In this document: positions 1 through 64,000 of the stretch, in pieces
How the letters are laid out: each line of letters opens with the position of its first letter
How positions within the stretch are numbered: position 1 is the stretch's first letter
IMG/VR virus record: IMGVR_UViG_3300025450_001231
Length of the DNA stretch: 64,000 nt
Reading direction: 5' to 3' (one strand)
From: a virus
Lineage: Duplodnaviria; Caudoviricetes
Made by a program: the position numbers and the translations under genes
The notes under the pieces: generated by a model
The model's input: the letters and a program-made list of their open reading frames with translations, nothing else
The model's database searches: none
What the model was told of the DNA's origin: nothing

Positions 1-1
1 A

Positions 2-3000
2 GGATCTGCTAGTACAGTACCGGGTCCACAAGGCGCGCAAGGACCAACTGGTGTACAAGGACCGACTGGAGTACAGGGTGCACAAGGACCAACTGGAGCA
101 CAAGGACCACAAGGACCACAAGGAGCCGCTAGTACAGTACCAGGACCGCAAGGACCACAAGGACCAAGTGGTCCACAAGGAGCCAAAGGATCGAGCGGAA
201 CTGGAGAATGGTATCCTGTATTTTCTGCAGGTGTATCTACTCCGTATGTTCAAGTAACACCTTATGTATTTGAAAATTATAGTTCAACTCCAGAAACTTG
301 GACAGATTTTATATATTCACAAGAAGGATATGTCAACGGAGCATATACTGCAATAACTCCAATGATTCAAACTTCTCCAAATGTTACATATACTATGTCA
401 GCTGGTTTAACCAGTACTAGTAGTATAACCACAGTAAATGGTTTAGTTGGATCACCTGCAAATAGATATATCTATATAGATTATGGTTTTTACATAACAA
501 CAATCAATAATACCGGAACTTATCTTATATACGAAGACGGCGCATATCAAAATGTCACCGGTTCTTGGTCAGCAGGTGATCAGTTGTATGTAATCTATGA
601 TGGATTAAATGTCAAGTATTATTATAATAATACTTTGCTTAGAACAGTTGCTAGAAGCACAGGTTCTGCACTACATCATGCTGGTACATTAAAAAGTATC
701 TATGCATCTTATCGTGCTTCTTTTGGACCTAACGGACAGTCAGGAGTACAAGGACCACAAGGACCACAAGGCCCTGGCGGGACAGGACCACAAGGACCAC
801 AAGGACCACAAGGCCCAAGCGGAGTAAATGGAACATCAGGCACACAAGGACCGCAAGGCCCACAGGGACCCAGTGGATTAAATGGACCACAAGGCCCTAG
901 TGGATTGAACGGCCCACAGGGACCACAAGGCCCAAGCGGAGTAAATGGAACATCAGGTACACAAGGTCCACAGGGACCCAGCGGATTAAATGGACCACAA
1001 GGACCCAGCGGATTAAATGGGCCACAAGGACCGCAAGGACCGCAAGGACCAAATTTAACTGTTAGCAGTACTGCACCTGTCTCGCCTAATGTGGGTGCAC
1101 TATGGTACAATACCAATACCGGACGAACTTATGTTTACTACGAATCTTATTGGATAGATTCTAGTCCAGCCGAAATGGGACCACAAGGTCCAACAGGACC
1201 ACAAGGTAGTGCTGGTAATACAGGACCACAAGGGCCTACTGGAGCGCAAGGACCACAAGGACCAACCGGAATAGGCCAGCAGGGATTGCAAGGACCACAA
1301 GGTGTACAAGGACCGCAAGGAACTATCGGAGCAAGTACTTGGACACCTGTAGTTAATCCTGCTGGAAATGCGATTCAAAATGGTACAAATGGATTACAAT
1401 ATACCAAAGTAGCAGGAACCAATGGAACGTTTGATACACAGGTATACAGTACCCAAGGTTTTGTTTTTGGTGCGTATGCAAGTGCCAGTGGATCAAGTAC
1501 TACTAACTTAGGTATAATGTTTGGTCTAAGCCAACAATCAAACCTAACACTCAATGTAGGATCTCCTCCTACACCTGCAATTGATTATGCTTGGTATTTT
1601 ATTAATGGTACTGCTATTGTATATTTGAATGGAACTAATAGCGGTACACAATTTTCATATATTACATCAGATGTATTTACAATAACATACGATGGGTCTA
1701 TTGTAAAATTCTTTAAGAATGGAGCGTTTGTTTATTCTGTAGCAAGATACCCTGGTGCTGCTTTGTACTTTGCAAGTAGCTTTACCACATTGAACGGAAG
1801 TCTTACTAACATAGCTTTTGGACCAATGGGCACAGGCCCACAAGGACCGAGCGGTGTGCAAGGACCAACAGGACCACAAGGAGTACAAGGACCAACTGGA
1901 GTACAAGGACCACAAGGACCAAGCGGTCCTCAAGGAGCAGCTAGTTCAGTTCCTGGGCCACAAGGACCGACTGGGATAGGTGTACAAGGACCGCAAGGAC
2001 CGCAAGGACCACAAGGAACCGTTGGACCACAAGGACCATCGGGTCCAACCGGAATAGGTGTACAAGGACCACAAGGAACCGTCGGACCACAAGGACCGCA
2101 AGGACCACAGGGAGCTGCTGGTAACGGATCTTGGACACCTGTATTAGTTGGCACCGCAGTCCAAAGTACTGCAACTGGCTATACTTTTAGCAAAACAGGT
2201 GCAACTACTGCTTACGACAGTCAGGTATATAGTGTACAAGGATATCTAAACGGATCTTTTTGTTCTTTTAGAGCATCTAACACTAATCAAATATATGCTG
2301 GCTTGGCGTTGAATCCTACTAGCGGGACTACTCCTGCATATTTAGACTACGGATTTAATTTAGTTGGTGGCACATATATAATATATGAAGCTGGTTCTAG
2401 CACTGGTATTACTGGTTCTTATAGTGTTGGTACCATATTTACAATAGTGTTTGATGGTAGTTATGTAAGATATTATGTAAGTGGATCGAGTTCGTCTGTC
2501 AGAACTGTAGCGGCTTCTCTTCCATATAATCCATTGTATTTTAGTGCTTTATTTTACCAACAAAATTCAGGAATAAACTCTGCGGTGTTTGGCGCAGTTG
2601 CACAAGGCGCAGCCGGGCCACAAGGCCCACAAGGACCAATTGGTCCTATAGGAAATATTGGACCACAAGGCCCAGCAGGCCCAGCAGGCCCATCCGGGCC
2701 ACAAGGCCCAGCAGGTAGTGCAGGTCCAGCAGGTAGTGCAGGTCCAGCAGGTCCAGCAGGTAGTACAGGTCCAGCAGGCCCAGCAGGTAGTACAGGTCCA
2801 GCAGGCCCAGCTGGTCCAGGTCTTCCTACAGGAGGAACAGCTGGGCAAGTATTATTCAAAAATAGTACTACAAATTATGATTACTCATGGAGTTACGGTG
2901 CAAGAGACTATATTGCTGTTGCTTGCGGTGACGAGTCTACACCAATCGCAACAGGTTCACCTGTTGTGATGACTTTTAGGTTGCCTTTTGCTTGTACATT

Positions 3001-3268
3001 ATGGCAACCGCCTAGAATAAGTGTAACTACCCCATTATACTCCGGAACTTTGACTGTTGGAATAATATATGGTGGCCCAGTTGCTCCCACTCAGTTATGT
3101 AGTATTAGCCCAACTTTGTCTACTGGTGCTTACAGTTCAGTCGGGCAAAATACCCAATTGGCAGTAACATCATTGCCCGATGATACACAAATTCAAATTC
3201 AATTGACAGGAACGTACAGCGGTGGAGCTGGCTTAAAAGTAATACTTTATATACAAAAAAATGCTTAA
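2..3268 (+). CDS. Collagen-like phage fibre protein, 5'-truncated: five collagen segments, three copies of a ~165 aa beta-rich (ConA/SPRY-like) domain, and a C-terminal globular domain
   Basis: The frame is open from position 2 ([11 protein letters not shown]...) into the listed ORF at 362, so 362 is not the true start. The repeated domain W(Y/T)PV...Y..QG(Y/F)..G...(I/L)DY.....(F)TI.(Y/F)DG..V.(Y/F)(Y/F) lies at ~205-725, ~1335-1825 and ~2125-2600. The C-terminal motif is [15 protein letters not shown]...GAGLKVILY. Confidence 0.85.
725..1050 (+). repeat. Collagen-like (Gly-X-Y)n run, CAAGGACCA-based
   Basis: GPQ/GPS runs with repeated GPSG(L/V)NG units. Confidence 0.9.
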
Positions 3269-3295
3269 CAATTAACCAATTTATCACAATTTATT

Positions 3296-4297
3296 ATGTC
3301 ATTTTTTATTCAATTTTATGTACCATCCTCAAAAGGGGAAGCAGTATTTAATGTGCCCGGCACATACACTTTTGTGATGCCTAGTTATATAAACACAATA
3401 TCTGCATTTCTTGTTGGAGGCGGCGGTGCCGGAGGCGCCTCATATGGCGGCGGCGGTGGCGGCGGCGGTACAACTTACGGAAATAATATGTTTGTATCTC
3501 CAGGGGCAACTTATACAGTTGTAGTAGGTGCAGGTGGGGCAAATAGTGGCCAAGCTGGTGGTAATAGTTCTCTTTCTGTAAGCGGAACGACTACACCTAT
3601 GCTAAAAGCATATGGTGGTAGCGGTGGATCTGCAGGAAACAGCAATACTGGTGGTGGGGGTGGCGGTGCTGGTGGGTTTCGTTCGACAATGGAGGCAGGG
3701 GGAGTAGGGGGCAGTGCACTTAATTGTGGTTCACCTAGTTTATTTTCAGGTGGTGCAGGAGGTATAGGGGGGACCAACAATCCTCCTAATTTATGTTTTG
3801 GGTATCAATACACTTGTGGCAATGGCTCATCAGGTGGTGCAGGAGGAAGCGGCAATAGTCAAAACAATGGCGGTTCTCCAGGAAAATGGAACTCTGGTAT
3901 GGAATATTACTTTAATGTTCTTGGATATGATGAGAGCTTCTATTATTATGTTACTGCCGGCGGCGCAGCAGCTTGGAATGGTGCACAAGGAGGTGGAGGA
4001 ATAGGTCTTCATGGGAATATAGCCCCAGCAGGTCAACATGGTTTAACCAATAATCCTGCTAGTACGAACATCGTCAAAGGCGGTACTTATTGGCAGCTAA
4101 ATGGAGCCTCTGGCGGTGGATCTGGGGGATGCAATGGTGGCAGCTCTTGTGGGGGTAACTACGGCGGCGGTGGCGCTGGAAGTTATGCTGGAGGTTCTGG
4201 GGGCAGTGGAGCAGTTAAGATTGTTTACCCCGGGGGCACTAGAAAATATCCATATACTGATGTGGCAACTGACTATCATATACTAATAACTAACTAA
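3296..4297 (+). CDS. Glycine-rich domain protein, putative fibre-tip adhesin
   Basis: 333 aa. It has PGTYTFVMP...AFLVGGGGAGG followed by many polyglycine tracts separated by variable loops, and ends GGSGAVKIVY. It is homologous by eye to the C-terminal domain of 32895..36278. Confidence 0.75.
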   Translation: MSFFIQFYVPSSKGEAVFNVPGTYTFVMPSYINTISAFLVGGGGAGGASYGGGGGGGGTTYGNNMFVSPGATYTVVVGAGGANSGQAGGNSSLSVSGTTTPMLKAYGGSGGSAGNSNTGGGGGGAGGFRSTMEAGGVGGSALNCGSPSLFSGGAGGIGGTNNPPNLCFGYQYTCGNGSSGGAGGSGNSQNNGGSPGKWNSGMEYYFNVLGYDESFYYYVTAGGAAAWNGAQGGGGIGLHGNIAPAGQHGLTNNPASTNIVKGGTYWQLNGASGGGSGGCNGGSSCGGNYGGGGAGSYAGGSGGSGAVKIVYPGGTRKYPYTDVATDYHILITN

Positions 4298-4325
4298 TCT
4301 CAAATTCCGATTCTGCAGGTATAGC

Positions 4326-4331
4326 TAAATA
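4326..4331 (+). promoter_or_regulatory. T4-late-type promoter core TAAATA
   Basis: gcTAAATA lies 24 nt before the ATG at 4356. The motif recurs in almost every intergenic gap. Confidence 0.6.
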
Positions 4332-4355
4332 TACAAAGCCATATGAGATTACGGG

Positions 4356-7300
4356 ATGACACAACAGATAATTAACCTTGGAACCGGTCCAAATACACAG
4401 ACCGGAGAGACAATCCTAACTGCATTCGTTAAAGTTAACGACAACTTTACCGAACTTTATGCGGCTCTCCAAGGTAACGGCGCCGATAATCTAATCGGCA
4501 ACACCATAACAGCCAATAATTTTGTTACAACTGGTAACATCAGAACTGGTAATATTGCAGCTTATGGTAATATTGCTACAATAGGCAATATTATAGCCAG
4601 CGGATTCTTCTATCCCAACGGTAAATCAATACTAGGTACAGATGCAATCAACACAGATTTGTTGCCGTTAACGGGCAACATATTCAGTATAGGTTCCAAT
4701 GCATATCCATGGGCTGCAGCAACCATTGCTAATAGTATTACATTAGGTGGTCATGTATTAGAGTTTAACGCTCAAAATATTCTAACAGTTGATGGAATAC
4801 CATTTAGAGGTAGCTACAGTGATGCTAACGTAGCTGCTTATTTGCCATACTATGGCGGTCCCATAACAGTATCAAATATCTATATTAACAGTACTGATAT
4901 TACAACGGACGGGACACATTTATTTGTCAATGGTTCGTTAGTAGCTGGTAATTACAATAATTCTAATGTGGCAGCCTTTTTACCTACCTATGGTGGACAG
5001 ATATCTGCTTCTAATATTGATCTCGGCGGATACGGTATTACAACAGACGGTAATACAATATATCTAAATGGCAAGTCGATTCAAAGTAATTATGGTGATG
5101 CAAATGTAAGAGCACTGTTACCGACTTATTCCGGAAACTTAAATAGTATCAACGGAATTACAGCATCTAACCTTACTGCCAATAATGCCAGTATTAGTAA
5201 TGTACTTTATTTAGATACCAGTACAATCACTGCAGTAAAAAATACATTATATGTAAACGGTGTACCAATTACTGGTACGTATACTAACTTATCGGTTGCC
5301 GCTTATTTAGATACTTACTTGCCAGCACATAGTGGTAACTTAAATGCTATCGACAACTTAAATGCCAATACTGCAAACATCTACCAAACATTATATTTGA
5401 ATGGATCGGCGCTAACGGTTGTTAATAATCAATTGTTTGCAAACGGTGTGCCCATTACTGAAACATACAGTAATACAAACGTTCATTCATACTTGCCAAC
5501 ATATACTGGTACACTAAACAATTTAACAAGTGTTAGCAGTAATGTATTAGTAGCAACAGCCAATTTGGTATTAGATGGTGCAACACTAACAGTAGTAAAT
5601 AATCAACTATACAGTAACGGGATTCCAATTTCTGGTACTTATAGCAATGCCAACGTAGCACAGTACTTGCCAATTTATTTTGGCAATATGAATTTAGTTA
5701 ATAACTTAACTGCTAATATTGTTGAAACAGTTAAAAATCTGGTATTGGATTCTACCAGCGAAGTTGTTGGTAATATTATTCCTAGTTTAGATTTAACTTA
5801 TACCTTAGGTAATACCACAAATAGATTTAAGAGTTTATATGTCGGTGGCAATACAATTTATATTGGCAATCAATCGATATCAAGCAATGCTACACAAATT
5901 ACTCTTAGTAATGCTGTTAGCACAGGCAATGGTTTCTTTGGCGGCAATGTTTACATTTCTGGATTTGCAAATGTAACTGGAGATATTACTGCCAATAATA
6001 TAAATGCCAATACAAATATTCTTGCTGGAGGCAAAGTTGCAGTAGTTGGTACCATTGATGCGGATAGTAACATCACTGGCGCAAATTTAATCAGTAACGG
6101 CACAGTTAGTACTGGTACCTTAACAGTTGCAACAACTGCAACTGTAACTGGCAATGCTACTGTTGGAAACTTAATTACTTCAGGTAATATAAGCGGCGTT
6201 AATACATTATTTGCCAATGCTGCTAATTTAATTGGAAATCTTACTGCTGGTAATTTAACTTCTGCGGGTACGTTGACAATTGGTACAATAACTGCCAATG
6301 GCAATATAACCACAACTGGATCAATTAATTCAACTGGTGGCATAACCGGCGGAAATATTACCAGTAATGGATATGTTAGTACATCTACTTTATATGTTGC
6401 ATCTACTGCAAATATTGCAAGCAATTTAACTGCTGGTAATATATCTACCTTAGGTAATGTAGCTGCTGGTTACTTTATCGGTAATGGTAGTTTATTAACA
6501 GGAATTGATGCTACACAAATTAGATACCAATTGTTATCTAATGTAAAAGTTGGCAGTGATGGAAATATTACATTTAGTACTAATACTAATCCCAACACCG
6601 CAGTATTCAGTGATCAAGCATTTACATTCTACAGAGATTTATTTGTAGATGGTAATATTGTTGCTACCGGAAGTATTACTGCAAACGGTAATTTAATATT
6701 AGGAAATGCTGCAACTGACACAGTTCAGTTCGGAGCAGAAGTTAGCAGTGATATACTACCTAGTCTAACACTCACTTATAATTTAGGTAGTCCCGCTAAC
6801 CAATGGAAAGGTATATATGCAGGTACTGCTAATGTTACTACATTAACTGCAAGCGGAAATATAACTGCTGGTAATATTGCTACTAACGGTTCTGCAAATA
6901 TCGGAACATTAACAGTAACCAATACTGCCACAATATCAGGTAATTTGTCGGCAGGTAATATTTCTACACTGGGCAATATTACTGCTAACTCAGTTACTGC
7001 AACTGGTAACATATCTGCAGCGTACTTTAGTGGAACTTTTGTTGGTAATATTGTTAGTAATAACTTATTAGGCAATACAATTCCTTTAGGAACTCCTATA
7101 GATCAAAACTTTGTAAATGGTGCAATTGGTACTTGGACCAGTACCACTTCGGTTACTGATGCTATTGACCAATTAAACGAAGCAATGCTTAACATACAGG
7201 CCAACACATATGTTAAGAGCACAAGTTTTATTGCTACTCCTACCAGTGGTGGCGCAGGCACATTGGTTACATTAACCATTAGTTCAGTAGGAAACCCAAA

Positions 7301-9470
7301 TCATTATAATGTAAATTGGGGAGATGGCGGGTTCAGCAATGCAGTTACTACAGTAACTCCTAGTTATACATATACCAATAATGCACTAAGTCCATTTACA
7401 GTTTCTGTTACTGCTTATAATAATCTTGGTTATGGTGCTGGTAGTAGTGCTAGTTTTACACGTACGAATTATATTGTAATTTATACTGCTGATCCTGTTA
7501 TGGGATTTGGACTGTACAGAGCAAATGTTGGCGGGTCTTCGTTGTCCGGCAACAATCTTTATACCAATATTGGCCAACCGATTTATCTACAGAACAGTAC
7601 AACAAACACAACAATGGCCAATGTTACTTACACTATTAACTTTGGTGACGGTACTGCAAATGCAGGTGTAAGTAGTGATAGTCAACCCGGCGGTGTGTTA
7701 GGTAGTAGATATGCTTACACCTACAGTAACAGCAGTGGAACAAGTCAAGATACTGTTACATTAACACTGACCAGTCACACCACTGCAAATCCTGCAAGTA
7801 TTCCAAGGAATACTACTGCATTGCTAAAAGTATACAATCCAAATATTTCAGCTCCAGATGGATTAAGTGCAAAAACAATTACCTTCACTGGTAATACTGG
7901 TACAGGTCCTTACTTGGCAGCAAACTTTGCCAATAATACCAACGGTGCAGTTACTATTACTGCTGGTAATCCTATTGCTAGAACCGTAGCAAATACTGGC
8001 ACAGTTAACACAGTAACAATGTCTTCTTATGCTTATAATGCATCAGCTGGTACATTGTCTGCTTATGTAAACAACAGTAATAACGGAAATGTTTCATTGT
8101 CAATAAGTGACAACTCCAGCACATATGGTGCATTGGTTGTTGCTGGCGAAAGTGATTATAATTTATTAACCAATGCAGGTGTGTCGACTACTTTTGCAGC
8201 ATCGACTTATGCACCTGGGCTATATCAAGGCTTTGAAGCATACATTGCTGCAAATGCCAGCACATTGAACAGTGGCGTAAACAATTTCAAATTATCACAT
8301 TCTACCACAGGTAATACAAATGTTGTGGAATTTGCCAAAGACTTTTTAACAGTTACTCCGTCAATTGATTTAACCAGTGCACACATTTATGAAAGTGCTG
8401 CTGGTACATATAGATATATTTCTGGTATACCTTATTATAATACAGGTAGCCCTCAGGTTACTGTTAGCGGTGTCAAAATATACAATTGGATTGGTCAAAC
8501 ATATTCTGGACCAGTTAGTTCAGTAAATCCATTTACTGTAAATCCTGGAACAAATATAGAAAGCACTAGCGGTAATATTATTGTTTCCCAGACCAAAACT
8601 TATGGTAACTTGGACGGTAATGTAACATATTTGAGCGGAGGAGTTCCATTGGCGAATACTGGAACTGTTAGCAGCTATTCCATTGGAAATCAAACTGTAA
8701 ATATCGGAGGTGTTGCCAGTACTGCAGCAGTTCAAACATTGGCTTTTGTTGCCAACAATGTAAACGGAACAGGTACCAGTTCAACTTATGCAACAGCAAA
8801 CATACAGGTGTTTAATGCTACTCCGTCGGGATTTGTTGAAACTGCAATACCTTGTACAATAACCGATACCAATGGTGCAAATGCTGCTCCTGCAATTCGT
8901 ATAGTAATAAGTGGAGCCAGTGGAGCAACGCCTGCGTATTCTAGTAGTACAAATTATTATGCAAACCGTGTATGGAGTGGAGCACAAACAGTTGCTGGAA
9001 CCGATGAAGCAGTAGTTCGTTGGAATCAATTAAAATTCTTTAACACAGATTTAAGTACAGGCTACTTGCCAGTGGGACCAAACTTAGCCACTGGTCGTAG
9101 TAGCGGGTACCAATACTTCCGTGGTGCGTTTGCTCGTACAGGGCGCAATAGTTGGAATGTTACTATTACTGGAAAAATATCTGGACTAAAATTTGCAGTG
9201 CCAGGTACCAGCATAGACACACTGCCTTATACCACCAATGGTTGGTTAGATGCTACAGTTGCATATTACGGATCTGGTGTTGCTGGAGCATTTACTAGTG
9301 GGTGTGCAACCTCTACTCCAGTTCCGATAAGTACAGTAATATCTGGGACAACTTACGGAATAACATTAGGTACAGGTAGTACAAGTGCCCCGGGCAATAC
9401 TGGTAACCAAGTTTTATTCAGTATTGTATTGGGTCCTACAGATTATATAACCTCTTGGAGTTTTAGTTAA
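4356..9470 (+). CDS. Large virion structural/fibre protein (cassette gene A1): gp9/gp10-like N-terminus, beta-repeat shaft, two PKD-like domains, conserved C-terminal domain
   Basis: 1704 aa. The N-terminus [31 protein letters not shown] resembles T4 gp10/gp9 N-termini. PKD-like motifs are YNVNWGDG and YTINFGDG. The C-terminal STGYLPVGP...NGWLD domain is shared with 25221..28988. Confidence 0.8.
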
Positions 9471-12400
9471 TGGCAGTCTCAGATACACAAAAAGTTGATT
9501 ACCTTTGGAAAAAGATAGGTTATGGCGCGACTAAAACCACGCTAGGTAATCTGAGACAAGGGTATGAGGAGCCGAATCCAAGCCCTTTGTTGTTACGTGG
9601 TGACCACGTATGGACACAGTCTGGACAGATCCCTACTCCAATTCCCAGTGCCAACACCAGTATTGTTGCAGTTTACAATAATAGTTTGAATAATGTTGTC
9701 CAGTGTACAATGGATAATACTGTTCTTACCAACATCACTTGGAATACTGGTCTGACAAATTGGATTCCTCCAGAAATAGATCCCAGCTATTTACTACAGG
9801 TATTCATTGCCAACAGCACCGGCATTAACGGAAATTTATCAGGTAAGTCATACACACAAATACAAGCCGCTGGAATTAACAACGACGGTTGGTTCTTTGA
9901 TTACCAGTCTGGTATATTAAACTTCAATGATGCTAATGTTCCCGCTGGATTAATCACTGGTAAAAGCATTTATGTAACCGGTGCACGATATACTGGACAA
10001 TTTGGTGTAACTGGCACCAGTACTGGATCTTTTGGTAATCTTTCTTTTGCTAATACTACTATTAGCACTACCAGTACCAACGGTAATTTGGTATTATCTC
10101 CCAACGGTACTGGGGTAGTTTATATACAAAATGGTGCAGTAGTTAATGGCAATGTAACTGCCAATTACTTTATCGGTAACGGTGCTTACTTAACCAATGT
10201 TCCTGCTAATTCTATTACAGGATTAGATTTAAGTAGAATCTATAACGGTAATACCAATGTTGCAACTTATGCAGACGGTAATGCCACTATCAGCAGTTAC
10301 GGCTACGGAAATATTGCAACATTTAATAATACTGCAATTACCTTTTATAGAGACTTTAATGTAGCAGGAAATATTGTTGCAACTGGTAGTATTACTGCTA
10401 ACGGCAATTTGATATTAGGTAACAGAACAACTGATACAGTTGTGTTTGGAGCAGAAGTCAATAGTGATATTATACCGTCGATCACCAATACATATAATCT
10501 TGGTAATGTTTCTTATCAGTGGAATGCCATTTATTCGCAGTCTGGTTACATATCTGCAAATCTTACAGCCGGTAATATCAGTACTGGTGCATTGTCAGCT
10601 AATACTATTTCTGCCACTGGCAATTTGTCTGCAGGAAATATAACAACAACTGGCACACTAACTGCTGGTAATATTAACAGCAACGGAACAATAACTGCAG
10701 GATCTTTTGTTGGTAACTTTACCGGAAATATTACCGCTAACATTACAGCTGCAGGACAAGATACTTTTGTACTGTTTAACGACGGTGGTATAATAAGTGC
10801 AAATGCAGGGCTTGCATTTAGCAAAACCAGTAACTTGTTAGCAGTTGGTTCTACTGTTTTAGTTGGGTCCGGAATCGGCGGTAATGTAACAGGTGCAAAT
10901 TTAATTCTTGCTAATATAGTTGTTGCAAATAATACATTTACTGGACCGATTGGTGCAATTGCGCCAAACACTGCAATATTTACAAGCGAAAGTGTTAGCG
11001 GTAATTCTGTAGTAAACGGATTAACTGTTAACACCAGTGCAGTAATTGGCACAACATTACAAGCAAAAAGCGGATTACAAAATACAGTAATTGGTAATGT
11101 AACACCCAACACTGGTAATTTTACTAATATAACCGCAAGTGCAGGCGCCAATGTTACAGGAAATCTTACTGTAGATAGTATAACAGTCAATAGTTCTGTA
11201 GTAACAGGTAGAACATTACAAGCATTGGGCGGCATACAAAATACAGCAATTGGTAATAGTTATGCTAGTACCGGTTCTTTTACTACACTAACATCTGGTG
11301 GATTGGTAACATTTAATACTGGATACGATTCAGGCACTAGTTATATTAATGGTACTAGTCAAAATACTTTTGCAGTCCGCGGCGAGCAAGTTGGCGTTAA
11401 CACCATTAGTTGGGTACCAAATGCAAGTTTCCAAATTAACGGTACAGATAGTTTATTATTACCAGTAGGTAATGTATTACAAAGACCAGCAACTGCAACT
11501 GCTGGTATGATAAGATACAATTCTCTTTTGAATAATATAGAATGGTTTGATGGTAATGTATGGACAGTTCCTATTACATCATTTAGTGTAGCCACTTCTA
11601 ATATTCAATACGGAGACGGATCAAGTACACGATTCACATTGCCTGTTGGTAATGCAACTACTGCAGGTACTATGGTTAGTATCAATGGTATTGTACAAGA
11701 ACCTATTAATTCGTATACTGTGACTGATTCTTATGTAGATTTTACAGAAGCACCATTGGATACTGATGTAATTGATTTTAGAATATTTACATTAACTCCG
11801 TCTGTTATAGTTGATGCAGGTAATATTAGTAATATTAGTTTTAGTGGCGGAGGCGGAGCAGCTGCAACAGTAGTCGGTAATACGGCACCTACAAGTCCTA
11901 CAATAGGACAATTATGGTATGATAATTCAACAGGACGAACATACATATATTATTCTGGAAGTTGGGTAGAAGCTAATCCAAGCGCACCAGGACCCAGTGG
12001 GCCACAAGGTCCAATTGGTAGTACTGGCCCAAGCGGACCACAAGGGCCTTCTGGCCCAAGCGGACCTCCCGGACCCAGTGGCGGACCAAGCGGAGCACAA
12101 GGACCACAAGGACCAACAGGGACTGCCGGACCACAAGGACCAACAGGGACTGCCGGACCACAAGGACCAACAGGGACTGCCGGACCACAAGGACCACAAG
12201 GACCAACAGGGACTGCCGGACCACAAGGACCACAAGGACCAACAGGGACTGCCGGACCACAAGGACCAACTGGCACGTTTTCAGGCACATTAACTGCCAA
12301 TATTAACGGCGCAGGATACACACTTACCAATGTGTCTACAGTTACTAGTACTGGTAATATAACTGCTAACAATATAGTAAGTAATACATTTACCTATGCT

Positions 12401-13417
12401 AACGGTGTCAGTATATTAACAGGAATTGTTGCAGGCGGAACAAATTACAGCAATGCTAATGTATTTTCCTATCTAGGATCAAACAGCAATGTTGCTATAA
12501 CTACCACTGGAAATGTGACTGCTAATAATTTTATAGGTAACGGTGCAAATTTAACCGGCTTAAATTATAACCAGACTGGTAATATCTATGGAACACAACC
12601 CAATGTAACATTAGTCGCTGGTAATTATTCATATGTTTTTGATAACACAGGTAATTTGACTATTCCTTCAGGCGGGGACATTTTGTTGCCTACTGCTAAT
12701 TCTACAATTACAATGACCGGTAATATTGTTGTTGGTAATGTTATTGCTGCTGGATCAAGCGGACCCAAGACACGTTTCTTATGGGACACTTGGCAAGCTA
12801 ATTCTACATCGGCATTGAGCTCATTTACTCCAAGTGGTACCATTGGTGGTAATGCTACCTGGGATAGCACACAAGCATATGGATTAAAACTAACCACAAC
12901 AAGTACTTCACAGTCTGGCTACATTAACTGGAACAGTAGTACAATCAATTATAACTATGATATGGTTATAACTGCTAGTATTGGTGCTAGTGGAGGAACC
13001 GGTGCAGATGGACAATGGATCTACTTTGGATCTAATGCTGCCATCACAGGTAATCCCGGTAATACCACCACTTATGGTGGCATTGCGGTTATGAACCATT
13101 ATTATAGTAGTTCAAGTCAGTTTGAAGTTTATGTTGGCGGTACACAAATTAATATTCCCTATATTGGTAACGGTAACTATGTAACATCTGGAGTTACATT
13201 ATGGAACGCCAGTTACACCAGTTTCTATAATCTAACACTGAAAATACGCAAGATACAGAACGGCAACCGTATGTTAGAAGTATATATCAATGAAATATAT
13301 CAAGGATCAGTCAACATTGGTAGTTGGACTCCATCTGGAAATTACTTTGGTGTAGCGGCATACACTGGAGGATCCACTGCTCAAAACTGGGTACGTCAAC
13401 TAAAGATAGATTGGTAA
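9470..13417 (+). CDS. Fibre protein (cassette gene B1): conserved N-terminal domain, beta shaft, collagen segment, C-terminal lectin-like domain
   Basis: 1315 aa. The start overlaps the upstream stop (TAATG at 9468-9472). The N-terminus [15 protein letters not shown] is shared with 28991. Collagen lies at ~11990-12275, and the aromatic-rich beta C-terminus resembles ConA-type lectins. Confidence 0.8.
11990..12275 (+). repeat. Collagen-like run containing five near-exact GGACCACAAGGACCAACAGGGACTGCC units
   Basis: Directly visible tandem DNA repeats, some with an extra 9-nt GGACCACAA. Confidence 0.9.
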
Positions 13418-13418
13418 T

Positions 13419-14135
13419 ATGATAATTTCTGGTGTCAATCTAATTAATGTTGGGTATGTGCGGGACACACCGCCTATCGTTACCTCAGGAACATTGCTAT
13501 ATCTTGATGCCGGTAATTCGGCTAGTTATCCAGGTACAGGCGGTACTTGGTATGATCTAAGCGGAAATAACAATAATACTTTTTCATCAAGCAATACAGT
13601 ATTCAATTCAGCCAATGGCGGATATTTTAATTTTACTGACCCAGGATGGTTTCAAACAACCAGTTCAAAATATAATGTAACATACACTGGTAAGAGTATT
13701 TTTATGGCTGGTAAACTAACTGGTGCCATGGGATCTGGCACATACCGTTGTTTGTTTGGTAGCAACGGAGCCAATAGAAATTTCAATTTGTATTTTTATT
13801 ATACAGGTAGTGCATACGAATTACATTTTGCACAAGGTTATGGCGGTGGCTCGGGAGGCATAAGCACTCCGTTGACTTATACTTTTGGTAACTGGTTTAC
13901 CTGTGGAGTCACAATGACTACGGATGGCACAATAACTTACTACTTTAACGGCCAGCAGGTCAGTATATCATCTGGAACATTTTATCAATATCTAACTACA
14001 ACCAGTGAGAACGTTGGGGCAAGCGATAACTATTGGTCTGGTCCTATCAGTGTAACAGCAGTATACAGTAGAGCATTATCGTCTGCAGAAATGCTACAGA
14101 ATCACAACTCAGTTCGATCAAGATACGGTTTGTAG
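13419..14135 (+). CDS. LamG/ConA-like domain protein, putative tip adhesin (cassette gene C1)
   Basis: 238 aa, starting 1 nt after the upstream stop. [29 protein letters not shown]...YFNG and [15 protein letters not shown] are typical phage LamG-like motifs. Confidence 0.8.
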
Positions 14136-14137
14136 TA

Positions 14138-14145
14138 TATAAGTA
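14138..14145 (+). promoter_or_regulatory. Variant late promoter TATAAGTA
   Basis: One mismatch to TATAAATA, 18 nt before the ATG at 14164, followed by an SD-like AGGA. Confidence 0.45.
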
Positions 14146-14163
14146 TTAATAATAGGAACAAAA

Positions 14164-15039
14164 ATGCCATTAAATTTTCCAGGATCAGCAACAACAGGTG
14201 CAACATATACCGGACCGAACGGAGTTATATACACTTTTGACGGAAATGTTTGGAATGGTTCGGCTCCTACTGTTACTGGACCACAAGGTCCAATTGGTAA
14301 CGCTGGACCACAAGGACCACAAGGTCCGATTGGTAATGTTGGCCCGAGTGGCCCAAGCGGAGTACAAGGACCACAAGGACCACAAGGTCCCATTGGTAAT
14401 ACTGGGCCACAAGGGCCTTCAGGTGGAGGTTCACAAGGACCACAAGGACCTCAAGGACCACTTGGTAATGCAGGACCGCAAGGACCACAGGGACCAATTG
14501 GTAATATTGGACCACAAGGGCCACAAGGCCCACAAGGAACTGTAGGATCACAAGGCCCTCAGGGACCAATCGGTAATACAGGAGCCCAAGGACCACAAGG
14601 CCCAACCGGACCTAACGCCAATCAAACTTTGAACACCAGTAGTTCTGTTACTTTTGCTGGAATTACCAGTACTGGCACAATAACAGGTAATGCAAACAGT
14701 AGTGCAACTACATCAACTGGTGTTGGTTATATTGGGATGCCACAAAATACGCAAAGCAGTAATTATACACTGGCATTGACAGACCAAGGTAGCCAACTTT
14801 ATATAACTGGAACTTCAACCTTAACTATCCCAGCAAATAGTAGTGTAGCATTTCCAATTGGGGCCACTGTGGTAATTATAGCAGGACCTAGTGCCACTGT
14901 AACAATATCTTGCGGAGATACTATGTATTTGGCTATATCTGGTACCACTGGATCTCGCACATTAGCAGCATATGGTATGGCAACTGCAACTAAAGTTGCC
15001 AGTACAACTTGGTACATCACTGGCGGGGGATTGACCTAA
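14164..15039 (+). CDS. Short collagen-like fibre protein
   Basis: 291 aa. It begins MPLNFP...YTFDGNVW, has collagen at ~14280-14615, and ends in a compact domain ([10 protein letters not shown]...[14 protein letters not shown]). Confidence 0.8.
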
Positions 15040-15782
15040 TGTCAGGTATAATGTTGGCATCTTCGGGTATACTTTCTTCCAAACAGCATAGTGGATTCTA
15101 CGGACCTGCACCAAGTTTATACTCTCTTTCTGCCAGTGCGTATAATGTACAAGTTACGCTACCTGCCAATGGCCTACTTATATATACATTTTGTGGTATA
15201 GTACAAACAGGCTACGGATTTTCTATATCAAATGTAATATTCGGTAATAGTACGAGACCATTTACACAGAGATACGGCACTGGTAGTGTAGCAGGTACTG
15301 GTGGCAACTATGATTTTATTTTATATTACTATGTAAACAAAACTGGTTCTTCGATTACAGGATATATTAGTAGAACTCTTTCATTACCTACCAATAATTC
15401 ATTGGCAGAATCTTGGCAAGTGTTTACTGGAGTAAATCCATCAAATCCATTTTATACTTCTTCTACTAGCACTAGTGGTAGTTATACTGGGATATCTGGA
15501 AATTTTGGATATCCTAGTATCTCATTAAGTAACATACCAGCATACACTACGCCTATTGTATATTTTGCTGGTAAAAGCGGCTTAAATGCCAAAGCAATAA
15601 CTGGATGGACGTCAACTGCGTCTTCCGCAGGATCGTATTCAGGGTATACTTGTAGCCAAATGGGATTCTACAAACAGTACACCACTGCTACATCTTCAGA
15701 TGCGGCCACAATGACTACTCAAGTAGGAACAACCGCCACTCCTACTTTTTATGCCTGGGATATATTACAACCGGCGTCATAA
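15039..15782 (+). CDS. Beta-rich hypothetical protein, probable partner or tip of the upstream collagen fibre
   Basis: The likely start is MSGIML at 15039, which overlaps the upstream stop (TAATG). The track's 15009 start lies inside the previous gene. 247 aa, rich in Tyr, Ser and Thr. Confidence 0.65.
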   Translation: MSGIMLASSGILSSKQHSGFYGPAPSLYSLSASAYNVQVTLPANGLLIYTFCGIVQTGYGFSISNVIFGNSTRPFTQRYGTGSVAGTGGNYDFILYYYVNKTGSSITGYISRTLSLPTNNSLAESWQVFTGVNPSNPFYTSSTSTSGSYTGISGNFGYPSISLSNIPAYTTPIVYFAGKSGLNAKAITGWTSTASSAGSYSGYTCSQMGFYKQYTTATSSDAATMTTQVGTTATPTFYAWDILQPAS

Positions 15783-15916
15783 ATATTTTATGAAATAGAC
15801 TAATAATTTATGATTATAAGCAAGCGGCGTGGGTGGTGAAGTAAACTAAATTAGCAAGAAAAATCTTAAAAAAACCCAGTAAATTGCCCGCTTAGATATA
15901 AAATTTCAATTCATGC

Positions 15917-15922
15917 TAAATA
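15917..15922 (+). promoter_or_regulatory. T4-late-type promoter core TAAATA
   Basis: gcTAAATA lies 26 nt before the ATG at 15949, with AAGG downstream. Confidence 0.6.
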
Positions 15923-15948
15923 CACTATAATTAAAAGGTACCCGTAAA

Positions 15949-18900
15949 ATGGCACTAACCAGACCAACGCTAGAAAATATAAACAGTAACCTCGTTGAGC
16001 TTACTGACTCCCTAATAACACTTAACTATGCCAATGGATCCTCTGCAATCAGCAGAGACCAAGGTATTGTTTTTAATCGTGCAACACAAAGCAATGTTGC
16101 ACTGATTTGGAATGAATCCATCGGTGCATTCCGAACAGTATATACTACTGCAACAGGCAAAGAAAAAGGTAATATCTCTGTTACCAGCAACGCAGATTTT
16201 GTATTTGGTAATACAACACAATCTGGTGCATCAACAATTGCAGGTATCTTAACTGTAACTAATAGTACACTATCAAGCAGTACTAGCAGTGGTGCAGTTG
16301 TTGTGTCTGGCGGTTTAGGTGTTGCTGGCAACATTTATTCAGGTAGTTTATACACCAATAACATTAATTTAGCCAATGGTAGCCCATTATCTAGTAATTT
16401 AAGAATTACTGGCGATGCTACTGGTCAAGGTTTTGCGTATACAGGTACTGCTTCAGTTCCTTCAACCGTTAATATTACACTAGCAAGTACTGGTGTTACT
16501 GCTGGAAGTTACGGTAATTCTGTTTCTATCCCAACATTCACAGTTGATGCCAAAGGTAGACTAACTTCTGCAGGTTCTGTAGCATTAGTAGCATACAATG
16601 ATTATGCAGCTGATACTGGTACTCCTGCAAATATTGCGTTAGGTGGTACACTAACAATTGCTGGTACAGCAAATCAGATTTCAACTTCGGTAGCTGGTAA
16701 TACAATTACCATTGCTTTACCTAATTCCATTACTACTCCAGGCGACTTGTTCGTTACTGGTAATTTGGCTATTGCTGGTAATACAACTTATGTTACTGCA
16801 ATTACAGTTACAACAAATGATAAAACAACACACCTAGCCAATAATACTGCACAAGGTGCAAGTTTAACTGGTGCTGGTTTGATTGTTGGTCAAGCAAATG
16901 CAGCTACTTTCTTATACGATGATACTACAACCAGCTGGCAGAGCAACTTAAACATTACTCCAACTGCTAATGCTACATTGAATTTAGGTGGTACTAGCAA
17001 TTACTGGAGTACTGGTTACTTCAATGCTATTCAAGCACCTAGTATTACTGGTGTATTGCAAACTGCAGCTCAACCAAATATTACTAGCTTAGGTACAATT
17101 ACTAATTTAACAGTTAGTGGAACAGTAACTGCTTCGACAGTAAATGCTGCCACAATTGGTAACACTGGTGCTACTTTAACTGGTACATTAAGCACAAATG
17201 CACAACCAAATATTACATCAGTTGGTACATTAACTGGTTTAACATTAAGAGGTACTTTATACGGTACTAGTGTCCAAGCTCAATCGTTTGGAAATTTAGG
17301 CGCAACTTTTAGCGGTGATACATTCTCTGCAGTTAGCGGATTCCAAGGCCCATTAAATGGTACATTGGGTTCAGCTGGTGGCAATACTGCCATTGTCAGC
17401 ACACTGAGTGCTACAGGCAATGCAACAGTTAATTCATTGAGCGTTAACAACTCAGCTACTATTACTGGTACATTGGGTGTAACTGGAAACACAACAGTTG
17501 CTAATTTATCTGTAACTGGCATATTAAATGCTCCGAGTATTAGTCTAAGCGGTGGTTTGCAAAATACTCCAATTGGTAATGCAATACCAAGCACAGGCAA
17601 TTTTACAACATTAACTGCAAACACTGAAAGTGTAAGTGGTAACTCTACTGTAAATGGCTTAACAGTCAATACTAGTGCAGTTGTTGGTACAACACTACAA
17701 GCTCAAGGCGGCTTACAAAATACAGTAATTGGTAATGTTACTCCAACTACTGCTTATTTCACTACTGCTTATGCAGGTACACTAAATGCTGCACAAATTG
17801 GTAATACTGGTGCATTGTTAACTGGTACATTAGATTCTGCTAGCGGTGTTCAAAGCAATATTACTACTGTTGGTACATTAGGTAACTTAACAGTAACAAA
17901 CACAATTAACGCAAACAAAGTTCAAGCAAGTGTAATTGGTAACACCGGTGCTGCATTACAAGGTGCAACAGTTACAGCTTCTACTGCTATTCTTGGCCCA
18001 GTTGGTGTAGGCGGAGCAAATGTTGGTTTCTTTACAGACATTAATGCTTCTGGTAATGTAACTGCAGCTACTATTGTTAGCAATGGTTCAGTTACTGGTA
18101 CTTCTGCACAATTTACTACAATTAACGGTAGTGGCAATTTAACAGTTGACGGTTTAACTGTTAATACTAGTGCAGTAATTGGCACAACATTACAAGCAGT
18201 TGCTGGTATCCAAAATACCCCAATTGGTAATGTAACTGCCAGTTCAGGTCGGTTTACTACAATTGCTGGTAGCAGTACATTAAATGTTGGCGGAACTGCC
18301 ACAGTTAACGCATTGACCAGTAACGGAGCAGTTACAGGTACTACTGCACAATTTACTACAGTCAACGGTAGTGCAAATGCTACAGTTGATGGATTGAGTG
18401 TTAATAATTCAGTTACAATCGGAACTACATTAGGAGTTTCTGGTGCTACATCATTGGCCAATGTTACTGCTGGAAATGCAACAGTAACAGGCACATTAAC
18501 TACAAACGGCATTACAATTACAGGTGGTATTCAAAATACTCCAATTGGTAATGCTATTGCAAGTACTGGTACATTTACAACATTAACAGGTACAAGTTTC
18601 AATACTAGCGGTAATGCAACAATCAATGCATTGAGTGTTAATAATACAGCTACTATCGGAAGCACATTAAGTGCAAGCAGCTTGGAAAATACACCAATTG
18701 GTACAATTACTCCTGCAACAGGTACATTCACAACATTGATTGGTACAACAGAAAGTATCAGCGGTAATGCAGTAGTAAATGGATTAACAGTCAATACTAG
18801 TGCAGTAGTTGGTACAACGCTACAAGCAGTTGCTGGTATCCAAAATACAGTAATTGGTAATGTACAAGCAACTTCTGCTAACTTTACAGTTGTTAATGCT

Positions 18901-21900
18901 AGCGGAATAATTAATGCTGGTTCTGGAATTAGAACTACTGGCAATATTATTCCTACTGCAGATTTAACATACACATTAGGAAATTCAACAAATAGATTTA
19001 AGAGTCTATATGTTGGCGGAAATACAATTTACATCGGTACTGCTAATATCAGCTTAGATAATAACGGCAATGTATTGATTAACTCAGGTATCGGCAATCA
19101 AATTAATTTGTCAAATACTGGTGTATCATTGACTTCGTTTAACACTGATATCAGTAGCGGAGTATTATACGGTAACTTGATTGGTACATATGCTAATGTT
19201 ACTAATCTATATGCACAAAACGGTACATTCGGAGTAGGAGTCGCTACAGGCACATTGAATGCCAATGCTAATGCTACGGTTAACGGACTAACTGTTAATA
19301 ACAGCGGCACATTTGGTACAACACTACAAGCAGTTGCTGGTATCCAAAATACGGTAATTGGTAATGTAACTGCAGCTGCTGGTTACTTTACAAACTTAAA
19401 TGCCACTCAAGCAATTAGTGGCGGTACAACATTAAACATTGGTGGAAATGCTACAGTTAATGCATTGGCAGTTAACAATTCAGCTACAGTTGGTGCAACA
19501 CTGCAAGCAGTTGCTGGTATCCAAAATACTGTAATTGGTAATGTAACTGCAGCTGATGGTTATTTTAATAATCTATATAGCACAAGTGTTAACAATAGCG
19601 GTAACCTAATAGTTAATGGCTTGACAGTCAACACAAGTGCAGTAATACAAGATACACTAAGTGCTGGTAGTTTAGAAAATACTCCAATCGGTACAGTTAC
19701 TCCTGCTACTGGTACATTTACTGACATCGTTGGTTCTACTGAAAGCGTTAGTGGTAATTCCACAGTTAACGGTTTAACTGTTAATACTAGTGCTACTATT
19801 GGTACAACATTGGGTGTTACTGGAAATGCTACAGTTGGTAACTTGATTACTGCAGGCTCTTCAGGAACTGGTAATATCAGTGGTGTAAACACAATATTTG
19901 CAATATCTGCAAACATCAGCGGAAACACTACAACTAATCAATTAACAGTTAATTCTAATGCAACAATTGGCGGAACATTGGGTGTTACTGGCGGTAACGT
20001 AAATATTGCATCAGGCTACTATTTGGTAGGTAATATTGCTGGTTCAATATCTGGTGCAGTCAGTGCAGCAGGTAATGATACACAAGTTCAATATAATAAC
20101 AGCGGATTGATTGGCGCTAATGCAGGATTTAGATTTACTTCAAGTACTGCTACATTAAATGTAAATGGTAGTGTAGTTACTGACACAGTAAATGCAGCTA
20201 CTATTGGTAACACAGGGGCTGCATTAACAGGTGCAACATTGGCAACTAGCAGTACTGCTACAGTTGGTGATTCATTAACTGTACAGGCCAACGCAACAAT
20301 CAATGCATTGAGTGTTAATAATACCGCTACAATTGGTAGTACATTGAGTGCAAGCAGCATAGAAAATACACCAATTGGTACAATTACACCAAATACTGGT
20401 GCATTTACTACAGTTAACGCCAGCGGAACTGCTACAGTTAACGTATTGCATAGTAACGGAGCAGTTACCGGTACTGCAATTACTGGTAGCGGAAATGCTA
20501 CAGTTAATGCATTAAGTGTTAATAACTCTACTACAGTAGGTGGTACATTAAGTGCTACTGCTGGTATCCAAAATACAGTAATTGGTAATGTAACTGCAGC
20601 TGCTGGTTACTTTACAAACTTGAATAGCACAAGCCTTAACGATAGTGGCAATGCTACTGTTGACGGTTTAACAGTTAATACTAGTGCAGTAATTGGAACT
20701 ACATTGGAAGTTCAAGGTAACATCCAAGCTGGTAACATTTCAGCCAATGGCTTAGAGTCTTCAAGCACAGTTAGTGTACTTGGAGTACAAAATTCAACTG
20801 GTGTAGGTACTGGTGCATTGACTGTTGTTGGTGGCGCAAGTATTAGTAAAGATTTGTATGTTGGTGGTACATTGTATGTTCCAAATCTTGCATCAACAAA
20901 TTCTACAATACTAAGTATAACCGATCCATTGTTGTATTTGACTGCTAATACACCATATCCATACAATTATGAAATTGGTATTTACAGTCACTATATTGGT
21001 GGCACATATGCTGATGCTAATGCAAATGTATATCAACATACTGGTTTGGTACGTGACCACGCAGACATGACTTGGTATTTGTTCAGTAATGCAGCTGAAC
21101 CCGGTGGTGGATTAGTTGATGTAACAAATCCTAATGTACAACTCGATTCTTTACACATTGGATCATTGTTTAGCTCTGCTATCTATGGTAGCAGCACATT
21201 AGATGTCCAAGCAAATGCTACCGTAAATGCATTGACAGTTAACAATTCTGCTACAATGTCTACATTGGGTGTAAGCGGAACTGCTACAATGGCTAATGCT
21301 ACAGTAACAGGTACATTAACTACAAATGGTATTACAATTACCGGCGGTATCCAAAATACTCCAATTGGTAATGCTACCCCAAATACAGGTACATTCACAA
21401 CATTGATCGGTACAACAGAAAGTATCAGTGGTAATGCAACAGTTAATGCAATGACTGTTAACACTAGTGCAACAGTTGGTAGCACATTAAATGCAGCTGG
21501 TGGTGTACAAAATACTCCAATTGGTAACGCAACACCAAACACTGGTACATTTACAAACATTATTGGTTCTACAGAAAGTATTAGTGGTAATGCAACAGTA
21601 AATGCACTAACAGTTAATACTAGTGCAACAACCGGTGGTACATTAAGTGCTGCAGGCGGATTGCAAAATACAATTATTGGTAATGGAACTGCAGCGGCAG
21701 CTACTGTAACAACATTGATTGCAACTACAGAAAGCGTAAGCGGCAATTCTACTGTAAACGGGTTGACTGTTAATACTAGTGCAACAACTGGTGGCACATT
21801 CAATGCAGCCGGTGGTGTACAAAATACCCCAATTGGTAATGCAACACCAAACACTGGTTTGTTTACAACATTGACATCAACAGGCAATACAACAGTAAAT

Positions 21901-24627
21901 GCACTAACAGTTAATGCTAGCGCAACAACTGGCGGTACATTAAGTGCTGCAGGCGGATTGCAAAATACTATTATTGGTAATGGAACTGCGGCAGCAGCTA
22001 CTGTAACAACATTGATTGCAACTACAGAAAGTGTAAGTGGCAATTCTACTGTAAACGGTTTAACAGTTAATGCTAGCGCCACAGTTGGTACTACATTAGG
22101 TGTAACTGGTAATTTGATTGCTGGTAATATCAGTACTGCTGGTACTGCTGGTACTGGAAATATTACTGGTGTTAACACACTGTTTACAATTAATACACAA
22201 ATTACAGGAACTGAAACAGCAAATGTAATAACTGCTAACACATTAACTGTAACTGGATTTACTACATTAGCTAATGCAAATGTACAAAATGCAAATGTAA
22301 CAGGTACATTAACTACAAATGGTATTACAATTACTGGTGGATTACAAAATACTCCAGTAGGCAATGCTACTGCAAGTACTGGTACATTTACAACATTAAC
22401 AGGTACAAGTTTCAATACTAGCGGTAATGCAACAATCAACGCATTGAGTGTTAATAATACTGCTACAATTGGTAGTACATTAAGTGCAAGCAGCTTGGAA
22501 AATACACCAATTGGTACAATTACTCCTGCAACAGGTACATTCACAACATTGATTGGTACAACAGAAAGTATCAGTGGTAATGCAACAGTTAATGGCTTAA
22601 CAGTTAATACAAGTGCTACTACAGGCGGTACATTTAATGCAGCTGGTGGTGTACAAAACACCCCAATTGGTAATGGAACTGCAAGTACTGGTACATTTAC
22701 AACCTTAACTGGCACAAGTTTTAATACTAGCGGTAATGCTACTGTTAACGCATTGTTCAGTAATGGTGCAGTAACTGGAACAGGTGCAACATTTACTAGC
22801 GAAAGCGTAAGTGGTAACGCAACTGTTAACGGATTAACAGTTAACACTAGTGCAGTTGTTGGTACAACACTACGAGCAGTTGCTGGTATCCAAAATACAG
22901 TAATTGGTAACGTAACTGCAGCTGATGGTTATTTCAATAACTTGTACAGTACAAGCTTCACTGACAGCGGTAACGCAACAGTAAATGGCCTAACAGTTAA
23001 CACTAGTGCTACAATTACTGGTACATTGGGCGTAACAGGCAATGTATCTCTTGCTAACTTGAGTGTACTTGGTACATTCCAAGCACCAAGTATTAACTTG
23101 GCAGCTGGATTGCAAAATACCCCTGTTGGTAATGCTACACCAAGTACTGGTGCATTTACTAATTTGACATCTTACTCGTTCACTACAAATGGTAATGTTG
23201 TTTCTAACGGCAATATCACTACTAACGGATTAACAGTTAATGTTAATGCAACAGTTGGTGGAACATTAGGTGTAACAGGCAATTTGCAAGCTAGCATAAT
23301 CAATGCTAGCACTGGATTGTATACAAATGGTTACTTCTACGCTAACGGTACTCCATTGAACTTTAGTGCAGCTGGATCAACTTATGATGTTCAGTACAAT
23401 AACGGTGGTGCTTTAGCAGCAGATACTGGTAACTTCTACTATCAAAGCAGCACATTGTATGCTCCATCATTGAACTTAACTGGCGGCTTTAGTGCTTGCA
23501 CTGCTTCATCAATTACTGGAACATTGACAACATACAATAGTTTACCAGATATAGATGATACTTATACATTAGGTACAACTAATCAGGCTTGGGAAAATGT
23601 TTATACATATGGAATCAGTGCATCTGCAGATGGATTACAATTAGTTGTAAACCCAAGTCAGTTAGGCAACGATTTTATAGTTAACGGTAATGCTAAGGCA
23701 AACATTTTCTATGTAAATGCTAATGTAGGAACTGCAAGTTTTGGTACAAGCACACAAACTGCAAATGCGTTAGTAAGTTTCAACTCAACTAACAGTATTT
23801 TAGTTCCAACTGGTACAACTGCACAACGTCCAAGTATTGGTGCTAACGGTATGATCCGTTTTAATACTACAACGGCTTCTTTGGAGTTCTACGCAGATGG
23901 CGGTTGGCAGTCAGCTGGTTCACAATTTACTCCAGTTGTTGCTAACTTACAAACTGGTGACGGAACAACAACGGTATTTACATTGCCTGCTAATGCAACA
24001 ACATCTGGCACAATGGTAAGTATTAACGGTGTGTTACAAGAACCAAATAATGCATACTCTGTGTCTGGTAACCAGTTAACATTTACTGAAGCACCACAGT
24101 CAACAGACGTGATTGACTTCCGTATTGTAACAACTACACAAACAGTTGTTGCTACAAACGGGGCAACAACAGATGTAGCTGGTACAACTGGTGTATTTAC
24201 TGATGTAACAACAGGCGACCAAACAGTAACATTTAAGAATAATGGTACAACTACTGTTACTATTGATCCTAATGGTTACTTGGATCTGAAAGCCAATGGT
24301 ATTATCAGCAGTACTGCTAGCGTTACAGTAAGCAATACTGGTACTACAATTGATACTTGGAGCGGTACAACTTACAAAGCAGCAAAATACATTATTACAG
24401 CTAGAAATAGTGGTAGTACTGTTTGGACAGCTGCAGAATCTTTAGTTGTAACAGATGGAAGTAGCAACGCAACCATAACAACTTATGGTATTGTTAACGC
24501 TGGTAGCAACACACCGCAAATTACAATGAGTGTCTCAATTAGCGGAGGCAACGTAAGTGTAACAGCAACTGGTGCAACAAGCGGTACTGTAGTCAACTTT
24601 AGCAAGACTTATATCGTTGGTAGTTAA
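15949..24627 (+). CDS. Giant (2892 aa) repetitive beta-shaft fibre protein
   Basis: Dozens of variants of [14 protein letters not shown].(V/I)G.TL and (L/I)QNT(P/V)IGN...TG.FTTL. The N-terminus is shared with 36307. The C-terminal domain reads IDTWSGTTYKAAKYIITA. Confidence 0.85.
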   Translation: MALTRPTLENINSNLVELTDSLITLNYANGSSAISRDQGIVFNRATQSNVALIWNESIGAFRTVYTTATGKEKGNISVTSNADFVFGNTTQSGASTIAGILTVTNSTLSSSTSSGAVVVSGGLGVAGNIYSGSLYTNNINLANGSPLSSNLRITGDATGQGFAYTGTASVPSTVNITLASTGVTAGSYGNSVSIPTFTVDAKGRLTSAGSVALVAYNDYAADTGTPANIALGGTLTIAGTANQISTSVAGNTITIALPNSITTPGDLFVTGNLAIAGNTTYVTAITVTTNDKTTHLANNTAQGASLTGAGLIVGQANAATFLYDDTTTSWQSNLNITPTANATLNLGGTSNYWSTGYFNAIQAPSITGVLQTAAQPNITSLGTITNLTVSGTVTASTVNAATIGNTGATLTGTLSTNAQPNITSVGTLTGLTLRGTLYGTSVQAQSFGNLGATFSGDTFSAVSGFQGPLNGTLGSAGGNTAIVSTLSATGNATVNSLSVNNSATITGTLGVTGNTTVANLSVTGILNAPSISLSGGLQNTPIGNAIPSTGNFTTLTANTESVSGNSTVNGLTVNTSAVVGTTLQAQGGLQNTVIGNVTPTTAYFTTAYAGTLNAAQIGNTGALLTGTLDSASGVQSNITTVGTLGNLTVTNTINANKVQASVIGNTGAALQGATVTASTAILGPVGVGGANVGFFTDINASGNVTAATIVSNGSVTGTSAQFTTINGSGNLTVDGLTVNTSAVIGTTLQAVAGIQNTPIGNVTASSGRFTTIAGSSTLNVGGTATVNALTSNGAVTGTTAQFTTVNGSANATVDGLSVNNSVTIGTTLGVSGATSLANVTAGNATVTGTLTTNGITITGGIQNTPIGNAIASTGTFTTLTGTSFNTSGNATINALSVNNTATIGSTLSASSLENTPIGTITPATGTFTTLIGTTESISGNAVVNGLTVNTSAVVGTTLQAVAGIQNTVIGNVQATSANFTVVNASGIINAGSGIRTTGNIIPTADLTYTLGNSTNRFKSLYVGGNTIYIGTANISLDNNGNVLINSGIGNQINLSNTGVSLTSFNTDISSGVLYGNLIGTYANVTNLYAQNGTFGVGVATGTLNANANATVNGLTVNNSGTFGTTLQAVAGIQNTVIGNVTAAAGYFTNLNATQAISGGTTLNIGGNATVNALAVNNSATVGATLQAVAGIQNTVIGNVTAADGYFNNLYSTSVNNSGNLIVNGLTVNTSAVIQDTLSAGSLENTPIGTVTPATGTFTDIVGSTESVSGNSTVNGLTVNTSATIGTTLGVTGNATVGNLITAGSSGTGNISGVNTIFAISANISGNTTTNQLTVNSNATIGGTLGVTGGNVNIASGYYLVGNIAGSISGAVSAAGNDTQVQYNNSGLIGANAGFRFTSSTATLNVNGSVVTDTVNAATIGNTGAALTGATLATSSTATVGDSLTVQANATINALSVNNTATIGSTLSASSIENTPIGTITPNTGAFTTVNASGTATVNVLHSNGAVTGTAITGSGNATVNALSVNNSTTVGGTLSATAGIQNTVIGNVTAAAGYFTNLNSTSLNDSGNATVDGLTVNTSAVIGTTLEVQGNIQAGNISANGLESSSTVSVLGVQNSTGVGTGALTVVGGASISKDLYVGGTLYVPNLASTNSTILSITDPLLYLTANTPYPYNYEIGIYSHYIGGTYADANANVYQHTGLVRDHADMTWYLFSNAAEPGGGLVDVTNPNVQLDSLHIGSLFSSAIYGSSTLDVQANATVNALTVNNSATMSTLGVSGTATMANATVTGTLTTNGITITGGIQNTPIGNATPNTGTFTTLIGTTESISGNATVNAMTVNTSATVGSTLNAAGGVQNTPIGNATPNTGTFTNIIGSTESISGNATVNALTVNTSATTGGTLSAAGGLQNTIIGNGTAAAATVTTLIATTESVSGNSTVNGLTVNTSATTGGTFNAAGGVQNTPIGNATPNTGLFTTLTSTGNTTVNALTVNASATTGGTLSAAGGLQNTIIGNGTAAAATVTTLIATTESVSGNSTVNGLTVNASATVGTTLGVTGNLIAGNISTAGTAGTGNITGVNTLFTINTQITGTETANVITANTLTVTGFTTLANANVQNANVTGTLTTNGITITGGLQNTPVGNATASTGTFTTLTGTSFNTSGNATINALSVNNTATIGSTLSASSLENTPIGTITPATGTFTTLIGTTESISGNATVNGLTVNTSATTGGTFNAAGGVQNTPIGNGTASTGTFTTLTGTSFNTSGNATVNALFSNGAVTGTGATFTSESVSGNATVNGLTVNTSAVVGTTLRAVAGIQNTVIGNVTAADGYFNNLYSTSFTDSGNATVNGLTVNTSATITGTLGVTGNVSLANLSVLGTFQAPSINLAAGLQNTPVGNATPSTGAFTNLTSYSFTTNGNVVSNGNITTNGLTVNVNATVGGTLGVTGNLQASIINASTGLYTNGYFYANGTPLNFSAAGSTYDVQYNNGGALAADTGNFYYQSSTLYAPSLNLTGGFSACTASSITGTLTTYNSLPDIDDTYTLGTTNQAWENVYTYGISASADGLQLVVNPSQLGNDFIVNGNAKANIFYVNANVGTASFGTSTQTANALVSFNSTNSILVPTGTTAQRPSIGANGMIRFNTTTASLEFYADGGWQSAGSQFTPVVANLQTGDGTTTVFTLPANATTSGTMVSINGVLQEPNNAYSVSGNQLTFTEAPQSTDVIDFRIVTTTQTVVATNGATTDVAGTTGVFTDVTTGDQTVTFKNNGTTTVTIDPNGYLDLKANGIISSTASVTVSNTGTTIDTWSGTTYKAAKYIITARNSGSTVWTAAESLVVTDGSSNATITTYGIVNAGSNTPQITMSVSISGGNVSVTATGATSGTVVNFSKTYIVGS

Positions 24628-24630
24628 ATA
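24625..24630 (+). promoter_or_regulatory. TAAATA overlapping the stop codon of 15949..24627
   Basis: It sits immediately before the terminator hairpin. It could be a chance extension of the TAA stop. Confidence 0.4.
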
Positions 24631-24631
24631 G

Positions 24632-24667
24632 TAAGTTAGCTCGAAAGAGCTAACTTATTTTGTTTTT
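24632..24667 (+). terminator. Rho-independent terminator
   Basis: Perfect 11-bp stem TAAGTTAGCTC / GAGCTAACTTA with a GAAA loop, followed by TTTTGTTTTT, right after the 8.7 kb gene. Confidence 0.8.
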
Positions 24668-24681
24668 ACAAGGATTTAACT

Positions 24682-25176
24682 ATGCCAGAAAATTTAGAAC
24701 TGTACATCGAAGTGCGGGACGGTAAGCCTTTTAATCATCCAATGTTAGGTAGCAATTTTCGAGAATGCTTCCCAGACATTGATGTTAATAACTTGCCTCC
24801 TCAATATGCTCGATTTGTTAGAATTACTCAAGCTGAAGCAAATCTGACTCCGGGATTTTACGAAGTAGTCGACGGGATATATGCGTGGAACGGTAATGCG
24901 TATACTGACGTTTGGTCTATACGTCCAATGACGCAAGAAGAAAAAGCAGAAAAAGTTGCCGAAGGAACAAGGGAATTGTTGGATTATGTCGAGCAATTAA
25001 CTGCGGCCGTTACTTCAGTTGCATCAGACGATGCTACTACACCGGAAGTAAAAACTATTTGCCAAAATTATCTAGTTCAATTGGCAAATTTTACATTTAC
25101 TGATCCAGACCCTAGGGTAACACAGATACCTCCTATACCTCCAGAAATTTTTCCCGAGCCTGATCCTAAAGAATAA
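24682..25176 (+). CDS. Small acidic soluble protein, putative fibre assembly chaperone
   Basis: 164 aa, rich in Glu/Asp/Pro, with a predicted helical C-half (EEKAEKVAEGTRELLDYVEQL). It has an SD-like AAGGA upstream and directly follows the largest shaft gene. The function is inferred from position and composition. Confidence 0.55.
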   Translation: MPENLELYIEVRDGKPFNHPMLGSNFRECFPDIDVNNLPPQYARFVRITQAEANLTPGFYEVVDGIYAWNGNAYTDVWSIRPMTQEEKAEKVAEGTRELLDYVEQLTAAVTSVASDDATTPEVKTICQNYLVQLANFTFTDPDPRVTQIPPIPPEIFPEPDPKE

Positions 25177-25207
25177 TTAACCATTCGATTAGTTTTTCCT
25201 ATATCGA

Positions 25208-25213
25208 TAAATA
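25208..25213 (+). promoter_or_regulatory. T4-late-type promoter core TAAATA
   Basis: gaTAAATA lies 7 nt before the ATG at 25221, with no SD. Confidence 0.6.
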
Positions 25214-25220
25214 CTAAACT

Positions 25221-28200
25221 ATGGCTAATTCGTATCTTTTTGCACAGACTGGCTTTGATGCTGGCAACATATCCATTAACTCCAATGCGAGTTCGCTAAC
25301 TGGAGCCAGTTTAATAAGTTCATTATCTTTTAATGGTAATGAGTTTCGGGGAGATACTTTTTACGGAAACGTCAATGCAACTGCATTACTTGCCAATAGC
25401 ACAGTAAATGCAACTTCATTGGACTCTGGAGCATTTCGATCTCTTGGTGGCGCAAGTATTAACAAAGACTTGTATGTCGGTGGCACTTCTGTATTTGGCG
25501 TTGTTTCTGACAATTATATCAAAGTTTTAGGTGCTTCTAGTGGATCGTATCCTGCACTTTTAGCAGGCGGTATAGATAGCAATGTAGGATTAATTATTGG
25601 TGCAGGCGGAACAGGAAATATTCTGTTTAACGGACTAACCAGTACAACACCTGGAATTGCAACCAACTTCAAAATTTTAATGCCTGTTGATTCAGGATAT
25701 TCGAATTACATAACAGTTGCAGGTGCAACCCCAGGTAGCAATCCGATTATAAGTGCTGACGGTGTCGATGCTGATATCAGCATATATATTACACCAAAAA
25801 GATATGGCGATGTTGTTGTATCCAGCAATATTACTGCTAACGGATTTTTTTATAGTAATGGTATAAGTGTTTCCCAACAAGGACCGCAAGGACCGCAAGG
25901 ACAAACTGGTTCACAAGGTCCGCAAGGACCGCAAGGACAAACCGGAGTTAGTGTAACACTCTTAGGTACTGTAACAGATTATACATTTCTTCCAAATACT
26001 GGAAATACATTAGATAATGGATACATTACTGCAAATACAGGTAATGTTTGGTTCTGGGGTGCAGATAACACATGGCACGATGCCGGAAAAATAGTAGGTC
26101 CAACTGGACCGCAAGGAGTGCAAGGACCGACTGGCCCAACAGGCGCACAAGGACCACAAGGACAACAGGGCAATACTGGAGTACAAGGACCGCAAGGCCC
26201 AACCGGAGTACAAGGACCAACTGGTTTACAAGGTCCTACTGGAGTACAGGGTGTACAAGGACCAACAGGGGTACAAGGACCGCAAGGTCCAACTGGAGTA
26301 CAGGGCCCGCAAGGCCCGATTGGTGTACAAGGTCCACAAGGACCAACAGGACACACTGGTGCTCAAGGACCGCAAGGCGTACAAGGGCCACAAGGACCTA
26401 GCGGAGTTAGTAATGTGCCAGGTCCACAAGGACCACAAGGGCCAATTGGTGATATTGGTGTACAAGGACCCACTGGAGCACAAGGACCGCAAGGACCACA
26501 AGGCGATACTGGACCACAAGGACCATCTGGGGCACAAGGACCGCAAGGACTCACTGGCGTACAGGGACCACAAGGACCACAGGGAAGTTTAGGACTACCT
26601 GGACCACAAGGACCACAAGGTGTTCAAGGAAATGATGGAGCCACCGGAGCACAAGGACCACAAGGCCCTCAGGGACAAACAGGTGCAGATGGTGTTCAAG
26701 GGCCACAAGGACCATCTGGATCGCAAGGACCACAAGGACCAAGCGGAGCACAAGGACCACAAGGACCGACAGGTATATTTTCTGGTAATACAACAGAAAG
26801 AATTGTAACTACTAATACTTCTCCAGCAATTAGCGCCGGAACTGGTGCATTGCAAGTAAGCGGCGGAGCAGGAATTTCAGGAGATTTGTATGTTGGCGGA
26901 AACTTATTTGTTAATAGTTTAAGTACTATTAGTACAACAGTATTAAGTGTACAAGATCCGTTGCTATACTTGAACGGTAATGTAACGTATCCTTATAATT
27001 ACGACATTGGATTCTACAGTCACTTTACCGGTGGTACTGGTAATATCTACCAATACACTGGATTAGTTAGAAACTATGCAGATAACAATTGGTATTTGTT
27101 TAGTAATGCAGCTGAACCAGGCGGCGGATTATTTAATTTAACTGATACTAATATAGCATTAGATAATTTGTATCTTGGAGAAATTAACACCAGTGGTAAT
27201 TCTACCATTAATGGTTTAACTGTCAACACTTCGGCAACAGTAGGCAATACACTAGGTGTTTCTGGCAATATTATTTCTGCTGGTATTGTAACTGACAACT
27301 ATTATTATGCCAATGGTGCTCCGTTATCTTTTGGGTCCGGCGGACTTGCAACAGATCTATTATTAGGAACACCTACATTAGGAAATTTGGTTAGCAATGC
27401 ACTAACATTGACTGCAAATACCAGTATAACCAATAGTATTGCTGAACTGAATTATATATTAGGAAAATTAGTACCGGCCAGCCCACCAACATTCCCTGGC
27501 GGCCAAACTTTATCTACACCATCTGGTTTAGTTGGTCCATTTAGAATGGCCAATTTCACACAAACTGATAACACAAATTCTGGTAACAAGAGTGTAGCAG
27601 CCGGCACTACAGTTAGTGTTGCCCGAACTGCATCTTATACTACTGGGTCTATAACAAATGTTGGACCTGGCAATAGCGGTAATGTTATTGCTTATATTAA
27701 TGGTGCTCCGGCAGGATCAGTGGCATTGACTGGTAGTAGCAACGGAACATATAGTAATTTGGTAATTTTTAATAATCAGGATTATCATAATGTTGTCAGC
27801 ACAGTTACTGCTGGATTCTGGTCATCATTCAGTACATATATGACAGGCACAGTTCATCCAGGCTGGAATGAAGTTAATATTAGAGACTCTGCAGTATCTG
27901 CAAATACTTCCGTTCCTTATTGGTATTATGATAATAATACAGTAACTGGGCCAGTGTTTAGCAATACTGCAATAAGTTTAACAACAAACACAGTAATTTA
28001 TTCAAGTACTATTCCTCACTTTACCAATGCAGCACAATTTACATTAACTGGTAATGTAGCAAAACTCAGTGGAGATACGTTCCCGTCGAGTAATACATTT
28101 ATCACAGGCACTAGTGCAACTGGTTGGCAAACTCCGTCAAGTGTTACTTACAGTTCAGCGACTGGTATAACTTATCCTCTAGCCCGCAATTTATATGTAA

Positions 28201-28988
28201 GTTCGGGTAGTGCTCATTTTAGTACTACTGTAAATATCAGTACAGGATTTAGCTCGACTACTAGTTATCCTAGTTTAGTTGCAGATAATAGTTATGCAAC
28301 AACCAGTGCTGGATTCAATCCCAATGTTACTATTTTATACAAAACAGGTACATCAAGCAATATGGAAGAAACCAGCGTTACTATTGGTAGTACAATTGGT
28401 ACAGGTTCAGGAGCAGCTGTTAGAATTGTAAATCCTGGCAGTACAGATACACCTGCATATACTGGAACTGAATCAGCATTTAATAGTCAAACTGGTCCAT
28501 TATATCCTTACGATGCTACCATAGTTGCTGGAGTATTGAAAAACGATCAAACAAATTACAGTACAGGGTATTTGCCAGTAGGACCAGATTTTAGTAGCGG
28601 AAGAAACAACAACCAGTATTTTACTTTTAAGTTTTCTCGTTCGTCAGTTAGTAAATTTAATATTGCCTGGACCGGCACAATTGCTGGTTTATGGGTAGCA
28701 TTACCTGGAAGCGGAATAGATACAAGTAGTACACTAAACGGTTGGTTAGATTTAAGTATTCCCTATGCTGGATCAGGTCAGCCAGGTGCTGGATCAGGCG
28801 GCAACGGTAGTAACGGTGCTTCTTTGGGAGGAAATGCTCCTTTGAATACCAGCGTTAACGCATCAGTGACTGCAACTTTTGGTACTGCAAGTTCTAGCAC
28901 GACTTCATCACACGAAATATATGTAAGAATTAAACTTACAGCAGGGCAAACTGTATCTGCCCTTTCTTTACAGACAGCGAGTAACTAA
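25221..28988 (+). CDS. Collagen-containing structural protein (cassette gene A2)
   Basis: 1255 aa. Collagen lies at ~25880-25945 and ~26100-26775, and the YPYNY cassette at ~26990. The C-terminal STGYLPVGP...NGWLD domain is paralogous to 4356..9470. Confidence 0.8.
26100..26775 (+). repeat. Collagen-like run (~75 triplets)
   Basis: [12 protein letters not shown] triplets with one GVSNVPG interruption. Confidence 0.9.
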
Positions 28989-28990
28989 TA

Positions 28991-31900
28991 ATGGCAATTT
29001 CTGATTCACAAAAGGTTGACTTACTATATAAAAAATTATTTGGAGTAACCAAAACCGATACTGCATCTGATAAAGCAGCCAGTAATGAAAGTGTTGCCAG
29101 TCCAGCATTTTTGCGTGGGGATACAATTTGGGTTAACAGTGACCAAATACCAGCTACTGCTGCAGATGTAGCAGGCATAGTTCAATCTTATACCGGTACC
29201 AATGCCGTACAAACAACACCTGATACTACCACAGTTCCTGTGAACGGAGTATATCCAACTTGGAAAACAGGAATCTCTAATTGGATCCCACCAGAGTTTG
29301 GTAGTTCTTATTTTGTACAAGTATATGCAGCTCCACCAAATACTCCTAACCCAACTACATCAGGAACTCAATTATACGCTGCAGGCGAAGGCGGAGCAAA
29401 CCCAGGTGAATGGTATTTTGACACAGTCAGCGGAGTATTAAATTTTATTGGGCAAACAATACCGACTGCATTAAATTCAAGCAATGTTATATATATCACC
29501 GGTTATCAGTATATAGGCGGTGTAGGTATTGCAAATGCTGGTAGCTCTACTTCTTCGTATACCAATTCAAATGTTGCTGCATACTTGAGCAGTAACAATA
29601 ATGTAATTATATCTACTACTGGTAATATTTCCACAACTAAAAATATCAATACCAATAGTAATATTATTGCGGGAAATATCACAGTTAACAGCAATATTTC
29701 TACTGGAAATATTACAGTTGCTAACAATGTTACTACCAAAAATATTATTAACAGTGGTAATATTATTAGCGGCAATATTACTTCGAATAGTACTATTACT
29801 GCAACTGGCGATATCACTACAAACGCCAATGTTACTGCTGGAAATGTTATTGCAGTTAACAGTTTTAGCGGAAATTCCATTTTTGCATCAAACTATTTTT
29901 ATAGCAACGGCACAAGTATAATTGCAAGTGGTCCACAAGGACTTCAAGGTCCCCAAGGTCCTAGTGGAGTACAAGGACCCCAAGGTACTCAAGGCCCTCG
30001 AGGTTTACAAGGACCCAGTGGTCCACAAGGTCCTAGTGGAGTACAAGGACCAACTGGAGTACAAGGTCCACAAGGCCCGCAAGGACCAACAGGCATACAA
30101 GGACCAACTGGAGTACAAGGACCACAAGGTGTGCAAGGACCAACAGGCATACAAGGACCAACTGGACTACAAGGACCAACTGGAGTACAAGGACCAACTG
30201 GAGTACAAGGACCACAAGGTGTGCAAGGACCAACAGGCATACAAGGACCAACTGGACTACAAGGTCCTAGCGGAGCACAAGGACCGCAAGGCGTGCAAGG
30301 ACCAACAGGCATACAAGGACCAACTGGACTACAAGGACCAACTGGAGTACAAGGACCGAGCGGAGTACAAGGGCCAACAGGCATACAAGGACCAACTGGA
30401 CTACAAGGTCCAACAGGGCTACAAGGTCCTAGTGGAGTTCAAGGACCAACTGGCATACAAGGGCCAACAGGGCTACAAGGTCCTAGCGGAGTACAAGGAC
30501 CAACTGGTGCGCAAGGACCACAAGGTCCTAGCGGAGCGCAAGGACCACAGGGACCTAGTGGAAGTAATGGCACACCTGGTACACAAGGACCACAAGGACC
30601 ACAGGGACCTAGTGGAAGTAATGGCACACCTGGTACACAAGGACCACAAGGACCGACTGGTAATCAAGGTCCAACAGGACCACAAGGACCTAGTGGATTA
30701 AACGGACCACAAGGGCCTTCGGGCCCAACTGGTGTATTTTCTGGAACTACTACCCAACAGATTATAACAACAAACACAACTCCGTCAACTAATACTACTA
30801 CTGGGGCATTACAGGTAATTGGAGGCGCGGGCATTGGCGGCAATTTATATGTAGGTGGTACGGCATTTGTCAATGTCAACGCAAGTACTATTAGTGTTAA
30901 TAGTATTACCAATGCTAGCTCTATATCTTCTTCCGCATTTTGGGGAGGAACATTTTACGGAAATGTTATTGCAACTACATTAAGTGCTAATAGTACAGTT
31001 AATTCTACTGGTTTAGGTACTGGTGCAATAACCACATTAGGTGGTGCAAGTGTTCAGCAAGATTTATATGTTGGCGGTACCATTTATGCCAACACACTCA
31101 CTACTGTTAACAAAACTATATTATCAGTTACTGATCCGTTATTATATTTGACATCAAGTAATGTATATCCTTACAATTATGATGTTGGTTTTTATAGTCA
31201 TTTTGTAGGAGGCACAACTGCCAATGCCAATGCAAATATATATCAGCATACTGGTTTAATTAGAAATTATGTAGACAATAGTTGGTATTTGTTTAGCAAT
31301 GCTACTGAACCTGGTGGTGGGTTAGTTGATTTAGCTAATGCAAATTTAATATTAGATACCTTACATCTAAACGGTATTGTTGGTAGTGGAAATTCTACTA
31401 TAAACGGATTAACAGTTAACAGTAGTGCTACTATTGGGACTACCTTAGGTGTAGGCGGAAATATCAGCGCAGCAAATGTAGTTGTACTAAACGGAAATGT
31501 TATTGCTAATGCGTTTTTCTATTCTAATGGATTACAAGCAGTTGGTCCTCAAGGACCACAGGGTGCACAAGGTCCACAAGGCCCGATTGGTGTACAAGGG
31601 CCTACAGGCGTACAAGGACCAACTGGCCCACAAGGTCCTAGCGGAGCACAAGGACCGCAAGGCGTGCAAGGGCCACAAGGTATTACTGGTAATACCGGAG
31701 CACAAGGCCCAACTGGTGTACAAGGACCACAAGGTATTACTGGTAATACCGGAGCACAAGGCCCAACTGGTGTACAAGGACCACAAGGACCACAAGGACC
31801 ACAGGGTATTACTGGTAATACCGGAGCACAAGGCCCAACTGGTGTACAAGGACCACAAGGACCACAGGGTATTACTGGTAATACCGGAGCACAAGGCCCA

Positions 31901-32890
31901 ACTGGTGTACAAGGACCACAAGGACCACAAGGACCACAGGGTATTACTGGCGCAGTAGGACCAACTGGCCCACAAGGAACTACCGGACCACAAGGACCTC
32001 AGGGACAAACAGGTAAAGATGGTGTTCAAGGACCACAGGGACCACAAGGTATTACTGGAAATGTAGGAGCACAAGGGCCACAAGGACCACAAGGTATAAT
32101 TGGTGTGCAAGGACCACAAGGACCAAGCGGAGTACAAGGGCCAACAGGACCACAAGGACCAAGCGGAGCACAAGGACCACAAGGAACCGCCGGCCCACAA
32201 GGTATACAAGGGCCAACTGGGGTACAAGGACCGCAAGGACCACAAGGCGTACAAGGACCCACTGGACCAATTACTGGTAGCAATACACAGGTAATTTTTA
32301 ATGCCAACGGACAACCAGGAGCTAGCAGTAACTTTACTTGGAATTCTCAGGGCAATGTGTTAGTTGCAAATGGTGCTGTAGTTAGTAATACATTGGTAAT
32401 CGGATCAAATATTACCAATGCTCAAACAATTACAGGCAACAGTTCCAGCGTAGTATTTGTTTCTAATTTAGATGTTACCTACGGCCAGTCAACTTTTAGC
32501 TTGACCATGGACCAGATGGCACTATATAGTAATGTTAGCGGAAATGTAACAGTAAATTATCCAGCAACTGTTGGACAATCCCCAGCGGCATTTTATATAG
32601 CAAATATTAGTAATAATTCTTGGTATATTTTTAATAATTTTCCAACTGGACCATCAAGTGCTGTAAACAATTACACTAGATCTGTAGTAATAACATTTGT
32701 TATAAATCAAGGAGCAACCCCCTATATCATCCAAGGATTGAATATTAATGGCACTCCTTATGTCACCAAATGGTTGGGTGGAACTGCCCCAACAGGTACT
32801 GCTAACAAATTAGAAATTATGAGTTTTGTTGCAATAGTAAGCAACGGTTCTGTATTAGCAATAACAGGCCAACTAGCAAGTTACGGATAA
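28991..32890 (+). CDS. Collagen-rich fibre protein (cassette gene B2)
   Basis: 1299 aa, starting 2 nt after the upstream stop. The N-terminus [15 protein letters not shown] is paralogous to 9470. It has two long collagen runs, and its C-terminal domain (VITFVINQG...KWLGGTAP) resembles that of 46474. Confidence 0.8.
29929..30735 (+). repeat. Collagen-like run (~90 triplets)
   Basis: Uninterrupted Gly-X-Y dominated by GPT/G(V/I/L)Q. Confidence 0.9.
31544..32270 (+). repeat. Collagen-like run (~80 triplets) with four [15 protein letters not shown] units
   Basis: Near-identical DNA units are separated by variable numbers of GGACCACAA. Confidence 0.9.
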
Positions 32891-32894
32891 TATA

Positions 32895-35800
32895 ATGAGA
32901 ATATCAAGCATTTCTTACGTAGGAACCCATTTACCGAGACCATTATTGGTTGTAGTGATCTCTACTGGTTCATATAATTTTGCTTATGGGCAACCAGTTA
33001 GTGTAACACCGCTTACTGTAACCGGCGGAATTCCTCCTTATATATATTCGGCAAACACATTGCCGTCAGGACTTTCTATCGGTTCTTCTACTGGCACAAT
33101 CAGTGGAAAAGGTAATGCTCTAAGTGGAAATACTGCTTACCAAATTGTTGTTACTGACAGCACTCCAATTAAGCCACAAACATCAAATGCAAATATCTAT
33201 ATATCAATGGTTGCAACTGTACCTTGTGCACCTAGTATAGTATCTGCAACAGATGTTAATACAACTGCAGTTCAATTGATTTATACTGCACCAACTAACA
33301 ACGGTGGTTATCCAATTACCAGCTACATAGCAACAAGTAGTCCAGGTTCAATCCACGCAACATTAAGTACTGCAGGTAATGGAACCATGACGGTAACTGG
33401 TTTGACCACTGGTACTACTTATGCATTTACAGTGGCTGCGGTTAACAGTATTGGTACAGGACAACCTAGTGCGTGTAGTTCAAGTGTTTTGGTTGCTACT
33501 GTGCCAAATGTGGTAGTAGTTGGAACTCCTATCGTCAAACAAAATGTTGGAATGGCTATACCTTATACTGCGCCTAACAATAACGGTAGTGCTATTAGAT
33601 ACTTTGTAGCAAATGCAAATCCTGGCGGCATCACTGCAACTTTGAGTACTTCTAGTTCGGGCACAATTACTGTAACAGGATTGACCAAAGGTTCGTATTA
33701 TACATTCACAGTTACCGCAACAAATGGTGTAGGAACCAGTAATGTTAGTGCAAATACCGCTTGTAAACCATATGGTACAGTGCCCAATGCAGTTGTTATA
33801 TCAAATGTAGTACATATTAACAGTTCTCTTGGAAATACGGCCATCGGAGTTGTTTGGAATTTTGCAACCTGTTGCCATACTGGATTTACTCCTACGGCAA
33901 TTGTGGCAACAAGTCACCCAGGATGCCGAACAGCCACAGTAACAAGTTCAGCATCGCCCACAATTACAGTAACAGGATTAACTCCTGCTACTACATATTT
34001 TTTCACTGCATATGCAGTTAACGCAGTTGGACAAGGTTGTTGCAGTACACCTAGTGGATGTATCAACACCTACGGACCTCCAATTAGTCTAAGACAACCA
34101 ACAATAAACACCGTTATTCCTGGTGGATCCTATATTGTTGGCAACGCTATTCAAGTGGCGACTGGCGCTAATGTACCAAATTGTTGGTCGGCTTGTGGTC
34201 CCATTTTTGGTTGGACTTATCAATGGTTTAGATCTTGCGGTACATCATTAACTTCTAATCTTGCTCCTAGTACATATACTCCAGTATCCGGAGATGCTGG
34301 CAAGAACATTTATTTTGTACAAACAGCGGTAAGTTTATACGGATTCGGTAACACATCCGCTAATTCAAATTTAAGTCCTATTATTGGTTCTTCTAAGCCA
34401 CTCACTGCGCCTAATATTACCTCTGCAACTGGACAAGCTCCGTCGGGATATGCAAATATTACATTCACTGCTCCTACGTGTACTGGCGGTTCTACCATTA
34501 CTTCTTATGTGGTTCAAGAAAATCCGCAATCCGGAACTTGTCTTTCAACAAGATTTTCTACAATTAGTCAGTCTGGGGCAGGTACCATTACTATATCTGG
34601 ATTAATACCTGGAACAACATATAAATTTTATATTGCAGCAATTAATAGTTATGGTCAAGGACCATATAGCAATGCTAGTCCCTGTACGTTTACTTGGTAT
34701 TCGCCACAACTTAGTGCAAATCCAAGCATTGCTGGAACTGTTCGCAGCGGATCAACATTGACGGCAAACATAGGTACCTGGGCCAGCTATCCAGCAGCAA
34801 CATATGCTAATCAATGGTACAGGGGAAGTAGTGCTATTGGTGGAGCAACTGGGTCAACTTATGCGTTGACCAATTGTGATTTAGGATCAACAATAAAATT
34901 TCAAGTTACAGCCACAAATCCAATTGGTAGCAATGTAGCCCAAAGTCCGGCTACTGGAACAGTTCAGCCAGTACAGTTATCATTGACTGTTAACACAAGC
35001 GCATATAATTTTACAATAGGAAGTGCATATTCTTCTACTCCAGCAACAGCATCTGGAGGATTTGGCAACATAACATATGCAATTAGTGGAAATACATTGC
35101 CGACAGGATTAACTTTTTCCAATGCAGGTTTGTTGTATGGTACACTTACAGGAACGACTACACAAACAAATACTCAATATACCATAACTGCTACCTGTTC
35201 TTATTCAACTCCGCAACACGCAACAGGTACTATTGCTATAACAGTAAATGCCGCTCCACTTAGTGTTAGTTTCACTTGCAAAGGAACTTATAATCTTACA
35301 CTCAATCAATCTGCAGGTACAAATACCATAGTCAACTCGGTTAGCGGAGGTATACCTCCTTACTCGTATAGTGTATGTACTAGTCTGCCCACTGGTCTTA
35401 CTTTTGCCAATACTTATTTCTCAGGTACACCCACTGCGTTGCACTCACAATCTTTCTATGTATGGAAAGTCAGTGATAGTACTACCCCTACTGCGCAAAG
35501 TCAAACTCGTACCATAGGAATTGGTGTTTATCCAGCAGCATCAACAGTAACTTTTACTGCAGCAGGTACTTATACTTGGAGTGTTCCTAACGGAACAACT
35601 CAAGCAAGTGTTTTAGTAGTTGGCGGTGGTGGTGGCGGAGCAGGTAGCAATTGTTATCTTTCGCCTGGGGCAGGCGGAGGCGGAGCCGCTACTACAGTAT
35701 TAAATAATTTTACTGTAGCGTTTGGTCAAAATTATACAGGTCGAGTTGGTACACCAGGTTCTAAATTAGGAACTGCCGCACAAAGAACTGGGCAACCTTC

Positions 35801-36278
35801 ATACTTCAACGGTACAGGTTCAGGTAATGTAGTAGCCGGTGGTGGCGTTGGCGGTGGCATTGGCATAAACACTAAATCTGGTTCAGTTGGAGGCGGCGGT
35901 GGCGTTGGGCGCGGCAGTTGCGGTGGTGGTGGCGGTTGCGGTGGTACTGGAACCATCGGTGGCCGCGGCGGGGCCGGCGGAACAGGATCAGGGGGTACTA
36001 GCTATTCAGGAGGAGCCGGCGGATTTGCTTATAATACTTTTGTAGGTATAGCTTGCGGAGGAACCAATCCCTACGGTATGAACGGTGGAAAATCCGGACA
36101 ATATACTAACGCTGCAGCTACTAATGGTGTTGGGACGGCGTTAACTATATCTCCCACTACTGGGCCTTACGGTTTTGGTGGCGCTGGTCAAACAGCTAAA
36201 GGTTCGGGCGGCAGTTGCGGCGGAGGCGGAGCAGTAATGATTATATACGGAGGCGCTGGGTGTAACACTATAACTTAG
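32895..36278 (+). CDS. Ig/FN3 multidomain protein with glycine-rich C-terminal domain (cassette gene C2), Cys-rich
   Basis: 1127 aa. It has putative-Ig motifs (LPSGLSIGSSTGTISG, LPTGLTFS), about four FN3-like units (TYAFTVAAVN.IG), Ig-like units (TLTANIGTW...YANQWYRG) and a C-terminal polyglycine domain like 3296. Confidence 0.8.
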   Translation: MRISSISYVGTHLPRPLLVVVISTGSYNFAYGQPVSVTPLTVTGGIPPYIYSANTLPSGLSIGSSTGTISGKGNALSGNTAYQIVVTDSTPIKPQTSNANIYISMVATVPCAPSIVSATDVNTTAVQLIYTAPTNNGGYPITSYIATSSPGSIHATLSTAGNGTMTVTGLTTGTTYAFTVAAVNSIGTGQPSACSSSVLVATVPNVVVVGTPIVKQNVGMAIPYTAPNNNGSAIRYFVANANPGGITATLSTSSSGTITVTGLTKGSYYTFTVTATNGVGTSNVSANTACKPYGTVPNAVVISNVVHINSSLGNTAIGVVWNFATCCHTGFTPTAIVATSHPGCRTATVTSSASPTITVTGLTPATTYFFTAYAVNAVGQGCCSTPSGCINTYGPPISLRQPTINTVIPGGSYIVGNAIQVATGANVPNCWSACGPIFGWTYQWFRSCGTSLTSNLAPSTYTPVSGDAGKNIYFVQTAVSLYGFGNTSANSNLSPIIGSSKPLTAPNITSATGQAPSGYANITFTAPTCTGGSTITSYVVQENPQSGTCLSTRFSTISQSGAGTITISGLIPGTTYKFYIAAINSYGQGPYSNASPCTFTWYSPQLSANPSIAGTVRSGSTLTANIGTWASYPAATYANQWYRGSSAIGGATGSTYALTNCDLGSTIKFQVTATNPIGSNVAQSPATGTVQPVQLSLTVNTSAYNFTIGSAYSSTPATASGGFGNITYAISGNTLPTGLTFSNAGLLYGTLTGTTTQTNTQYTITATCSYSTPQHATGTIAITVNAAPLSVSFTCKGTYNLTLNQSAGTNTIVNSVSGGIPPYSYSVCTSLPTGLTFANTYFSGTPTALHSQSFYVWKVSDSTTPTAQSQTRTIGIGVYPAASTVTFTAAGTYTWSVPNGTTQASVLVVGGGGGGAGSNCYLSPGAGGGGAATTVLNNFTVAFGQNYTGRVGTPGSKLGTAAQRTGQPSYFNGTGSGNVVAGGGVGGGIGINTKSGSVGGGGGVGRGSCGGGGGCGGTGTIGGRGGAGGTGSGGTSYSGGAGGFAYNTFVGIACGGTNPYGMNGGKSGQYTNAAATNGVGTALTISPTTGPYGFGGAGQTAKGSGGSCGGGGAVMIIYGGAGCNTIT

Positions 36279-36286
36279 TATAAATA
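36279..36286 (+). promoter_or_regulatory. T4 late promoter consensus TATAAATA
   Basis: Exact 8-mer directly after the stop of 32895, 20 nt before the ATG at 36307. Confidence 0.7.
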
Positions 36287-36306
36287 CCCAATAGCCGAAG
36301 AAAAAT

Positions 36307-39300
36307 ATGTCATTAACCCGTGTTCAAGGATCCAATTTTAACAGTAATACTCTGACGATTTCAGAGCATTTACTGACTATTAACAAAGGTAATATATCCA
36401 ATAGAGATATTGGTCTCATCTTTGACCGCAGCACTTCTAGCCAAAGTAATGTTGCATTAATTTGGCAAGCCAGCACCAGCAATTTTGTATTAGGGTATAC
36501 AAACCAAAGCTATACAAATAACACAAATATTTCAGTTACCAGCAATGCTGATCTTACTGTTGCTAATCTCAATGTAAGTAACGGTATATCAATCAACGGT
36601 AATTTTGGTACCGCTGGTTATATACTACAAAGTACAGGAACAGGTGTACAATGGGTCAGTAATCCCAGTAGTTCTGTTAACATTAACCTAACTGGTAACT
36701 TAATTGCCGATTCAATTTATGCAAATATTATTGGTAATAGCAATTCGATTATTTACGGAACATTAAGTGCCAATACTGTAGCAAATATTGATTTTAGCCA
36801 CATTTCCAATCTTACTGTAACCGGTACTCTTAATGCAGGAATCGTACAGTCTGCAATTATTGGTAATGTTGGAGCAAGACTAATTGGTAATGGTAGCCAA
36901 ATCACTGGTATCACTGGCAGTCAAATTACCACTGCAGTGGCTAACGCAATTACTGCACAGTATGTAACTGGGCTAACAGCTGCCAATGTTGATACTGCAC
37001 TAGGTTATATACCCCTTGATTCCAATGGATCAGCAATATCGTCCGGAACTGCCCAGTATGTAACACAAGCAACACAAAGTAATATCACACAAGTTGGTAC
37101 ATTAACCAACTTAACAGTAGCAGGTACTATTAATGCAAATACTGTACAAGCACAAACAATAGGCAACGTCGGTGCAAGACTAATCGGTAATGGTAGCCAA
37201 ATCACTGGCATTATTGGTAGTCAAGTTGTTGGACCAGTTACTACTGCAATATATGTTACAGGATTGACCAACAGTAATGTAACTACTGCACTGGGCTATG
37301 TACCGATTGATTCTAATGCAACAATCAATACAGAATATGTAATACAAGGTATACAGAGTAATATTACACAAGTTGGTACACTAACTAACTTAACAGTCAG
37401 CGGAACTATTAATGCCAATGCTATGCAAGCCGCTACAATCGGTAATATTGGCGCTAGTTTTGTTGGTAACGGCAGTCAGATAACAGGTATCACTGGTAGT
37501 CAAATCGTCGGACCGGTAACTGATGCCGTCACGGCACAGTATGTAACTGGCTTAACGGCAGCCAACGTTGATACTGCATTGGGTTATGTACCGTTAAATT
37601 CCAATAGTTCTGCAGTCAGCGCAGGAACTGCACAATATGTAACTCAAGCAACACAAAGCAATATTACTGCAGTAGGCACATTAACCAACTTAACAGTAGC
37701 AGGTACAATTAACGCTAATACTGTACAAGCACAGACAATTGGTAACATTGGTGCCACGTTTATTGGTAACGGCAGTCAGATAACAGGTATTACTGGTAGC
37801 CAAGTATCTAATATCACCGGAAGTCAAATAGTTGGTGCAGTCACTACCGCACAATACGTAACTGGATTAACTAGCGGTAATGTAACTACTGCATTAGGTT
37901 ATGTACCTCTTAATTCAAATGCATCAATCAATGCACAATATGTAATACAACCAATTCAAAGTAATATTACTGCGGTTGGTACTCTGACTAATTTAACAGT
38001 CAGTGGCACTATTAATGCCAATACTGTGCAAGCACAAACAATTGGTAACATTGGTGCTGCATTCATCGGTAACGGCAGTCAGCTGACTAATCTAACTGGT
38101 GGACAAGTCACTGGTACAGTTGCCAATGCTACAACTGCACAGTATGTAACTGGTTTAACTAGCGGTAATGTAACCACCGCACTAGGTTATGTACCGATTA
38201 ATTCAAATTCTACCATAGCCACTGCAGGTACAGCACAGTATGTAACTCAAGCAATACAAAGTAATATTACACAGGTTGGTACTTTAACTAACTTAACTGT
38301 AGCAGGTACCATTAATGCCAATGCAGTACAGGCACAAACAATTGGTAATATCGGTGCTAGTTTTATTGGTAACGGCAGTCAGATCACAGGTATTACTGGC
38401 AGTCAAGTAGTTGGTACAGTTGCCAATGCTACTAATGCTGTTACTGCACAGTATGTAACTGGGTTAACTGCAGCCAACGTTGATACTGCTTTGGGATATA
38501 TCCCACTTAACTCCAATGGTACTGCAATATCGTCTGGAACTGCACAGTATGTAACACAAGCAACGCAAAGTAATATTACACAAGTTGGTACACTGACCAA
38601 TTTGATAGTAGCAGGTACAATTAACGCTAATACTGTACAAGCACAGACGATCGGTAATGTAGGCGCAACATTAATTGGCAATGGTAGTCAAATAACAAGT
38701 ATCACTGGTAGTCAGGTTATTGGTACAGTTACCAACGCAATTACTGCAGAGTATGTAACTGGACTAACAGCTGCTAATGTCGATACTGCATTGGGCTATG
38801 TCCCAATGGATTCAAATACATCTATTGCTACTGCAGGGACTGCACAGTACGTAACTCAAGCAACGCAAAGTAATATTACTCAAGTTGGTACATTGACTAA
38901 CTTGGTTGTTAGTGGCACGATTAACGCTAACACAGTACAAGCACAAACAATTGGTAATATCGGTGCAAGACTAATCGGTAATGGTAGCCAGTTAACTGGT
39001 ATTACTGGTGGCCAAATAACAGGAACGGTTGCCAATGCAACCAATGCAGTTACTGCAGAATATGTAACAGGATTGACAAGCAGTAATGTAACCACTGCAT
39101 TAACCTATGTGCCGTTGGATAGTAATGCAGCTGCTATAGCTGCAAATACAATTATATCTCCAATACAAAGCAATATCACTCAAGTCGGTACATTAACCAA
39201 TTTAGTTGTCAGTGGTACAATTAATGCAGGAACTGTACAAGCTGCTACAATTGGTAACATTGGTGCTACATTTATTGGTAATGGTTCTTCAATTACTGGA

Positions 39301-42273
39301 CTAACCGGTAGCCAAATTGGCAATATTACCGGCAGTCAAATTATTGGCGCAGTTACACTAGCAGTCACTGCACAAAGTGTAACTGGATTATCTAGTGCAA
39401 ATGTAACTACCGCATTAGGCTATGTGCCGTTAAATTCAAATAGTTCTGTCGCTACTGCAGGTACTGCTCAGTATGTAATCCAACCAATACAAAGTAATAT
39501 TACTCAAGTTGGTACGTTGACTAATTTGTATGTGTCGGGCACCATTAACACAGGCACAGTTGAAGCTGCAGTTATTGGTAATATTGGTGCTACAATTATA
39601 GGTAATGGCAGTCAGCTCACTGGAATTACTGGTAGTCAAGTAGTTGGTGCAGTAGCTACCGCAGTTACTGCAGAATATGTAACAGGATTGACTGCGGCCA
39701 ACGTTGATACTGCATTGGGCTATGTTCCGTTAGATTCTAATGCAACAATAGGAACTGCGGGTACTGCACAGTATGTAACACAATCAATACAAAGCAACAT
39801 TACCCAAGTTGGTATATTAAGTAATTTAATTGTAGCCGGAACTATCGAAAGCGGTGTAGTACAGGCTGCGGTTATTGGTAATATTGGCGCAACACTAATT
39901 GGTAATGGTAGTCAAATAACAGGTATCACTGGTAGTCAAATAACTGGAAGAGTTACCAGCGCTGTTACTGCTCAATATGTAACCGGACTAACTGCTGCTA
40001 ATGTTGACACAGCTTTAGGCTATGTACCATTGGATTCCAACGCTACTGTAGGTACTGCCAATCTAGCACAGTATGTAACACAAGCAATACAAAGCAACAT
40101 TACTGCGGTAGGTACATTAAGTAATTTAACTGTTGCTGGTACCATTAATGCCAACACCGTACAAGCTACCACCATTGGCAATATTGGTGCAACTTTAGTT
40201 GGTAATGGTAGTCAGATAACAGGTATTACTGGTAGTCAAGTAACAGGAACTGTTGCCAATGCAACCAACGCAGTTACTGCCGTTTATGTAACAAGGTTAA
40301 CCAGCGGTAATATAACAACGGCATTGGGCTATACTCCTTTAGATGCCAATACAGGTTCAGGCACTGCTAATCTAGCACAGTATGTGACTCAGCCAATTCA
40401 AAGCAATATCACTCAAGTCGGTACATTAACCAATTTAACTGTCAGCGGAACGATTGAAGGTAACATAATACAAGCCGCCACAATTGGTAATATTGGTGCT
40501 ACTTTTATTGGCAACGGAAGTCAACTCACAGGCATAACAGGTAGCCAAATTGTTGGCTCAGTGACTAATGCCGTCACGGCACAGTATGTAACTGGGCTAA
40601 CAGCTGCTAATGTTGATACTGCACTGGGTTATGTCCCATTAAATTCCAACAGTTCTGCAGTTAGTGCAGGAACTGCTTTATATGTAGTCGGTCCTACACA
40701 AAGTAACATTACTGCACTAGGAACTTTAACTAGTTTGTATGTGTCGGGCACTATCAATGCCAATACTGTACAAGCTTCGACCATTGGTAATATCGGCGCT
40801 ACTTTTATTGGCAATGGAAGTCAACTCACTGGTATCACTGGCAGCCAACTTGTTGGTCCAGTTACTACGGCAACTTATGTAACTAATTTAACTAGCTCAA
40901 ATGTAACAACGGCATTGGGCTATACTCCACTGGATGCCAATGCAGTTTCGGGTACTGCTAACCTAGCACAGTATGTAACACAACCAATACAAAGTAACAT
41001 TACACAAGTTGGTACTTTGTCTAACTTAACGGTTGCCGGCACAATTAATGCCAATACTGTACAAGCGCAAACCATTGGTAACATTGGTGCTACATTTATA
41101 GGTAATGGTAGACAATTAACTGGATTGATTGGCAGTCAGATTTCAGGAGCAGTAACGAATGCTGTCACTGCACAATATGTAACTGGTTTGACTGCGGCCA
41201 ATGTCGATACTGCACTAGGATATGTTCCTTTAGACAGTAATGCCAGTGCGGTATCAGCAGGAACTGCTCAGTATGTGACACAAGCAATTCAAAGCAATAT
41301 TACTCAAGTTGGTACATTGTCAAGTTTGAGTGTGGGCGGAACAATTAATGCAGTGACTGTACAGGCAGCCACTATTGGTAATACTGGTGCAGTATTGGCT
41401 GGAGCAAGTTTAACTACAGATGGCGATGTTACCATTGGCGGAAATCTAAGAGTCAATGGCAGTACTGTTACAATCAATAGAGAGATTGTTAACCAAGTCG
41501 AAATCGTTGGTGGTAATTTAATTGCCAATAGTAATGCAATTTCGACCAGTACCACAACAGGTGCATTGCAAGTATTAGGCGGTGTTGGTATTACTGGGGC
41601 AGTATTTGTGGGCGGGGTATTATCAGGATTGGCTGTAAGTGCTGCTACCATTGGTAATGCTGGCGCACAAATTACTGGTAACGGCAGTGGATTAATCAGT
41701 ATCACTGGCGCCAATGTAACTGGAACAGTTGCTAATGCTACCTATGCAATTACTGCAAATACTGCAAACTATGCCACTACTTCAGTTAGCTCAGGAACTG
41801 CACAATATGTAACCGGAAATACTCAGTCAAACATTACCAGTGTAGGCACACTAACTGGATTGACATTAAGCGGCACAATGTATGCAACCAGCATACAATC
41901 GCAGGTATTCGGTAATTTAGGTGCTACATTCAGTGGTGCAACATTTACTGCTACTGGAGGATTCCAAGGACCACTAAACGGGACATTAGGATCTTCAGGA
42001 GCAAACACAGCCGTAGTTACTACATTGAGTGCAAATGGAAATGCCACAGTAAGTGCATTAACAGTTAATAATAGTGCTACTATTGGTACTACGTTGAGTG
42101 TTGCCGGTAATATTACTGCTGGTAATATTATTGCTGGTGGTGTGCGTAGTACTACTAGTGGTACCGCTCCTGTCAATCCTGTAGTGGGCGATATGTGGTT
42201 TGATTCTACCAATTATGCGTTGCTAAGATGGACCTATGACGGTAGCAATAGCTTTTGGCTACAACTAGGTTAA
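36307..42273 (+). CDS. 1988 aa fibre protein with 15 tandem ~100 aa repeats
   Basis: The unit AQYVTGLTAANVDTALGYVPL(D/N)SN...QSNITQVGTLTNLTV.GTINANTVQAQTIGNIGA.(F/L)IGNGSQITGITGSQ was counted 15 times. The N-terminus is paralogous to 15949. Confidence 0.85.
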   Translation: MSLTRVQGSNFNSNTLTISEHLLTINKGNISNRDIGLIFDRSTSSQSNVALIWQASTSNFVLGYTNQSYTNNTNISVTSNADLTVANLNVSNGISINGNFGTAGYILQSTGTGVQWVSNPSSSVNINLTGNLIADSIYANIIGNSNSIIYGTLSANTVANIDFSHISNLTVTGTLNAGIVQSAIIGNVGARLIGNGSQITGITGSQITTAVANAITAQYVTGLTAANVDTALGYIPLDSNGSAISSGTAQYVTQATQSNITQVGTLTNLTVAGTINANTVQAQTIGNVGARLIGNGSQITGIIGSQVVGPVTTAIYVTGLTNSNVTTALGYVPIDSNATINTEYVIQGIQSNITQVGTLTNLTVSGTINANAMQAATIGNIGASFVGNGSQITGITGSQIVGPVTDAVTAQYVTGLTAANVDTALGYVPLNSNSSAVSAGTAQYVTQATQSNITAVGTLTNLTVAGTINANTVQAQTIGNIGATFIGNGSQITGITGSQVSNITGSQIVGAVTTAQYVTGLTSGNVTTALGYVPLNSNASINAQYVIQPIQSNITAVGTLTNLTVSGTINANTVQAQTIGNIGAAFIGNGSQLTNLTGGQVTGTVANATTAQYVTGLTSGNVTTALGYVPINSNSTIATAGTAQYVTQAIQSNITQVGTLTNLTVAGTINANAVQAQTIGNIGASFIGNGSQITGITGSQVVGTVANATNAVTAQYVTGLTAANVDTALGYIPLNSNGTAISSGTAQYVTQATQSNITQVGTLTNLIVAGTINANTVQAQTIGNVGATLIGNGSQITSITGSQVIGTVTNAITAEYVTGLTAANVDTALGYVPMDSNTSIATAGTAQYVTQATQSNITQVGTLTNLVVSGTINANTVQAQTIGNIGARLIGNGSQLTGITGGQITGTVANATNAVTAEYVTGLTSSNVTTALTYVPLDSNAAAIAANTIISPIQSNITQVGTLTNLVVSGTINAGTVQAATIGNIGATFIGNGSSITGLTGSQIGNITGSQIIGAVTLAVTAQSVTGLSSANVTTALGYVPLNSNSSVATAGTAQYVIQPIQSNITQVGTLTNLYVSGTINTGTVEAAVIGNIGATIIGNGSQLTGITGSQVVGAVATAVTAEYVTGLTAANVDTALGYVPLDSNATIGTAGTAQYVTQSIQSNITQVGILSNLIVAGTIESGVVQAAVIGNIGATLIGNGSQITGITGSQITGRVTSAVTAQYVTGLTAANVDTALGYVPLDSNATVGTANLAQYVTQAIQSNITAVGTLSNLTVAGTINANTVQATTIGNIGATLVGNGSQITGITGSQVTGTVANATNAVTAVYVTRLTSGNITTALGYTPLDANTGSGTANLAQYVTQPIQSNITQVGTLTNLTVSGTIEGNIIQAATIGNIGATFIGNGSQLTGITGSQIVGSVTNAVTAQYVTGLTAANVDTALGYVPLNSNSSAVSAGTALYVVGPTQSNITALGTLTSLYVSGTINANTVQASTIGNIGATFIGNGSQLTGITGSQLVGPVTTATYVTNLTSSNVTTALGYTPLDANAVSGTANLAQYVTQPIQSNITQVGTLSNLTVAGTINANTVQAQTIGNIGATFIGNGRQLTGLIGSQISGAVTNAVTAQYVTGLTAANVDTALGYVPLDSNASAVSAGTAQYVTQAIQSNITQVGTLSSLSVGGTINAVTVQAATIGNTGAVLAGASLTTDGDVTIGGNLRVNGSTVTINREIVNQVEIVGGNLIANSNAISTSTTTGALQVLGGVGITGAVFVGGVLSGLAVSAATIGNAGAQITGNGSGLISITGANVTGTVANATYAITANTANYATTSVSSGTAQYVTGNTQSNITSVGTLTGLTLSGTMYATSIQSQVFGNLGATFSGATFTATGGFQGPLNGTLGSSGANTAVVTTLSANGNATVSALTVNNSATIGTTLSVAGNITAGNIIAGGVRSTTSGTAPVNPVVGDMWFDSTNYALLRWTYDGSNSFWLQLG
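36800..41400 (+). repeat. 15 x ~300 bp intragenic tandem repeat
   Basis: The GY(V/I/T)P(L/I/M)(D/N)(S/A)N landmark was counted 15 times, at a mean spacing of about 300 bp. Confidence 0.9.
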
Positions 42274-42279
42274 ACAAGT

Positions 42280-42285
42280 TAAATA
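42280..42285 (+). promoter_or_regulatory. T4-late-type promoter core TAAATA
   Basis: 5 nt before the ATG at 42291. Confidence 0.55.
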
Positions 42286-42290
42286 ATATT

Positions 42291-42635
42291 ATGCAAATAT
42301 CAGGGAATTTCAATTTATCGGGCGGTTTGGTGGTGGTACCTCCGGCTCCTACTGGCAATGCTACAGTAGCAGTGACTTGGGTATACCCACAACAAAATCA
42401 AACTTTTTTGCTCATCCCAAATGTTGCAATAACACCGATCCAAGCAGTAGCAATAACATACGACGGAGATAGTTATACCTACTCTGCTAATACAATTCCC
42501 ACAGGATTAACTTTAGCTGCTAATGGATTAATAACAGGAACACCAACAGTAATAGGTAACACCAGTACTAATCTGAGCGTTTCTACCGGATCCGGTGTAA
42601 AATCTTCTGTATACCCAACTTTTACAGTAATCTAG
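42291..42635 (+). CDS. Small single putative-Ig-domain protein
   Basis: The likely start is MQISGNF at 42291, since the track's 42255 start overlaps the upstream gene. The YTYSANTIPTGLTLAANGLITGTPT motif is present. 114 aa. Confidence 0.65.
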   Translation: MQISGNFNLSGGLVVVPPAPTGNATVAVTWVYPQQNQTFLLIPNVAITPIQAVAITYDGDSYTYSANTIPTGLTLAANGLITGTPTVIGNTSTNLSVSTGSGVKSSVYPTFTVI

Positions 42636-42643
42636 AAATACGA

Positions 42644-42649
42644 TAAATA
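42644..42649 (+). promoter_or_regulatory. T4-late-type promoter core TAAATA
   Basis: gaTAAATA lies 21 nt before the ATG at 42671. Confidence 0.6.
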
Positions 42650-42670
42650 CTCATTAATATGGGTTAACTA

Positions 42671-45600
42671 ATGTCATTTCCATCGTCCCCGTCAAACGGC
42701 CAACAAGTTACAGTTAATAATATAACATATACCTACAATAGTACTAGTAATGCGTGGTATAGGGTAGCTGGCACTACGAATATTATCGTTGCAAATACTG
42801 CTACAATCAGCGGTAATTTAACTGCAAACGGCACTACTACACTAAGCAACACTTCAGTAACTGGTAATGCAACTGTTGGTAATTTGTCAACTAGCGGTAA
42901 TCTAACTGCTGCTTACTTCTTAGGAAATGGTGCACTATTAACAGGATTATCAACAAGTAGTATTACCAATGGCACTAGTAATGTTAATATTCCTACAGCT
43001 AACGGTAATGTAAATTTAACTGCTGGCGGTGTTACTTCATTGGTGGTTTCCAATACAGGTGTATTTGCAACAAATTTATCGGTAACAGGCGTTTTTAGCA
43101 CTGGTACTGGCACGGCAGGTAGTATTACTGGAGCAAATTTATTAAGTGCAGTATATTTGGCTGGCACTTTAACAACTGCTGCTCAACCAAATATTACCAG
43201 TTTAGGTAATTTAACTTCAATTACTGTTACAGGAAATACTAGCTCAGGAAATGTGTTAGCCAGTGGTTATTTTTATAGTAATGGTGCAAGTATTTTGGCT
43301 AGCGGCCCGCAAGGACCACAAGGTCCAACCGGTCCAACTGGAAATACTGGACCACAAGGGCCTACAGGTGTACAAGGACCAACTGGTGTACAAGGGCCAA
43401 TTGGACCAATTGGAAATACCGGCCCACAAGGCCCTACAGGTGTACAAGGACCAACCGGCGCACAAGGCCCTACAGGTGTACAAGGGCCAACTGGACCAAT
43501 TGGAAATACCGGCCCACAAGGCCCTACAGGTGTACAAGGACCAACCGGCGCACAAGGCCCTACAGGTGTACAAGGACCACAAGGCCCAATTGGAAATACC
43601 GGCCCACAAGGCCCTACAGGTGTACAAGGACCAACTGGTGTACAAGGACCAACTGGCGCACAAGGGCCAACTGGACCAATTGGAAATACCGGCCCACAAG
43701 GCCCTACAGGTGTACAAGGACCAACCGGCGCACAAGGACCAACTGGCGCACAAGGTAATGTTGGAACATTCTCAGGGACTACTACACAACAAATTATTAC
43801 AACAAACACCACACCTGCAACCAGTACCACAACAGGTGCATTAATAGTTACGGGCGGTGGTGGTATTGGCGGAGATCTGCACGTTGGCGGTAATATTGTT
43901 GCTGGGCAATCATTAAACTTTATTCCGTATAATGCACCAATACAAGCCAGTGGGCATTACAATGCTTATTTTGAAGTTGCAATCCAAAACAGAAGTAATA
44001 ATCCAGGCGCTACTACTTGTTATGCTGCATTTGCAGACAACAGTGACGGTTGTACCAGTTTAGTTACATTTGGTATCGCATCTAGTTCGTTTAACCAAGC
44101 AGGGCACGGGCTAGTACAAGCTAACGATGGTTATTTTTATACGGTAGCTTCTGCAACTGGGCAAGGCGGCAATATTGTAATAAACTCTTGCGGCGCAAAT
44201 GCATCGGTTATTTTTGCAACTGGAGGAGACGATTACTCAAATGAAGTAATGCGAGTGACTCCAGGCGGTACTTCTTGTGGATTTGTTAATGTAAAATCAA
44301 CAGTGGCAAGTGGTAATACTGCATCAGGTGCATTAGTAGTTGCTGGTGGAGCGGGAATTGCTGGTAATTTGAATGCTGGTAATGTACTGGCAGGCGGATA
44401 TTTTTACAGTAATGGTGCAAGTATTTTAGCCAGTGGACCTACAGGTCCGCAAGGAGCACAAGGACCACAAGGCCCAACTGGTCCAGTGGCTGGAGCAAAT
44501 ACACAAGTTATTTTTAACAATGCTAATTCAGCAGGAGCCAGCAGTAATTTTATTTGGAATAATGCTACATCAACATTAACAATAACTGGTACAGTATCTG
44601 CTACAAATCACACTGGCAGTGGGGCTTACTTAACTAATCTCACTGGAGCCAATGTAACTGGACAAGTAGCCAATGCAGCATCTGCAGGTACAGTCTACGG
44701 AAATGCACAACCTAATATCACCAGTCTTGGCAGCTTATCAAGTCTAACAGTGTCAGGCACAACCAACAGCACTGGTGTTGGCACGGGTAGTGCTGTAGTA
44801 TTAGGCGGAGCAAGTATTACTAAAGATCTTTGGGTCGGCGGTACAATTTTTACCAATAACTTAACTACCGTTAATACAACAACATTAAGCGTATCTGCAC
44901 CGTTATTGTACTTGACTTCCAATGTAGTATATCCTTACAATTATGATATTGGTTTTTACAGTCACTTTGTTGGTGGCCCATCCAATGTTTATGCACATAC
45001 TGGACTAGTTAGAAATTATGTAGATAATAATTGGTATTTGTTCAGCAATGTTGCAGAACCCAGTGGCAGTGTAGTTAATCTAACTGATGCAAATGTAATT
45101 TACGACAGTTTGAAACTAGGTAATTTGACCAGTAGCGGCAATGTTACCAGTACATATTTCTTGGGCAACGGCAGTCAACTTTCGGGCTTACCATCAGTTA
45201 CAGTAAACAATGCACCTCCCGCAAATCCAGTTGCAGGTAGTGTATGGGTTGACACTGGATCAGGCGTGGAGTATACTTATATAACTGGCTCGAGTGGTAA
45301 TGTTTGGGTGGAACTAGAAGCACAAAACAGCTACAGTTACAATAGTCTAAGCTATGCCAATCTAAACAATACCAGCACCAACAGTCAAATTTTATATAAT
45401 AGTGCTGGTGCAATTGCCGGCTCCAACAATTTTACATTCAACGGATCCACAGTTACTGCACCAGTAATCTCAGCAAATGCACTAACAGTAAGTGGTCTAA
45501 CCACATTGAGTAATATTTCTATCGCTGGAAACATCACACCAACTGTAAATAATTACTACGCATTAGGAAGCCCTTCATACAAATGGGCCAATGTTTATAT

Positions 45601-46435
45601 CGGTCCTGGAAGTTTGTACTTAACAGATACTGTTACCGGTTCCACAATATCATTGACCGCCACCAACAATGTGTTGTTCTTGAATGGTGCAAGTGGATTG
45701 ACCAACGGCAATTTGTATTTTAACAACAACAGTATACTAACACTAACACCCAATGTAGATATTACCATCGGTAACATCAGTGGAGATTCTGGTAATGTGG
45801 TAATAAATCGTGTTACTAATTTTCATGGCAATATATTTGCAACTAATATTACCAGCACTGGTAATATTACAGGTCAAAACTTTATTGGTAATGGTGCTAC
45901 AATTAATGGTGACTTATCTGTTACAGGTAATATTAACATTGCCGGTAATGTCACAGTTACTAATCAAGTATATGGATCATTTGCAAATGTTGCAAATATA
46001 TCAGCAAGCGCATCAAATACTGGAAATCCTATTTTATTCTCAACCGCATTAGCAAATTCAGGAATACAATTAGGTACTGGTGCAAGTAATAGTCACGTAA
46101 TTATAAGCAAACCAGACACATACAGAGTTAAATATCAAGTAAATATTCTTAATACCGGTGGAGCACCTAATGTATATATTTGGATAAGAAAAAATGGTAC
46201 AGATATTGCATATTCGCAAGTCAAGTTTTCTGGTTCAGCAGTTGCACAAAATGGAATACTAAATGGTGATTTTTTTGTAACAACTACTACAAACACAGAT
46301 TATATTGAATTATATTGGGCTACATCATCTAATACATTAGCATCGTTATATGCTATCCCAGCAAATTCATATTCAGTGACAATGCCAGCAAGTCCAAGCG
46401 CATTAATATCAATATCGCCGGTTAATAATGTATAA
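42671..46435 (+). CDS. Collagen-containing fibre protein
   Basis: 1254 aa. It begins [10 protein letters not shown]...YTYN...W and has collagen at ~43300-43765 and ~44435-44485. It carries shared cassettes (GHGLVQ.NDGYFY; YPYNY) and a C-terminal beta domain (YRVKYQVNI...YIELYW). Confidence 0.8.
43303..43765 (+). repeat. Collagen-like run with four [15 protein letters not shown] units
   Basis: Near-exact DNA repeat CCAATTGGAAATACCGGCCCACAAGGCCCTACAGGTGTACAAGG, four copies. Confidence 0.9.
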
Positions 46436-46463
46436 TGGCAGATACACCAACTCCTTATAAGAT

Positions 46464-46469
46464 TAAATA
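46464..46469 (+). promoter_or_regulatory. T4-late-type promoter core TAAATA
   Basis: 4 nt before the ATG at 46474. Confidence 0.55.
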
Positions 46470-46473
46470 ACAT

Positions 46474-49400
46474 ATGACTTCCTTAAATTTCCCTTCATCC
46501 CCTGCACTAAATCAAACTTATACACTTGGTACAAGAACTTGGGTATGGACAGGCACCGCTTGGCAATTACAAGCACAAGGCGCAATTAATAATATTCCTG
46601 TTGGAAATTCTACACCGAGCACCGGAGCTTTTACTACACTTAGTGCCACAACTGCCAATATCAGTGGTAATATTGCCAGCGGTAATGTACTAGCAGGCGG
46701 ATATTTTTACAGTAACGGTGCAAGTATTTTAGCCAGTGGTCCACAAGGACCAACTGGAGCACAAGGACCAACTGGAGCACAAGGACCAATTGGAGCACAA
46801 GGTCCACAAGGACCAACTGGAGCACAAGGACCACAAGGCCCAACTGGAGGACAAGGACCGACTGGTGTACAAGGACCAATTGGAGCACAAGGACCACAAG
46901 GACCACAGGGTATTACTGGTAACACAGGAGCACAAGGACCGACTGGTGTACAAGGACCAATTGGAGCACAAGGACCACAAGGCCCAACTGGAGCACAAGG
47001 ACCGACTGGTGTACAAGGACCACAAGGACCACAGGGTATTACTGGTAACACAGGAGCACAAGGACCGACTGGTGTACAAGGACCACAAGGACCACAGGGT
47101 ATTACTGGTAACACAGGAGCACAAGGACCGACTGGTGTACAAGGACCAACTGGCGTACAAGGTCCACAAGGCCCGCAAGGACCCACTGGCGTATTTTCAG
47201 GAACTACAACTCAACAGATTATAACATCAAATACAACACCGGCAATTACTACTAATACAGGTGCATTACAAGTGGCAGGCGGAGCCGGTATTGGTGGAAA
47301 CTTATATGTAGGCGTTAATTTAGTTTCCGCTAATATAACAGCCCAAAGCAGTATCAAACTCAGCCCTGGCGCCAATTTCGTAGTAGGAGTACCATTAAAC
47401 TTTACTTTGAATAATGCACCACTACAATCTGGTGCGTATATAAATTCAAATTTTCAAGTGCCTGCTCAGAATTCTAACAACGGAAATGCAGCTACCACTA
47501 GTTATACTGCATTCGCTGACAGTAGTAATGGGTGTACTAGTTTGGCCAGTTTTGGTGTTGCATCCAGCAATTTCAGTCAGTCAGGGCACGGGCTAGTACA
47601 GTCCAATGATGGTTATTTTTATACTGTGGCTTCTGCTTCTGGAGTTGGCGGAAACCTAGTAATAAATTCTCGTGGAGCAAACGCAGCAATTATTTTTGCA
47701 ACTGGAGGAGACGATTACTCAAATGAAGTAATGAGAGTGACTCCAGGCGGTACTGCCAACGGATTCGTTAAAATTAATTCTACTGTAATCAGCAGTAACA
47801 CTACAACTGGTGCATTGGTAGTTGCAGGTGGTGTTGGTATTTCTGGTAATCTACGCTCAGGTAATATTTTTGCATCAAATTATTTTTATAGCAACGGTAC
47901 AAGCATAATCACAAGTGGACCACAAGGACCATCAGGGCCTAGCGGATTAACCGGACCTCAGGGACCACAAGGACCATCTGGAGCACAAGGTAATGCTGGA
48001 TCATTCACCGGCACTACTACTCAACAGATTATCACATCAAATACCTCACAAAATACAGGTATCAATACAGGTGCATTGCAAGTAACACAAGGTGGTGCAT
48101 ATATCGCTGGTAATTTATATGTTGGCGGTAATATTAATCTATCGACTGCTAATGTAAGTGTATTCTATGGTAATAGTGGCGTATACTATGGAAATACTGC
48201 AGGGTTTGGCGCATTATACGCAGGTATTACCAGCGGATACTTACCAGAGCCCCAAGCAACACTACAAAGTACTGCTAATTTTAATAGCTATGCAGGTGTG
48301 TTTAACGGGCAAAATATCAATAGTGGTAGTTTAGCATCCACTGATATTTTCTTATCTCCAAACAATGGTACATTACTCGACACTTACCTTGATTTAGGTA
48401 TTGGAAGTAGCACGTATGCATATCCAGGTTATACTTTAATCGGACCAAATGATGCTTATCTATTCAATTGGGGAAATGCTTCGACTGGCGGCGGTAATTT
48501 AATATTAGGTACAGGAGCGAACAACGACATCGTATTTTCAACCAATGGCATTAACGCCAGTAATGAAGTAATGCGTATTACTCGTACCGGAAACTTAAAT
48601 GTTATTGGCAGTAAAAATTATTTTGCTGGTAATACTAGTATCGGAACATCTGGAAAAGCCAGTGACACTGCAGTTATTCTAACCCTAAACAGTTCAGGTG
48701 CCAACGCCAGTGGTGGCGGTATTCAAATGACTGCTAACAACAACGGCGGGGGTGCAATACAAGCTAGCGTAGGTGGCGGATTGCAATTCTGGACATTTAC
48801 TGGGGCAGTAGGCGCAGAAACTTATGTAGAGCCTATGTTGATTTCCAGTACCGGTAATGTTTACATATCAACAACCACAAGCAGTACAACTACATCGACT
48901 GGAGCATTGGTAGTTGCAGGTGGGGTAGGCGTAGCAGGTAATGTTAATGCAACTAATGCAAATGTAACTGGAAATATTACTACAACTGCATTAACTATTG
49001 GCACGGGCATAGTAACATCAAATGTATATCCGTCAGGTGGTAGTATGAGTCTTACTGCAGCCAGCAGTCAGTATGTGAGTTATGCGGCTAACCCTAACTT
49101 TGCGCTCACTGGCAACTTTACCATTGAGTGTTGGGTATATATTACTAATTTTTCTGCCACGCCGACTATATTAGATCAAATGATGAGTTATGCTGCTGGT
49201 GCAGGTAACTGGCAGTTTACAGTTATGAGCACAACAGGACTTGCATTTTATTATAATGGAAGTACTAGCCAAATTAGTGGCACTGGATTCTCTAATAATA
49301 CTTGGTATCACTTGGCTGCAGTTAGATCAGGTACAACACTAAACTTCTTCGTCAATGGTGTAAGTCAAGGGACCGCAACCTATTCTGGTACCATTGGATC

Positions 49401-51300
49401 AAACAACAGCTTATATGTTGGTGCCCAACATTATGCTGGGCCACAGGCTTTTATGGGTGGATATGTCAACAATGTTCGTATTGTTAACGGTACTGCTCTT
49501 TACAGTGCAAACTTTACTCCTCCAGTGAGTCCATTAACTGCAGTTGCAAACACAGTGATATTGGTCAACGCCAACAGTCCCAGCACTTTCCTAAATGATT
49601 CTGGACCCAACAATCTTGCAGCAACAGCACTTGCTTTGCCTACTTGGAGTAGTGTTACGCAGTTGCTCGGCGGAAGTTTGAGTTTTAACGGTACTAACCA
49701 ATATCTGACCTCGCCAAATAATCCAGTTTACGGAACAAACAATTTCACTATTGAATTTTGGTTTAACGGTGCATCACAAACTAATACAATTTTTTACGAC
49801 GGCAGAACGACTCAATCTGGTTCAAGTGTCGGTCCACTGATTTCAACTGGCCTTAGTACTGCTGGACTTAGATATAGCAATAATCAAGACACCGCGGAAG
49901 TTACTACCACGACATTAGTTGCCACTGGCTCTTGGGTACATTGTGCGGTGGTAAGAAATGGCACTACTGTTACTCTTTATGTAAACGGTGTTGCTGGAGC
50001 AACATTAACTGATAACAGCAACTACTCAGGTACCGGTACCTTGTATCTAATGAGAAATAGTTACAGTGGCAACTATGTGTCGGGTAACATTACCAATTTC
50101 AGAATTGTCAATGGCACAGCGGTTTATACCAGTAATTTTACTCCTCCGACAAGTCAGTTAACTGCAATTTCAAACACCGCATTGTTGTTGAATGTACTGA
50201 CAGCACCTATATATCTTGCTGACTCAAGTACAAATAATACAACCATTACCAATGGTGGGTCAACCCCATTCTCCGCATACACTCCATATTCGAGTCTAGT
50301 TGCTGTTACCAGTGGGTCAGTGATACCATCAACGTCAGCCAATACAGGTGCATTGGTAGTTGCTGGTGGAACTGGTATAGCAGGTAATTTGTATGTAGGC
50401 GGCAATTTAGTTACCACTGGCAATATAATCGGTACATATTTCTTGGGTAACGGCAGTCAATTGACTGGTTTGCCATCGTCTTACGGTAATATTCAAATGT
50501 TGTCCAACTTGGCAGCCACTGGTAACCCTATTACCATTGGTAGTAATTTAACAGTACAAGGCAACTTGACGGTAACTGGCAATGTTACTTCAGTAAATTA
50601 CGAAACAATAACTTACACAGAAACTGCTAATGCTATATCAGCCACTGGTAATATTTCTACTACTGCTAACCTAGTTGCACCTACTTACTATGGTAATACC
50701 ATTGGTACTACTGCTACATACTCTGGTAATGTAAGTGCTGGTAATATAATAGCAACTCACTATGGTAATACCATTGGTACTACTGCTACATACTCTGGTA
50801 ATGTAAGTGCTGGCAACCTAAGTGCAAATGGCTTTTTCTACAGTAACGGAGTTTCAATAGTAGGAAGTACAATATTTGCTGGTACCCCTACTACTGCAGC
50901 CGCTAAATTTACCAACATAGTTGAAACAGCTAATATTATAGTTGGAGCACCTTCCTCAACACAAAGCTATTATATTGCATCTGGTGAAGTACAATACTAT
51001 ACCGCTAACACTACTACAAATTGGACGCTTAATGTATCTTGGAGTTCGTCAACAACTGTTAACTCAGTTATGGCAGTGGGCGATACTGTTACAATTGTAA
51101 TGTTAGTTACAAATGGTACACCTGCTTACTACAATAGCGCAATCGCTATCGACGGTACTTCGGTTACCCCGAAATGGTATAACGGACTAGTGCCGATATC
51201 AGGAGATTCAAATTCTATAGATTTATACACTTATACTATCATTAAAACTGCTGCTACCCCGTCTTATACCGTATTAGCGGGACAAGTCAAATACGCATAG
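46474..51300 (+). CDS. Collagen-containing fibre protein with two internal LamG-like domains
   Basis: 1608 aa. It begins [10 protein letters not shown]...WVWTGTAW and has collagen at ~46740-47190. Two LamG-like domains ([18 protein letters not shown]; [17 protein letters not shown]) lie at ~49040-50290. Confidence 0.8.
46738..47190 (+). repeat. Collagen-like run with three [15 protein letters not shown] units
   Basis: Same peptide unit as at 31680-31915, in a different gene. Confidence 0.9.
50688..50813 (+). repeat. Exact 54-bp direct repeat with 72-bp period ([19 protein letters not shown] x2)
   Basis: 50688-50741 is identical to 50760-50813. Confidence 0.9.
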
Positions 51301-51336
51301 TTTTATACCACAACAACCGAATATTTAATAAAATAA

Positions 51337-51342
51337 TAAATA
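51337..51342 (+). promoter_or_regulatory. T4-late-type promoter core TAAATA
   Basis: 7 nt before the ATG at 51350. Confidence 0.55.
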
Positions 51343-51349
51343 CTGTACT

Positions 51350-54300
51350 ATGTCCAGACTATCATCCGTATCATCATCCGTAGGTGGCTCAACTTCAACT
51401 GCTGCAGCAACCAACCAAAATGTCGCCGTTCTCGCAACTAACCCTCCGAGTAACTTAATACCGCCCTCGATTACAGGAACAGCTCAGGTTAATCAAACTT
51501 TAACTGCTAACGTAGGAACTTGGAGCGCAAATACTATTAGTTATGCATATCAGTGGGTCAATAGCGGAACTGGAAATATTAATTCTGCTACAAATTCTAC
51601 TTATACTGTACAAACTACAGATTTGGGTTATACACTGGACTGTATAATTATTGCAACAAATTCATATGGAAATTCGTCAACTGCATCAAATCTATCATCT
51701 GCAGTGGTACCAGGCGTACCATTAGCACCAACAATTGGAACTGCTACAGACATAGACGGTAGTTCTGCAACAGTTAGCTTTACTGCACCAACCAACAATG
51801 GTGGTGCAACAATTACCAAGTATGTAGCAACTGCAAACGTAGGAGGAGTTACTTCTACAATAACTCAAGCGGGTTCTGGAACTATTACAGTAACTGGATT
51901 ATCGGTTGCAACTTCTTACACATTCACTGTAGCCGCAGTAAACAGCGTTGGTACAAGCCCATCAAGCAGTCAGAGTAATGCTATTACCACTGGCGCGAAA
52001 CCTTGTGCCCCGACTATCGGCAGCGCAAGTGAATTGACACCAACATCTGCTGCAGTATCCTATACTGCACCAACTTTCAACGGCGGAAGTACAATATTGT
52101 ACTATACTGCTACTGCAAATGTAGGCGGAATTACTGCTACACTAAGCACATCAAGCTCAGGTACAATTACTGTAACTGGACTAACAACCGGCAACAGCTA
52201 CACATTCACAGTTACTGCTACCAATAGCATTGGCACAAGTAACGCCAGTGCAGCAAGTAACAGCCTAACAGAAGCTACCGCACCAGGTGTACCAACTAGT
52301 GTAACTGCTACCGCTACAGGAGCAAATACAGCTAATGTAGCATATACTGCACCAATTAGCAATGGCGGCATTGCAATTAACTACTATGTAGCTACAAGCA
52401 ATGTTGGAAATATAACTGCTACATTAAGTACTTCTACATCAGGTACAATTAATGTAACTGGATTGACATCGGGTGCTAGCTATACATTCACAGTTAAAGC
52501 TTCTAATTCATATGCTACAAGTAATGCCAGCGCAGCAAGTAATGGAATTACAGAGTGGACAGTGCCTGCAGCACCAACTATTGGAACAGCTACTGCCACA
52601 AGTGCAAATACTGCTAACTTAACATATACTGCACCAGTGAACAACGGTGGAACTACAATTACTAGCTATGTAGCTACAAGCAATGTTGGTGGAATCACTG
52701 CTACATTAAGCACATCCAGCTCGGGCACATTCTCAATAACTGGATTGACATCAGGTGCCAGCTATACATTCACAGTTACTGCCATCAATAGCGTTGGAAC
52801 AAGTAATGCCAGTGCCGCAAGTAACGGAATTACAGAGTGGGCTGTACCAGGAGCACCAACAATTGGAAATGCAACAGTAGCCAATGCTACTGCAGTAAGT
52901 GTGGCATATACTGCACCAGCAAGCAACGGTGGCACTGCAATATTGTACTATACTGCCAGCAGCAATATTGGTAATATAACTGCTACACTAAGCACAACTA
53001 GCTCGGGTACTATTACTGTAGCGGGATTGACAACAAATGTTTCTTACACATTCACAGTTACTGCTACTAATACTGTTGGAACTGGCAATTCAAGTGCTGC
53101 AAGTAATACAGTAACTCCAGTTGTTAATAACGGACCTTGCGCACCAATAATTGGATATGTTGCCGCAACTAGTGCCAATTCAGCAATAGTAACATACACT
53201 GCACCTGCAAGTAACAATGGTGCTACAATCAGTAGTTACATAACAACAAGTAATGTCGGCGGAATTACTGCTACAGTAAGCACTTCAACATCAGGCACTA
53301 TTACAGTAACTGGCTTGACTTCCGGCACTTATTACTCATTTACAGTACAAGCAGTTAATGCAAACGGCACCAGTGCAGCAAGTGCAGCCAGCGCTCCGAT
53401 CGCTCCAGGAGTGGGATACTTATGGGTATGGGGAGGACAAAATAACGTAGGGCAATTGGGTACAAACAATCAAACAGTATACTCTAGTCCTGTACAATTA
53501 GGTGCAGGTAGTAACTGGAAAATGGAAAGTATTACCGACAGTGCCAGTGGAGCTGTTAAATTTGATGGAACTCTCTGGACCTGGGGTTATAATAACTATG
53601 GTATGTTAGGTCTGTCTAATACAACTAGCTATTCTAGTCCAAAACAAGTCGGTGCATTAACCAATTGGAGTTCAGTAATTACTCGATTTAATACTGTTAC
53701 TGCACTTAAAACTGACGGAACGATATGGGCTTGGGGCTACGGTGGTCTTGGTGCTTTAGGTCTAAACAACCTTACTAGTTATTCAAGTCCAAAACAAGTC
53801 GGCGCATTGACAAACTGGACTGCTATTTCCACAGACGGTTATACAACGTTTGCTATTAATTCATTAGGCCAATTGTGGGTGTGGGGTAATAATGGTAATG
53901 GCCAGCTAGGATTAAATAATGCCAATAATTATTCAAGTCCTAAACAAATCGGCACATCAACTAATTGGAAACAAATGTCCACATATAATGCTTCGGTTAT
54001 TGGACTTAAAACCGACGGAACTATATGGAGCTGGGGCAATAACAATTGGGGGCAACTAGGATTAAATAATTCTTTTCAGACTTATAGTAGTCCAGTACAA
54101 GTTGGTACACTAACTAACTGGAAACAGGTCATTATGAATAATTCTGTTGGAGGTGGAACTAAAACCGACAATACATTATGGATGTGGGGTTATAATGGTA
54201 CTGGCCAATTGGGATTAAATAATGTTAATAATTATTCAAGTCCAAAACAAGTCGGCTTGTCTACTTCATGGGCATTGTTAACCCCATCTTTCAATGTTAC

Positions 54301-57300
54301 TGGAACATTTGCAACACAAAATGATGGTACATTATGGACCTGGGGATATGGTGTTCCTGCAGGTGCATTAGGTTTAGGTGTTGCTACTAGTTATAGCAGT
54401 CCTAAACAAATAGGTTCGTCGGCTGGATGGGTATCGATATTTGGTAATGGTGGTACTAGAATAGTAAGTGCTGTTGCACCTTCCGTACCTAACCTGACAG
54501 CTACTGTAGTCGGCGGAGTTGGAGTGGCAGTTGGTGTAAAATTTGGAAATGTTACCGGTGCTGCCGGCGGCATTACCACTGTGGTCACAAGTAACCCAGG
54601 TGGAATTACTGCAACTTTAACCACTAGTTCATTATATGGTACAGTTACAGTAACTGGATTAACACTCAATACATCATACTCATTTACAGCCGTGGCAACA
54701 AATGCCATAGGATCAAGTAATACAAGTGCTGCAACTTCCTCCGTTTACTATGCTAATACAGCACCTTGTGTTCCAACAATTAATAGCGCCGTACAAGTTG
54801 ATACAAATACTGCAGGAGTTACTTACTTTGCACCGCTAAACAATGGCGGACAACCAATATTATACTATACTGCTACAAGCAGTCCAGGTGGAATTACTGC
54901 GACATTGAGTCAGTCAGGTAGTGGAACAATTACAATAGCAGGTTTAACAACAAATGTTTCTTATACATTCACAGTTACTGCTACCAATAGTATCGGCACA
55001 AGTAATGCTAGCCCAGCTAGCCCCAACTTAACTATAGTAACTACTACAGTACCTGGTACACCAACAGTTACTGCAACACAAACTGCAGCAAATACTGCAG
55101 TAGTTTCGTTTACACAACCTACTAACGGTAATGCTACAATACAGTACTATACAATTGTTGGATCGTCTTCGTCGTATACTGCTACACTAAGCCAGTCTGG
55201 CGCAGGTACTGTTACAGTAACCGGTTTAGCTACCGCTACTCCGTATACATTCACAGTTACTGCTACTAACTCAGTTGGTGCTGGCACTGGCGGTACCAGC
55301 AGCGGATTAACACTAGGAACTCCGCAATTCTTATGGTCGTGGGGTTGCGGTACTGCTTCAGGTATAGGTGTTTCAACAAATTATAGTAGCCCAGTTCAAG
55401 CTGGTAGTGCGCTAAATTGGAATATGATAGTCGGTAGTAGTGGTACTCAAACATCTGCAGGTATCAAACAAGATGGTACATTGTGGATGTGGGGCTACAA
55501 CACCTACGGACAATTAGGATTATCCGCAACAGGAACGGTTCTTAATATTACTCAAGTTGGTGCACTTACCAATTGGAAACAAGTTGCAGTTGGACCAACT
55601 GAGACTATTGCTGTAAAAACCGACGGTACATTGTGGAGTTGGGGACAAGCTCTTAACGGGCAGTTAGGTCTGAACACCAGCATTCTTAATAACTATTCTA
55701 GTCCAAAACAAATCGGTGCAGGAACAAATTGGGCATTTGCGTCAATGGGATCACAACACGCACTTGCAATTCAAACCAATGGTACATTGTGGACTTGGGG
55801 ACAAAACAACTATGGACAACTAGGATTGAATAATACTTCAACTTACAGTAGTCCAAAGCAAGTTGGAGCATTAACCAATTGGTTGAAGGCATCTGCGGCC
55901 GGTTACAATGTGGTCGCACTTAAAACCGACGGAACATTATGGGCCTGGGGAATTGGTACTAGTTATCAGCTAGGTCGAGGAAATACTTCTTCTTATATTA
56001 GTCCAAAACAAGTTGGTGCATTGACTACTTGGGCATCTTTTGCGAATGGATGGCAGTTTGTATTGGCTACTAAAACCGACGGAACATTGTGGAGTTGGGG
56101 AACTGGCTCATACGGACAATTAGGATTGAATAGTACATCGGCCGCTTCAAGTCCAACACAAGTTGGTACAGGAACAAATTGGAGCGTATTTAACCCAAAT
56201 CAAGGTGAAAATCTTCAACAGTACATGACTGCAACGAAGACCGACGGAACATTATGGAGTTGGGGACGTAATTATCAAGGTGCATTGGGACTAAATCAGT
56301 CAACAATCACATTGTACTCAAGTCCAAAGCAAGTTGGTTCATTAACTACTTGGCTCAGTACAGACGGTACTTCGGCCTTGGCAACAGTGCCAGCTGGTGC
56401 ACCTTCAGCGCCAGCAGTTAGTAACGTTGCAGTTATCTCAGGAGTAGGAGTAGGCGTAACATATACAGTTCCTGCAAGCACCAACGGATCGGCAATTATA
56501 AAATATATTGCAACTAGTACCCCAGGTGGAATTACAGCCACAGTAACTCAAGCAACTGCTGGTACAATTACAGTAACTGGATTAACTGGTGGAGCAACTT
56601 ACACATTTACTGTTACTGCAGTCAACGGAGGGGGCGGCAACACTAGTGTAGCATCCGGTAACGTAACTTATACTGCAATTGCACCATCTGCACCTGCTGC
56701 AGTCACTGCAAATGTAATAAGTCCAAATACTGCAACAGTAAGCTTTACTGCACCTTCTTCTAGCGGTGGGGCACAAATACTTGGTTATATAGTTTCTTCT
56801 ATTAATTCAAGTACTATTTCAAGTGTTACTTTAGCACAATCATTCCCAGGTACTGTTACTTTAACTGGTTTGACAAACGGCACCACATATACATTCTCTG
56901 TAGCTGCATTTAACGGTAGTGCAACTGGACTAGCCACTAGTGCTAATGCTAGTGTTGGTGCACCAGGCATACCAACAATAGGTACAGCGGTTTCTATGGG
57001 TACAACAACTGCTAATGTATCATTTACTGCACCAATTAACACTGGTGGTTACCCAATTACCAGCTATGTGGCTACAAGTAGTCCAGGTGGAATCACTGCT
57101 ACATTGAGCCAAGCAGGCGCTGGAACTATTACTATAACCGGTTTGTCTTCAAGCACTTACTATTCATTTGCAGTACAAGCTGTTAACAGCTATGGAACTA
57201 GTAATGTTAGTGCTTCGAGTAATAGCATATATACTCAAGGAAAACCGTATGCACCTATTATTGGTACAGCAACTGTATTAGGAAATTCTTCAGCGGTAGT

Positions 57301-60300
57301 TACATACTGTGCACCAACATTTAACGGTGGATTTGCAATTACCAGCTATGTGGCTACAAGTAGTCCAGGTGGAATCACTGCTACATTGAGCCAAGCAGGC
57401 GCTGGAACTATTACTATAACTGGATTAACAACAAATACTGCTTATACATTTACAGTGCAAGCTGTTAACAGCTATGGAGCTGGTCCTATAAGTGGCTCAA
57501 CTCCTAAAGTAACACCAATTAACTCTTACTTGTGGACCTGGGGACCCGGTACCTACGGTAGTAATGCATTAAATAATATTCTTTCATATTCAACTCCAAG
57601 GCAAGTCGGCGCACTTTCTGGATGGCTTCAAGTATCCGGTAGTTACGGATGGAATGGAGCAGCTATTAAAGCCGACGGAACATTATGGACCTGGGGGTAT
57701 AATGTTACGGGAGGCCTTGGGTTAAGTAACATTATCAATTACTCAAGTCCCAAACAAGTTGGTGCATTGACCAATTGGGCACAGATCGCAATGACCCCTA
57801 ACGGTGTTGCTGCAATTAAAACTGACGGAACCTTGTGGACCTGGGGATACAACAGTTTTTATCAGCTGGGTCTAAGTAATAGTACTTGGTATTCAAGTCC
57901 AAAACAAGTTGGTGCATTAACCAATTGGAAATCAGTATCTATGGGTAATATGGCCATGGCAGCTGTTAAAACAGACGGTACACTATGGACGGTAGGCAAT
58001 AACACCTATGGTGGTCTAGGTCTGGGCGACACTACTTATAGAAAGAGTCCTACTCAAGTCGGTTTACTAACTAATTGGTTACAGGTTGCGGCATCCGGTT
58101 ATCATGTGCTAGGATTAAAGACAGATGGCACGTTCTGGGGTTGGGGTGCTCAAAGCGGATGGGGTATAATTGGTGTTAGCGGTACAGGCGCATATTCTAG
58201 TCCAAAACAAGTTGGTGCATTAACCAATTGGAAAACATTTGGCACAACCAATTCTGCTGCTTTTGGTATTAAAACAGATGGTACACTTTGGAGTTGGGGC
58301 CTTAACTCTAGTGGTCAATTGGGATTAAATAACCTTACATCATATTCTAGTCCAAAACAAGTTGGTTCATTAACCAATTGGAAATCGGTAACAAACGACA
58401 TAGGAAGCAGTAATAATAATGCTCCGTCTTTTGTGACTGCTGTAAAAACTGATGGTACTCTTTGGTCTTGGGGAGCAGGCACAAGCGGGTATTTGGGATT
58501 AGGCAATGTAACTGGATATAGTTCACCAAAACAAATCGGCTCGAGTACTTCTTGGATTATGGCATCAGGATCGATGGCTATTAGTTCGTCACCGGCGGGA
58601 CCAGCAGCTGCACCAACTATAGGTGCAGCTACAAATGTTACTGGGGTAGGCGTTACAGTAGCATATACTGCAAGTTCAAGCGATAACGGATCGGCAATTA
58701 CAAGTTATGTTGCAACTAGTACCCCAAGCGGAATTACTGCTACAGTAACTCAAACAACATCAGGTACGATTACAGTAACTGGATTAACAACTGGAACTAG
58801 TTATACGTTTACAGTTGCCGCAGTTACTGGTGCAGGTCTTGGTAATGCCAGTGCATCATCTAGCGCAGTTACATATCTAGCAAATGCACCATCAGCACCA
58901 ACAGGTGTTACAGCCAATGCAATATCATTAACTAGTGCTACAGTTGCATTTACTGCACCTGCAAACGGCGGATCGCCGATCTTGAGTTACAAACTTGCTG
59001 GTGCACCGGGATGTATTGCTGCCACAATAAGTCAGGCTACATCAGGTACATTTACTATATCAGGATTAACTACTGGTACTAGATACTCATTTACAGTAGC
59101 TGCAACAAATGGAGCAGGAACAAGTACTAATTCTTCAGCAAGCTCAATTAGTTTAGGCGTACCTTGCGTACCTACTGGAGTAACTGGAACACCAACTGGT
59201 TCGTCTACTGCTACAGTAAGCTATATTGCACCAGCTAGTAATGGCGGAACACCGATTACAAATTATGTTGCAACTGCAAATGTAGGCGGAATTACTGCTA
59301 CTGTAACACAAGCATCTTCTGGTACAATTACAGTAACTGGATTGGGAACAAAAGCTTCTTACACATTCACAGTTACTGCAATTAACAGTTACGGAACAAG
59401 TAATGCAAGTACCCCAACCGGTACAGTAACTACATTTGGCGTACCTTGTGCACCAGTTATTTGCGGAGCTATACCAATTCTTGGCGCAACTTCTGCGGCA
59501 GTTATATATACTGCTCCTGCCAATGGCGGTTCACCGATTACAAAATATGTTGCAACTGCAAATGTAGGCGGAATTACTGCTACATTAAGTCAAGCAGGAT
59601 CGGGTACAGTTACTGTATCTGGCTTGACAAACGGCACATACTATTCGTTCACACTACAAGCAATTAATATTGCAGGCACAAGCTCATCGAGCTCACCAAG
59701 TGGTGCAGTTGCTCCAGGTGTCGGCTATTTGTGGAGTTGGGGTCAAAACAACTACGGGCAGACCGGTTCCAATGCTTTAGTAACTTATTCTAGTCCTGTA
59801 CAAATAGGTGCCGGTAGTAATTGGAAAATGGTATCTGTTGGTTCATGTTTTAGTAGCGCAGCTATCAAATTTGATGGAACATTATGGACCTGGGGATATA
59901 ATGGTCAAGGAAACTTGGGATTCAGTAATAAAACAAATTATTCTAGTCCAAAACAAGTCGGTGCATTAACTAATTGGAGTACAGTAGTTATGCGTACTAA
60001 TAATGCTACTGCAATTAAAACTGACGGAACATTGTGGACTTGGGGTTACAATGGTGGCTATGATTTAGGATTAGGCAATGGTACATATTATTCAAGTCCT
60101 AAACAGGTTGGCGCACTAACTACTTGGAGTTCAGTAGATTCAGACGGTAGCACTACAGTAGCTATCAAAACTGACGGAACAATATGGGCTTGGGGTCAGG
60201 GCGGTAACGGACAAATTGGAGTAAGTACTACAGCAAATTACAGTAGTCCAAAACAAATCGGTGTATTAACTAATTGGAAACAAGTTTCTGTCAATGATGC

Positions 60301-62689
60301 AGCTGTTTTTGCAATTAAAACCGACGGCACACTGTGGGCTTGGGGTAATAATTACACTGGTCTATTAGGACTAAACTCACAAACAGCTAACTATAGTAGT
60401 CCAAAACAAGTTGGTGCATTGACTAACTGGGGCCAATTACAAATTTCTGGATCTTCTTCAGGTAGTTCAACTGGCGCAATTAAAACTGACGGAACATTGT
60501 GGACTTGGGGCACTGGCGTTAACGGTGCTTTGGGTCTAAACAACCTTACTAGTTATTCAAGTCCAAAACAAGTCGGCGCATTGACAAATTGGCTTCAACT
60601 TGCTTCTTTAAGCCAAGTTGTATTAGGAATGGTTGCAATCAAGAATAACGGAACAATGTGGTCTTGGGGTACTAATAGTGCACCTGGTCGCTTGGGATTG
60701 AATAATGCTACTAGCTATTCAAGTCCAAAACAAATTGGTGCAGGAACAACTTGGACATATGTTGCAGGAACTATGGCTCTTGGTATCGCTACAGGATCTC
60801 TACCTCCTTGCGCTCCTAGTATAAGTGCTACAAATGTTGGCGGAGTTGGCGTAGCAATAACAGCCAACGCAGTAGTCAATAACGGAAGTCCAACTAAGGT
60901 AGTGGTCACTAGTACACCAGGCGGGCTAACTGCAACATTCACTGCACTAGGCGGAACAGTTACAATAACCGGATTTACATCGGGCACAACATATACATTT
61001 ACTCCAGTTGCAACTAATAGCTTCGGATCTACCACTGGTTCAAATAGTTTAGCAACTTATTCTGCAGTATTACCAGGTGCACCTGGTATTGGTTTAGCCA
61101 AGGCAATCACATTGTGTAGTGCAACTGTAATATTTGGCTCGCCAAGTAACGGCGGAAGCCCAATACTGTACTACACTGCCACAAGTAATCCAGGTAGTGT
61201 GACTGGTACACTAAGTCAGGCAGGCAGCGGAACAATCACTGTAACTGGTTTGACCGCAGGTACTAGATACACATTCACAGTTACTGCAACTAACGCAATT
61301 GGCACTGGTAATTCCAGTACACCTACAACATCAATCAGTGTTGGTGCACCATGTGCTCCAACTATCTGCACAGCAACCGCAACAACTACAACAGCAAATG
61401 TACCGTATACTGCACCGATAAACAATGGTGGATCAACAATTACAAGTTATGTAGCTACAAGTAATCCAGGTGGTGTGACTGGTACACTAAGTCAGGCAGG
61501 CAGCGGAACAATTTCTGTTTCTGGATTGTCAGTAGGGGGTAGTTACACATTCACAGTTGTTGCTGTCAACAGTTATGGAACTAGTAACGCAAGTGCTAAT
61601 AGTAACAGTGTAAGTATACCGTTAACACAAGGTAACTTATATATTTGGGGTAGTGCTGCTTCCGGCCAGTTAGGTCTAAACAATGCAACAGCATATTCGA
61701 CTCCTGTACAGGTTGGAGGTAGTAATACTTGGGCACAAACAATTTTAGCAGGTAACTGTCACTCATTTGCGTTAGATTCAGCTGGACATTTGTGGGCGTG
61801 GGGTCTAAATAGTTCTGGACAGTTAGGTTTAGCTAATACAACTAATTATTCAAGTCCGAAACAAGTTGGCTCAAATACTTGGAAAGTAATTGCCGGCGGT
61901 GACGCTTTTACAATCGGTATTACAACCAGCGGAGCACTGTTTAGTTGGGGTACACAATCTCAGGGACAATTAGGGTTAAACACTACTTCGGGTACTTATA
62001 ATAGTCCAAAACAAATCGGCGCATTGACTACTTGGTTGACAGTATCATCCGGACAATACATGACGCAAGCTCTTAAAACTGACGGTACATTATGGTTTTG
62101 GGGAGACGGCCGATTCTATGGACAAAGCGGACTCGGATTCCTAGGCAGTGTTTCTAGTCCTATCATGGTTGGCGGAGTGAATACTTGGAAATCTGTTAGC
62201 GTAAATTATTTCCACGTTGCAGCAATTCAAACCAATGGAACTTTGTGGACTTGGGGATTTGGCGGCTTTGGTGAAGGCGGCAGAGGAGTTACCGGAAACA
62301 CATCTAGTCCCCAACAGGTTGGTTCTTTGACCAATTGGGCACAGGTAGCATCTGGCAGAGATCACATAATTGCAGTCAAGACTGACGGAACATTATGGTC
62401 GTTTGGATACGGCTATGGCGGCGTACTAGGATTAGGTAATACTACAAGTTACTCAAGTCCCAAACAAGTAGGAGCATTAACTACTTGGAAAGCAGTTGCT
62501 GCTTCGTCAAATGGATATAACAGCTATGCAACAACAGGCACTGCATTATATGCTTGGGGAAATAACGGCAACAGTGTATTGGGAATCGGTAATGCTACTA
62601 GCTATAGTTCACCAAAACAAGTCGGATCTGCAACTCAATGGATTGGTGTATCTGCAGGACCAAATTCTGCAGCAGGTATTCATATATAA
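51350..62689 (+). CDS. Giant (3779 aa) FN3 + RCC1/BLIP-II-like beta-propeller protein
   Basis: One N-terminal Ig-like unit and about 20 FN3-like units (YTFTVTA.N..G). Five blocks of seven RCC1-like repeats (KTDGTLW.WG....LG.....YSSPKQVGALTNW) lie at ~53415-54445, 55330-56370, 57525-58570, 59725-60770 and 61630-62689. Confidence 0.88.
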   Translation: MSRLSSVSSSVGGSTSTAAATNQNVAVLATNPPSNLIPPSITGTAQVNQTLTANVGTWSANTISYAYQWVNSGTGNINSATNSTYTVQTTDLGYTLDCIIIATNSYGNSSTASNLSSAVVPGVPLAPTIGTATDIDGSSATVSFTAPTNNGGATITKYVATANVGGVTSTITQAGSGTITVTGLSVATSYTFTVAAVNSVGTSPSSSQSNAITTGAKPCAPTIGSASELTPTSAAVSYTAPTFNGGSTILYYTATANVGGITATLSTSSSGTITVTGLTTGNSYTFTVTATNSIGTSNASAASNSLTEATAPGVPTSVTATATGANTANVAYTAPISNGGIAINYYVATSNVGNITATLSTSTSGTINVTGLTSGASYTFTVKASNSYATSNASAASNGITEWTVPAAPTIGTATATSANTANLTYTAPVNNGGTTITSYVATSNVGGITATLSTSSSGTFSITGLTSGASYTFTVTAINSVGTSNASAASNGITEWAVPGAPTIGNATVANATAVSVAYTAPASNGGTAILYYTASSNIGNITATLSTTSSGTITVAGLTTNVSYTFTVTATNTVGTGNSSAASNTVTPVVNNGPCAPIIGYVAATSANSAIVTYTAPASNNGATISSYITTSNVGGITATVSTSTSGTITVTGLTSGTYYSFTVQAVNANGTSAASAASAPIAPGVGYLWVWGGQNNVGQLGTNNQTVYSSPVQLGAGSNWKMESITDSASGAVKFDGTLWTWGYNNYGMLGLSNTTSYSSPKQVGALTNWSSVITRFNTVTALKTDGTIWAWGYGGLGALGLNNLTSYSSPKQVGALTNWTAISTDGYTTFAINSLGQLWVWGNNGNGQLGLNNANNYSSPKQIGTSTNWKQMSTYNASVIGLKTDGTIWSWGNNNWGQLGLNNSFQTYSSPVQVGTLTNWKQVIMNNSVGGGTKTDNTLWMWGYNGTGQLGLNNVNNYSSPKQVGLSTSWALLTPSFNVTGTFATQNDGTLWTWGYGVPAGALGLGVATSYSSPKQIGSSAGWVSIFGNGGTRIVSAVAPSVPNLTATVVGGVGVAVGVKFGNVTGAAGGITTVVTSNPGGITATLTTSSLYGTVTVTGLTLNTSYSFTAVATNAIGSSNTSAATSSVYYANTAPCVPTINSAVQVDTNTAGVTYFAPLNNGGQPILYYTATSSPGGITATLSQSGSGTITIAGLTTNVSYTFTVTATNSIGTSNASPASPNLTIVTTTVPGTPTVTATQTAANTAVVSFTQPTNGNATIQYYTIVGSSSSYTATLSQSGAGTVTVTGLATATPYTFTVTATNSVGAGTGGTSSGLTLGTPQFLWSWGCGTASGIGVSTNYSSPVQAGSALNWNMIVGSSGTQTSAGIKQDGTLWMWGYNTYGQLGLSATGTVLNITQVGALTNWKQVAVGPTETIAVKTDGTLWSWGQALNGQLGLNTSILNNYSSPKQIGAGTNWAFASMGSQHALAIQTNGTLWTWGQNNYGQLGLNNTSTYSSPKQVGALTNWLKASAAGYNVVALKTDGTLWAWGIGTSYQLGRGNTSSYISPKQVGALTTWASFANGWQFVLATKTDGTLWSWGTGSYGQLGLNSTSAASSPTQVGTGTNWSVFNPNQGENLQQYMTATKTDGTLWSWGRNYQGALGLNQSTITLYSSPKQVGSLTTWLSTDGTSALATVPAGAPSAPAVSNVAVISGVGVGVTYTVPASTNGSAIIKYIATSTPGGITATVTQATAGTITVTGLTGGATYTFTVTAVNGGGGNTSVASGNVTYTAIAPSAPAAVTANVISPNTATVSFTAPSSSGGAQILGYIVSSINSSTISSVTLAQSFPGTVTLTGLTNGTTYTFSVAAFNGSATGLATSANASVGAPGIPTIGTAVSMGTTTANVSFTAPINTGGYPITSYVATSSPGGITATLSQAGAGTITITGLSSSTYYSFAVQAVNSYGTSNVSASSNSIYTQGKPYAPIIGTATVLGNSSAVVTYCAPTFNGGFAITSYVATSSPGGITATLSQAGAGTITITGLTTNTAYTFTVQAVNSYGAGPISGSTPKVTPINSYLWTWGPGTYGSNALNNILSYSTPRQVGALSGWLQVSGSYGWNGAAIKADGTLWTWGYNVTGGLGLSNIINYSSPKQVGALTNWAQIAMTPNGVAAIKTDGTLWTWGYNSFYQLGLSNSTWYSSPKQVGALTNWKSVSMGNMAMAAVKTDGTLWTVGNNTYGGLGLGDTTYRKSPTQVGLLTNWLQVAASGYHVLGLKTDGTFWGWGAQSGWGIIGVSGTGAYSSPKQVGALTNWKTFGTTNSAAFGIKTDGTLWSWGLNSSGQLGLNNLTSYSSPKQVGSLTNWKSVTNDIGSSNNNAPSFVTAVKTDGTLWSWGAGTSGYLGLGNVTGYSSPKQIGSSTSWIMASGSMAISSSPAGPAAAPTIGAATNVTGVGVTVAYTASSSDNGSAITSYVATSTPSGITATVTQTTSGTITVTGLTTGTSYTFTVAAVTGAGLGNASASSSAVTYLANAPSAPTGVTANAISLTSATVAFTAPANGGSPILSYKLAGAPGCIAATISQATSGTFTISGLTTGTRYSFTVAATNGAGTSTNSSASSISLGVPCVPTGVTGTPTGSSTATVSYIAPASNGGTPITNYVATANVGGITATVTQASSGTITVTGLGTKASYTFTVTAINSYGTSNASTPTGTVTTFGVPCAPVICGAIPILGATSAAVIYTAPANGGSPITKYVATANVGGITATLSQAGSGTVTVSGLTNGTYYSFTLQAINIAGTSSSSSPSGAVAPGVGYLWSWGQNNYGQTGSNALVTYSSPVQIGAGSNWKMVSVGSCFSSAAIKFDGTLWTWGYNGQGNLGFSNKTNYSSPKQVGALTNWSTVVMRTNNATAIKTDGTLWTWGYNGGYDLGLGNGTYYSSPKQVGALTTWSSVDSDGSTTVAIKTDGTIWAWGQGGNGQIGVSTTANYSSPKQIGVLTNWKQVSVNDAAVFAIKTDGTLWAWGNNYTGLLGLNSQTANYSSPKQVGALTNWGQLQISGSSSGSSTGAIKTDGTLWTWGTGVNGALGLNNLTSYSSPKQVGALTNWLQLASLSQVVLGMVAIKNNGTMWSWGTNSAPGRLGLNNATSYSSPKQIGAGTTWTYVAGTMALGIATGSLPPCAPSISATNVGGVGVAITANAVVNNGSPTKVVVTSTPGGLTATFTALGGTVTITGFTSGTTYTFTPVATNSFGSTTGSNSLATYSAVLPGAPGIGLAKAITLCSATVIFGSPSNGGSPILYYTATSNPGSVTGTLSQAGSGTITVTGLTAGTRYTFTVTATNAIGTGNSSTPTTSISVGAPCAPTICTATATTTTANVPYTAPINNGGSTITSYVATSNPGGVTGTLSQAGSGTISVSGLSVGGSYTFTVVAVNSYGTSNASANSNSVSIPLTQGNLYIWGSAASGQLGLNNATAYSTPVQVGGSNTWAQTILAGNCHSFALDSAGHLWAWGLNSSGQLGLANTTNYSSPKQVGSNTWKVIAGGDAFTIGITTSGALFSWGTQSQGQLGLNTTSGTYNSPKQIGALTTWLTVSSGQYMTQALKTDGTLWFWGDGRFYGQSGLGFLGSVSSPIMVGGVNTWKSVSVNYFHVAAIQTNGTLWTWGFGGFGEGGRGVTGNTSSPQQVGSLTNWAQVASGRDHIIAVKTDGTLWSFGYGYGGVLGLGNTTSYSSPKQVGALTTWKAVAASSNGYNSYATTGTALYAWGNNGNSVLGIGNATSYSSPKQVGSATQWIGVSAGPNSAAGIHI
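57054..57420 (+). repeat. Exact 85-bp duplication between adjacent FN3 units
   Basis: 57054-57138 is identical to 57336-57420, while the flanks diverge. Confidence 0.85.
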
Positions 62690-62711
62690 TTGAATACTGT
62701 TTCAATTCAAG

Positions 62712-62744
62712 ATTTATAACCTGTAGCGATACAGGTTATAAATA
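62712..62744 (+). promoter_or_regulatory. 14-bp perfect hairpin (GCGA loop) whose 3' arm contains the late promoter TATAAATA (62737-62744)
   Basis: ATTTATAACCTGTA-GCGA-TACAGGTTATAAAT. The ATG follows 5 nt after the box. Confidence 0.7.
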
Positions 62745-62749
62745 TTTGT

Positions 62750-64000
62750 ATGAAAAAAACACTACACTTCTTATCGGGAATCCCCCGCAGCGGATCTACG
62801 GTTTTGGCCGCTATATTAAACCAAAATCCTGCTACTCATGTGTCGACTACGTCTGGGCTAGTTCATGCACTTGACGGTTTAGCAAATACTTGGTTCAGTC
62901 AAGGATTGCTTAACGAAAATGACCCTAACCGAACAAAACTAGCAGAAACAATGCGTGGAATGATCGATGCATTCTACGAAGATACTGATAAAAAAATAGT
63001 AATTGACAAAGGCAGAGGTTGGCCTATACCTGTTATTATGCAGGCGATGACACAGGTCTTAGGGGCCAAACCTAAAATTATTGCCACAGTTCGTCCAGTT
63101 CCTGATTGTATGGCTAGTTTTGTTAGAGTCGCAAAACCCAAAGACCTTGATATGTTTATGTATGAAGGCCAATTAGCTGATCATCTAAGAGCAGCCTACA
63201 TCAGTTTACAAACAGGGTATGAAGCAATGCCCGAATGTTTTTTATTTGTAGAATACGACAAATTAATTGCCGATCCTAAAAAAGAACTGCAACGAATACA
63301 TAAGTTTTTAGGACTTAAACCATTCAAATACAATTTTAGTAATATTGATGGATCCACTGTAAAAGAAGACGACGAAAATCTACACGGTTACGAAGGTATG
63401 CACGATATTAAACCAGCGCTAGCACGTCAACATACCGACGACCCAAAAGTAGTATTAAGTTACCATTACAATCAATTTTGCCAGCCAGAATTTTGGAGTG
63501 ACGGTAAAAGAACTACTCCGACCTTAGATGATCTAGACCTTCAAGTAGCTGCAGGAAAAATCGGAGATTTTGCCGAAGGATGGCGATTAGCACAAAAATT
63601 AGAAAAAGAAAGACCTGGCGATCATAGAGCTGCGTACAACAAAAGTTGGTATCTGCTTAGACAAGGGAAAATACTCGAAGGCTATACTGTCATGAATCGA
63701 GGACGTTTTTGTGGTATTATTGGAGATAGACTTCCAGACACACCTGCACCAGAATGGGATGGAAAATCTAAAGGTACAATATTATTGTACTGTGATCATG
63801 GATTAGGCGACCAAATACATCAAGTTAGGTATGCAAAAGACTTAGCTGCACGTGGCAATAAAGTTGTTGTATGTTGCACTGGTATGTTAGCTAGTTTATT
63901 CAAAGATGTCGAAGGAGTTAGCGCAGTAGTACAACATGGTGCAGAATTTGGTGTTTATCACGATTTTTGGACATTTGCTATGGTAGCTCCGGGCCTATTA
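62750..64000 (+). CDS. Sulfotransferase-domain + TPR-like + glycosyltransferase (GT9-like) fusion, 3'-truncated
   Basis: Hand translation gives 417 open codons. MKKTLHFLSGIPRSGSTVLAAILNQNP is the PAPS 5'-phosphosulfate loop, VRPVPDCMAS the R-x7-S 3'-phosphate motif, followed by VEYDKLIADP. Then come a helical segment (AEGWRLAQKLEKE..AAYNKSWYLLRQG) and EWDGKSKGTILLYCDHGLGDQIHQVRY, which resembles the W.G...ILL..EQGLGD.IQF.RY motif of TPR-GT9-like proteins. Confidence 0.82.
   Translation, partial: MKKTLHFLSGIPRSGSTVLAAILNQNPATHVSTTSGLVHALDGLANTWFSQGLLNENDPNRTKLAETMRGMIDAFYEDTDKKIVIDKGRGWPIPVIMQAMTQVLGAKPKIIATVRPVPDCMASFVRVAKPKDLDMFMYEGQLADHLRAAYISLQTGYEAMPECFLFVEYDKLIADPKKELQRIHKFLGLKPFKYNFSNIDGSTVKEDDENLHGYEGMHDIKPALARQHTDDPKVVLSYHYNQFCQPEFWSDGKRTTPTLDDLDLQVAAGKIGDFAEGWRLAQKLEKERPGDHRAAYNKSWYLLRQGKILEGYTVMNRGRFCGIIGDRLPDTPAPEWDGKSKGTILLYCDHGLGDQIHQVRYAKDLAARGNKVVVCCTGMLASLFKDVEGVSAVVQHGAEFGVYHDFWTFAMVAPGLL

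Follow-up and report, generated by a model that had tools for sequence, protein, structure and literature searches.

A greatly enlarged fiber island, with a sulfotransferase-glycosyltransferase cassette at its right end, in an uncultured Rak2/PA5oct-like jumbo phage

Genes of the array and their domains

The window, i.e., the whole 64,000-nt stretch of DNA that was analyzed, contains 16 large open reading frames (ORFs) of 164 to 3,779 aa in the ORF listing, all on the plus strand and spanning positions 2 to 62689. A 17th ORF, encoding a sulfotransferase, runs from 62750 to the window end. The protein encoded inside the window amounts to ~20,600 aa, which agrees with the 16 co-oriented structural-type genes and ~20,000 aa counted in a first-pass annotation of the sequence. 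As that annotation also stated, the array runs past the left edge: ORF1 starts 2,044 nt to the left of it, with 682 aa lying outside the window, and with ORF1 completed the array sums to 21,274 aa. The sole large gap of the array contains an extra plus-strand ORF (42291 to 42635) outside the first count, whose 114-aa product has a He_PIG-like motif. Identical ORF2 and ORF16 proteins were found on 12 to 13 contigs in JGI, ENA, and Logan assemblies, and half or more of the words sampled from window positions 36001 to 46000 were present in 13 freshwater runs; an assembly artifact was therefore rejected.

The left part of the array begins with ORF1 (2 to 3268), represented by the C-terminal 1,088 of its 1,770 aa, which encodes a collagen-rich fiber with 18 G-X-Y runs (819 residues). 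ORF2 (3296 to 4297; 333 aa, 29% Gly) has a Pfam Gly_rich_2 domain and is a candidate fiber tip or adhesin; its model (pLDDT 68, pTM 0.72) had its best Foldseek matches in the fiber of cyanophage Pam3 and the tail tip of Bxb1, followed by the ALK/LTK glycine-rich domain. ORF3 (4356 to 9470; 1,704 aa) is a fiber without collagen. Its N-terminal motif is common to cyanophage baseplate-wedge/tail-fiber-connector proteins and to genes at the corresponding position in two relatives, G006 and G008, and its C-terminal ~570 aa match phrog_8578. ORF4 (9470 to 13417; 1,315 aa) is a fiber in which an N-terminal domain (phrog_9417) is accompanied by shaft repeats, a brief stretch of collagen, and a domain at the C terminus; the N-terminal domain is common to ORF11 and is matched by genes annotated "tail protein" in other jumbo phages. 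ORF5 (13419 to 14135; 238 aa) carries a Pfam Laminin_G_3 domain with a ConA-like lectin fold. ORF6 (14164 to 15039; 291 aa) is a short fiber with an "FP..P..G..Y..W" N terminus and 37 G-X-Y triplets; its C-terminal domain is globular. The Ser/Thr/Gly-rich ORF7 (15039 to 15782) has ~247 aa when read from an ATG overlapping the stop codon of ORF6 (its start in the ORF listing is a TTG at 15009). ORF8 (15949 to 24627; 2,892 aa) is a repetitive shaft with at least 25 repeats of ~52 aa, which gave zero matches in Pfam, PHROG, and PDB searches and shares its N-terminal 88 aa with ORF13. ORF9 (24682 to 25176; 164 aa), acidic and Gly-poor, is possibly a fiber assembly factor, which is a guess.

The right part contains four further collagen fibers. 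ORF10 (25221 to 28988; 1,255 aa) shares the phrog_8578 C-terminal domain of ORF3, and ORF11 (28991 to 32890; 1,299 aa) has 513 collagen residues and an N-terminal domain with 40% identity to that of ORF4. ORF14 (42671 to 46435; 1,254 aa) has an "FPSSP..G" N terminus, and ORF15 (46474 to 51300; 1,608 aa) has two LamG domains (Pfam Laminin_G_3) and a phrog_5906 C terminus. ORF12 (32895 to 36278; 1,127 aa) combines an Ig-like He_PIG domain above the Pfam cutoff, four FN3 domains (Pfam fn3), and a C-terminal Gly_rich_2 domain. In the array as a whole, PKD_4 was matched only below threshold (18.5 bits versus a Pfam cutoff of 27). ORF13 (36307 to 42273; 1,988 aa) is a shaft of ~15 tandem 100-aa repeats and, like ORF7, ORF8, and ORF9, gave no family match in Pfam and PHROG. 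The largest gene, ORF16 (51350 to 62689; 3,779 aa), interleaves 20 FN3 domains with five seven-bladed RCC1 propellers (residues ~685 to 1031, 1319 to 1685, 2052 to 2419, 2785 to 3152, and 3419 to 3779), both families being detected by Pfam.

Pfam Collagen was found in ORF1, ORF4, ORF6, ORF10, ORF11, ORF14, and ORF15; together with ORF12, which has a short 30-residue run, this gives eight collagen genes with a maximum of 819 collagen residues per protein. The locus has 725 G-X-Y triplets, equal to 2,175 collagen residues. Position X is Pro and position Y is Gln, Thr, or Ser, with Pro nearly absent from Y, a composition typical of bacterial collagen. The same G-P-Q/G-P-T triplets without Pro at Y occur in the PHROG family "collagen like minor tail" and in Escherichia coli O157 prophage collagens (PMC3368898), which also share the trimerizing C-terminal domain but differ in scale from the eight genes in one locus found here. 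ORF6 is predicted to form a homotrimer, with an interface that takes in the C-terminal domain as well as the collagen. The ipSAE of the model was 0.89, versus 0.00 for the best control. Solved homo-pairs attained that mark in 21 of 30 cases and single chains in none of 23; collagen helices resemble solved complexes, however, so the pass may partly reflect memorization by the model. The runs agreed in at least 91% of contacts, with pLDDT values of at least 75. The first-pass annotation had likened the domain set to the toolkit of the animal extracellular matrix. That reading is unsupported as stated and the likeness is only an analogy, given the bacterial-type collagen and earlier knowledge of the other domains from phage fibers; collagen, LamG, and Ig/FN3 modules are established phage-fiber parts (PMC7824862), and the PHROG matches agree.

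The late-type motif ATAAATA occurs six times on the plus strand of the window and not on the minus strand. Five of the six boxes precede a gene start by 45 nt or less, in zones that make up 1.2% of the window; the genes are ORF10 (box 14 nt upstream), ORF13 (the TATAAATA box at 36279 to 36286), ORF14, ORF16, and ORF17 (the TATAAATA box at 62737 to 62744). Judging from this placement, the island genes are probably transcribed late via T4-type late promoters, with a complete box at just 5 of the 17 gene starts.

Phage flanks and the slot between the capsid gene and gp15

The left flank carries gp25, gp47/gp46, a baseplate hub, Portal_T4, the prohead protease (Peptidase_S77), a scaffold protein, and the Gp23 capsid protein, and a 232-aa protein there shares 48% identity with the late sigma factor of PA5oct (gp55-like). 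The right flank carries NUDIX, T4-gp15, a homologue of a PA5oct virion protein, gp13, and the sheath. With genes of T4 type for head, neck, tail, and late sigma factor, the two sides confirmed the phage origin implied at first pass and do not show the cellular or NCLDV origin that the annotation had considered for the flanks. The gene order is that of PA5oct and CBB and, more widely, of the Rak2/PA5oct-like phages (PA5oct, CBB, GAP32, phAPEC6, and RaK2), from gp25/gp55 through portal, protease, scaffold, and capsid genes and the slot to NUDIX, gp15, and the virion protein. This order places the source, an uncultured freshwater jumbo myophage, in the Rak2/PA5oct-like lineage and not among T4-type phages proper, the frame of comparison used at first pass. 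The capsid protein is 64 to 69% identical to those of jumbo phage isolates of 287 to 469 kb and 78 to 92% identical to those of IMG/VR contigs of up to 374 kb.

Collagen, FN3, LamG, and RCC1 modules are common in cellular surface proteins and mimivirus fibrils, and ORF12 has a hydrophobic N-terminal stretch. A cellular or giant eukaryotic virus locus, or a set of secreted nonvirion adhesins, is nevertheless extremely improbable: both flanks consist of T4-type structural genes syntenic with isolated jumbo phages, which contradicts such an origin, and signal-peptide-like N termini were not seen by eye in the other ORFs. Mimivirus has collagen-like surface fibers and its own 4-amino-6-deoxy-sugar pathway, a likeness by analogy only; the phage flanks exclude an origin from a eukaryotic giant virus.

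The array fills a slot, conserved in place but variable, that lies between the capsid gene and NUDIX/gp15. Measured from the capsid gene stop to gp15, the slot is 76.9 kb here, compared with 7.3 kb in PA5oct and 8.3, 11.4, 14.5, 16.9, 17.9, 20.3, 21.2, 28.2, and 40.2 kb in nine other relatives; the fiber island is greatly enlarged. The slots of the PA5oct-like isolates hold one or two genes, against 17 here, and show none of the collagen, RCC1, FN3, and sulfotransferase found in the slot here. The slot occupants gp324 of PA5oct and CBB_260 are both virion proteins by mass spectrometry. Because BLAST gave no similarity between the fibers of the array and the slot fibers of PA5oct, CBB, and the Vibrio phage, their presence in the virion is drawn from slot position and architecture, by which the array genes most likely encode virion adhesion fibers.

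The array genes are mosaics of shuffled modules. Modules are common to ORF3/4, 4/8, 4/11, 8/13, 8/10/11/14, 14/15, 3/10, and 12/16, and at least six N-terminal classes are unrelated to one another. In G006, the nearest relative with a long contig (capsid protein 89% identical), the fiber overlap is limited to two N termini. Duplication and module shuffling would have driven the growth of the array, with turnover far above that of the rest of the genome. Such turnover among close relatives, and paralogous N-terminal modules (ORF4/11, ORF8/13, and ORF6/14/15) that could compete for sites, would also suit a library of alternative host-range cassettes, in which few fibers are mounted per virion and the others serve as spares or as stock for recombination. 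We consider this quite improbable, as every ORF is intact (up to 3,779 aa), the identical array recurs in many samples, a late-type promoter box of its own precedes each of several genes, and Pfam detected no switching gene in the window, whether invertase, reverse transcriptase, or another.

The RCC1 and sulfotransferase-glycosyltransferase cassette

ORF17 (62750 to 64000, plus strand) is represented in the window by the first 417 of its 588 aa. Its sulfotransferase half was detected by Pfam, and the structure model (pLDDT 91) showed TPR plus a GT-B glycosyltransferase in the second half, in accordance with the sulfotransferase-glycosyltransferase noted after the array at first pass. The closest Foldseek matches were TPST2 (E = 4e-7) and SPY, OGT, and TibC (E = 7e-5 to 2e-4). 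The halves are thus nearest to protein-modifying enzymes, TPST1/2 and then SPY/OGT (TPR plus GT41) and TibC (GT9), with the same folds but identities of only 9 to 19%. We know of no characterized fusion of this kind.

The cassette is ordered as RCC1, the 588-aa fusion, a 130-aa gene, a methyltransferase, and a kinase. Fusion orthologues at least 66% identical (66 to 97%) adjoined RCC1 propeller genes in the 26 loci examined in ENA and IMG/VR, one of which is a near-identical strain of the same phage. In these loci, the fusion gene is usually followed by the 130-aa gene and often by the methyltransferase and kinase. One of the contigs is a 361-kb jumbo contig, and the others are 6 to 124 kb, mostly below 70 kb. 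The ORF16 propellers are 46 to 56% identical to the stand-alone RCC1 propellers; cassettes of uncultured phages have two to four separate ~380-aa propeller genes, in contrast to the five propellers and 20 FN3 domains in one ORF16, and here the cassette ends a giant fiber island. The cassette is widespread in phages and horizontally mobile. Since it is absent from the nine other relatives compared and G006 carries different sulfotransferases, it is an add-on, separate from the fiber island proper. No paper on an RCC1-sulfotransferase/glycosyltransferase cassette was found in a literature search.

The adjacent sugar genes encode a Gmd-like 4,6-dehydratase, a DegT aminotransferase, a NeuD/PglB/VioB acetyltransferase, a WbuC cupin, and a GT4; compared with G006, they are 56 to 83% identical, except for the acetyltransferase, at just 32%. 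These genes are akin to O-antigen-type pathways, they are conserved while the fibers change, and the GT-B half also resembles the lipopolysaccharide heptosyltransferases WaaC and WaaF. The fusion and sugar genes could thus remodel the host envelope rather than phage fibers, with the mooted aims of excluding other phages or stopping progeny from sticking to debris. This alternative appears unlikely: the fusion always adjoins RCC1 propeller genes at a tail-fiber position in unrelated phage backbones, its nearest folds (TPST, SPY/OGT, and TibC) act on proteins, and the ORF17 model has no predicted membrane segment. The cassette probably adds sugar and sulfate to some fiber proteins, as the modeled folds suggest. 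ORF16 and the next four genes would form the mobile unit, whose most likely action is to glycosylate and/or sulfate the RCC1 propellers ahead of assembly, and the nucleotide-sugar pathway probably provides the sugar. Self-supply of PAPS is uncertain, because the "APS kinase" is a weak P-loop match.

Arrangement and role of the predicted fibers

Many-fiber and "hairy" virions are already known in the Rak2/PA5oct-like clade (phAPEC6, CBB, and phiKp24). Unexplained hair-like fibers are present on the sheath in phAPEC6 and CBB and also on the capsid in phAPEC6; the word collagen is absent from the papers on these two hairy phages. The hyperbranched systems of phiKp24, RaK2, CBA120, and G7C likewise place many fibers in one jumbo phage (14 receptor-binding proteins in phiKp24), with short N-terminal attachment modules followed by variable distal parts (PMC9700779). 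Those systems use beta-helical capsule depolymerases that dock via T4gp10-like domains, whereas the array encodes far larger proteins with collagen or repeat-shaft stalks, and Pfam found no depolymerase or gp10-like domain in its ORFs.

The array may give a "hairy coat" over the whole virion, like the hairs of phAPEC6 and CBB, or it could instead build a single branched tail-fiber apparatus on the baseplate, as in RaK2 and phiKp24, with no coat on head or sheath. The connector-like N terminus of ORF3, the "tail protein" label borne elsewhere by the ORF4/11 N-terminal domain, and the tail-tip and fiber chains matching the ORF2 fold all point in this direction, and the phiKp24 baseplate bears 14 fibers (PMC9700779). 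The missing T4gp10-like docking or branching domains, the six or more unrelated N-terminal classes, the hairs of phAPEC6 (sheath and capsid) and CBB (sheath), and the position of the island directly after the capsid gene argue against it; we regard this arrangement as possible, if on the unlikely side. The dense, diverse fiber set proposed at first pass holds in part, namely for the fiber-like genes, as seen from the collagen stalks, the ORF6 trimer model, the fiber and tail-tip folds, the late boxes, and the slot; a coat on head and tail and the roles suggested there (multi-host binding, particle adhesion, and shielding) would be candidates.

Altogether, the locus is best explained, with good probability, as an enlarged fiber island of a Rak2/PA5oct-like jumbo phage that encodes adhesion fibers, with a probable modifying cassette at the right end. 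The fibers would be anchored by at least six kinds of N-terminal attachment modules, carried on stalks of trimeric bacterial-type collagen or beta-repeats, and tipped with distal binding modules (LamG lectin folds, glycine-rich tips, FN3/Ig arrays, and RCC1 propellers). Their net role is likely to bind host or particle surfaces in a multivalent, broad, or reversible manner.

Gene array, phage identity and probable late transcription

The window contained 16 ORFs of 164 to 3,779 aa, all on the plus strand between positions 2 and 62689, and a 17th ORF (ORF17) that exited at the right edge. The first-pass annotation had described large, co-oriented structural-type genes running past the left edge, and both points were confirmed: ORF1 in the window is the C-terminal portion of a 1,770-aa protein beginning outside it, and with ORF1 completed the array totals 21,274 aa. 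Pfam searches assigned Collagen to seven ORFs, fn3 to ORF12 and ORF16, RCC1 to ORF16, Laminin_G_3 to ORF5 and ORF15, Gly_rich_2 to ORF2 and the C-terminus of ORF12, and the Ig-like He_PIG to ORF12. These are the modules named in the earlier domain list except for PKD, which scored below threshold throughout the array. The only large gap, 397 nt between ORF13 and ORF14, held a small ORF of 114 aa (42291-42635) with a He_PIG-like motif, TGLTL..G.ITGTPT. ORF7 was listed at 15009-15782 from a TTG, overlapping ORF6 by 31 nt; the ATG at 15039, which overlaps the ORF6 stop codon (TGATG), is more likely to be its start. Rfam and tRNA scans gave no matches.

The exact ORF2 and ORF16 proteins were present on 12-13 contigs from three assembly sources, and 13 freshwater runs each contained half or more of a 10-kb test stretch, indicating that the array is not an assembly accident. 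In a sister strain (JGI 3300013094), an additional 256-aa LamG gene was located between the capsid gene and ORF1 (L093:13444-14214), and ORF1 and ORF2 had slightly different lengths (1,768 and 324 aa). These differences represent strain-level gain or loss of genes within the island, the block of fibre genes between the capsid gene and the neck genes.

The contig flanks were reached by exact-protein look-ups. Outward from ORF1, the left flank carried three small genes, the Gp23 major capsid protein, a scaffold protein, the Peptidase_S77 prohead protease and Portal_T4, the Pfam calls corresponding to gp23-type capsid, gp21 protease and gp20 portal; farther out were a baseplate hub, gp46/gp47, a 232-aa late-sigma homologue and gp25. 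On the right, the array was followed by about 9.6 kb of modification genes, then by NUDIX, T4-gp15 and a homologue of the virion protein gp320 of Pseudomonas phage PA5oct on the opposite strand; gp13 and the tail sheath gene lay farther out. The flanks were checked for genes of cellular or NCLDV origin, which the first-pass annotation had named as evidence against its reading, and they proved to consist of T4-type phage structural genes. The flank gene order was the same as that of PA5oct and Pectobacterium phage CBB, and the 232-aa protein was 48% identical to PA5oct gp346 ("sigma factor for late transcription"). The capsid protein was 64-69% identical to those of jumbo phages of 287-469 kb (Vibrio 2.275.O, Sinorhizobium Phosso, PA5oct, GAP32, and CBB) and 78-92% identical to those on IMG/VR contigs of up to 374 kb; IMG/VR has more than 600 related contigs. 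When 50 kb of window sequence was searched by megablast against 50,697 phage records, no match was returned. Judged from flank gene order and capsid protein identity, the phage is an uncultured freshwater Rak2/PA5oct-like jumbo myophage, which belongs to a distant branch of the T4 superfamily and is not T4-type proper. The readable contig with the window was 175,765 bp, a further contig is listed in the 0.2-1 Mb size class, and relatives measured 318-374 kb. The tail sheath protein (L089:18375-20585, on the locus continuing right of the window) was, at 1,085 aa, unusually large; for comparison, that of the hairy phage phAPEC6 has a mass of 97 kDa. Any additional domains in the sheath protein might offer fibres a place to dock.

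The heptamer ATAAATA occurred six times on the plus strand of the window and never on the minus strand. Five of the six sites (25207, 36279, 42643, 51336, and 62737, plus strand) were located 12-28 nt upstream of the starts of ORF10, ORF13, ORF14, ORF16, and ORF17, within 45-nt zones upstream of starts that make up 1.2% of the window. The T4 late-promoter core TATAAATA was depleted, with 2 sites observed versus about 8 in shuffled sequence, as though stray late promoters of the T4 type were selected against. Considered alongside the gp55 homologue, the placement of ATAAATA suggests that the fibres and the sulfotransferase are transcribed late. Scans for sigma-70 promoters and terminators gave site numbers no higher than in shuffled sequence. 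A query for RNA runs containing selected stretches of the window found none.

Composition of the fibre proteins

The array contained 725 G-X-Y triplets in runs of up to 270 residues, with 819 collagen residues in ORF1 and 513 in ORF11. The X position was Pro in 58% of the triplets, and the Y position was mostly Gln (50%), Thr (21%), or Ser (11%); Pro, at under about 1%, was not one of the eight most frequent residues there. By this composition, the collagen is of the bacterial and phage type and not of the animal hydroxyproline type. The earlier idea of a toolkit of animal extracellular-matrix domains is thus an analogy and not homology, since the Y-position Pro used for 4-hydroxylation is nearly absent. 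Two 2OG oxygenases, which match prolyl hydroxylases weakly (E = 0.24), are encoded downstream of the array after a group of sugar genes. Collagen prolyl hydroxylation by these neighbouring enzymes is unlikely, given the near absence of Y-position Pro and the weakness of the hydroxylase matches.

In ORF6, a short motif at the N-terminus is followed by 37 triplets and a globular end. Three copies were predicted to form a homotrimer with an ipSAE of 0.89 (best control, 0.00), a mark that 21 of 30 solved homo-pairs and none of 23 single chains attained in a calibration with two copies per job, the ORF6 job having three. Contact agreement between runs was at least 91%, and pLDDT was at least 75. 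The predicted interface spans the collagen run and the C-terminal domain; part of the score may reflect collagen helices memorised by the predictor, although the C-terminal domain is in the interface too.

ORF8 and ORF13 form tandem repeats. We resolved internal repeats by DNA repeat finding and jackhmmer, self-BLAST having returned none, and found at least 25 repeats of about 52 aa in the ORF8 shaft and about 15 repeats of 100 aa in ORF13. Neither protein matched a database family. A tblastn search against 50,697 phage records gave one trivial match for ORF8 and none for ORF13, the ORF8 N-terminus alone gave no tblastn match, and sequence searches of the PDB with ORF3, ORF8, and ORF13 found nothing. 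For ORF13, no IMG/VR relative was found. The ORF2 model (pTM 0.72) was closest to a fibre of cyanophage Pam3 and the tail tip of mycobacteriophage Bxb1, followed by the glycine-rich domain of ALK/LTK, indicating that what had been read as a polyglycine module is a known fibre-tip fold. ORF16 comprised 20 FN3 domains interleaved with five seven-bladed RCC1 propellers. Because jackhmmer seeded with RCC1 drifted into FN3 units, we placed the propeller limits where the FN3 domains left gaps and then tested them by BLAST.

At least six N-terminal classes were distinguished (ORF4/11, ORF8/13, ORF6/14/15, ORF3, ORF1, and ORF10). Genes annotated as "tail protein" in Caulobacter and Brevundimonas jumbo siphophages, in Salicola SCTP-2, and in the hairy Agrobacterium phage Atu_ph07 also contain the ORF4/11 domain, and residues 1-43 of ORF3 match cyanophage baseplate-wedge/tail-fibre connector proteins. 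Internal modules were common to several ORFs as a patchwork at 38-67% identity, which duplication followed by shuffling would be expected to produce. In a family-level Pfam and PHROG search, to which remote homologues may be invisible, no ORF matched T4gp10-like docking or beta-helix depolymerase domains.

An expandable slot after the capsid gene

Next, we measured the slot from the capsid gene stop to gp15 in 11 genomes. The slot of this phage was the largest, at 76.9 kb, compared with 7.3 kb in PA5oct and 8.3, 11.4, 14.5, 16.9, 17.9, 20.3, 21.2, 28.2, and 40.2 kb in nine IMG/VR relatives; the comparison of locus size proposed in the first-pass annotation thus set this phage apart from all ten relatives. 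The PA5oct slot holds one "tail fiber protein H," and the gene after the capsid gene in CBB encodes the tail fibre protein CBB_260; both proteins have been found in virions by mass spectrometry. By analogy with these two occupants, the island products may be present in the virion. When slot fibres from PA5oct, CBB, and Vibrio phage 2.275.O were compared with the island by BLASTP, none matched; only the boundary genes did.

The nearest relative with a long contig, G006, has a capsid protein 89% identical to that of this phage and downstream sugar genes 56-83% identical, with the acetyltransferase at just 32%. The fibres common to the two phages were limited to the N-termini of ORF1 and ORF3. 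Of the ten relatives, G006 and G001 alone had collagen genes, which lay inside the slot in G006 and outside it in G001. The retention of sugar genes with only two fibre N-termini and the rarity of collagen indicate that the slot is a fast-turnover site for host-contact genes. G006 was also without the 588-aa ORF17-type fusion and had two stand-alone sulfotransferases of 264 and 292 aa (G006:C1:25808-30518; 27-31% identical), which share the slot with three collagen fibres. Set against the fusion in this phage, sulfotransferases were apparently recruited twice beside collagen fibres.

Altogether, we consider it probable that the island is a late-expressed, hypervariable set of virion adhesion fibres in a jumbo myophage. 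The first-pass annotation, which proposed a hairy virion coat, stands as an observation and is only partly supported as an interpretation. Jumbo phages with many fibres are already known, such as phiKp24 with 14 depolymerase fibres (PMC9700779), and LamG-type lectin domains are known on jumbo-phage fibres (PMC7824862). In contrast to the depolymerase spikes of phiKp24/CBA120-type branched systems, the fibres here are built on collagen and repeat stalks. In phAPEC6, filaments form three rings on the sheath and also occur on the capsid, and the paper calls the role of these hairs still to be elucidated; CBB carries 119-nm whiskers whose genes could not be assigned. These phages belong to the same clade, and their hairs were seen by EM. 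The island is new in its scale (ten times the PA5oct slot and perhaps a fifth or more of the genome), in its collagen and repeat-stalk composition, in the giant five-propeller ORF16, and in its physical linkage to sulfation and glycosylation genes.

A sulfotransferase-glycosyltransferase cassette beside the fibres

The sulfotransferase-glycosyltransferase reported after the array was recovered as ORF17, a 588-aa fusion that was modelled as two halves (pLDDT 91). Pfam assigned Sulfotransfer_3 and Sulfotransfer_1, and the modelled N-terminal half was closest to human tyrosylprotein sulfotransferases, with TPST2 as the best fold match. PAPS-binding motifs were readable as GIPRSGST (5'-PSB loop, PRSGST) and RPVPDCMAS (3'-PB, R-x7-S). 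This half is therefore a predicted TPST-like, PAPS-dependent sulfotransferase. In the model, the C-terminal half has TPR helices followed by a GT-B domain nearest to SPINDLY/OGT, the adhesin heptosyltransferase TibC, and WaaC/WaaF, at 9-13% identity to GT9/GT41-type enzymes (TibC, OGT/SPY). More than 1,100 metagenomic homologues were found at E < 1e-5, the best 120 of which were 71-97% identical; the full fusion was absent from the isolated phages searched. The TPR/GT-B half was also repeated three to six times in tandem in giant metagenomic proteins of 1,300-3,100 aa (P0174, P0177, P0182, and others).

We examined the gene context in 26 loci (L103, L105, and L107-L130) with an orthologue at least 66% identical (66-97%). 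RCC1 propeller genes of about 380 aa adjoined the fusion in all 26; a 130-aa gene usually followed it, and a methyltransferase and a P-loop kinase were often present. One locus was on a 361-kb jumbo contig and the others were on contigs of 6-124 kb, most of them under 70 kb; one contig had podovirus-type adaptor and tail genes just upstream, and another was a near-identical strain of this phage. The constant pairing of the fusion with RCC1 genes across such varied contigs suggests that it behaves as a mobile cassette in a tail-fibre position. In this phage, ORF16 and ORF17 are followed by a 131-aa gene, a methyltransferase, and a kinase (window 51350-64000 plus L089:1025-4360), and the five propellers of ORF16 were 46-56% identical to stand-alone RCC1 proteins. 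The resemblance and the conserved neighbours indicate that these five genes are a copy of the cassette, which differs from the other loci in that its propellers are strung on FN3 spacers. Literature searches found no paper on an RCC1/sulfotransferase-glycosyltransferase cassette and nothing relevant on phage sulfotransferase, RCC1, or collagen hydroxylase.

The genes farther downstream encoded a Gmd-like 4,6-dehydratase, a DegT aminotransferase, a NeuD/PglB/VioB acetyltransferase, a WbuC cupin (the four at L089:5467-8096), and GT4- and GT10-like transferases. From known family roles, the sugar genes are consistent with a (GDP-)N-acetyl-perosamine-like pathway, the dehydratase scoring 361 bits against a cut-off of 415. 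The DegT protein was 230 aa compared with the usual 370 aa or so and may be truncated or split. The cassette kinase matched APS kinase weakly, through its P-loop.

Because both halves of ORF17 resemble protein-modifying enzymes and the propeller is the constant neighbour, we infer that the propeller is its most likely substrate. A tentative and rather doubtful proposal is that the phage modifies its own fibres, with ORF17 adding sulfate and an N-acetyl-perosamine-like sugar. Under this proposal, its targets would be the five propellers in ORF16, perhaps along with the Thr/Ser-rich collagen stalks, and the phage's own sugar genes, possibly with its own kinase, would supply the donors. If true, this phage would provide the first case of a sulfated, polyanionic phage virion bearing glycans, and self-modified fibres would offer one possible molecular explanation of jumbo-phage hairs. 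The cassette may stand for a novel type of post-translational modification of virions, which could bear on adsorption, particle fate in lakes, and the engineering of receptor-binding proteins. The island itself provides concrete candidate genes for the hair-like fibres of the clade and illustrates how very large fibre proteins are made from few shuffled modules. In this widespread aquatic jumbo-phage lineage, a single slot from the capsid gene to gp15 holds the fastest-evolving host-contact genes, and tenfold growth of the slot is possible.

Follow-up and report, generated by a model that had tools for sequence, protein, structure and literature searches.

The DNA analysed here is a stretch of 64,000 nucleotides from a virus of the Caudoviricetes, an uncultured T4-like phage (IMG/VR record IMGVR_UViG_3300025450_001231), referred to below as the window. 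It contains two fibre operons of three genes each, A1-B1-C1 and A2-B2-C2, which share one strand and are separated by 21 kb, amid repeat-rich and collagen-rich genes. The six open reading frames are all on the + strand and at the positions given in a preliminary description of the window. They are listed here with the box preceding each operon and, for A and B, the protein layout from N- to C-terminus.

4320..4334, + strand: late-promoter-like box before A1, TATAGCTAAATATAC, with TAAATATAC at 4326, recognised from the letters alone
4356-9470, + strand: A1, fibre protein of 1704 aa (weakly gp9/gp10-like part, repeat shaft, LGTP helix, PKD-like domains, A-tail)
9470-13417, + strand: B1, fibre protein of 1315 aa (B-head, shaft, collagen, globular C-terminal part)
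13419-14135, + strand: C1, ConA-like lectin of 238 aa (Laminin_G_3, Pfam E 2.6e-8)
25200..25214, + strand: late-promoter-like box before A2, TATATCGATAAATAC, with ATAAATAC at 25207
25221-28988, + strand: A2, fibre protein of 1255 aa (N-terminal part, collagen, shaft, LGTP helix, A-tail)
28991-32890, + strand: B2, fibre protein of 1299 aa (B-head, two collagen tracts and globular domains)
32895-36278, + strand: C2, protein of 1127 aa with He_PIG, fn3 and Gly_rich_2 (Pfam)

The stop codon of A1 and the start codon of B1 overlap by 1 nt (TAATG), and the spacers measure 1 nt between B1 and C1, 2 nt between A2 and B2, and 4 nt between B2 and C2. The junction gaps thus range from -1 to 4 nt, which bears out the claim that none exceeds 4 nt. 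Both operon boxes are T4-late-like when compared with the T4-type late promoter TATAAATA, and are putative promoters. Four copies of ATAAATAC occur in the window, each on the + strand and no more than 30 nt 5' of a fibre gene, and the A1 box TATAGCTAAATATAC is similar to the ATAAATAC boxes preceding four other fibre genes.

The middles of the fibre proteins had been described as completely different in the two operons. This is roughly right, but collagen is present in B1 as well (Pfam Collagen, E 3.7e-9; A2, E 6.5e-32; B2, E 5.1e-78; no match in A1), and one stretch of A1 (residues 700-902) is 52% identical to residues 227-424 of B1. No Pfam match of A1, A2, B1 or B2 at E <=0.01 was to a T4 fibre family (gp34-gp37), and a 24-kb part of the window had no megablast match among GenBank phages. 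Residues 4-70 of A1 matched PF07880 (baseplate-attachment domain of T4 gp9/gp10) at 18.9 bits (E 0.0017), which is below the gathering cut-off of 25, and residues 3-39 resembled the N-terminal end of PDB 9f4a, a "baseplate wedge tail fiber connector" (E 0.27). A gp9/10-like anchor as a general trait of A proteins was rejected, since it was not found in the A genes of five complete genomes; it may serve as a weak lead for A1 alone.

What the two operons share is confined to the C-terminal part of A and the N-terminal part of B, termed here A-tail and B-head:

7806..9467, + strand: A-tail array of A1, residues 1151-1704 (HMM), phrog_8578, E 2e-49
27441..28985, + strand: A-tail array of A2, residues 741-1255, phrog_8578, E 1.2e-86
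9470..10039, + strand: B-head of B1, residues 1-190, phrog_9417, E 7.8e-35
28991..29566, + strand: B-head of B2, residues 1-192, phrog_9417, E 1.2e-36

The common C-terminal part of the A proteins was recovered by BLASTP (A1 1184-1641 against A2 772-1186, 32% identity, E 6e-23); the alignment spans about 470 residues of a domain array of about 500 aa, and both proteins cover positions ~150-650 of the 652 in the phrog_8578 profile. The LGTP...LN motif is genuine, with 15 of 31 residues identical (A1 911-941 against A2 715-744, E 6e-6). In A1 it lies about 240 aa upstream of the remaining shared region, with the PKD-like domains in between. The common start of the B proteins was equally confirmed (40% identity over the first ~180 residues, BLASTP E 7e-29). 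It belongs to a domain of about 190 aa, which covers positions 1 to ~195 of the 231 in the phrog_9417 profile in both B1 and B2.

The AlphaFold2 model of the A2 A-tail (pLDDT 94.4), in which the monomer folds confidently, presents it as a series of beta-sandwich domains, the last one a jelly-roll. The B-head is modelled as a short helix and an extended segment followed by a beta-sandwich (pLDDT 83.5 for B2). Foldseek searches of the PDB with the A-tail returned generic Ig-like or multidomain matches only (TM <=0.2), and comparison with AFDB clusters gave two uncharacterised relatives, the rest being generic fn3 or Ig-like proteins. The last A-tail domain resembles jelly-roll carbohydrate-binding or MAM-type modules with VIA-align Z of 5.3-6.8, values within the noise band. 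For the B-head, Foldseek gave no match at E <=0.001, and VIA-align reached a Z of 5.8 at best, with Ig-like domains from phage tail proteins. Conservation is highest over the C-terminal ~150 residues of A and the N-terminal ~40 of B, the latter having the lowest monomer pLDDT within the conserved part of the B-head. It is suggestive that these peaks coincide with the chain ends proposed to meet.

The preliminary description did not recognise the domain pair as a named family. This holds for Pfam (no family at E <=1) and NCBIfam (no match), and profile searches of PDB sequences with the A-tail and B-head were likewise without a match. Neither domain is assigned to a named fold. It does not hold for PHROG, where the A-tail corresponds to family 8578 and the B-head to family 9417, both annotated as of unknown function. 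The families are thus already known; what is new is the pairing rule that links them.

Do the two domains occur apart in other phages? We defined the junction module as a C-terminal A-tail followed, less than 50 nt away, by an N-terminal B-head in the next gene on the same strand, and surveyed 184 copies on IMG/VR contigs, phage records and MAG contigs. All but one (183/184) were paired, and the separate occurrence named in the preliminary description as a refutation was thereby not borne out beyond this one copy. The A-tail of paired copies ends 4-7 aa from the C-terminus, and the B-head opens the next gene 0-49 nt downstream, most loci having a spacing of 0-3 nt. Starting from B-heads, a gene with an A-tail ended 0-49 nt upstream in 97/97 loci; an independent search starting from A-tails found a B-head following within 13 nt in 80/80; and six of seven MAG loci were paired. 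The window's own two A/B pairs (gaps of -1 and 2 nt) conform to the same rule. Five complete T4-like genomes have equal numbers of A-tails and B-heads, always adjacent, and the 53 phage records that carry either domain are an identical set for both, consisting of phiCbK-like siphoviruses and the jumbo phages SCTP-2, Atu_ph07 and Phosso. The pairing is kept across myovirus- and siphovirus-type genomes. It is also abundant: the IMG/VR loci number at least 560, and grouping at 50% identity gives 1281 clusters. In each of the 150 best representatives of these clusters the B-head begins at residue 1, with protein lengths of 188-3957 aa, and many B proteins are a bare B-head of 185-188 aa or scarcely longer. 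The single exception (locus L173) has an internal B-head behind a different N-terminal anchor, with no A-tail upstream, indicating that the B-head is not strictly dependent on the A-tail.

Several proteins carry both domains, a B-head at the N-terminus and an A-tail at the C-terminus. These link proteins (Colossus gp088, CcrSC gp131, Bambus 04890, Bajun 02310, Atu_ph07 gp325, Phosso 124 and one at locus L057) give rise to chains of three genes, seen in phiCbK-like and Atu_ph07-like phages and in uncultured ones. The sequences flanking the pair vary widely, the N-terminal part of A measuring 83-1843 aa and the C-terminal part of B 6-2516 aa. Where identity in the joint was 60-80%, the A flanks lacked any similarity in 52% of pairs and the B flanks in 71%. 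An A-tail identity of at least 0.8 was accompanied by a B-head identity of at least 0.67, and a B-head identity of at least 0.8 by an A-tail identity of at least 0.62. By these comparisons, the A-tail and the B-head are inherited as a single unit between hypervariable flanks. Unique A-tail/B-head pairs number 131, a set too small for inter-protein covariation analysis (DCA). Co-inheritance of neighbouring genes is predicted by linkage alone.

The C genes stand outside this unit. They had been presented as a matching pair of adhesin-like genes and as the swappable tip of a three-gene cassette, but C1 and C2 have no detectable similarity (best E 1.3), and their common M(I/R)IS start is trivial. 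As candidate cassette members they were also rejected by tblastn against 166 related loci, where C1 had one weak match only and neither end of C2 had a relative. The same search gave four short matches with the C-terminus of B2, and none with that of B1 or with the N-termini of A1 and A2. The swappable-tip cassette fails on two counts: C1 and C2 are unrelated, and the 166 loci show no recurrence of the C genes or of the C-terminal parts of B. Both C genes are adhesin-like downstream genes that share the putative late operons with the conserved module. Expression of A and B as a fusion, by programmed frameshift or read-through, was rejected as well: spacers of -1, 0, 1, 2 nt and more put B in a frame that differs between loci, and the B-head- and A-tail-based loci yielded no A-to-B fusion protein.

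What, then, is the pair for? Of the reusable joint suggested in the preliminary description, with conserved domains linking two fibre halves below an exchangeable tip, the first part agrees with comparative genomics, in which A-tail and B-head behave as one junction module; the tip does not. Near-universal adjacency, the position at chain ends, the link proteins and the hypervariable flanks all argue for such a module, and we consider it probable that A-tail and B-head constitute a reusable end-to-end connector of fibre segments. Translation of A and B would be coupled, and the B-head would dock onto the A-tail, most likely trimer on trimer, since the shafts contain collagen. This docking would join a proximal (A) and a distal (B) fibre segment end to end. 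Any shaft could be fused before the A-tail and any distal part after the B-head, which would make the pair a standard connector; proteins with both domains would lengthen the chain to three segments, and those with only a B-head would cap it. A 1:1 complex prediction with the A2 tail (515 aa) and the B2 head (192 aa) gave 0.00 twice, without controls, and is neutral in this respect. It is tempting, if rather speculative, to go further and see in the pair a general, portable plug-and-socket by which phages with various types of tail assemble fibres as chains of two, three or more segments, each exchangeable on its own. Paralogous pairs in one genome would then have diverged to orthogonal specificities and connect cognate segments only. 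The two operons of the window may be one example of such orthogonal pairs, and the two junctions in the three-link chain of the phiCbK type may be another.

A different purpose for the same complex is conceivable. The A-tail may be the receptor-binding distal end of the fibre, and the B-head a tip-binding chaperone or adhesin-attachment domain that folds or caps the A tip and stays bound, long B extensions being secondary additions. This also implies that A and B bind each other, and it differs from the connector only in what the complex is for. The many B proteins that hold little beyond the B-head are in keeping with it, as is the location of B, because tail-fibre assembly genes of T-even and lambdoid phages are usually found downstream of the fibre gene. 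The modelled A-tail monomer, with its carbohydrate-binding-like jelly-roll, would also suit a receptor-binding tip, albeit at low Z. However, receptor-binding tips are usually the most variable region of a fibre, and in phages whose hosts are unrelated (Caulobacter, Agrobacterium, Salicola and freshwater bacteria) no part of the A protein is better conserved than the A-tail jelly-roll. Link proteins that build chains, and B proteins of up to 3957 aa with collagen shafts, are equally hard to reconcile with a cap, and in Pfam (E <=1) neither domain matched a tail-fibre assembly chaperone, gp38 adhesin or Peptidase_S74 family. We regard this alternative as unlikely.

Somewhat less likely still is that A and B attach independently, without direct contact, and that their adjacency reflects an operon core or homology used for recombinational exchange. 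The pair does form a conserved island amid hypervariable flanks, much like a recombination linker, and the L173 B-head works behind another anchor. A mere patch of homology would, however, be expected to yield discordant A and B identities through crossovers within it, and none were seen at high identity. Nor would independent attachment explain why pairing is so nearly invariable, always at the extreme C- and N-termini and mostly 0-3 nt apart, why copy numbers are equal in complete genomes, why link proteins bear one domain at each end, and why the pairing spans both virion types.

A recent tandem duplication within the genome, or resemblance through chance or low-complexity sequence, might be suggested by the location of the operons on one strand among repeat- and collagen-rich genes, but is refuted by E-values of 6e-23 and 7e-29 from stretches that are not of low complexity, by the large size of both families, and by the low identity of the paralogues. 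Only 26% of residues are identical between the A1 and A2 A-tails and 44% between the B1 and B2 B-heads, and the window's pairs have closer relatives in other phages (65% and 50%). To call the cassette duplicated is thus misleading; the best explanation of the window is that a two-gene junction module specific to phages is present as two ancient paralogous copies.

Segmented fibres and the modular exchange of receptor-binding parts are known in phages, and the connectors that permit such exchange have been characterised in only a few model phages. The A-tail/B-head pair is found in T4-like jumbo myoviruses and phiCbK-like giant siphoviruses, with fibre halves of nearly any length and composition. 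If it is a true connector, it would allow giant "hypothetical" fibre genes to be annotated by the thousand (A proximal, B distal), make the uncharacterised virion proteins phiCbK gp73/gp74 and Atu_ph07 gp324-326 open to testing, and offer a candidate standard joint for chimeric phage fibres in laboratory work on host range. The plug-and-socket extension, if true, would supply a ready standard part for engineered chimeras of receptor-binding fibres and a clue to unassigned appendages, among them those of phiCbK and Atu_ph07.

How would the proposed connector compare with known systems? In the long tail fibre of T4, gp34 forms the proximal part, gp35 the knee and gp36/gp37 the distal part, and gp38 is an assembly factor or adhesin. 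Relatives of the window's phage have a T4-type capsid, and by analogy with T4 consecutive late genes would encode consecutive fibre segments, gene order being assembly order. The connector shares no sequence family with the T4 fibre, and no separate hinge protein is evident in the window, since two terminal domains would themselves form the junction. Docking of an N-terminal domain on another protein, in a modular assembly, would recall CBA120 TSP1-4 and G7C gp63.1/gp66; these tailspikes, however, branch sideways rather than forming C-to-N chains, and do not obey a similarly strict next-gene rule. The similarity of the B-head sandwich to the N-terminal part of CBA120 TSP4 (Z 4.1) is within noise. 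As with gp38 of T2 and S16 and Tfa of lambda and Mu, the downstream product would bind the C-terminal tip of the upstream fibre. There is no homology to these proteins, the B-head often precedes a shaft of more than 1000 aa, and link proteins prolong the chain, unlike gp38 and Tfa.

Homologues that follow the same rule are phiCbK gp073/gp074 and their counterparts in the Dolichocephalovirinae, Atu_ph07 gp326/gp325/gp324, Salicola SCTP-2 gp230/gp231 and Sinorhizobium Phosso 123/124/125, whose annotations all read hypothetical or a generic "tail protein". Atu_ph07 gp324, gp325 and gp326 are virion proteins by proteome analysis (PMC6102473, Table S5). In the literature on the phiCbK and Atu_ph07 homologues we found neither a function nor a pairing rule; gp73 and gp74 go unmentioned in the 2012 paper on phiCbK genomics, and no structural paper on the two was found. 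In phiCbK-like phages the pair is located between the capsid genes on one side and the giant gp76 (a candidate head filament) on the other, and has short flanks, with A of about 630 aa and the last B of about 230 aa, whereas in the window the same joint bears collagen-containing fibre halves that exceed 1000 aa.

The six genes of the two fibre cassettes lie exactly where the preliminary description had placed them, according to our ORF map:

4356-9470, + strand, A1, ending in the A-tail (a C-terminal domain array of ~500 aa)
9470-13417, + strand, B1, beginning with the B-head (an N-terminal domain of ~190 aa)
13419-14135, + strand, C1, 238 aa, Laminin_G_3 lectin (Pfam)
25221-28988, + strand, A2, ending in the A-tail
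28991-32890, + strand, B2, beginning with the B-head
32895-36278, + strand, C2, 1127 aa, He_PIG, fn3 and Gly_rich_2 domains (Pfam)

The reported likeness of the two A C-termini was recovered by BLASTP (~470 residues, 32% identity, E 6e-23), as was that of the two B N-termini (~180 residues, 40% identity, E 7e-29). The LGTP...LN motif is also common to A1 and A2, with 15/31 residues identical; in A1, PKD-like domains separate it from the rest of the shared region, which lies ~240 aa further towards the C-terminus. The junctions are as tight as had been stated: A1 and B1 overlap by 1 nt in TAATG, and the spacers are 2 nt (A2/B2), 1 nt (B1/C1) and 4 nt (B2/C2). What did not hold was the treatment of C1 and C2 as equivalent members, since the two are non-homologous; neither C genes nor B C-termini recur in related loci. 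Chance resemblance of the cassettes is excluded. So is a recent duplication, because the cassettes are only 26% (A-tail) and 44% (B-head) identical and copies in other phages are closer (65% and 50%); judged by these identities, the two pairs of the window are old paralogues.

The adjacency of the two domains across phage genomes was examined with HMMs built from the window copies and iterated, six-frame ORFs being mapped at each locus:

Loci found via the B-head (the window, 80 loci of IMG/VR and 8 phage records): upstream of 97/97 B-heads, an A-tail gene ends at a distance of 0-49 nt
Independent search via the A-tail (79 additional IMG/VR loci): 80/80 A-tails have a B-head no more than 13 nt downstream
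Search of 185,579 species genomes (7 loci, each in a MAG): 6/7 paired

The expected adjacency was thus found in almost every copy. In every locus from the B-head and A-tail searches, 4-7 residues separate the end of the A-tail from the stop codon. When 1.84 billion representative proteins were scanned, 1281 clusters matched the B-head, which starts at residue 1 in all 150 of the clusters listed (protein lengths 188-3957 aa). In five complete genomes the numbers of A-tails and B-heads are equal (1, 2, 1, 1, 1), and the two are always adjacent. The sole exception to pairing (3454-4458 of locus L173, on a low-coverage Rhodobacteraceae MAG contig) encodes a 334-aa protein in which the B-head (residues 91-259) follows another type of N-terminal anchor, one that is also present in the next gene (4728-5831); an A-tail upstream of this B-head is absent. 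Another locus (L105, IMGVR_UViG_GVMAG-S-404869-56_000001) is a fibre pair on a contig that had been assigned to a giant-virus MAG; because the contig carries this pair, it is probably mis-binned phage sequence.

Around the conserved joint the flanks vary widely, from 83 to 1843 aa for the A N-terminal part and from 6 to 2516 aa for the B C-terminal part. When two loci have a joint that is 60-80% identical, their A flanks lack detectable similarity in 52% of cases and their B flanks in 71%. An A-tail identity of at least 0.8 goes with a B-head identity of at least 0.67, and a B-head identity of at least 0.8 with an A-tail identity of at least 0.62; by this measure the two domains track each other across loci. 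Conservation peaks at the two chain ends that would meet in a joint, namely the C-terminal ~150 residues of A and the N-terminal ~40 of B.

On balance, we lean towards the reading that A-tail and B-head together form a reusable connector by which fibre segments are joined end to end, each domain supplying one half. The A and B genes would be translated in coupled fashion, and the B-head would bind the A-tail; binding, stoichiometry and virion position are inferred. Segmented fibres are of a known kind. A rival reading, in which the B protein is a gp38/Tfa-like tip cap, also implies A-B binding; a receptor-binding tip would not usually be conserved to this degree among phages whose hosts are unrelated. 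The other rival holds that the arrangement is conserved as an operon or recombination linker alone, A and B making no contact. It must accommodate link proteins, which carry a B-head at the N-terminus and an A-tail at the C-terminus (Colossus gp088, CcrSC gp131, Bambus 04890, Bajun 02310, Atu_ph07 gp325, Phosso 124 and the uncultured L057). The gene upstream of a link gene ends in an A-tail and the gene downstream begins with a B-head, a head-to-tail grammar that a serial connector would predict and that is hard to explain by unrelated domain roles.

The A-tail model (pLDDT 94.4) consists of beta-sandwich domains in series with a terminal jelly-roll at model residues 306-515, and its fold matches are generic (Z up to 6.8). 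In the B-head model (pLDDT 83.5), a helix (5-16) is followed by a less confident extended stretch to ~50 and then by a beta-sandwich. The domains correspond to phrog_8578 (A-tail) and phrog_9417 (B-head), both catalogued without function; neither matched Pfam, NCBIfam or PDB sequences. Both occur in the same 53 GenBank phage records, namely phiCbK-like Dolichocephalovirinae (Caulobacter, Brevundimonas) and the jumbo phages Salicola SCTP-2, Agrobacterium Atu_ph07 and Sinorhizobium Phosso. Both domains were already known as PHROGs; we found no account in the literature of link proteins, of the near-absolute rule that places the C-terminal domain of one protein next to the N-terminal domain of the following one, or of a distribution over both T4-like and phiCbK-like phages.

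Mass spectrometry of Atu_ph07 virions detected the B-head protein gp324, the link gp325 and the A-tail protein gp326 (PMC6102473, Table S5). In phiCbK, a proteome study recovered just eight proteins, without gp73 or gp74. The phiCbK pair is gp073/gp074, between the capsid genes and gp076 (a 2799-aa candidate head filament). In phiCbK-like phages (L001, which is phiCbK gp073-gp076, L002 and L006-L008) a pair or three-link chain always occupies this position, a conserved ~138-aa gene intervening before the giant lectin-like gp76. The pair lies ~7 kb from gp23 in 2/5 complete T4-like genomes checked (G002, G003). The pair may be attached to the head rather than the tail. For cassette 1, A1 residues 4-70 (window 4365-4565) weakly resemble the T4 gp9/gp10 N-terminal baseplate-attachment segment (PF07880) at E 0.0017, below the cut-off; a second weak match of the A1 N-terminus (E 0.27) is to the N-terminus of 9f4a, a solved 'baseplate wedge tail fiber connector'. 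These matches hint at baseplate attachment of this fibre. A gp9/gp10-like N-terminus is not general: none was found in the A genes of the five complete genomes.

Of the proposed promoters, the T4-late-like boxes are present, and promoter function is suggested by their sequence resemblance. ATAAATAC has only four copies in 64 kb (25207, 36280, 42643 and 51336), each on the + strand and followed within 30 nt by a giant fibre gene (A2, 36307, 42671 and 51350). A1 is preceded by the variant TAAATATAC at 4326, and gene 15949 by a variant box at 15917. If the boxes act as late promoters of the T4 type, as their appearance suggests, they would mark operon boundaries. No such box lies between the A, B and C genes of either cassette, which would fit one transcript per operon. 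A 13-bp hairpin followed by a T-run (24630-24659), directly 3' of the 2892-aa gene 15949-24627, is the clearest terminator-like site of the region and would make that gene a single-gene unit.

Every large ORF of the window is on the + strand. Almost all of the products are giant and fibre-like and have collagen, fn3, RCC1, Laminin_G or Gly-rich domains. Megablast with 24 kb of the window gave zero matches in GenBank phages. The closest relatives of cassette 2 are on complete IMG/VR genomes (222-525 kb), and 5/5 of those tested encode a capsid protein of the T4 gp23 type, in agreement with a T4-like assignment of the window's phage. A short N-terminal motif, FP(S/G)SP...Y...W..G..W, is common to fibre genes 14164, 42671 and 46474, and genes 15949 and 36307 have another common N-terminus (45% identity over 88 aa); both may be further reusable attachment ends. 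The 3779-aa product of 51350-62689 has ~28 RCC1 repeats (beta-propellers) and ~18 fn3 domains, its fn3 region being related to C2. Directly 3' of the fibre block lies a sulfotransferase-family gene (62750-64000), which could modify virion proteins or their glycans.

Follow-up and report, generated by a model that had tools for sequence, protein, structure and literature searches.

A giant chain of RCC1-like propellers and FN3 domains in a lake-water phage: a candidate fibre with exchangeable, multivalent binding heads

RCC1-like proteins are common in jumbo and freshwater phages, where they occur in multiple copies and continue to carry the label "chromosome/DNA condensation". The eukaryotic members of this fold family (human RCC1, Arabidopsis UVR8, the HERC1 and HERC2 RLDs, RPGR) share with the propellers described here seven repeats of 50 aa, the W.WG..GQLG signature and the same seven-bladed fold. 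The guanine-nucleotide exchange and chromatin binding of RCC1 proper are not a family-wide feature. Among phages, close counterparts are the multi-copy propellers of the Rak2-like jumbo phages (GAP32 gp1; phAPEC6 gp003 and gp005 plus nine paralogues; 121Q; PBECO4), a group in which mass spectrometry has detected stand-alone RCC1-like proteins as virion components (PMC5259590, PMC7247149). Our literature search for a characterised function of a phage RCC1 protein found none, and the "RCC1" matches in a prasinovirus paper proved to be culture-collection strain numbers.

Branched multi-tailspike phages such as CBA120 and phi92 carry several different receptor-binding units per appendage. Strings of Ig-fold beads serve as extenders in T4 Hoc-type phage surface proteins and in bacterial giant adhesins, the former being small and without propellers, the latter secreted and anchored to the cell. 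In the podophages A1002, GP4 and VP1, chain-like fibres are built from units strung along a rope-like protein (PMC13730344). The appendages of these multi-tailspike phages and podophages consist of separate proteins joined non-covalently, with heads that are not RCC1 propellers, whereas in the protein considered here all heads lie in one polypeptide.

That protein is encoded by a lake-water giant phage. Its open reading frame occupies positions 51350-62689 (+ strand) of the window, by which we mean the whole 64-kb stretch of DNA analysed, and runs in a single frame with no internal stop to give a product of 3779 aa and 378 kDa (Table 1). Our favoured reading, to which we assign a probability of roughly 0.55, is that the product would form a multivalent virion fibre whose binding heads can be exchanged; we infer its place in the virion, its oligomeric state, its binding and its ligands from the context set out below. 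The Rak2-like "DNA condensation proteins" have the same fold by BFVD (K4F6B8, L7TJ61), but they are separate proteins of ~380 aa rather than propellers fused in one chain with FN3 spacers, and the sequence relation is fold-level only. No match to the gene is found by megablast among 50,697 phage records, and tblastn of its first propeller (P1) against phage records returns only four matches, at 37-42% identity, none from the Rak2 group. BFVD also lists T7-tail-fibre-N fusions with this fold, in the Pseudomonas phages PollyC and Littlefix, a precedent for its use in tail fibres.

Table 1. Features of the five-propeller gene and its flanks (positions in the 64-kb window; F, FN3 unit; P, propeller)
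Feature	Coordinates	Strand	Residues	Basis or remark
ATAAATA, T4-late-promoter-like	51336..51342	+		8 nt upstream of ATG
N-terminal Ser/Thr/Ala-rich tail	51350..51463	+	1-38	without hydrophobic signal-peptide-like stretch; candidate virion anchor
Ig-like domain	51464..51712	+	39-121	Atlas feature search: phage and bacterial Ig-like clusters, score 0.95
FN3 x6, F1-F6, proximal stalk	51719..53407	+	124-686	Pfam and motifs
Propeller P1, seven RCC1 blades	53408..54478	+	687-1043	motif anchors and structure model
FN3 x3: F7 (GVGV-type), F8, F9	54479..55318	+		motifs
Propeller P2	55319..56401	+	1324-1684	motif anchors
FN3 x4: F10 (GVGV-type), F11-F13	56402..57517	+		motifs
Propeller P3	57518..58603	+	2057-2418	no counterpart in sister strain's 3140-aa orthologue
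FN3 x4: F14 (GVGV-type), F15-F17	58604..59716	+		motifs
Propeller P4, highly diverged module	59717..60793	+	2790-3148	orthologue comparison
FN3 x3: F18 (GVGV-type), F19, F20	60794..61618	+		motifs
Propeller P5, C-terminal head, plus stop codon	61619..62689	+	3424-3779	motif anchors
Sulfotransferase fusion gene, start	62750..64000	+		Pfam Sulfotransfer_3/_1; conserved downstream partner of propeller genes

In Pfam searches, the protein matches PF25390 WD40_RLD (E 3e-259; 859 bits against a cut-off of 150), PF00415 RCC1 (642 bits, cut-off 21.7, 28 stretches) and PF00041 fn3 (463 bits, cut-off 25, 18 stretches). Counting by motif and alignment yields 20 FN3 units with a period of 92-96 aa, in runs of 6, 3, 4, 4 and 3, and W.WG anchors mark exactly 35 blades, five groups of seven, at a spacing of 50-58 aa. 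Pfam and motif anchors together bear out the order that an earlier note on this DNA had read by eye, Ig-FN3x6-P1-FN3x3-P2-FN3x4-P3-FN3x4-P4-FN3x3-P5. That note also counted 35 SP.Q(V/I)G repeats; the total and the seven per block stand, but the strict motif is present in only 31 of the 35 blades, the remaining four reading SPVQLG, SPVQAG, NITQVG and SPIMVG. The Ig-like domain is 43% identical to residues 610-692 of the product of a neighbouring gene (32895-36278). Pfam finds no collagen, coiled-coil or beta-helix segments in the 3779-aa protein, nor does the protein have a recognised anchor domain or trimerisation motif; strings of FN3 domains are, we would expect, usually monomeric.

An AlphaFold model of the FN3-P1-FN3 segment is confident, with 28 strands and pLDDT >95 in P1, the one propeller folded. 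The modelled P1 superimposes on HERC1 RLD3 with a TM of 0.88 and an rmsd of 2.1 Å, and on the RCC1-like domains of HERC1, HERC2, UVR8 and RCC1 at TM 0.8-0.88 and rmsd 2.1-2.6 Å; sequence matches to RCC1-like domains reach E 1e-31 to 1e-15. We assigned faces by strand topology together with the alignment to UVR8. Because DSSP of the model gives antiparallel meander blades, the loop that follows WG (L12) and the hairpin that follows the blade Trp (L34) must lie on one face. The GWRHT motif of UVR8 aligns with L34, and the L12/L34 face corresponds to that protein's partner-binding (ligand) face. Both chain ends exit from the opposite, conserved face.

The L12/L34 face is also where the propellers differ. 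The near-constant scaffold with clustered variable residues described in the earlier note is supported, the variable residues falling in L12 and L34, as is the Tyr/Asn/Ser/Gly-rich character: 60% of the residues of this face are N/G/S/T and a further 6% Tyr. In a set of 113 propellers, entropy is 2.29 bits on the variable face versus 1.31 bits on the other (p 1.5e-8), and long variable indels are nearly all on the variable face. Among the five propellers of the present protein, scaffold identity is 49-65% and hypervariable-loop identity only 13-30%, by which measure the five faces are essentially unrelated. The likeness to an antibody or VLR surface holds as an analogy, but dN/dS does not reach 1 and what diversity there is resembles the replacement of modules rather than programmed hypermutation. 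There is no direct signature of positive selection, dN/dS being <1 in all classes and 0.39 on the variable face in what is a crude test with dS saturated in P1, P2 and P4. The protein does not look like the target of a diversity-generating retroelement (DGR), as none of the 18 window genes has an RT domain and the divergence comes in whole modules, synonymous sites included.

How these modules evolve is suggested by the 3140-aa, four-propeller orthologue in one sister strain (L115/L082), on which the orthologue comparison is based. From the N-terminal tail to F5 the two proteins are 99% identical (dS 0.04), whereas P1, P2 and P4 are 64%, 73% and 66% identical in aa to their orthologues, with saturated dS of 0.85-1.1; P4 blades 3-6 are 62-70% identical in DNA, and the FN3 spacers range over 69-90%. 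By class, orthologue identity is 51% for the variable face (face X), 83% for the opposite face (face Y) and 76% for strands, and in P4 it is 47% for face-X loops and 83% for face-Y loops; only the contrast between faces X and Y is informative here, since loops commonly vary more than strands. P3 and its FN3s have no counterpart, and F12 and F13 are without orthologue. P5, on the other hand, is 94% identical to its orthologue (98% over blades 2-7), and a tract from about 61790 to 62800, which takes in blades 2-7 and the intergenic DNA, is 97-99% identical to L082/L115, with pS of 0.017 versus 0.3-0.5 in the flanking modules. P5 has recently been exchanged. The pattern in this one pair of strains, a conserved proximal part followed by variable, mosaic distal modules, is like that of tail fibres; the heads diverge or are exchanged on a stalk that does not change, which is what one would expect of modules for host recognition.

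Within the gene, too, modules are related at more than one level. The first FN3 after each of P1-P4 (F7, F10, F14 and F18) carries the GVGV motif, and P1 and P4, which share both the lead-in APGVGYLW and KFDGTLWTWGYN, are the closest propeller pair (60% aa). A matching pairing is seen in the FN3 units downstream of the propellers, F7 with F18, F10 with F14 and F11 with F15, and this parallel bears out the higher-order duplication proposed in the earlier note. Recent intragenic duplication or homogenisation can be ruled out, since DNA identity between propellers is only 55-66%. Locally it rises at most to 89% over 79 nt, between P1 blade 3 and P4 blade 6, and to 83% over 185 nt between F12 and F13. 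Blade-index orthology between propellers is weak (37 of 140 best matches), with interior blades near one consensus.

For so repetitive a gene, one must ask whether the count of five is in part an assembly artefact, the real gene having four propellers or another order. The sister-strain contig does have four propellers, no contig from other runs spans the whole gene, and contig breaks fall in FN3 repeats; of the four-propeller form itself there is one spanning contig, and two more contigs stop at that junction, in an FN3 repeat of 90% identity. We nevertheless judge an artefact very unlikely. The repeats are only 55-70% identical in DNA, with the best local patches at 83-89% over 80-185 nt, and short-read collapse or chimerism is therefore improbable. 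Moreover, contigs of four other freshwater runs hold pieces of the gene at 100% identity, and these reproduce the junctions P1-F7-F9-P2, P2-F10-F12, F13-P3 and P3-F14-F15, the last two of which bound P3, itself a distinct sequence with 52-57% identity to each other propeller. Reads or contigs of the four runs gave only identical fragments of the same genotype and other organisms' short propeller pieces, from which no SNP spectrum is readable. The many apparent "joints" among the matches are cross-matches between paralogous blades.

The surroundings of the gene are those of a fibre cluster: ~60 kb of same-strand collagen, Laminin-G and Gly-rich fibre-like genes with PHROG tail-fibre matches, all with nearly uncharged products (1.7-7.6% charged residues). 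ATAAATA occurs six times on the + strand of the window, and five of the six copies precede a gene start by no more than 30 nt (25221, 36307, 42671, 51350 and 62750); the full TATAAATA is depleted, with 2 observed versus 8 expected in the 64 kb. Such a setting bears on the possibility that the protein is non-structural and intracellular, with nucleic acid of host or phage, or GTPases, as its target. Such a role is what the names "regulator of chromosome condensation" and "DNA condensation protein" in databases imply. PHROG, too, places its families of phage RCC1 proteins under DNA/RNA metabolism, and a function in ordering DNA was put forward as speculation by the authors on phAPEC6 (PMC7247149). 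The label is inherited from eukaryotic RCC1, however, and eukaryotic RLDs are single intracellular domains with ~20% charged residues, whereas here five sit on an FN3 chain in a phage fibre block, in a protein with a pI of 9.1 and only 3.7% charged residues. A protein so nearly uncharged is unsuited to DNA binding, and for one of such extracellular type a Ran-GEF role, guanine-nucleotide exchange or chromatin binding would not be expected. With 21 Ig/FN3 domains, the late-promoter-like motif and a mosaic module evolution like that of receptor-binding proteins also against it, we find an intracellular function extremely improbable.

True relatives of the propellers (45-57% aa identity) are found in other freshwater phage loci (L083-L113), where they likewise directly precede the same sulfotransferase gene (66-82% aa). 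These relatives, however, are encoded as one or two separate genes of 375-390 aa, none with FN3, and each begins with one of two conserved N-terminal peptides of 30-35 aa; among related loci, the giant fused form is seen only in the present phage and its sister strain. Among cultured phages, Synechococcus phage S-SRM01 is a relative with stand-alone propellers. A propeller gene stands directly before a sulfotransferase homologue in about 27 of 32 IMG/VR loci, and L083 adds, after the sulfotransferase gene, a third propeller, a methyltransferase and an APS-kinase-like gene. This constant linkage to sulfo- and glycosyl-transferase genes could mean that the variable face is there to be modified rather than to bind. 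The propellers would then be mainly carriers: the genes next to them, for the sulfotransferase fusion and the APS-kinase-like and methyltransferase products, would add glycans and/or sulfate to their Asn/Ser/Thr/Tyr-rich faces. The fibre would act through this coat, by its charge, by colloidal stability, by mimicry or as a ligand for host lectins, and not through protein binding sites. The scarcity of charge (only 8 Glu in 3779 aa) fits such a role, as does the ratio of N-x-S/T to its mirror S/T-x-N, 50:19 in the propellers versus 43:52 in the FN3 part and 1257:423 in 144 stand-alone relatives. Yet this excess may be structural, because conserved blade motifs (N..T before YSSP, N-Y-S, N-W-S/T) largely supply it; Pfam matches only the sulfotransferase part of the fusion gene, and five different faces, swapped as modules, would be superfluous in a mere carrier. 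As the main explanation we regard modification as rather unlikely, although it can coexist with an adhesin.

The fibre with binding heads, which we prefer, might work as follows. The protein would be expressed late and, probably as a monomer, form a beads-on-a-string fibre on the outside of the particles of this freshwater giant phage, with the conserved N-terminal tail, Ig-like domain and six FN3 domains as proximal stalk and anchor and the later FN3 runs as spacers. Each propeller would be set into the chain via its conserved face, where the chain would enter and leave side by side, and would turn outward the opposite face, with its long post-WG loops and post-Trp hairpins, hypervariable, uncharged and rich in Asn, Ser, Thr, Gly and Tyr. 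Because the five faces differ, up to five kinds of contact, weak or strong, could be made with ligands of the host envelope (or of particles), most plausibly glycans or surface proteins, and such multiple contacts may raise avidity and/or widen host range. Specificity would change by recombination, whole propeller modules being replaced, gained or lost on a constant stalk.

The locus offers comparative evidence for host-recognition-like behaviour, in that one face is hypervariable, the stalk is conserved and modules are exchanged, gained and lost between close strains, and it shows that the same propeller module comes in two forms, as genes of its own or fused into a polyvalent chain. A broader proposal, possible though less than probable, and offered here tentatively, is that RCC1 propellers are distinct, widespread and so far unrecognised receptor-binding heads of phages: normally separate 380-aa proteins, docked by short N-terminal adaptor peptides, with an uncharged variable face finished by dedicated sulfo- and glycosyl-transferases, and here welded onto an FN3 rope as a single-chain adhesin of four to five specificities whose heads are swapped as cassettes between phages. 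If confirmed, a large protein family would be re-annotated, and phage biology would gain a new receptor-binding fold and a natural scaffold that bears several binding heads on one polypeptide.

The alternation of FN3 and propeller is shared with two other proteins from metagenomes, the bacterial P0072 (4679 aa, likewise with five propellers) and P0108, a 2291-aa product with three propellers from a phage-like contig. Both have single FN3 spacers where the present protein has runs of 3-6, both contain 9-11% charged residues as opposed to 3.7%, and local identity is only 30-40%; P0072, moreover, lies in a bacterial context, adjoining an RHS protein. Nor is the present protein exceptional in size and valence, as had been suggested: a 5'-cut ORF in IMG/VR encodes at least 3840 aa with ~53 blades, and RCC1 proteins in metagenomes reach 98 blades in 5840 aa.

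The 3779-aa product of the open reading frame at 51350-62689 is best read, with a probability of roughly 55%, as a fibre made late and exposed on the virion, probably as a monomer. Its conserved N-terminal region would be the anchor and its propellers exchangeable binding heads displaying five different uncharged faces; if extended, a chain of 21 Ig-fold beads, each about 3.5 nm, would span roughly 75-90 nm.

The frame runs uninterrupted on the + strand for 3779 codons, and by sequence its 378-kDa product (P0001) belongs to the RCC1-like and FN3 families. Pfam places RCC1-like matches over five stretches (PF25390, E 3e-259; PF00415, 28 repeat matches) together with 18 FN3 matches. With the W.WG motif as anchor, 35 blades can be counted at intervals of 50-58 residues, seven in each of five groups, and with Y.F.V.A as anchor 20 FN3 units (F1-F20) emerge in runs of 6, 3, 4, 4 and 3, so the earlier note's description of five seven-bladed propellers (P1-P5) on an FN3 chain holds. 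Also as described there, GVGV occurs in the FN3 next after each of P1, P2, P3 and P4, and P1 and P4 have APGVGYLW and KFDGTLWTWGYN in common. Charged residues make up 3.7% of the protein, which has only eight Glu and no signal-peptide-like N-terminus. Seven of its 16 cysteines lie in a P-C-(A/V)-P motif opening an FN3 domain, and two more come five residues later (VIC, TIC); the residues include aa 219, 597, 1140, 2606, 2700, 3154 and 3335, and inter-domain disulfides are one possible role.

Domains of the protein, their identity to the sister strain, blade elements and promoter-like motifs
Feature	Position or sequence	Sister-strain identity (aa)	Remark
N-tail	aa 1-38
Ig-like domain	aa 39-121
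F1-F6	between Ig-like domain and P1
N-terminus to F5		99%	dS 0.04
F6		90%
P1	aa 687-1043	64%	dS 1.1
F7-F9	between P1 and P2	85%
P2	aa 1324-1684	73%	dS 1.05
F10-F13	between P2 and P3
F10-F11		69%
P3	aa 2057-2418
F12-F15 and P3			no orthologue; best matches paralogues, 52-67%
F14-F17	between P3 and P4
F16-F17		85%
P4	aa 2790-3148	66%	dS 0.85; blades 3-6 DNA 62-70% identical
F18-F20	between P4 and P5	82%
P5	aa 3424-3779	94%	stop codon directly after
S1	LWxWG		strand
L12	xNxxGQLGLNNxTx		long loop, 14 aa
S2	YSSPKQV		strand
L23	GALTN		short loop
S3	W + 5-6 residues		strand
L34	2-12 aa		insertions here
S4	xxAIK		strand
L41	TDGT		short turn
ATAAATA	25207-25213, 36280-36286, 42643-42649, 51336-51342, 62738-62744 (+)		5-21 nt before gene starts

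The closest propeller pair is P1/P4 (60% aa; other pairs 43-56%), and the FN3s that follow the propellers pair likewise (F7 with F18, F10 with F14, F11 with F15). The higher-order duplication proposed earlier is therefore real, with [P1-F7] matching [P4-F18] and [P2-F10-F11] matching [P3-F14-F15], and it is old. DNA identity between repeats is 55-70% except in two short patches of 83-89%. A 79-nt patch shared by P1 blade 3 (53742-53820) and P4 blade 6 (60516-60594; family D13) is 89% identical within surroundings of 60-70%, and local gene conversion may lie behind it.

F6-P1-F7 was modelled with an alignment that joined its four paralogous segments to 108 stand-alone propellers from phages, and the predicted structure has a mean pLDDT of 87.6 (propeller >95). 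Foldseek matches it to HERC1 RLD3 and HERC2 RLD2 (TM 0.87-0.88, rmsd 2.1 Å) and also to RPGR, UVR8 and RCC1, and a PDB sequence search is consistent in returning RCC1-like domains. DSSP of the P1 model gives four strands per sequence repeat. Because these form an antiparallel meander, loops L12 and L34 fall on one face (X) and L23 and L41 on the opposite face (Y); because the propeller begins with S1 and finishes with S4, this strand topology would let both chain ends exit via face Y and leave face X directed away from the FN3 string. UVR8 dimerises and contacts partners through the Trp and Arg of its GWRHT motif and the Asp of the post-WG loops. L34 is the position aligned to GWRHT, and face X thus corresponds to the canonical ligand face of the fold.

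The variable positions do cluster on one face, as the earlier note had expected, with the faces assigned by topology. Across 113 propellers the mean column entropy is 2.29 bits in face-X loops versus 1.31 in face-Y loops (Mann-Whitney p 1.5e-8), and the long, variable indels are located in face X; the only other frequent indel, at the S2/L23 junction, is a systematic single-residue register difference. Hypervariable positions of the protein are composed of N (20%), G (13.5%), S (13%), T (13%), Q (7%), A (7%) and Y (6%), with charged residues below 4%. Between equivalent positions of P1-P5, 13-30% of hypervariable residues are shared versus 49-65% of scaffold residues, and the five outward faces are in effect unrelated.

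Exchange of heads is suggested by a sister strain. A metagenome scan with the protein's N-terminus yielded L114 and L115, and L082 is the 3' part of the L115 strain. The complete L115 orthologue has 3140 aa (F6-P-F3-P-F5-P-F3-P), and by position its propellers Q1-Q4 correspond to P1, P2, P4 and P5. In P1, P2 and P4 taken together, face-X loops are 51% identical to their orthologues, face-Y loops 83% and strands 76% (Fisher p 5e-8 for P4 alone), with dN/dS of 0.39, 0.13 and 0.19, respectively. About 1 kb (61790-62800) is 97-99% identical to L082/L115, while either side differs by 10-35%. The tract takes in blades 2-7 of P5, the intergenic DNA and the opening bases of the sulfotransferase gene; pS in the blades and intergenic DNA is 0.017 versus 0.34 in the adjoining sulfotransferase gene. 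Such a tract speaks for recent recombination, with the P5 blade 1/2 boundary as one of its edges. As read from these alignments, the overall pattern is a recombination mosaic without point-mutation hypervariation, in which the stalk is fixed, diverged alleles have replaced propellers or propellers have been exchanged recently, and a single propeller unit has been gained or lost. The five-propeller form is backed by identical junction pieces from independent runs and the four-propeller form by one spanning contig; two other contigs break where P3 would sit, inside and because of a 134-nt FN3 repeat that is itself 90% identical.

The genomic setting is that of a fibre block. All 18 large genes of the window lie on the + strand, and about 50 kb of DNA upstream of the target encodes collagen-repeat, Laminin-G, Gly-rich, He_PIG and FN3 proteins with PHROG tail-fibre matches. 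Every large fibre-block gene in 1-62689 has 1.7-7.6% charged residues (D+E+K+R), a signature that the target shares, versus 24% in two non-fibre genes, the small gene 24682-25176 and the sulfotransferase. Near-uncharged proteins over about 60 kb are an unusual region-wide trait, which may be connected with the low ionic strength of lake water or with charges that sulfation supplies. ATAAATA is the core of the T4 late promoter TATAAATA; it occurs six times on the + strand of the window, in five cases no more than 30 nt before a gene start (for the target, at 51336-51342), and the full octamer TATAAATA is otherwise depleted. An intracellular "condensation" role fits neither this context nor the composition, and we consider it very improbable. 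Stand-alone RCC1-like proteins have been detected by mass spectrometry in virions of the jumbo phages GAP32 and phAPEC6, which bear hairy appendages (PMC5259590; PMC7247149), and in BFVD the same fold occurs in annotated T7-type tail fibres of the Pseudomonas phages PollyC and Littlefix. The neighbouring gene at 32895-36278 (1127 aa) combines the target's FN3 type (38-49% identical) and Ig-like domain with a terminal Gly_rich_2 domain, and its product looks like a shorter fibre from the same building kit.

With the downstream sulfotransferase gene as synteny anchor, 32 IMG/VR loci were obtained. About 27 have a stand-alone propeller gene, or two, directly before the sulfotransferase, and each such gene opens with a conserved N-terminal peptide of 30-35 aa, which comes in two types; L082 alone has the fused giant form. 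In one locus (L083) the sulfotransferase is followed by a further, third propeller and by genes for a methyltransferase and an APS-kinase-like protein. Where two propeller genes precede it (L083-L113), one carries the MSQRYLAGFIQAGLFNPLAAP-type peptide and the other the MPVIYPYVQYSGMWTPQSQMQAVAAGTW-type; in L096, L100 and L112 both are fused in tandem ahead of a single propeller. These are candidate docking peptides. The invariant linkage of propeller and transferase genes and the lack of charge would also suit a variable face that is the substrate of the neighbouring sulfo-/glycosyl-transfer enzymes, as would the ratio of N-x-S/T to its mirror, 50:19 in the propellers versus 43:52 in the FN3 part and 1257:423 in 144 relatives. 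That excess, however, comes mostly from conserved motifs, and we regard this main rival, which is compatible with a fibre, as rather unlikely.

In IMG/VR at least 109 stretches match the propellers at 37-54% identity. Most are stand-alone genes (380-420 aa), which frequently form tandem arrays with as many as six or seven members; the few multi-propeller ORFs include a 5'-cut one that has about 53 blades in at least 3840 aa. RCC1 giants of 2-6 kaa number hundreds in the protein database, with a maximum of 98 blades. Among metagenomic proteins, P0072 (4679 aa; bacterial neighbourhood with CysS, rhomboid and RHS) likewise has five propellers spaced by FN3, but single FN3s, and P0108 (2291 aa) has three on a phage-like contig. 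The target is therefore not exceptional in size or valence, as had been supposed, and as a phage protein its kind is already known but uncharacterised. What is new is the fused architecture of four to five heads on long FN3 runs and the evidence of head exchange. On the contig of P0108 (L081, 4335-18790), CsgF-/CsgG-like genes (curli secretion channel) lie upstream of this FN3-propeller x3 protein and a CHASE2-guanylate cyclase gene downstream. A 1079-aa protein of two further contigs (L117, 8391-11627; L116) resembles the target in its FN3/Ig stalk, which is 52% identical to target aa 13-330, and ends in about eight 45-aa repeats (YGGDKAIFGFG...TNLVSNTGVVA), an unnamed type of repeat head carried by a stalk of this sort.

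Follow-up and report, generated by a model that had tools for sequence, protein, structure and literature searches.

Virion glycosylation is documented for few phages only, and to our knowledge no phage particle has ever been shown to be sulfated. Mycobacteriophage glycosyltransferases encoded beside structural genes reportedly decorate virion proteins, and the targets attributed to them by Freeman et al. in 2023 are said to be capsid and tail-tube C-termini; sulfation, RCC1 and fused enzymes play no part in that system. Among bacterial enzymes, TibC and Aah are encoded beside their substrate adhesins (TibA and AIDA-I) and hyper-glycosylate a repeated adhesin motif in the cytoplasm, and classical GT9 enzymes have LPS cores as their substrates. 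In Caulobacter, flagellin is O-glycosylated by FlmG, a soluble, cytoplasmic enzyme made of a TPR part and a GT-B part, which binds its substrate, a structural protein that is secreted, through the TPR part and modifies Ser/Thr residues in it ahead of assembly (PMC7591256). Our literature search returned nothing relevant joining sulfotransferase, phage and RCC1, and nothing at all on RCC1 in tail fibres with receptor binding.

The gene considered here comes from a freshwater jumbo phage and lies at the end of the window, by which we mean the whole 64,000-nucleotide stretch of DNA that was analysed (Table 1). Megablast of the window against the phage collection gave no match. The reading frame (417 aa) runs off the end of the window without a stop, and a full-length copy (P0001, 588 aa) is 96% identical to it. 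Because full-length relatives measure 582–603 aa, the window ORF really is truncated, and a further part of the enzyme lies beyond the window, as the earlier note on this DNA had expected. AF2 models this 588-aa copy with a pLDDT of 92.2. On sequence and modelled structure together, the window ORF is the front of a predicted soluble three-part enzyme, in which a sulfotransferase is followed by TPR hairpins and a GT-B glycosyltransferase.

Table 1. Positions in the window of the fusion gene, its parts, the promoter-like boxes and the upstream fibre gene
Feature	Position	Strand	Basis or remark
Sulfotransferase-TPR-GT9-like fusion gene, 5' part	62750..64000	+	417 of ~588 codons
Sulfotransferase domain, residues 1-258, TPST-like fold	62750..63523	+	Pfam Sulfotransfer_3 1.2e-15; VIA fold match; invariant motif residues
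5'-PSB loop G-I-P-R-S-G-S-T, residues 10-17	62777-62800	+	
R115-x7-S123 motif (3'-phosphate)	63092-63118	+	
Two TPR-like helical hairpins, residues 259-324	63524..63721	+	AF2 helices; fold match; weak Pfam TPR_16 match
GT9-fold GT-B domain start, residues 342-417 of 342-586	63773..64000	+	VIA fold; Glyco_transf_9 via relatives
D-H-G-L-G-D-Q, residues 349-355; G-L-G-D portion	63800-63811	+	
TATAAATA / ATAAATAT box, T4-late-promoter-like	62737..62745 (TATAAATA 62737-62744)	+	Ends 4-5 nt ahead of ATG
ATAAATAC box	51336..51343	+	6 nt ahead of giant fibre gene
Sister boxes	15779, 25207, 36280, 42643	+	
14-bp hairpin, GNRA loop, between fibre and fusion genes	62712..62743	+	3' arm overlaps box
FN3/RCC1 fibre protein, 3779 aa, proposed substrate	51350..62689	+	Pfam RCC1 4.8e-198, WD40_RLD 3.2e-259, fn3 3.5e-142
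Five seven-bladed propellers in fibre	53375-54448, 55316-56374, 57515-58576, 59597-61027, 61613-62683	+	Propeller HMM domains

The first part is recognised by sequence profiles: the window ORF scores 58.8 bits with Pfam Sulfotransfer_3 (cut-off 27) and 40.8 bits with Sulfotransfer_1 (cut-off 22). The two PAPS-binding motifs read from the letters in the earlier note, GIPRSGST and R-x7-S, are intact, and their residues (G10–T17, R115 and S123) are invariant across 17 homologues. In a VIA comparison of model residues 1–258, the best fold matches were TPST1/2 (Z 18.4–19.5; with 5wrj, Z 19.5 and 242 residues aligned at rmsd 3.8). A sequence search of the PDB likewise gave TPST as the top match (E 0.0035). 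Other fold matches include CurM, olefin-synthase sulfotransferases and the Nod-factor enzymes NodH and NoeE, which are carbohydrate sulfotransferases. The phage enzyme shares the PAPS loop P-R-S-G-[ST]-T with TPST1/2, and one of its lysines aligns with Lys158 of TPST2. However, identity to TPST is 12–18%, the acidic context of TPST substrates is absent from the phage blade loop described below, and Glu99 of TPST2, which we take to be the catalytic base, aligns with the invariant Thr34 of the phage enzyme in the HMMER alignment. Since the catalytic Glu is not conserved, we rejected the filing of this domain as a TPST.

The helical linker seen by the earlier note appears in the AF2 model as four TPR-like helices (residues 261–270, 274–287, 292–304 and 308–321), which superimpose on TPR units of AspH and OGT with Z of about 11 and rmsd 1.6 over 66 residues. 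The GT-B-like start that had been placed at the DHGLGDQ motif likewise held up: G353 and D354 are invariant among 47 relatives, and model residues 342–586 match the GT9 fold, with WaaC (Z 16.6), WaaF (16.1), 3tov (15.5) and TibC (15.4) as VIA matches. Residues 250–588 gave no Pfam or NCBIfam match at E 0.01–0.1, the fusion protein itself does not match Pfam Glyco_transf_9, and a PDB sequence search with the C-terminal domain returned nothing useful; the identity of this domain comes from an exhaustive phmmer search together with fold comparison. That search found 27057 relatives, among them P0148 (E 3e-80) and P0248 (E 1.5e-60), both of which clear the Glyco_transf_9 cut-off of 22 bits, scoring 61.9 and 41.5; an E-value of 7.7e-17 with Glyco_transf_9 is reached among the relatives. 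As judged from sequence relatives and the model, the C-terminal part is a GT9-fold GT-B glycosyltransferase whose homology to GT9 runs through intermediates. Its G-D motif after strand 1 presumably holds the position of the WaaC catalytic Asp13, and a T-S-x-x-H-L-x-A-A-x-G motif is similar to the one that binds the donor in GT9 enzymes.

Each of the closest described enzymes differs from the phage fusion. WaaC and WaaF (CAZy GT9) are the best solved-fold matches of the glycosyltransferase domain, whereas the phage gene sits among fibre genes rather than LPS core genes and encodes TPR and sulfotransferase parts in the same protein. TibC shares the GT9-type GT-B fold (rmsd 3.1 over 241 residues) but lacks a sulfotransferase, and its substrate is a beta-helix, unlike the propeller that we propose for the fusion. 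Among Swiss-Prot models, the top Foldseek match is Caulobacter FlbA (P21296, E 1.3e-16), which, from its length, organism and older gene name, we take to be FlmG. Like FlmG, the phage protein is soluble in prediction and has TPR units directly before a GT-B domain. In FlmG the TPR domain covers about 310 residues and there is no sulfotransferase, while the fusion has two hairpins and carries its sulfotransferase at the N-terminus; the donor of FlmG is pseudaminic acid.

The earlier note had also placed the fusion directly downstream of an array of uncharged, Thr/Ser/Asn-rich fibre genes, and this describes the locus well. The gap after the 3779-aa fibre ORF is 60 nt, and the upstream fibre proteins contain 25–40% Ser+Thr+Asn and 2–6% charged residues, with many N-x-S/T sites in all 16 ORFs. 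Five seven-bladed RCC1 propellers are fused into the fibre immediately upstream, and only 39 of 50697 phage records hold such a propeller. Each propeller has seven copies of a blade loop with the consensus N-x-T-x-Y-S-S-P, and in propellers linked to the cassette (437 blades) its positions are kept at 82% (N), 85% (T), 69% (Y), 92% (S), 96% (S) and 93% (P). The control was 16 unlinked phage RCC1 blades, a small and distant set, so the loop conservation may reflect family history.

Of 37 related loci, spanning 48–96% identity, 36 have RCC1 beta-propeller genes beside the fusion. Among them are a small SU10-like phage (35–50 kb) and a fusion in the reverse order (glycosyltransferase, then sulfotransferase) on a 648-kb contig. 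In cultured cyanophages the parts occur unfused: S-SRM01 has RCC1 followed by a TPR-GT9-like gene and RCC1 followed by a sulfotransferase, both pairs coming directly after baseplate and long-tail-fibre genes, and BUCT-ZZ01 has the order tail fibre, RCC1, GT9-like. The loci share ancestry, so common descent rather than selection may account for part of this synteny. In metagenomes the fusion has more than 1200 close homologues.

This linkage is what sets our reading apart from the earlier one, which had sulfated glycans being built on Thr/Ser/Asn-rich fibres in general, with stabilised collagen as one outcome. A candidate sulfo-glycosylation cassette linked to fibres stands, but the comparison does not favour collagen, as most of the 37 loci have no collagen gene adjacent to the fusion and RCC1 is the constant neighbour. 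With RCC1 in 36 of the 37 loci, the propellers are a likelier target than collagen or generic Thr/Ser-rich fibres. We lean towards the reading that the fusion enzyme glycosylates and sulfates RCC1 propeller loops in the cytoplasm before assembly, with PAPS supplied by an operon that carries a late-promoter-like box. Taking domain identities, operon content, synteny and motif enrichment as observed, we infer the substrate, reaction order, donor sugar and timing. The ATAAATAT box would start the operon headed by the fusion gene, and the APS-kinase homologue encoded there would convert host APS to PAPS. The enzyme would then act on the fibre whose gene immediately precedes its own, at the propeller heads: its glycosyltransferase domain would add a sugar to the conserved blade loop, and its sulfotransferase domain would sulfate either that sugar or a loop hydroxyl. 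The outcome would be a ring of negative charge on otherwise uncharged fibre tips. Further glycosyltransferases, a methyltransferase and a GDP-6-deoxy-amino-sugar pathway are encoded in the same operon on the near-identical contig. Tentatively, then, the fibre tips may bear sulfated sugars or sulfated loop hydroxyls, made by a bifunctional phage enzyme from phage-made PAPS with N-x-T-x-Y-S-S-P as the acceptor. When the whole fusion was modelled in complex with the final propeller of the window fibre, the prediction scored 0.00, which speaks neither for nor against.

The window has six ATAAATAY sites, and the consensus box that the earlier note saw at the fusion gene is among them. Every site is intergenic, on the + strand and ahead of fibre genes or the fusion gene; the box of the fusion gene is common to four fibre genes. 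Expected numbers were 12.8 across the whole window and 0.32 within intergenic DNA, none of 20000 shuffles reached six, and no site was found on either strand of the ~63 kb of coding DNA. We read the box as a late-promoter-like element of the T4 type, common to the fibre genes and the fusion gene. At the fusion gene it overlaps a hairpin with a predicted RNA fold of -21 kcal/mol (z -5.7), which the related contig L001 retains with one loop change. Being only 4–5 nt before the ATG and within a hairpin arm, this copy of the box may not be the promoter of the fusion gene.

Genes beyond the window end were read from L001, which is 96% identical, and not from the window's own genome. There the fusion gene heads a translationally coupled operon whose genes overlap or abut, and ATAAATAY occurs as a single box in 14.9 kb, at the operon head. 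Besides a methyltransferase and 2OG oxygenases, one of them FlmC-like, the operon codes for an APS-kinase homologue, for GT4- and GT10-like transferases and for a GDP-sugar pathway. Of the partner genes that had been foreseen, further glycosyltransferases and sugar-nucleotide enzymes are thus present; for PAPS synthesis, the APS-kinase homologue is there and a cysDN-type ATP sulfurylase was not found among the downstream genes read. The kinase homologue passes Pfam APS_kinase (cut-off 21.1) with 28.8 bits in L001 and 61.1 bits in another locus, L012. With its family profile, each of the best 24 PDB matches is an APS kinase (E 1e-12 to 9e-8), and the leading Foldseek matches are APS kinases as well.

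Also downstream in L001 are a GDP-mannose dehydratase, a DegT protein, a hexapeptide acyltransferase, a WbuC cupin and a GT4, a set typical of O-antigen clusters, and the APS-kinase homologue of L001 bears a predicted membrane domain (DUF2061). With LPS heptosyltransferases among the closest solved folds of the glycosyltransferase domain, these genes would fit an enzyme that remodels the host envelope, building or altering sulfated glycans of the infected cell that are attached to LPS core, to O-antigen or to another lipid-linked acceptor, perhaps as a superinfection block or an aid to release, with the fibre adjacency incidental. We consider this unlikely, as the RCC1 linkage persists across very different phages and gene orders and the promoter box is common to structural genes. 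In addition, the sugar-nucleotide genes are lineage-specific, whereas the core of RCC1, sulfotransferase/glycosyltransferase and kinase is conserved across loci, and the TPR plus GT-B layout is that of the protein glycosyltransferases FlmG, OGT and SPY.

The composition of the 16 upstream fibre ORFs raises the question of whether many or all such fibres, collagen-like ones included, are decorated, rather than RCC1 propellers specifically. Hydroxylation followed by sulfation has been proposed in a comparative study for bacterial collagen-like and tail-collar proteins (PMC2938197), and the 2OG oxygenases of L001, as well as the collagen-like genes near the fusion in the window and in one other locus (L033), would suit such a general coat. 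It appears improbable, since most of the 37 loci lack an adjacent collagen gene and RCC1 is the constant neighbour in them, and since small phages carry the cassette without giant fibres. A target that is neither protein nor envelope (a small molecule, a secondary metabolite or DNA, the last a frequent substrate of phage glycosyltransferases, as reviewed in PMC12619734) is very improbable despite the fold matches to CurM, the olefin-synthase sulfotransferases, NodH and NoeE, as no PKS, NRPS or DNA-metabolism neighbours were found in any locus examined.

What is new here is the likely target, the RCC1 propellers. If the fibre tips do bear sulfated groups, the virion would be the first of a phage known to be sulfated, and aquatic phages would have a new and widespread layer of receptor-binding chemistry that enzymes can tune. 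The cassette has been found in jumbo phages, in small ones and in two cyanophages in culture. If the propeller heads are decorated, many aquatic phages would use enzymes and a PAPS supply of their own to adjust how charged their adhesion organs are and which glycans coat them. This would matter for host recognition, for how particles stick and aggregate in water, and for the sulfur economy of infected cells.

Some relatives fall outside this arrangement. A distant bacterial fusion of sulfotransferase and GT9 (P0249) adjoins a small kinase and has no RCC1 gene, and the marine cyanophages S-SKS1 and S-SCSM1 have sulfotransferase-only relatives and are absent from the RCC1-bearing records. L012 has a stand-alone propeller at 8853–10004 and encodes PfkB, a cytidylyltransferase-like protein, a cupin and an epimerase, but neither GmhA nor GmhB was found in it, and an ADP-heptose pathway is not established there. 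A conserved downstream protein of 131 aa shows no BLASTP similarity to the Phage_tail_APC protein of another locus (L035), yet holds the same place as the gene for it, and Atlas gives weak leads from it to tail assembly chaperones (0.88–0.89).

We consider it reasonably probable that the fusion is a cytoplasmic enzyme that glycosylates and sulfates loops of the RCC1 propellers (beta-propeller repeats) of the adjacent giant fibre, a reading that, like all functional claims here, draws on the sequence, the predicted structure and the order of genes. The enzyme would dock by its TPR part, glycosylate the propeller loops and sulfate either that sugar or a loop hydroxyl, with PAPS that a phage kinase makes from host APS; operon partners would add methylation and further sugars, and the fibre tips, otherwise uncharged, would acquire charge and a glycan coat. 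Our literature search found no paper on an RCC1 plus sulfotransferase/GT9 cassette or on a sulfated phage particle. Virion glycosylation is known in mycobacteriophages, according to work cited in PMC12619734, and a 2010 comparative study predicted bacterial hydroxylase-sulfotransferase-PAPS-synthetase operons targeting collagen-like and tail-collar proteins (PMC2938197).

The fusion ORF (62750-64000, +) encodes 417 residues with no stop before the window end. It carries the PAPS 5'-phosphosulfate loop G10-I-P-R-S-G-S-T17 and the R115-x7-S123 motif, both invariant in 17 homologues, and scores above the curated cut-offs of Pfam Sulfotransfer_3 and Sulfotransfer_1. Residues 349-355 read D-H-G-L-G-D-Q, with G353 and D354 invariant in a 47-sequence alignment in which identity is as low as 30%. 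The earlier note had described this ORF accurately: the PAPS motifs, DHGLGDQ, the box and the position after a fibre ORF are all present. There are more than 1200 metagenomic homologues, the best 120 of which are all 582-603 aa long, and the full-length homologue P0001 is 96% identical across all 417 residues, so about 171 codons are missing from the window copy. No signal peptide or membrane segment is visible in the fusion protein sequence.

Structural alignment of the confident AF2 model of P0001 (pLDDT 92.2, pTM 0.77) divides the protein into sulfotransferase (ST), TPR and glycosyltransferase (GT) parts, listed in the table. Lower-ranked folds for residues 1-258 are CurM (Z 16.1) and heparan-sulfate 3-O-sulfotransferases (Z about 14). 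Classing the ST domain as a tyrosylprotein sulfotransferase (TPST) was rejected, because the position of Glu99, the catalytic residue of TPST2, is an invariant Thr. The top Swiss-Prot-model match is Caulobacter FlbA (E 1.3e-16), which we take to be FlmG. TibC with TibA is a protein glycosyltransferase encoded beside its repetitive surface substrate, as is FlmG with flagellins. FlmG is a TPR plus GT-B flagellin O-glycosyltransferase (PMC7591256). The C-terminal domain has no direct match in Pfam, NCBIfam or PDB sequences; exhaustive phmmer gave 27057 relatives, among them P0148 and P0248, which reach Pfam Glyco_transf_9, and cyanobacterial 'TPR repeat proteins' in which the domain occurs 3-7 times. 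P0121, P0122 and about 100 other matches are such proteins of 1300-3100 aa, cyanobacterial and other bacterial, each with 3-7 tandem TPR plus GT9-like modules; this family of 27057 representatives is without a Pfam model of its own.

A propeller HMM made from upstream neighbours was run over all fetched loci, and in 36 of 37 the fusion lies among RCC1 seven-bladed propeller genes, usually two on its 5' side and one or two on its 3' side, a count that takes loci of 48-96% identity as they stand, regardless of kinship. The 37th reaches just 184 nt upstream, and these nucleotides encode the end of an RCC1-type blade. The fusion is flanked by genes for an RCC1 protein of 952 aa and a collagen-like protein in a 361-kb jumbo-phage contig, and in SU10-like phages (35-50 kb) by one RCC1 and one tail-module gene. 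A 648-kb contig has the domains in the opposite order, GT before ST; there the fusion follows an RCC1 protein as well as a methyltransferase and precedes a nucleotidyltransferase-APS-kinase fusion. The fusion's constant partners are a 131-aa protein, a methyltransferase and an APS-kinase homologue; nearby sugar-nucleotide genes differ between lineages. In the 361-kb relative, a protein with an Mtd_N (major tropism determinant) domain is encoded about 9 kb 5' of the cassette, a hint that a diversity-generating retroelement may target the fibre module that the two share.

In the cultured cyanophages S-SRM01 and BUCT-ZZ01, the cassette enzymes are unfused. S-SRM01 has baseplate wedge and long-tail-fibre genes, then RCC1, RCC1, a 'TPR protein' homologous to the GT9-like domain (E 2e-17), 2OG oxygenase, RCC1, sulfotransferase, glycosyltransferase and epimerase; BUCT-ZZ01 has tail fibre, RCC1-like and GT9-like (E 5e-38) genes in that order, and its 'BNR repeat domain protein' matches the RCC1 propeller. 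Propellers of this type occur in only 39 of 50697 phage records, and no cassette-type enzymes were found near the RCC1 genes of three unlinked phages (Clostridioides, Brevibacillus, Pseudomonas), which in the Clostridioides phage lie inside an annotated tail-fibre module. The GT part shares its fold with WaaC and WaaF, and the fusion could instead remodel host LPS or another envelope glycan; beside such regular propeller neighbours, we regard this as fairly unlikely.

In the window, the fusion starts 60 nt after the 3779-aa giant fibre ORF (Pfam fn3 and RCC1 repeats), the sole RCC1-bearing ORF present; here separate propellers became five propellers within one FN3/RCC1 protein. The 16 ORFs upstream of the fusion contain 25-40% Ser+Thr+Asn and 2-6% charged residues, and several have collagen repeats, a glycine-rich domain or a weak T7 tail-fibre match. 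The earlier note had proposed a general coat over all these fibres; we find this decidedly unlikely. Propeller loops, our preferred target, offer a possible acceptor: after G-Q-L-G-L-G, 437 blades of linked propellers read N (82%), x, T (85%), x, Y (69%), S (92%), S (96%), P (93%), as conserved as the structural glycines, with N-x-S/T in 86%. The giant window protein likewise has Y-S-S-P at 87-100%, and N-x-T in about half of its blades. The loop is absent from 16 blades of unlinked phage RCC1 proteins, a contrast that is a lead rather than a test because this control is small and phylogenetically distant.

Genes 3' of the fusion were taken from L001, an IMG/VR contig 96% identical over the fusion and upstream region, where they overlap or abut. 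Of the downstream genes that the earlier note had predicted, glycosyltransferases, an APS-kinase homologue and sugar-nucleotide enzymes are there, and a cysDN-type ATP sulfurylase was not seen among them. The first 24 PDB matches of the kinase-family profile are all APS kinases (E 1e-12 to 9e-8), as are the first matches of the kinase structure model. The L001 kinase has a diverged substrate motif (D-W-D-F-S...G-R vs D-L-G-F-S...D-R), and its C-terminal DUF2061 is a predicted membrane domain of two long helices with low pLDDT. At only 230 aa, the DegT-type ORF covers profile positions 23-94 out of 360; it has been either cut short or broken up by an assembly error, which would interrupt the inferred GDP-amino-sugar pathway in L001. 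Many related phages carry the APS-kinase homologue as a fusion, in either order, with a cytidylyltransferase-like domain (a nucleotidyltransferase of the HIGH / ISxT type); in locus L012 the two are adjacent separate genes. Because this pair mirrors the domains of bifunctional PAPS synthase, it may be a miniature phage PAPS synthetase. That the fusion acts on a small molecule or on DNA is very improbable.

Coordinates of features in the fusion protein, the window and related loci
Source	Feature	Position	Strand	Remark
P0001	ST part	residues 1-258		tyrosylprotein sulfotransferases, Z 18.4-19.5
P0001	TPR part	residues 259-324		TPR units of AspH and OGT, Z about 11, rmsd 1.6
P0001	GT part	residues 342-586		WaaC, WaaF, a GT9 protein, TibC; Z 15.4-16.6
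L001, after fusion	131-aa protein		+	conserved
L001	SAM methyltransferase		+	
L001	P-loop kinase with DUF2061 tail	6331-6948	+	APS-kinase homologue
L001	GT4 glycosyltransferase		+	
L001	WbuC-type cupin		+	
L001	hexapeptide acyltransferase		+	
L001	DegT-type aminotransferase ORF	9027-9719	+	short
L001	GDP-mannose 4,6-dehydratase		+	
L001	GT10-like protein		+	
L001	two 2OG-oxygenase-like proteins		+	
L002	kinase-nucleotidyltransferase fusion	13956-14789		
L007	same	12326-13180		
L013	same	11578-12414		
L025	same	15081-15917		
L028	same	16012-16797		
L037	same	10013-10789		
L033	Mtd_N domain protein	1-362		361-kb relative
L038 (S-SRM01)	gp338, GT9-like domain	7281-8630		GenBank 'tetratricopeptide repeat protein'
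L039 (BUCT-ZZ01)	UTS52179, GT9-like domain	8063-9778		GenBank 'hypothetical protein'
Window	2892-aa ORF	15949-24627		no Pfam match; 40% Ser+Thr+Asn, 4% charged, 133 N-x-S/T sites
Window	ATAAATAY site	15779	+	162 nt upstream of ORF at 15949
Window	ATAAATAY sites		+	ahead of fibre genes at 25221, 36307, 42671, 51350
Window	ATAAATAY site	62737-62744	+	ahead of fusion gene

The box before the fusion gene, TATAAATA, is one of six ATAAATAY sites in the window, all on one strand and confined to its 692 intergenic nt; the coding sequence, about 63 kb, contains none, with 12.8 expected over the whole window. Shuffled AT-rich intergenic pieces would hold 0.32 sites, and six were reached in 0 of 20000 shuffles. 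Four sites precede fibre genes and one the fusion, bearing out the earlier suggestion of a common box, and the only site in the 14.9 kb of L001 heads the operon; this placement supports a shared T4-late-like signal of fibre genes and fusion. At three genes (25207-25223, 51336-51352 and 62738-62752) the box ends only 4-6 nt from the ATG, with no Shine-Dalgarno sequence between, so that, were the box a T4-type -10 element, the late mRNAs would have little or no leader. The box at the fusion gene is also the 3' strand of a strong hairpin with a stem of 14 bp (-21 kcal/mol, z -5.7), which could alternatively be a terminator or stabiliser of the fibre transcript.
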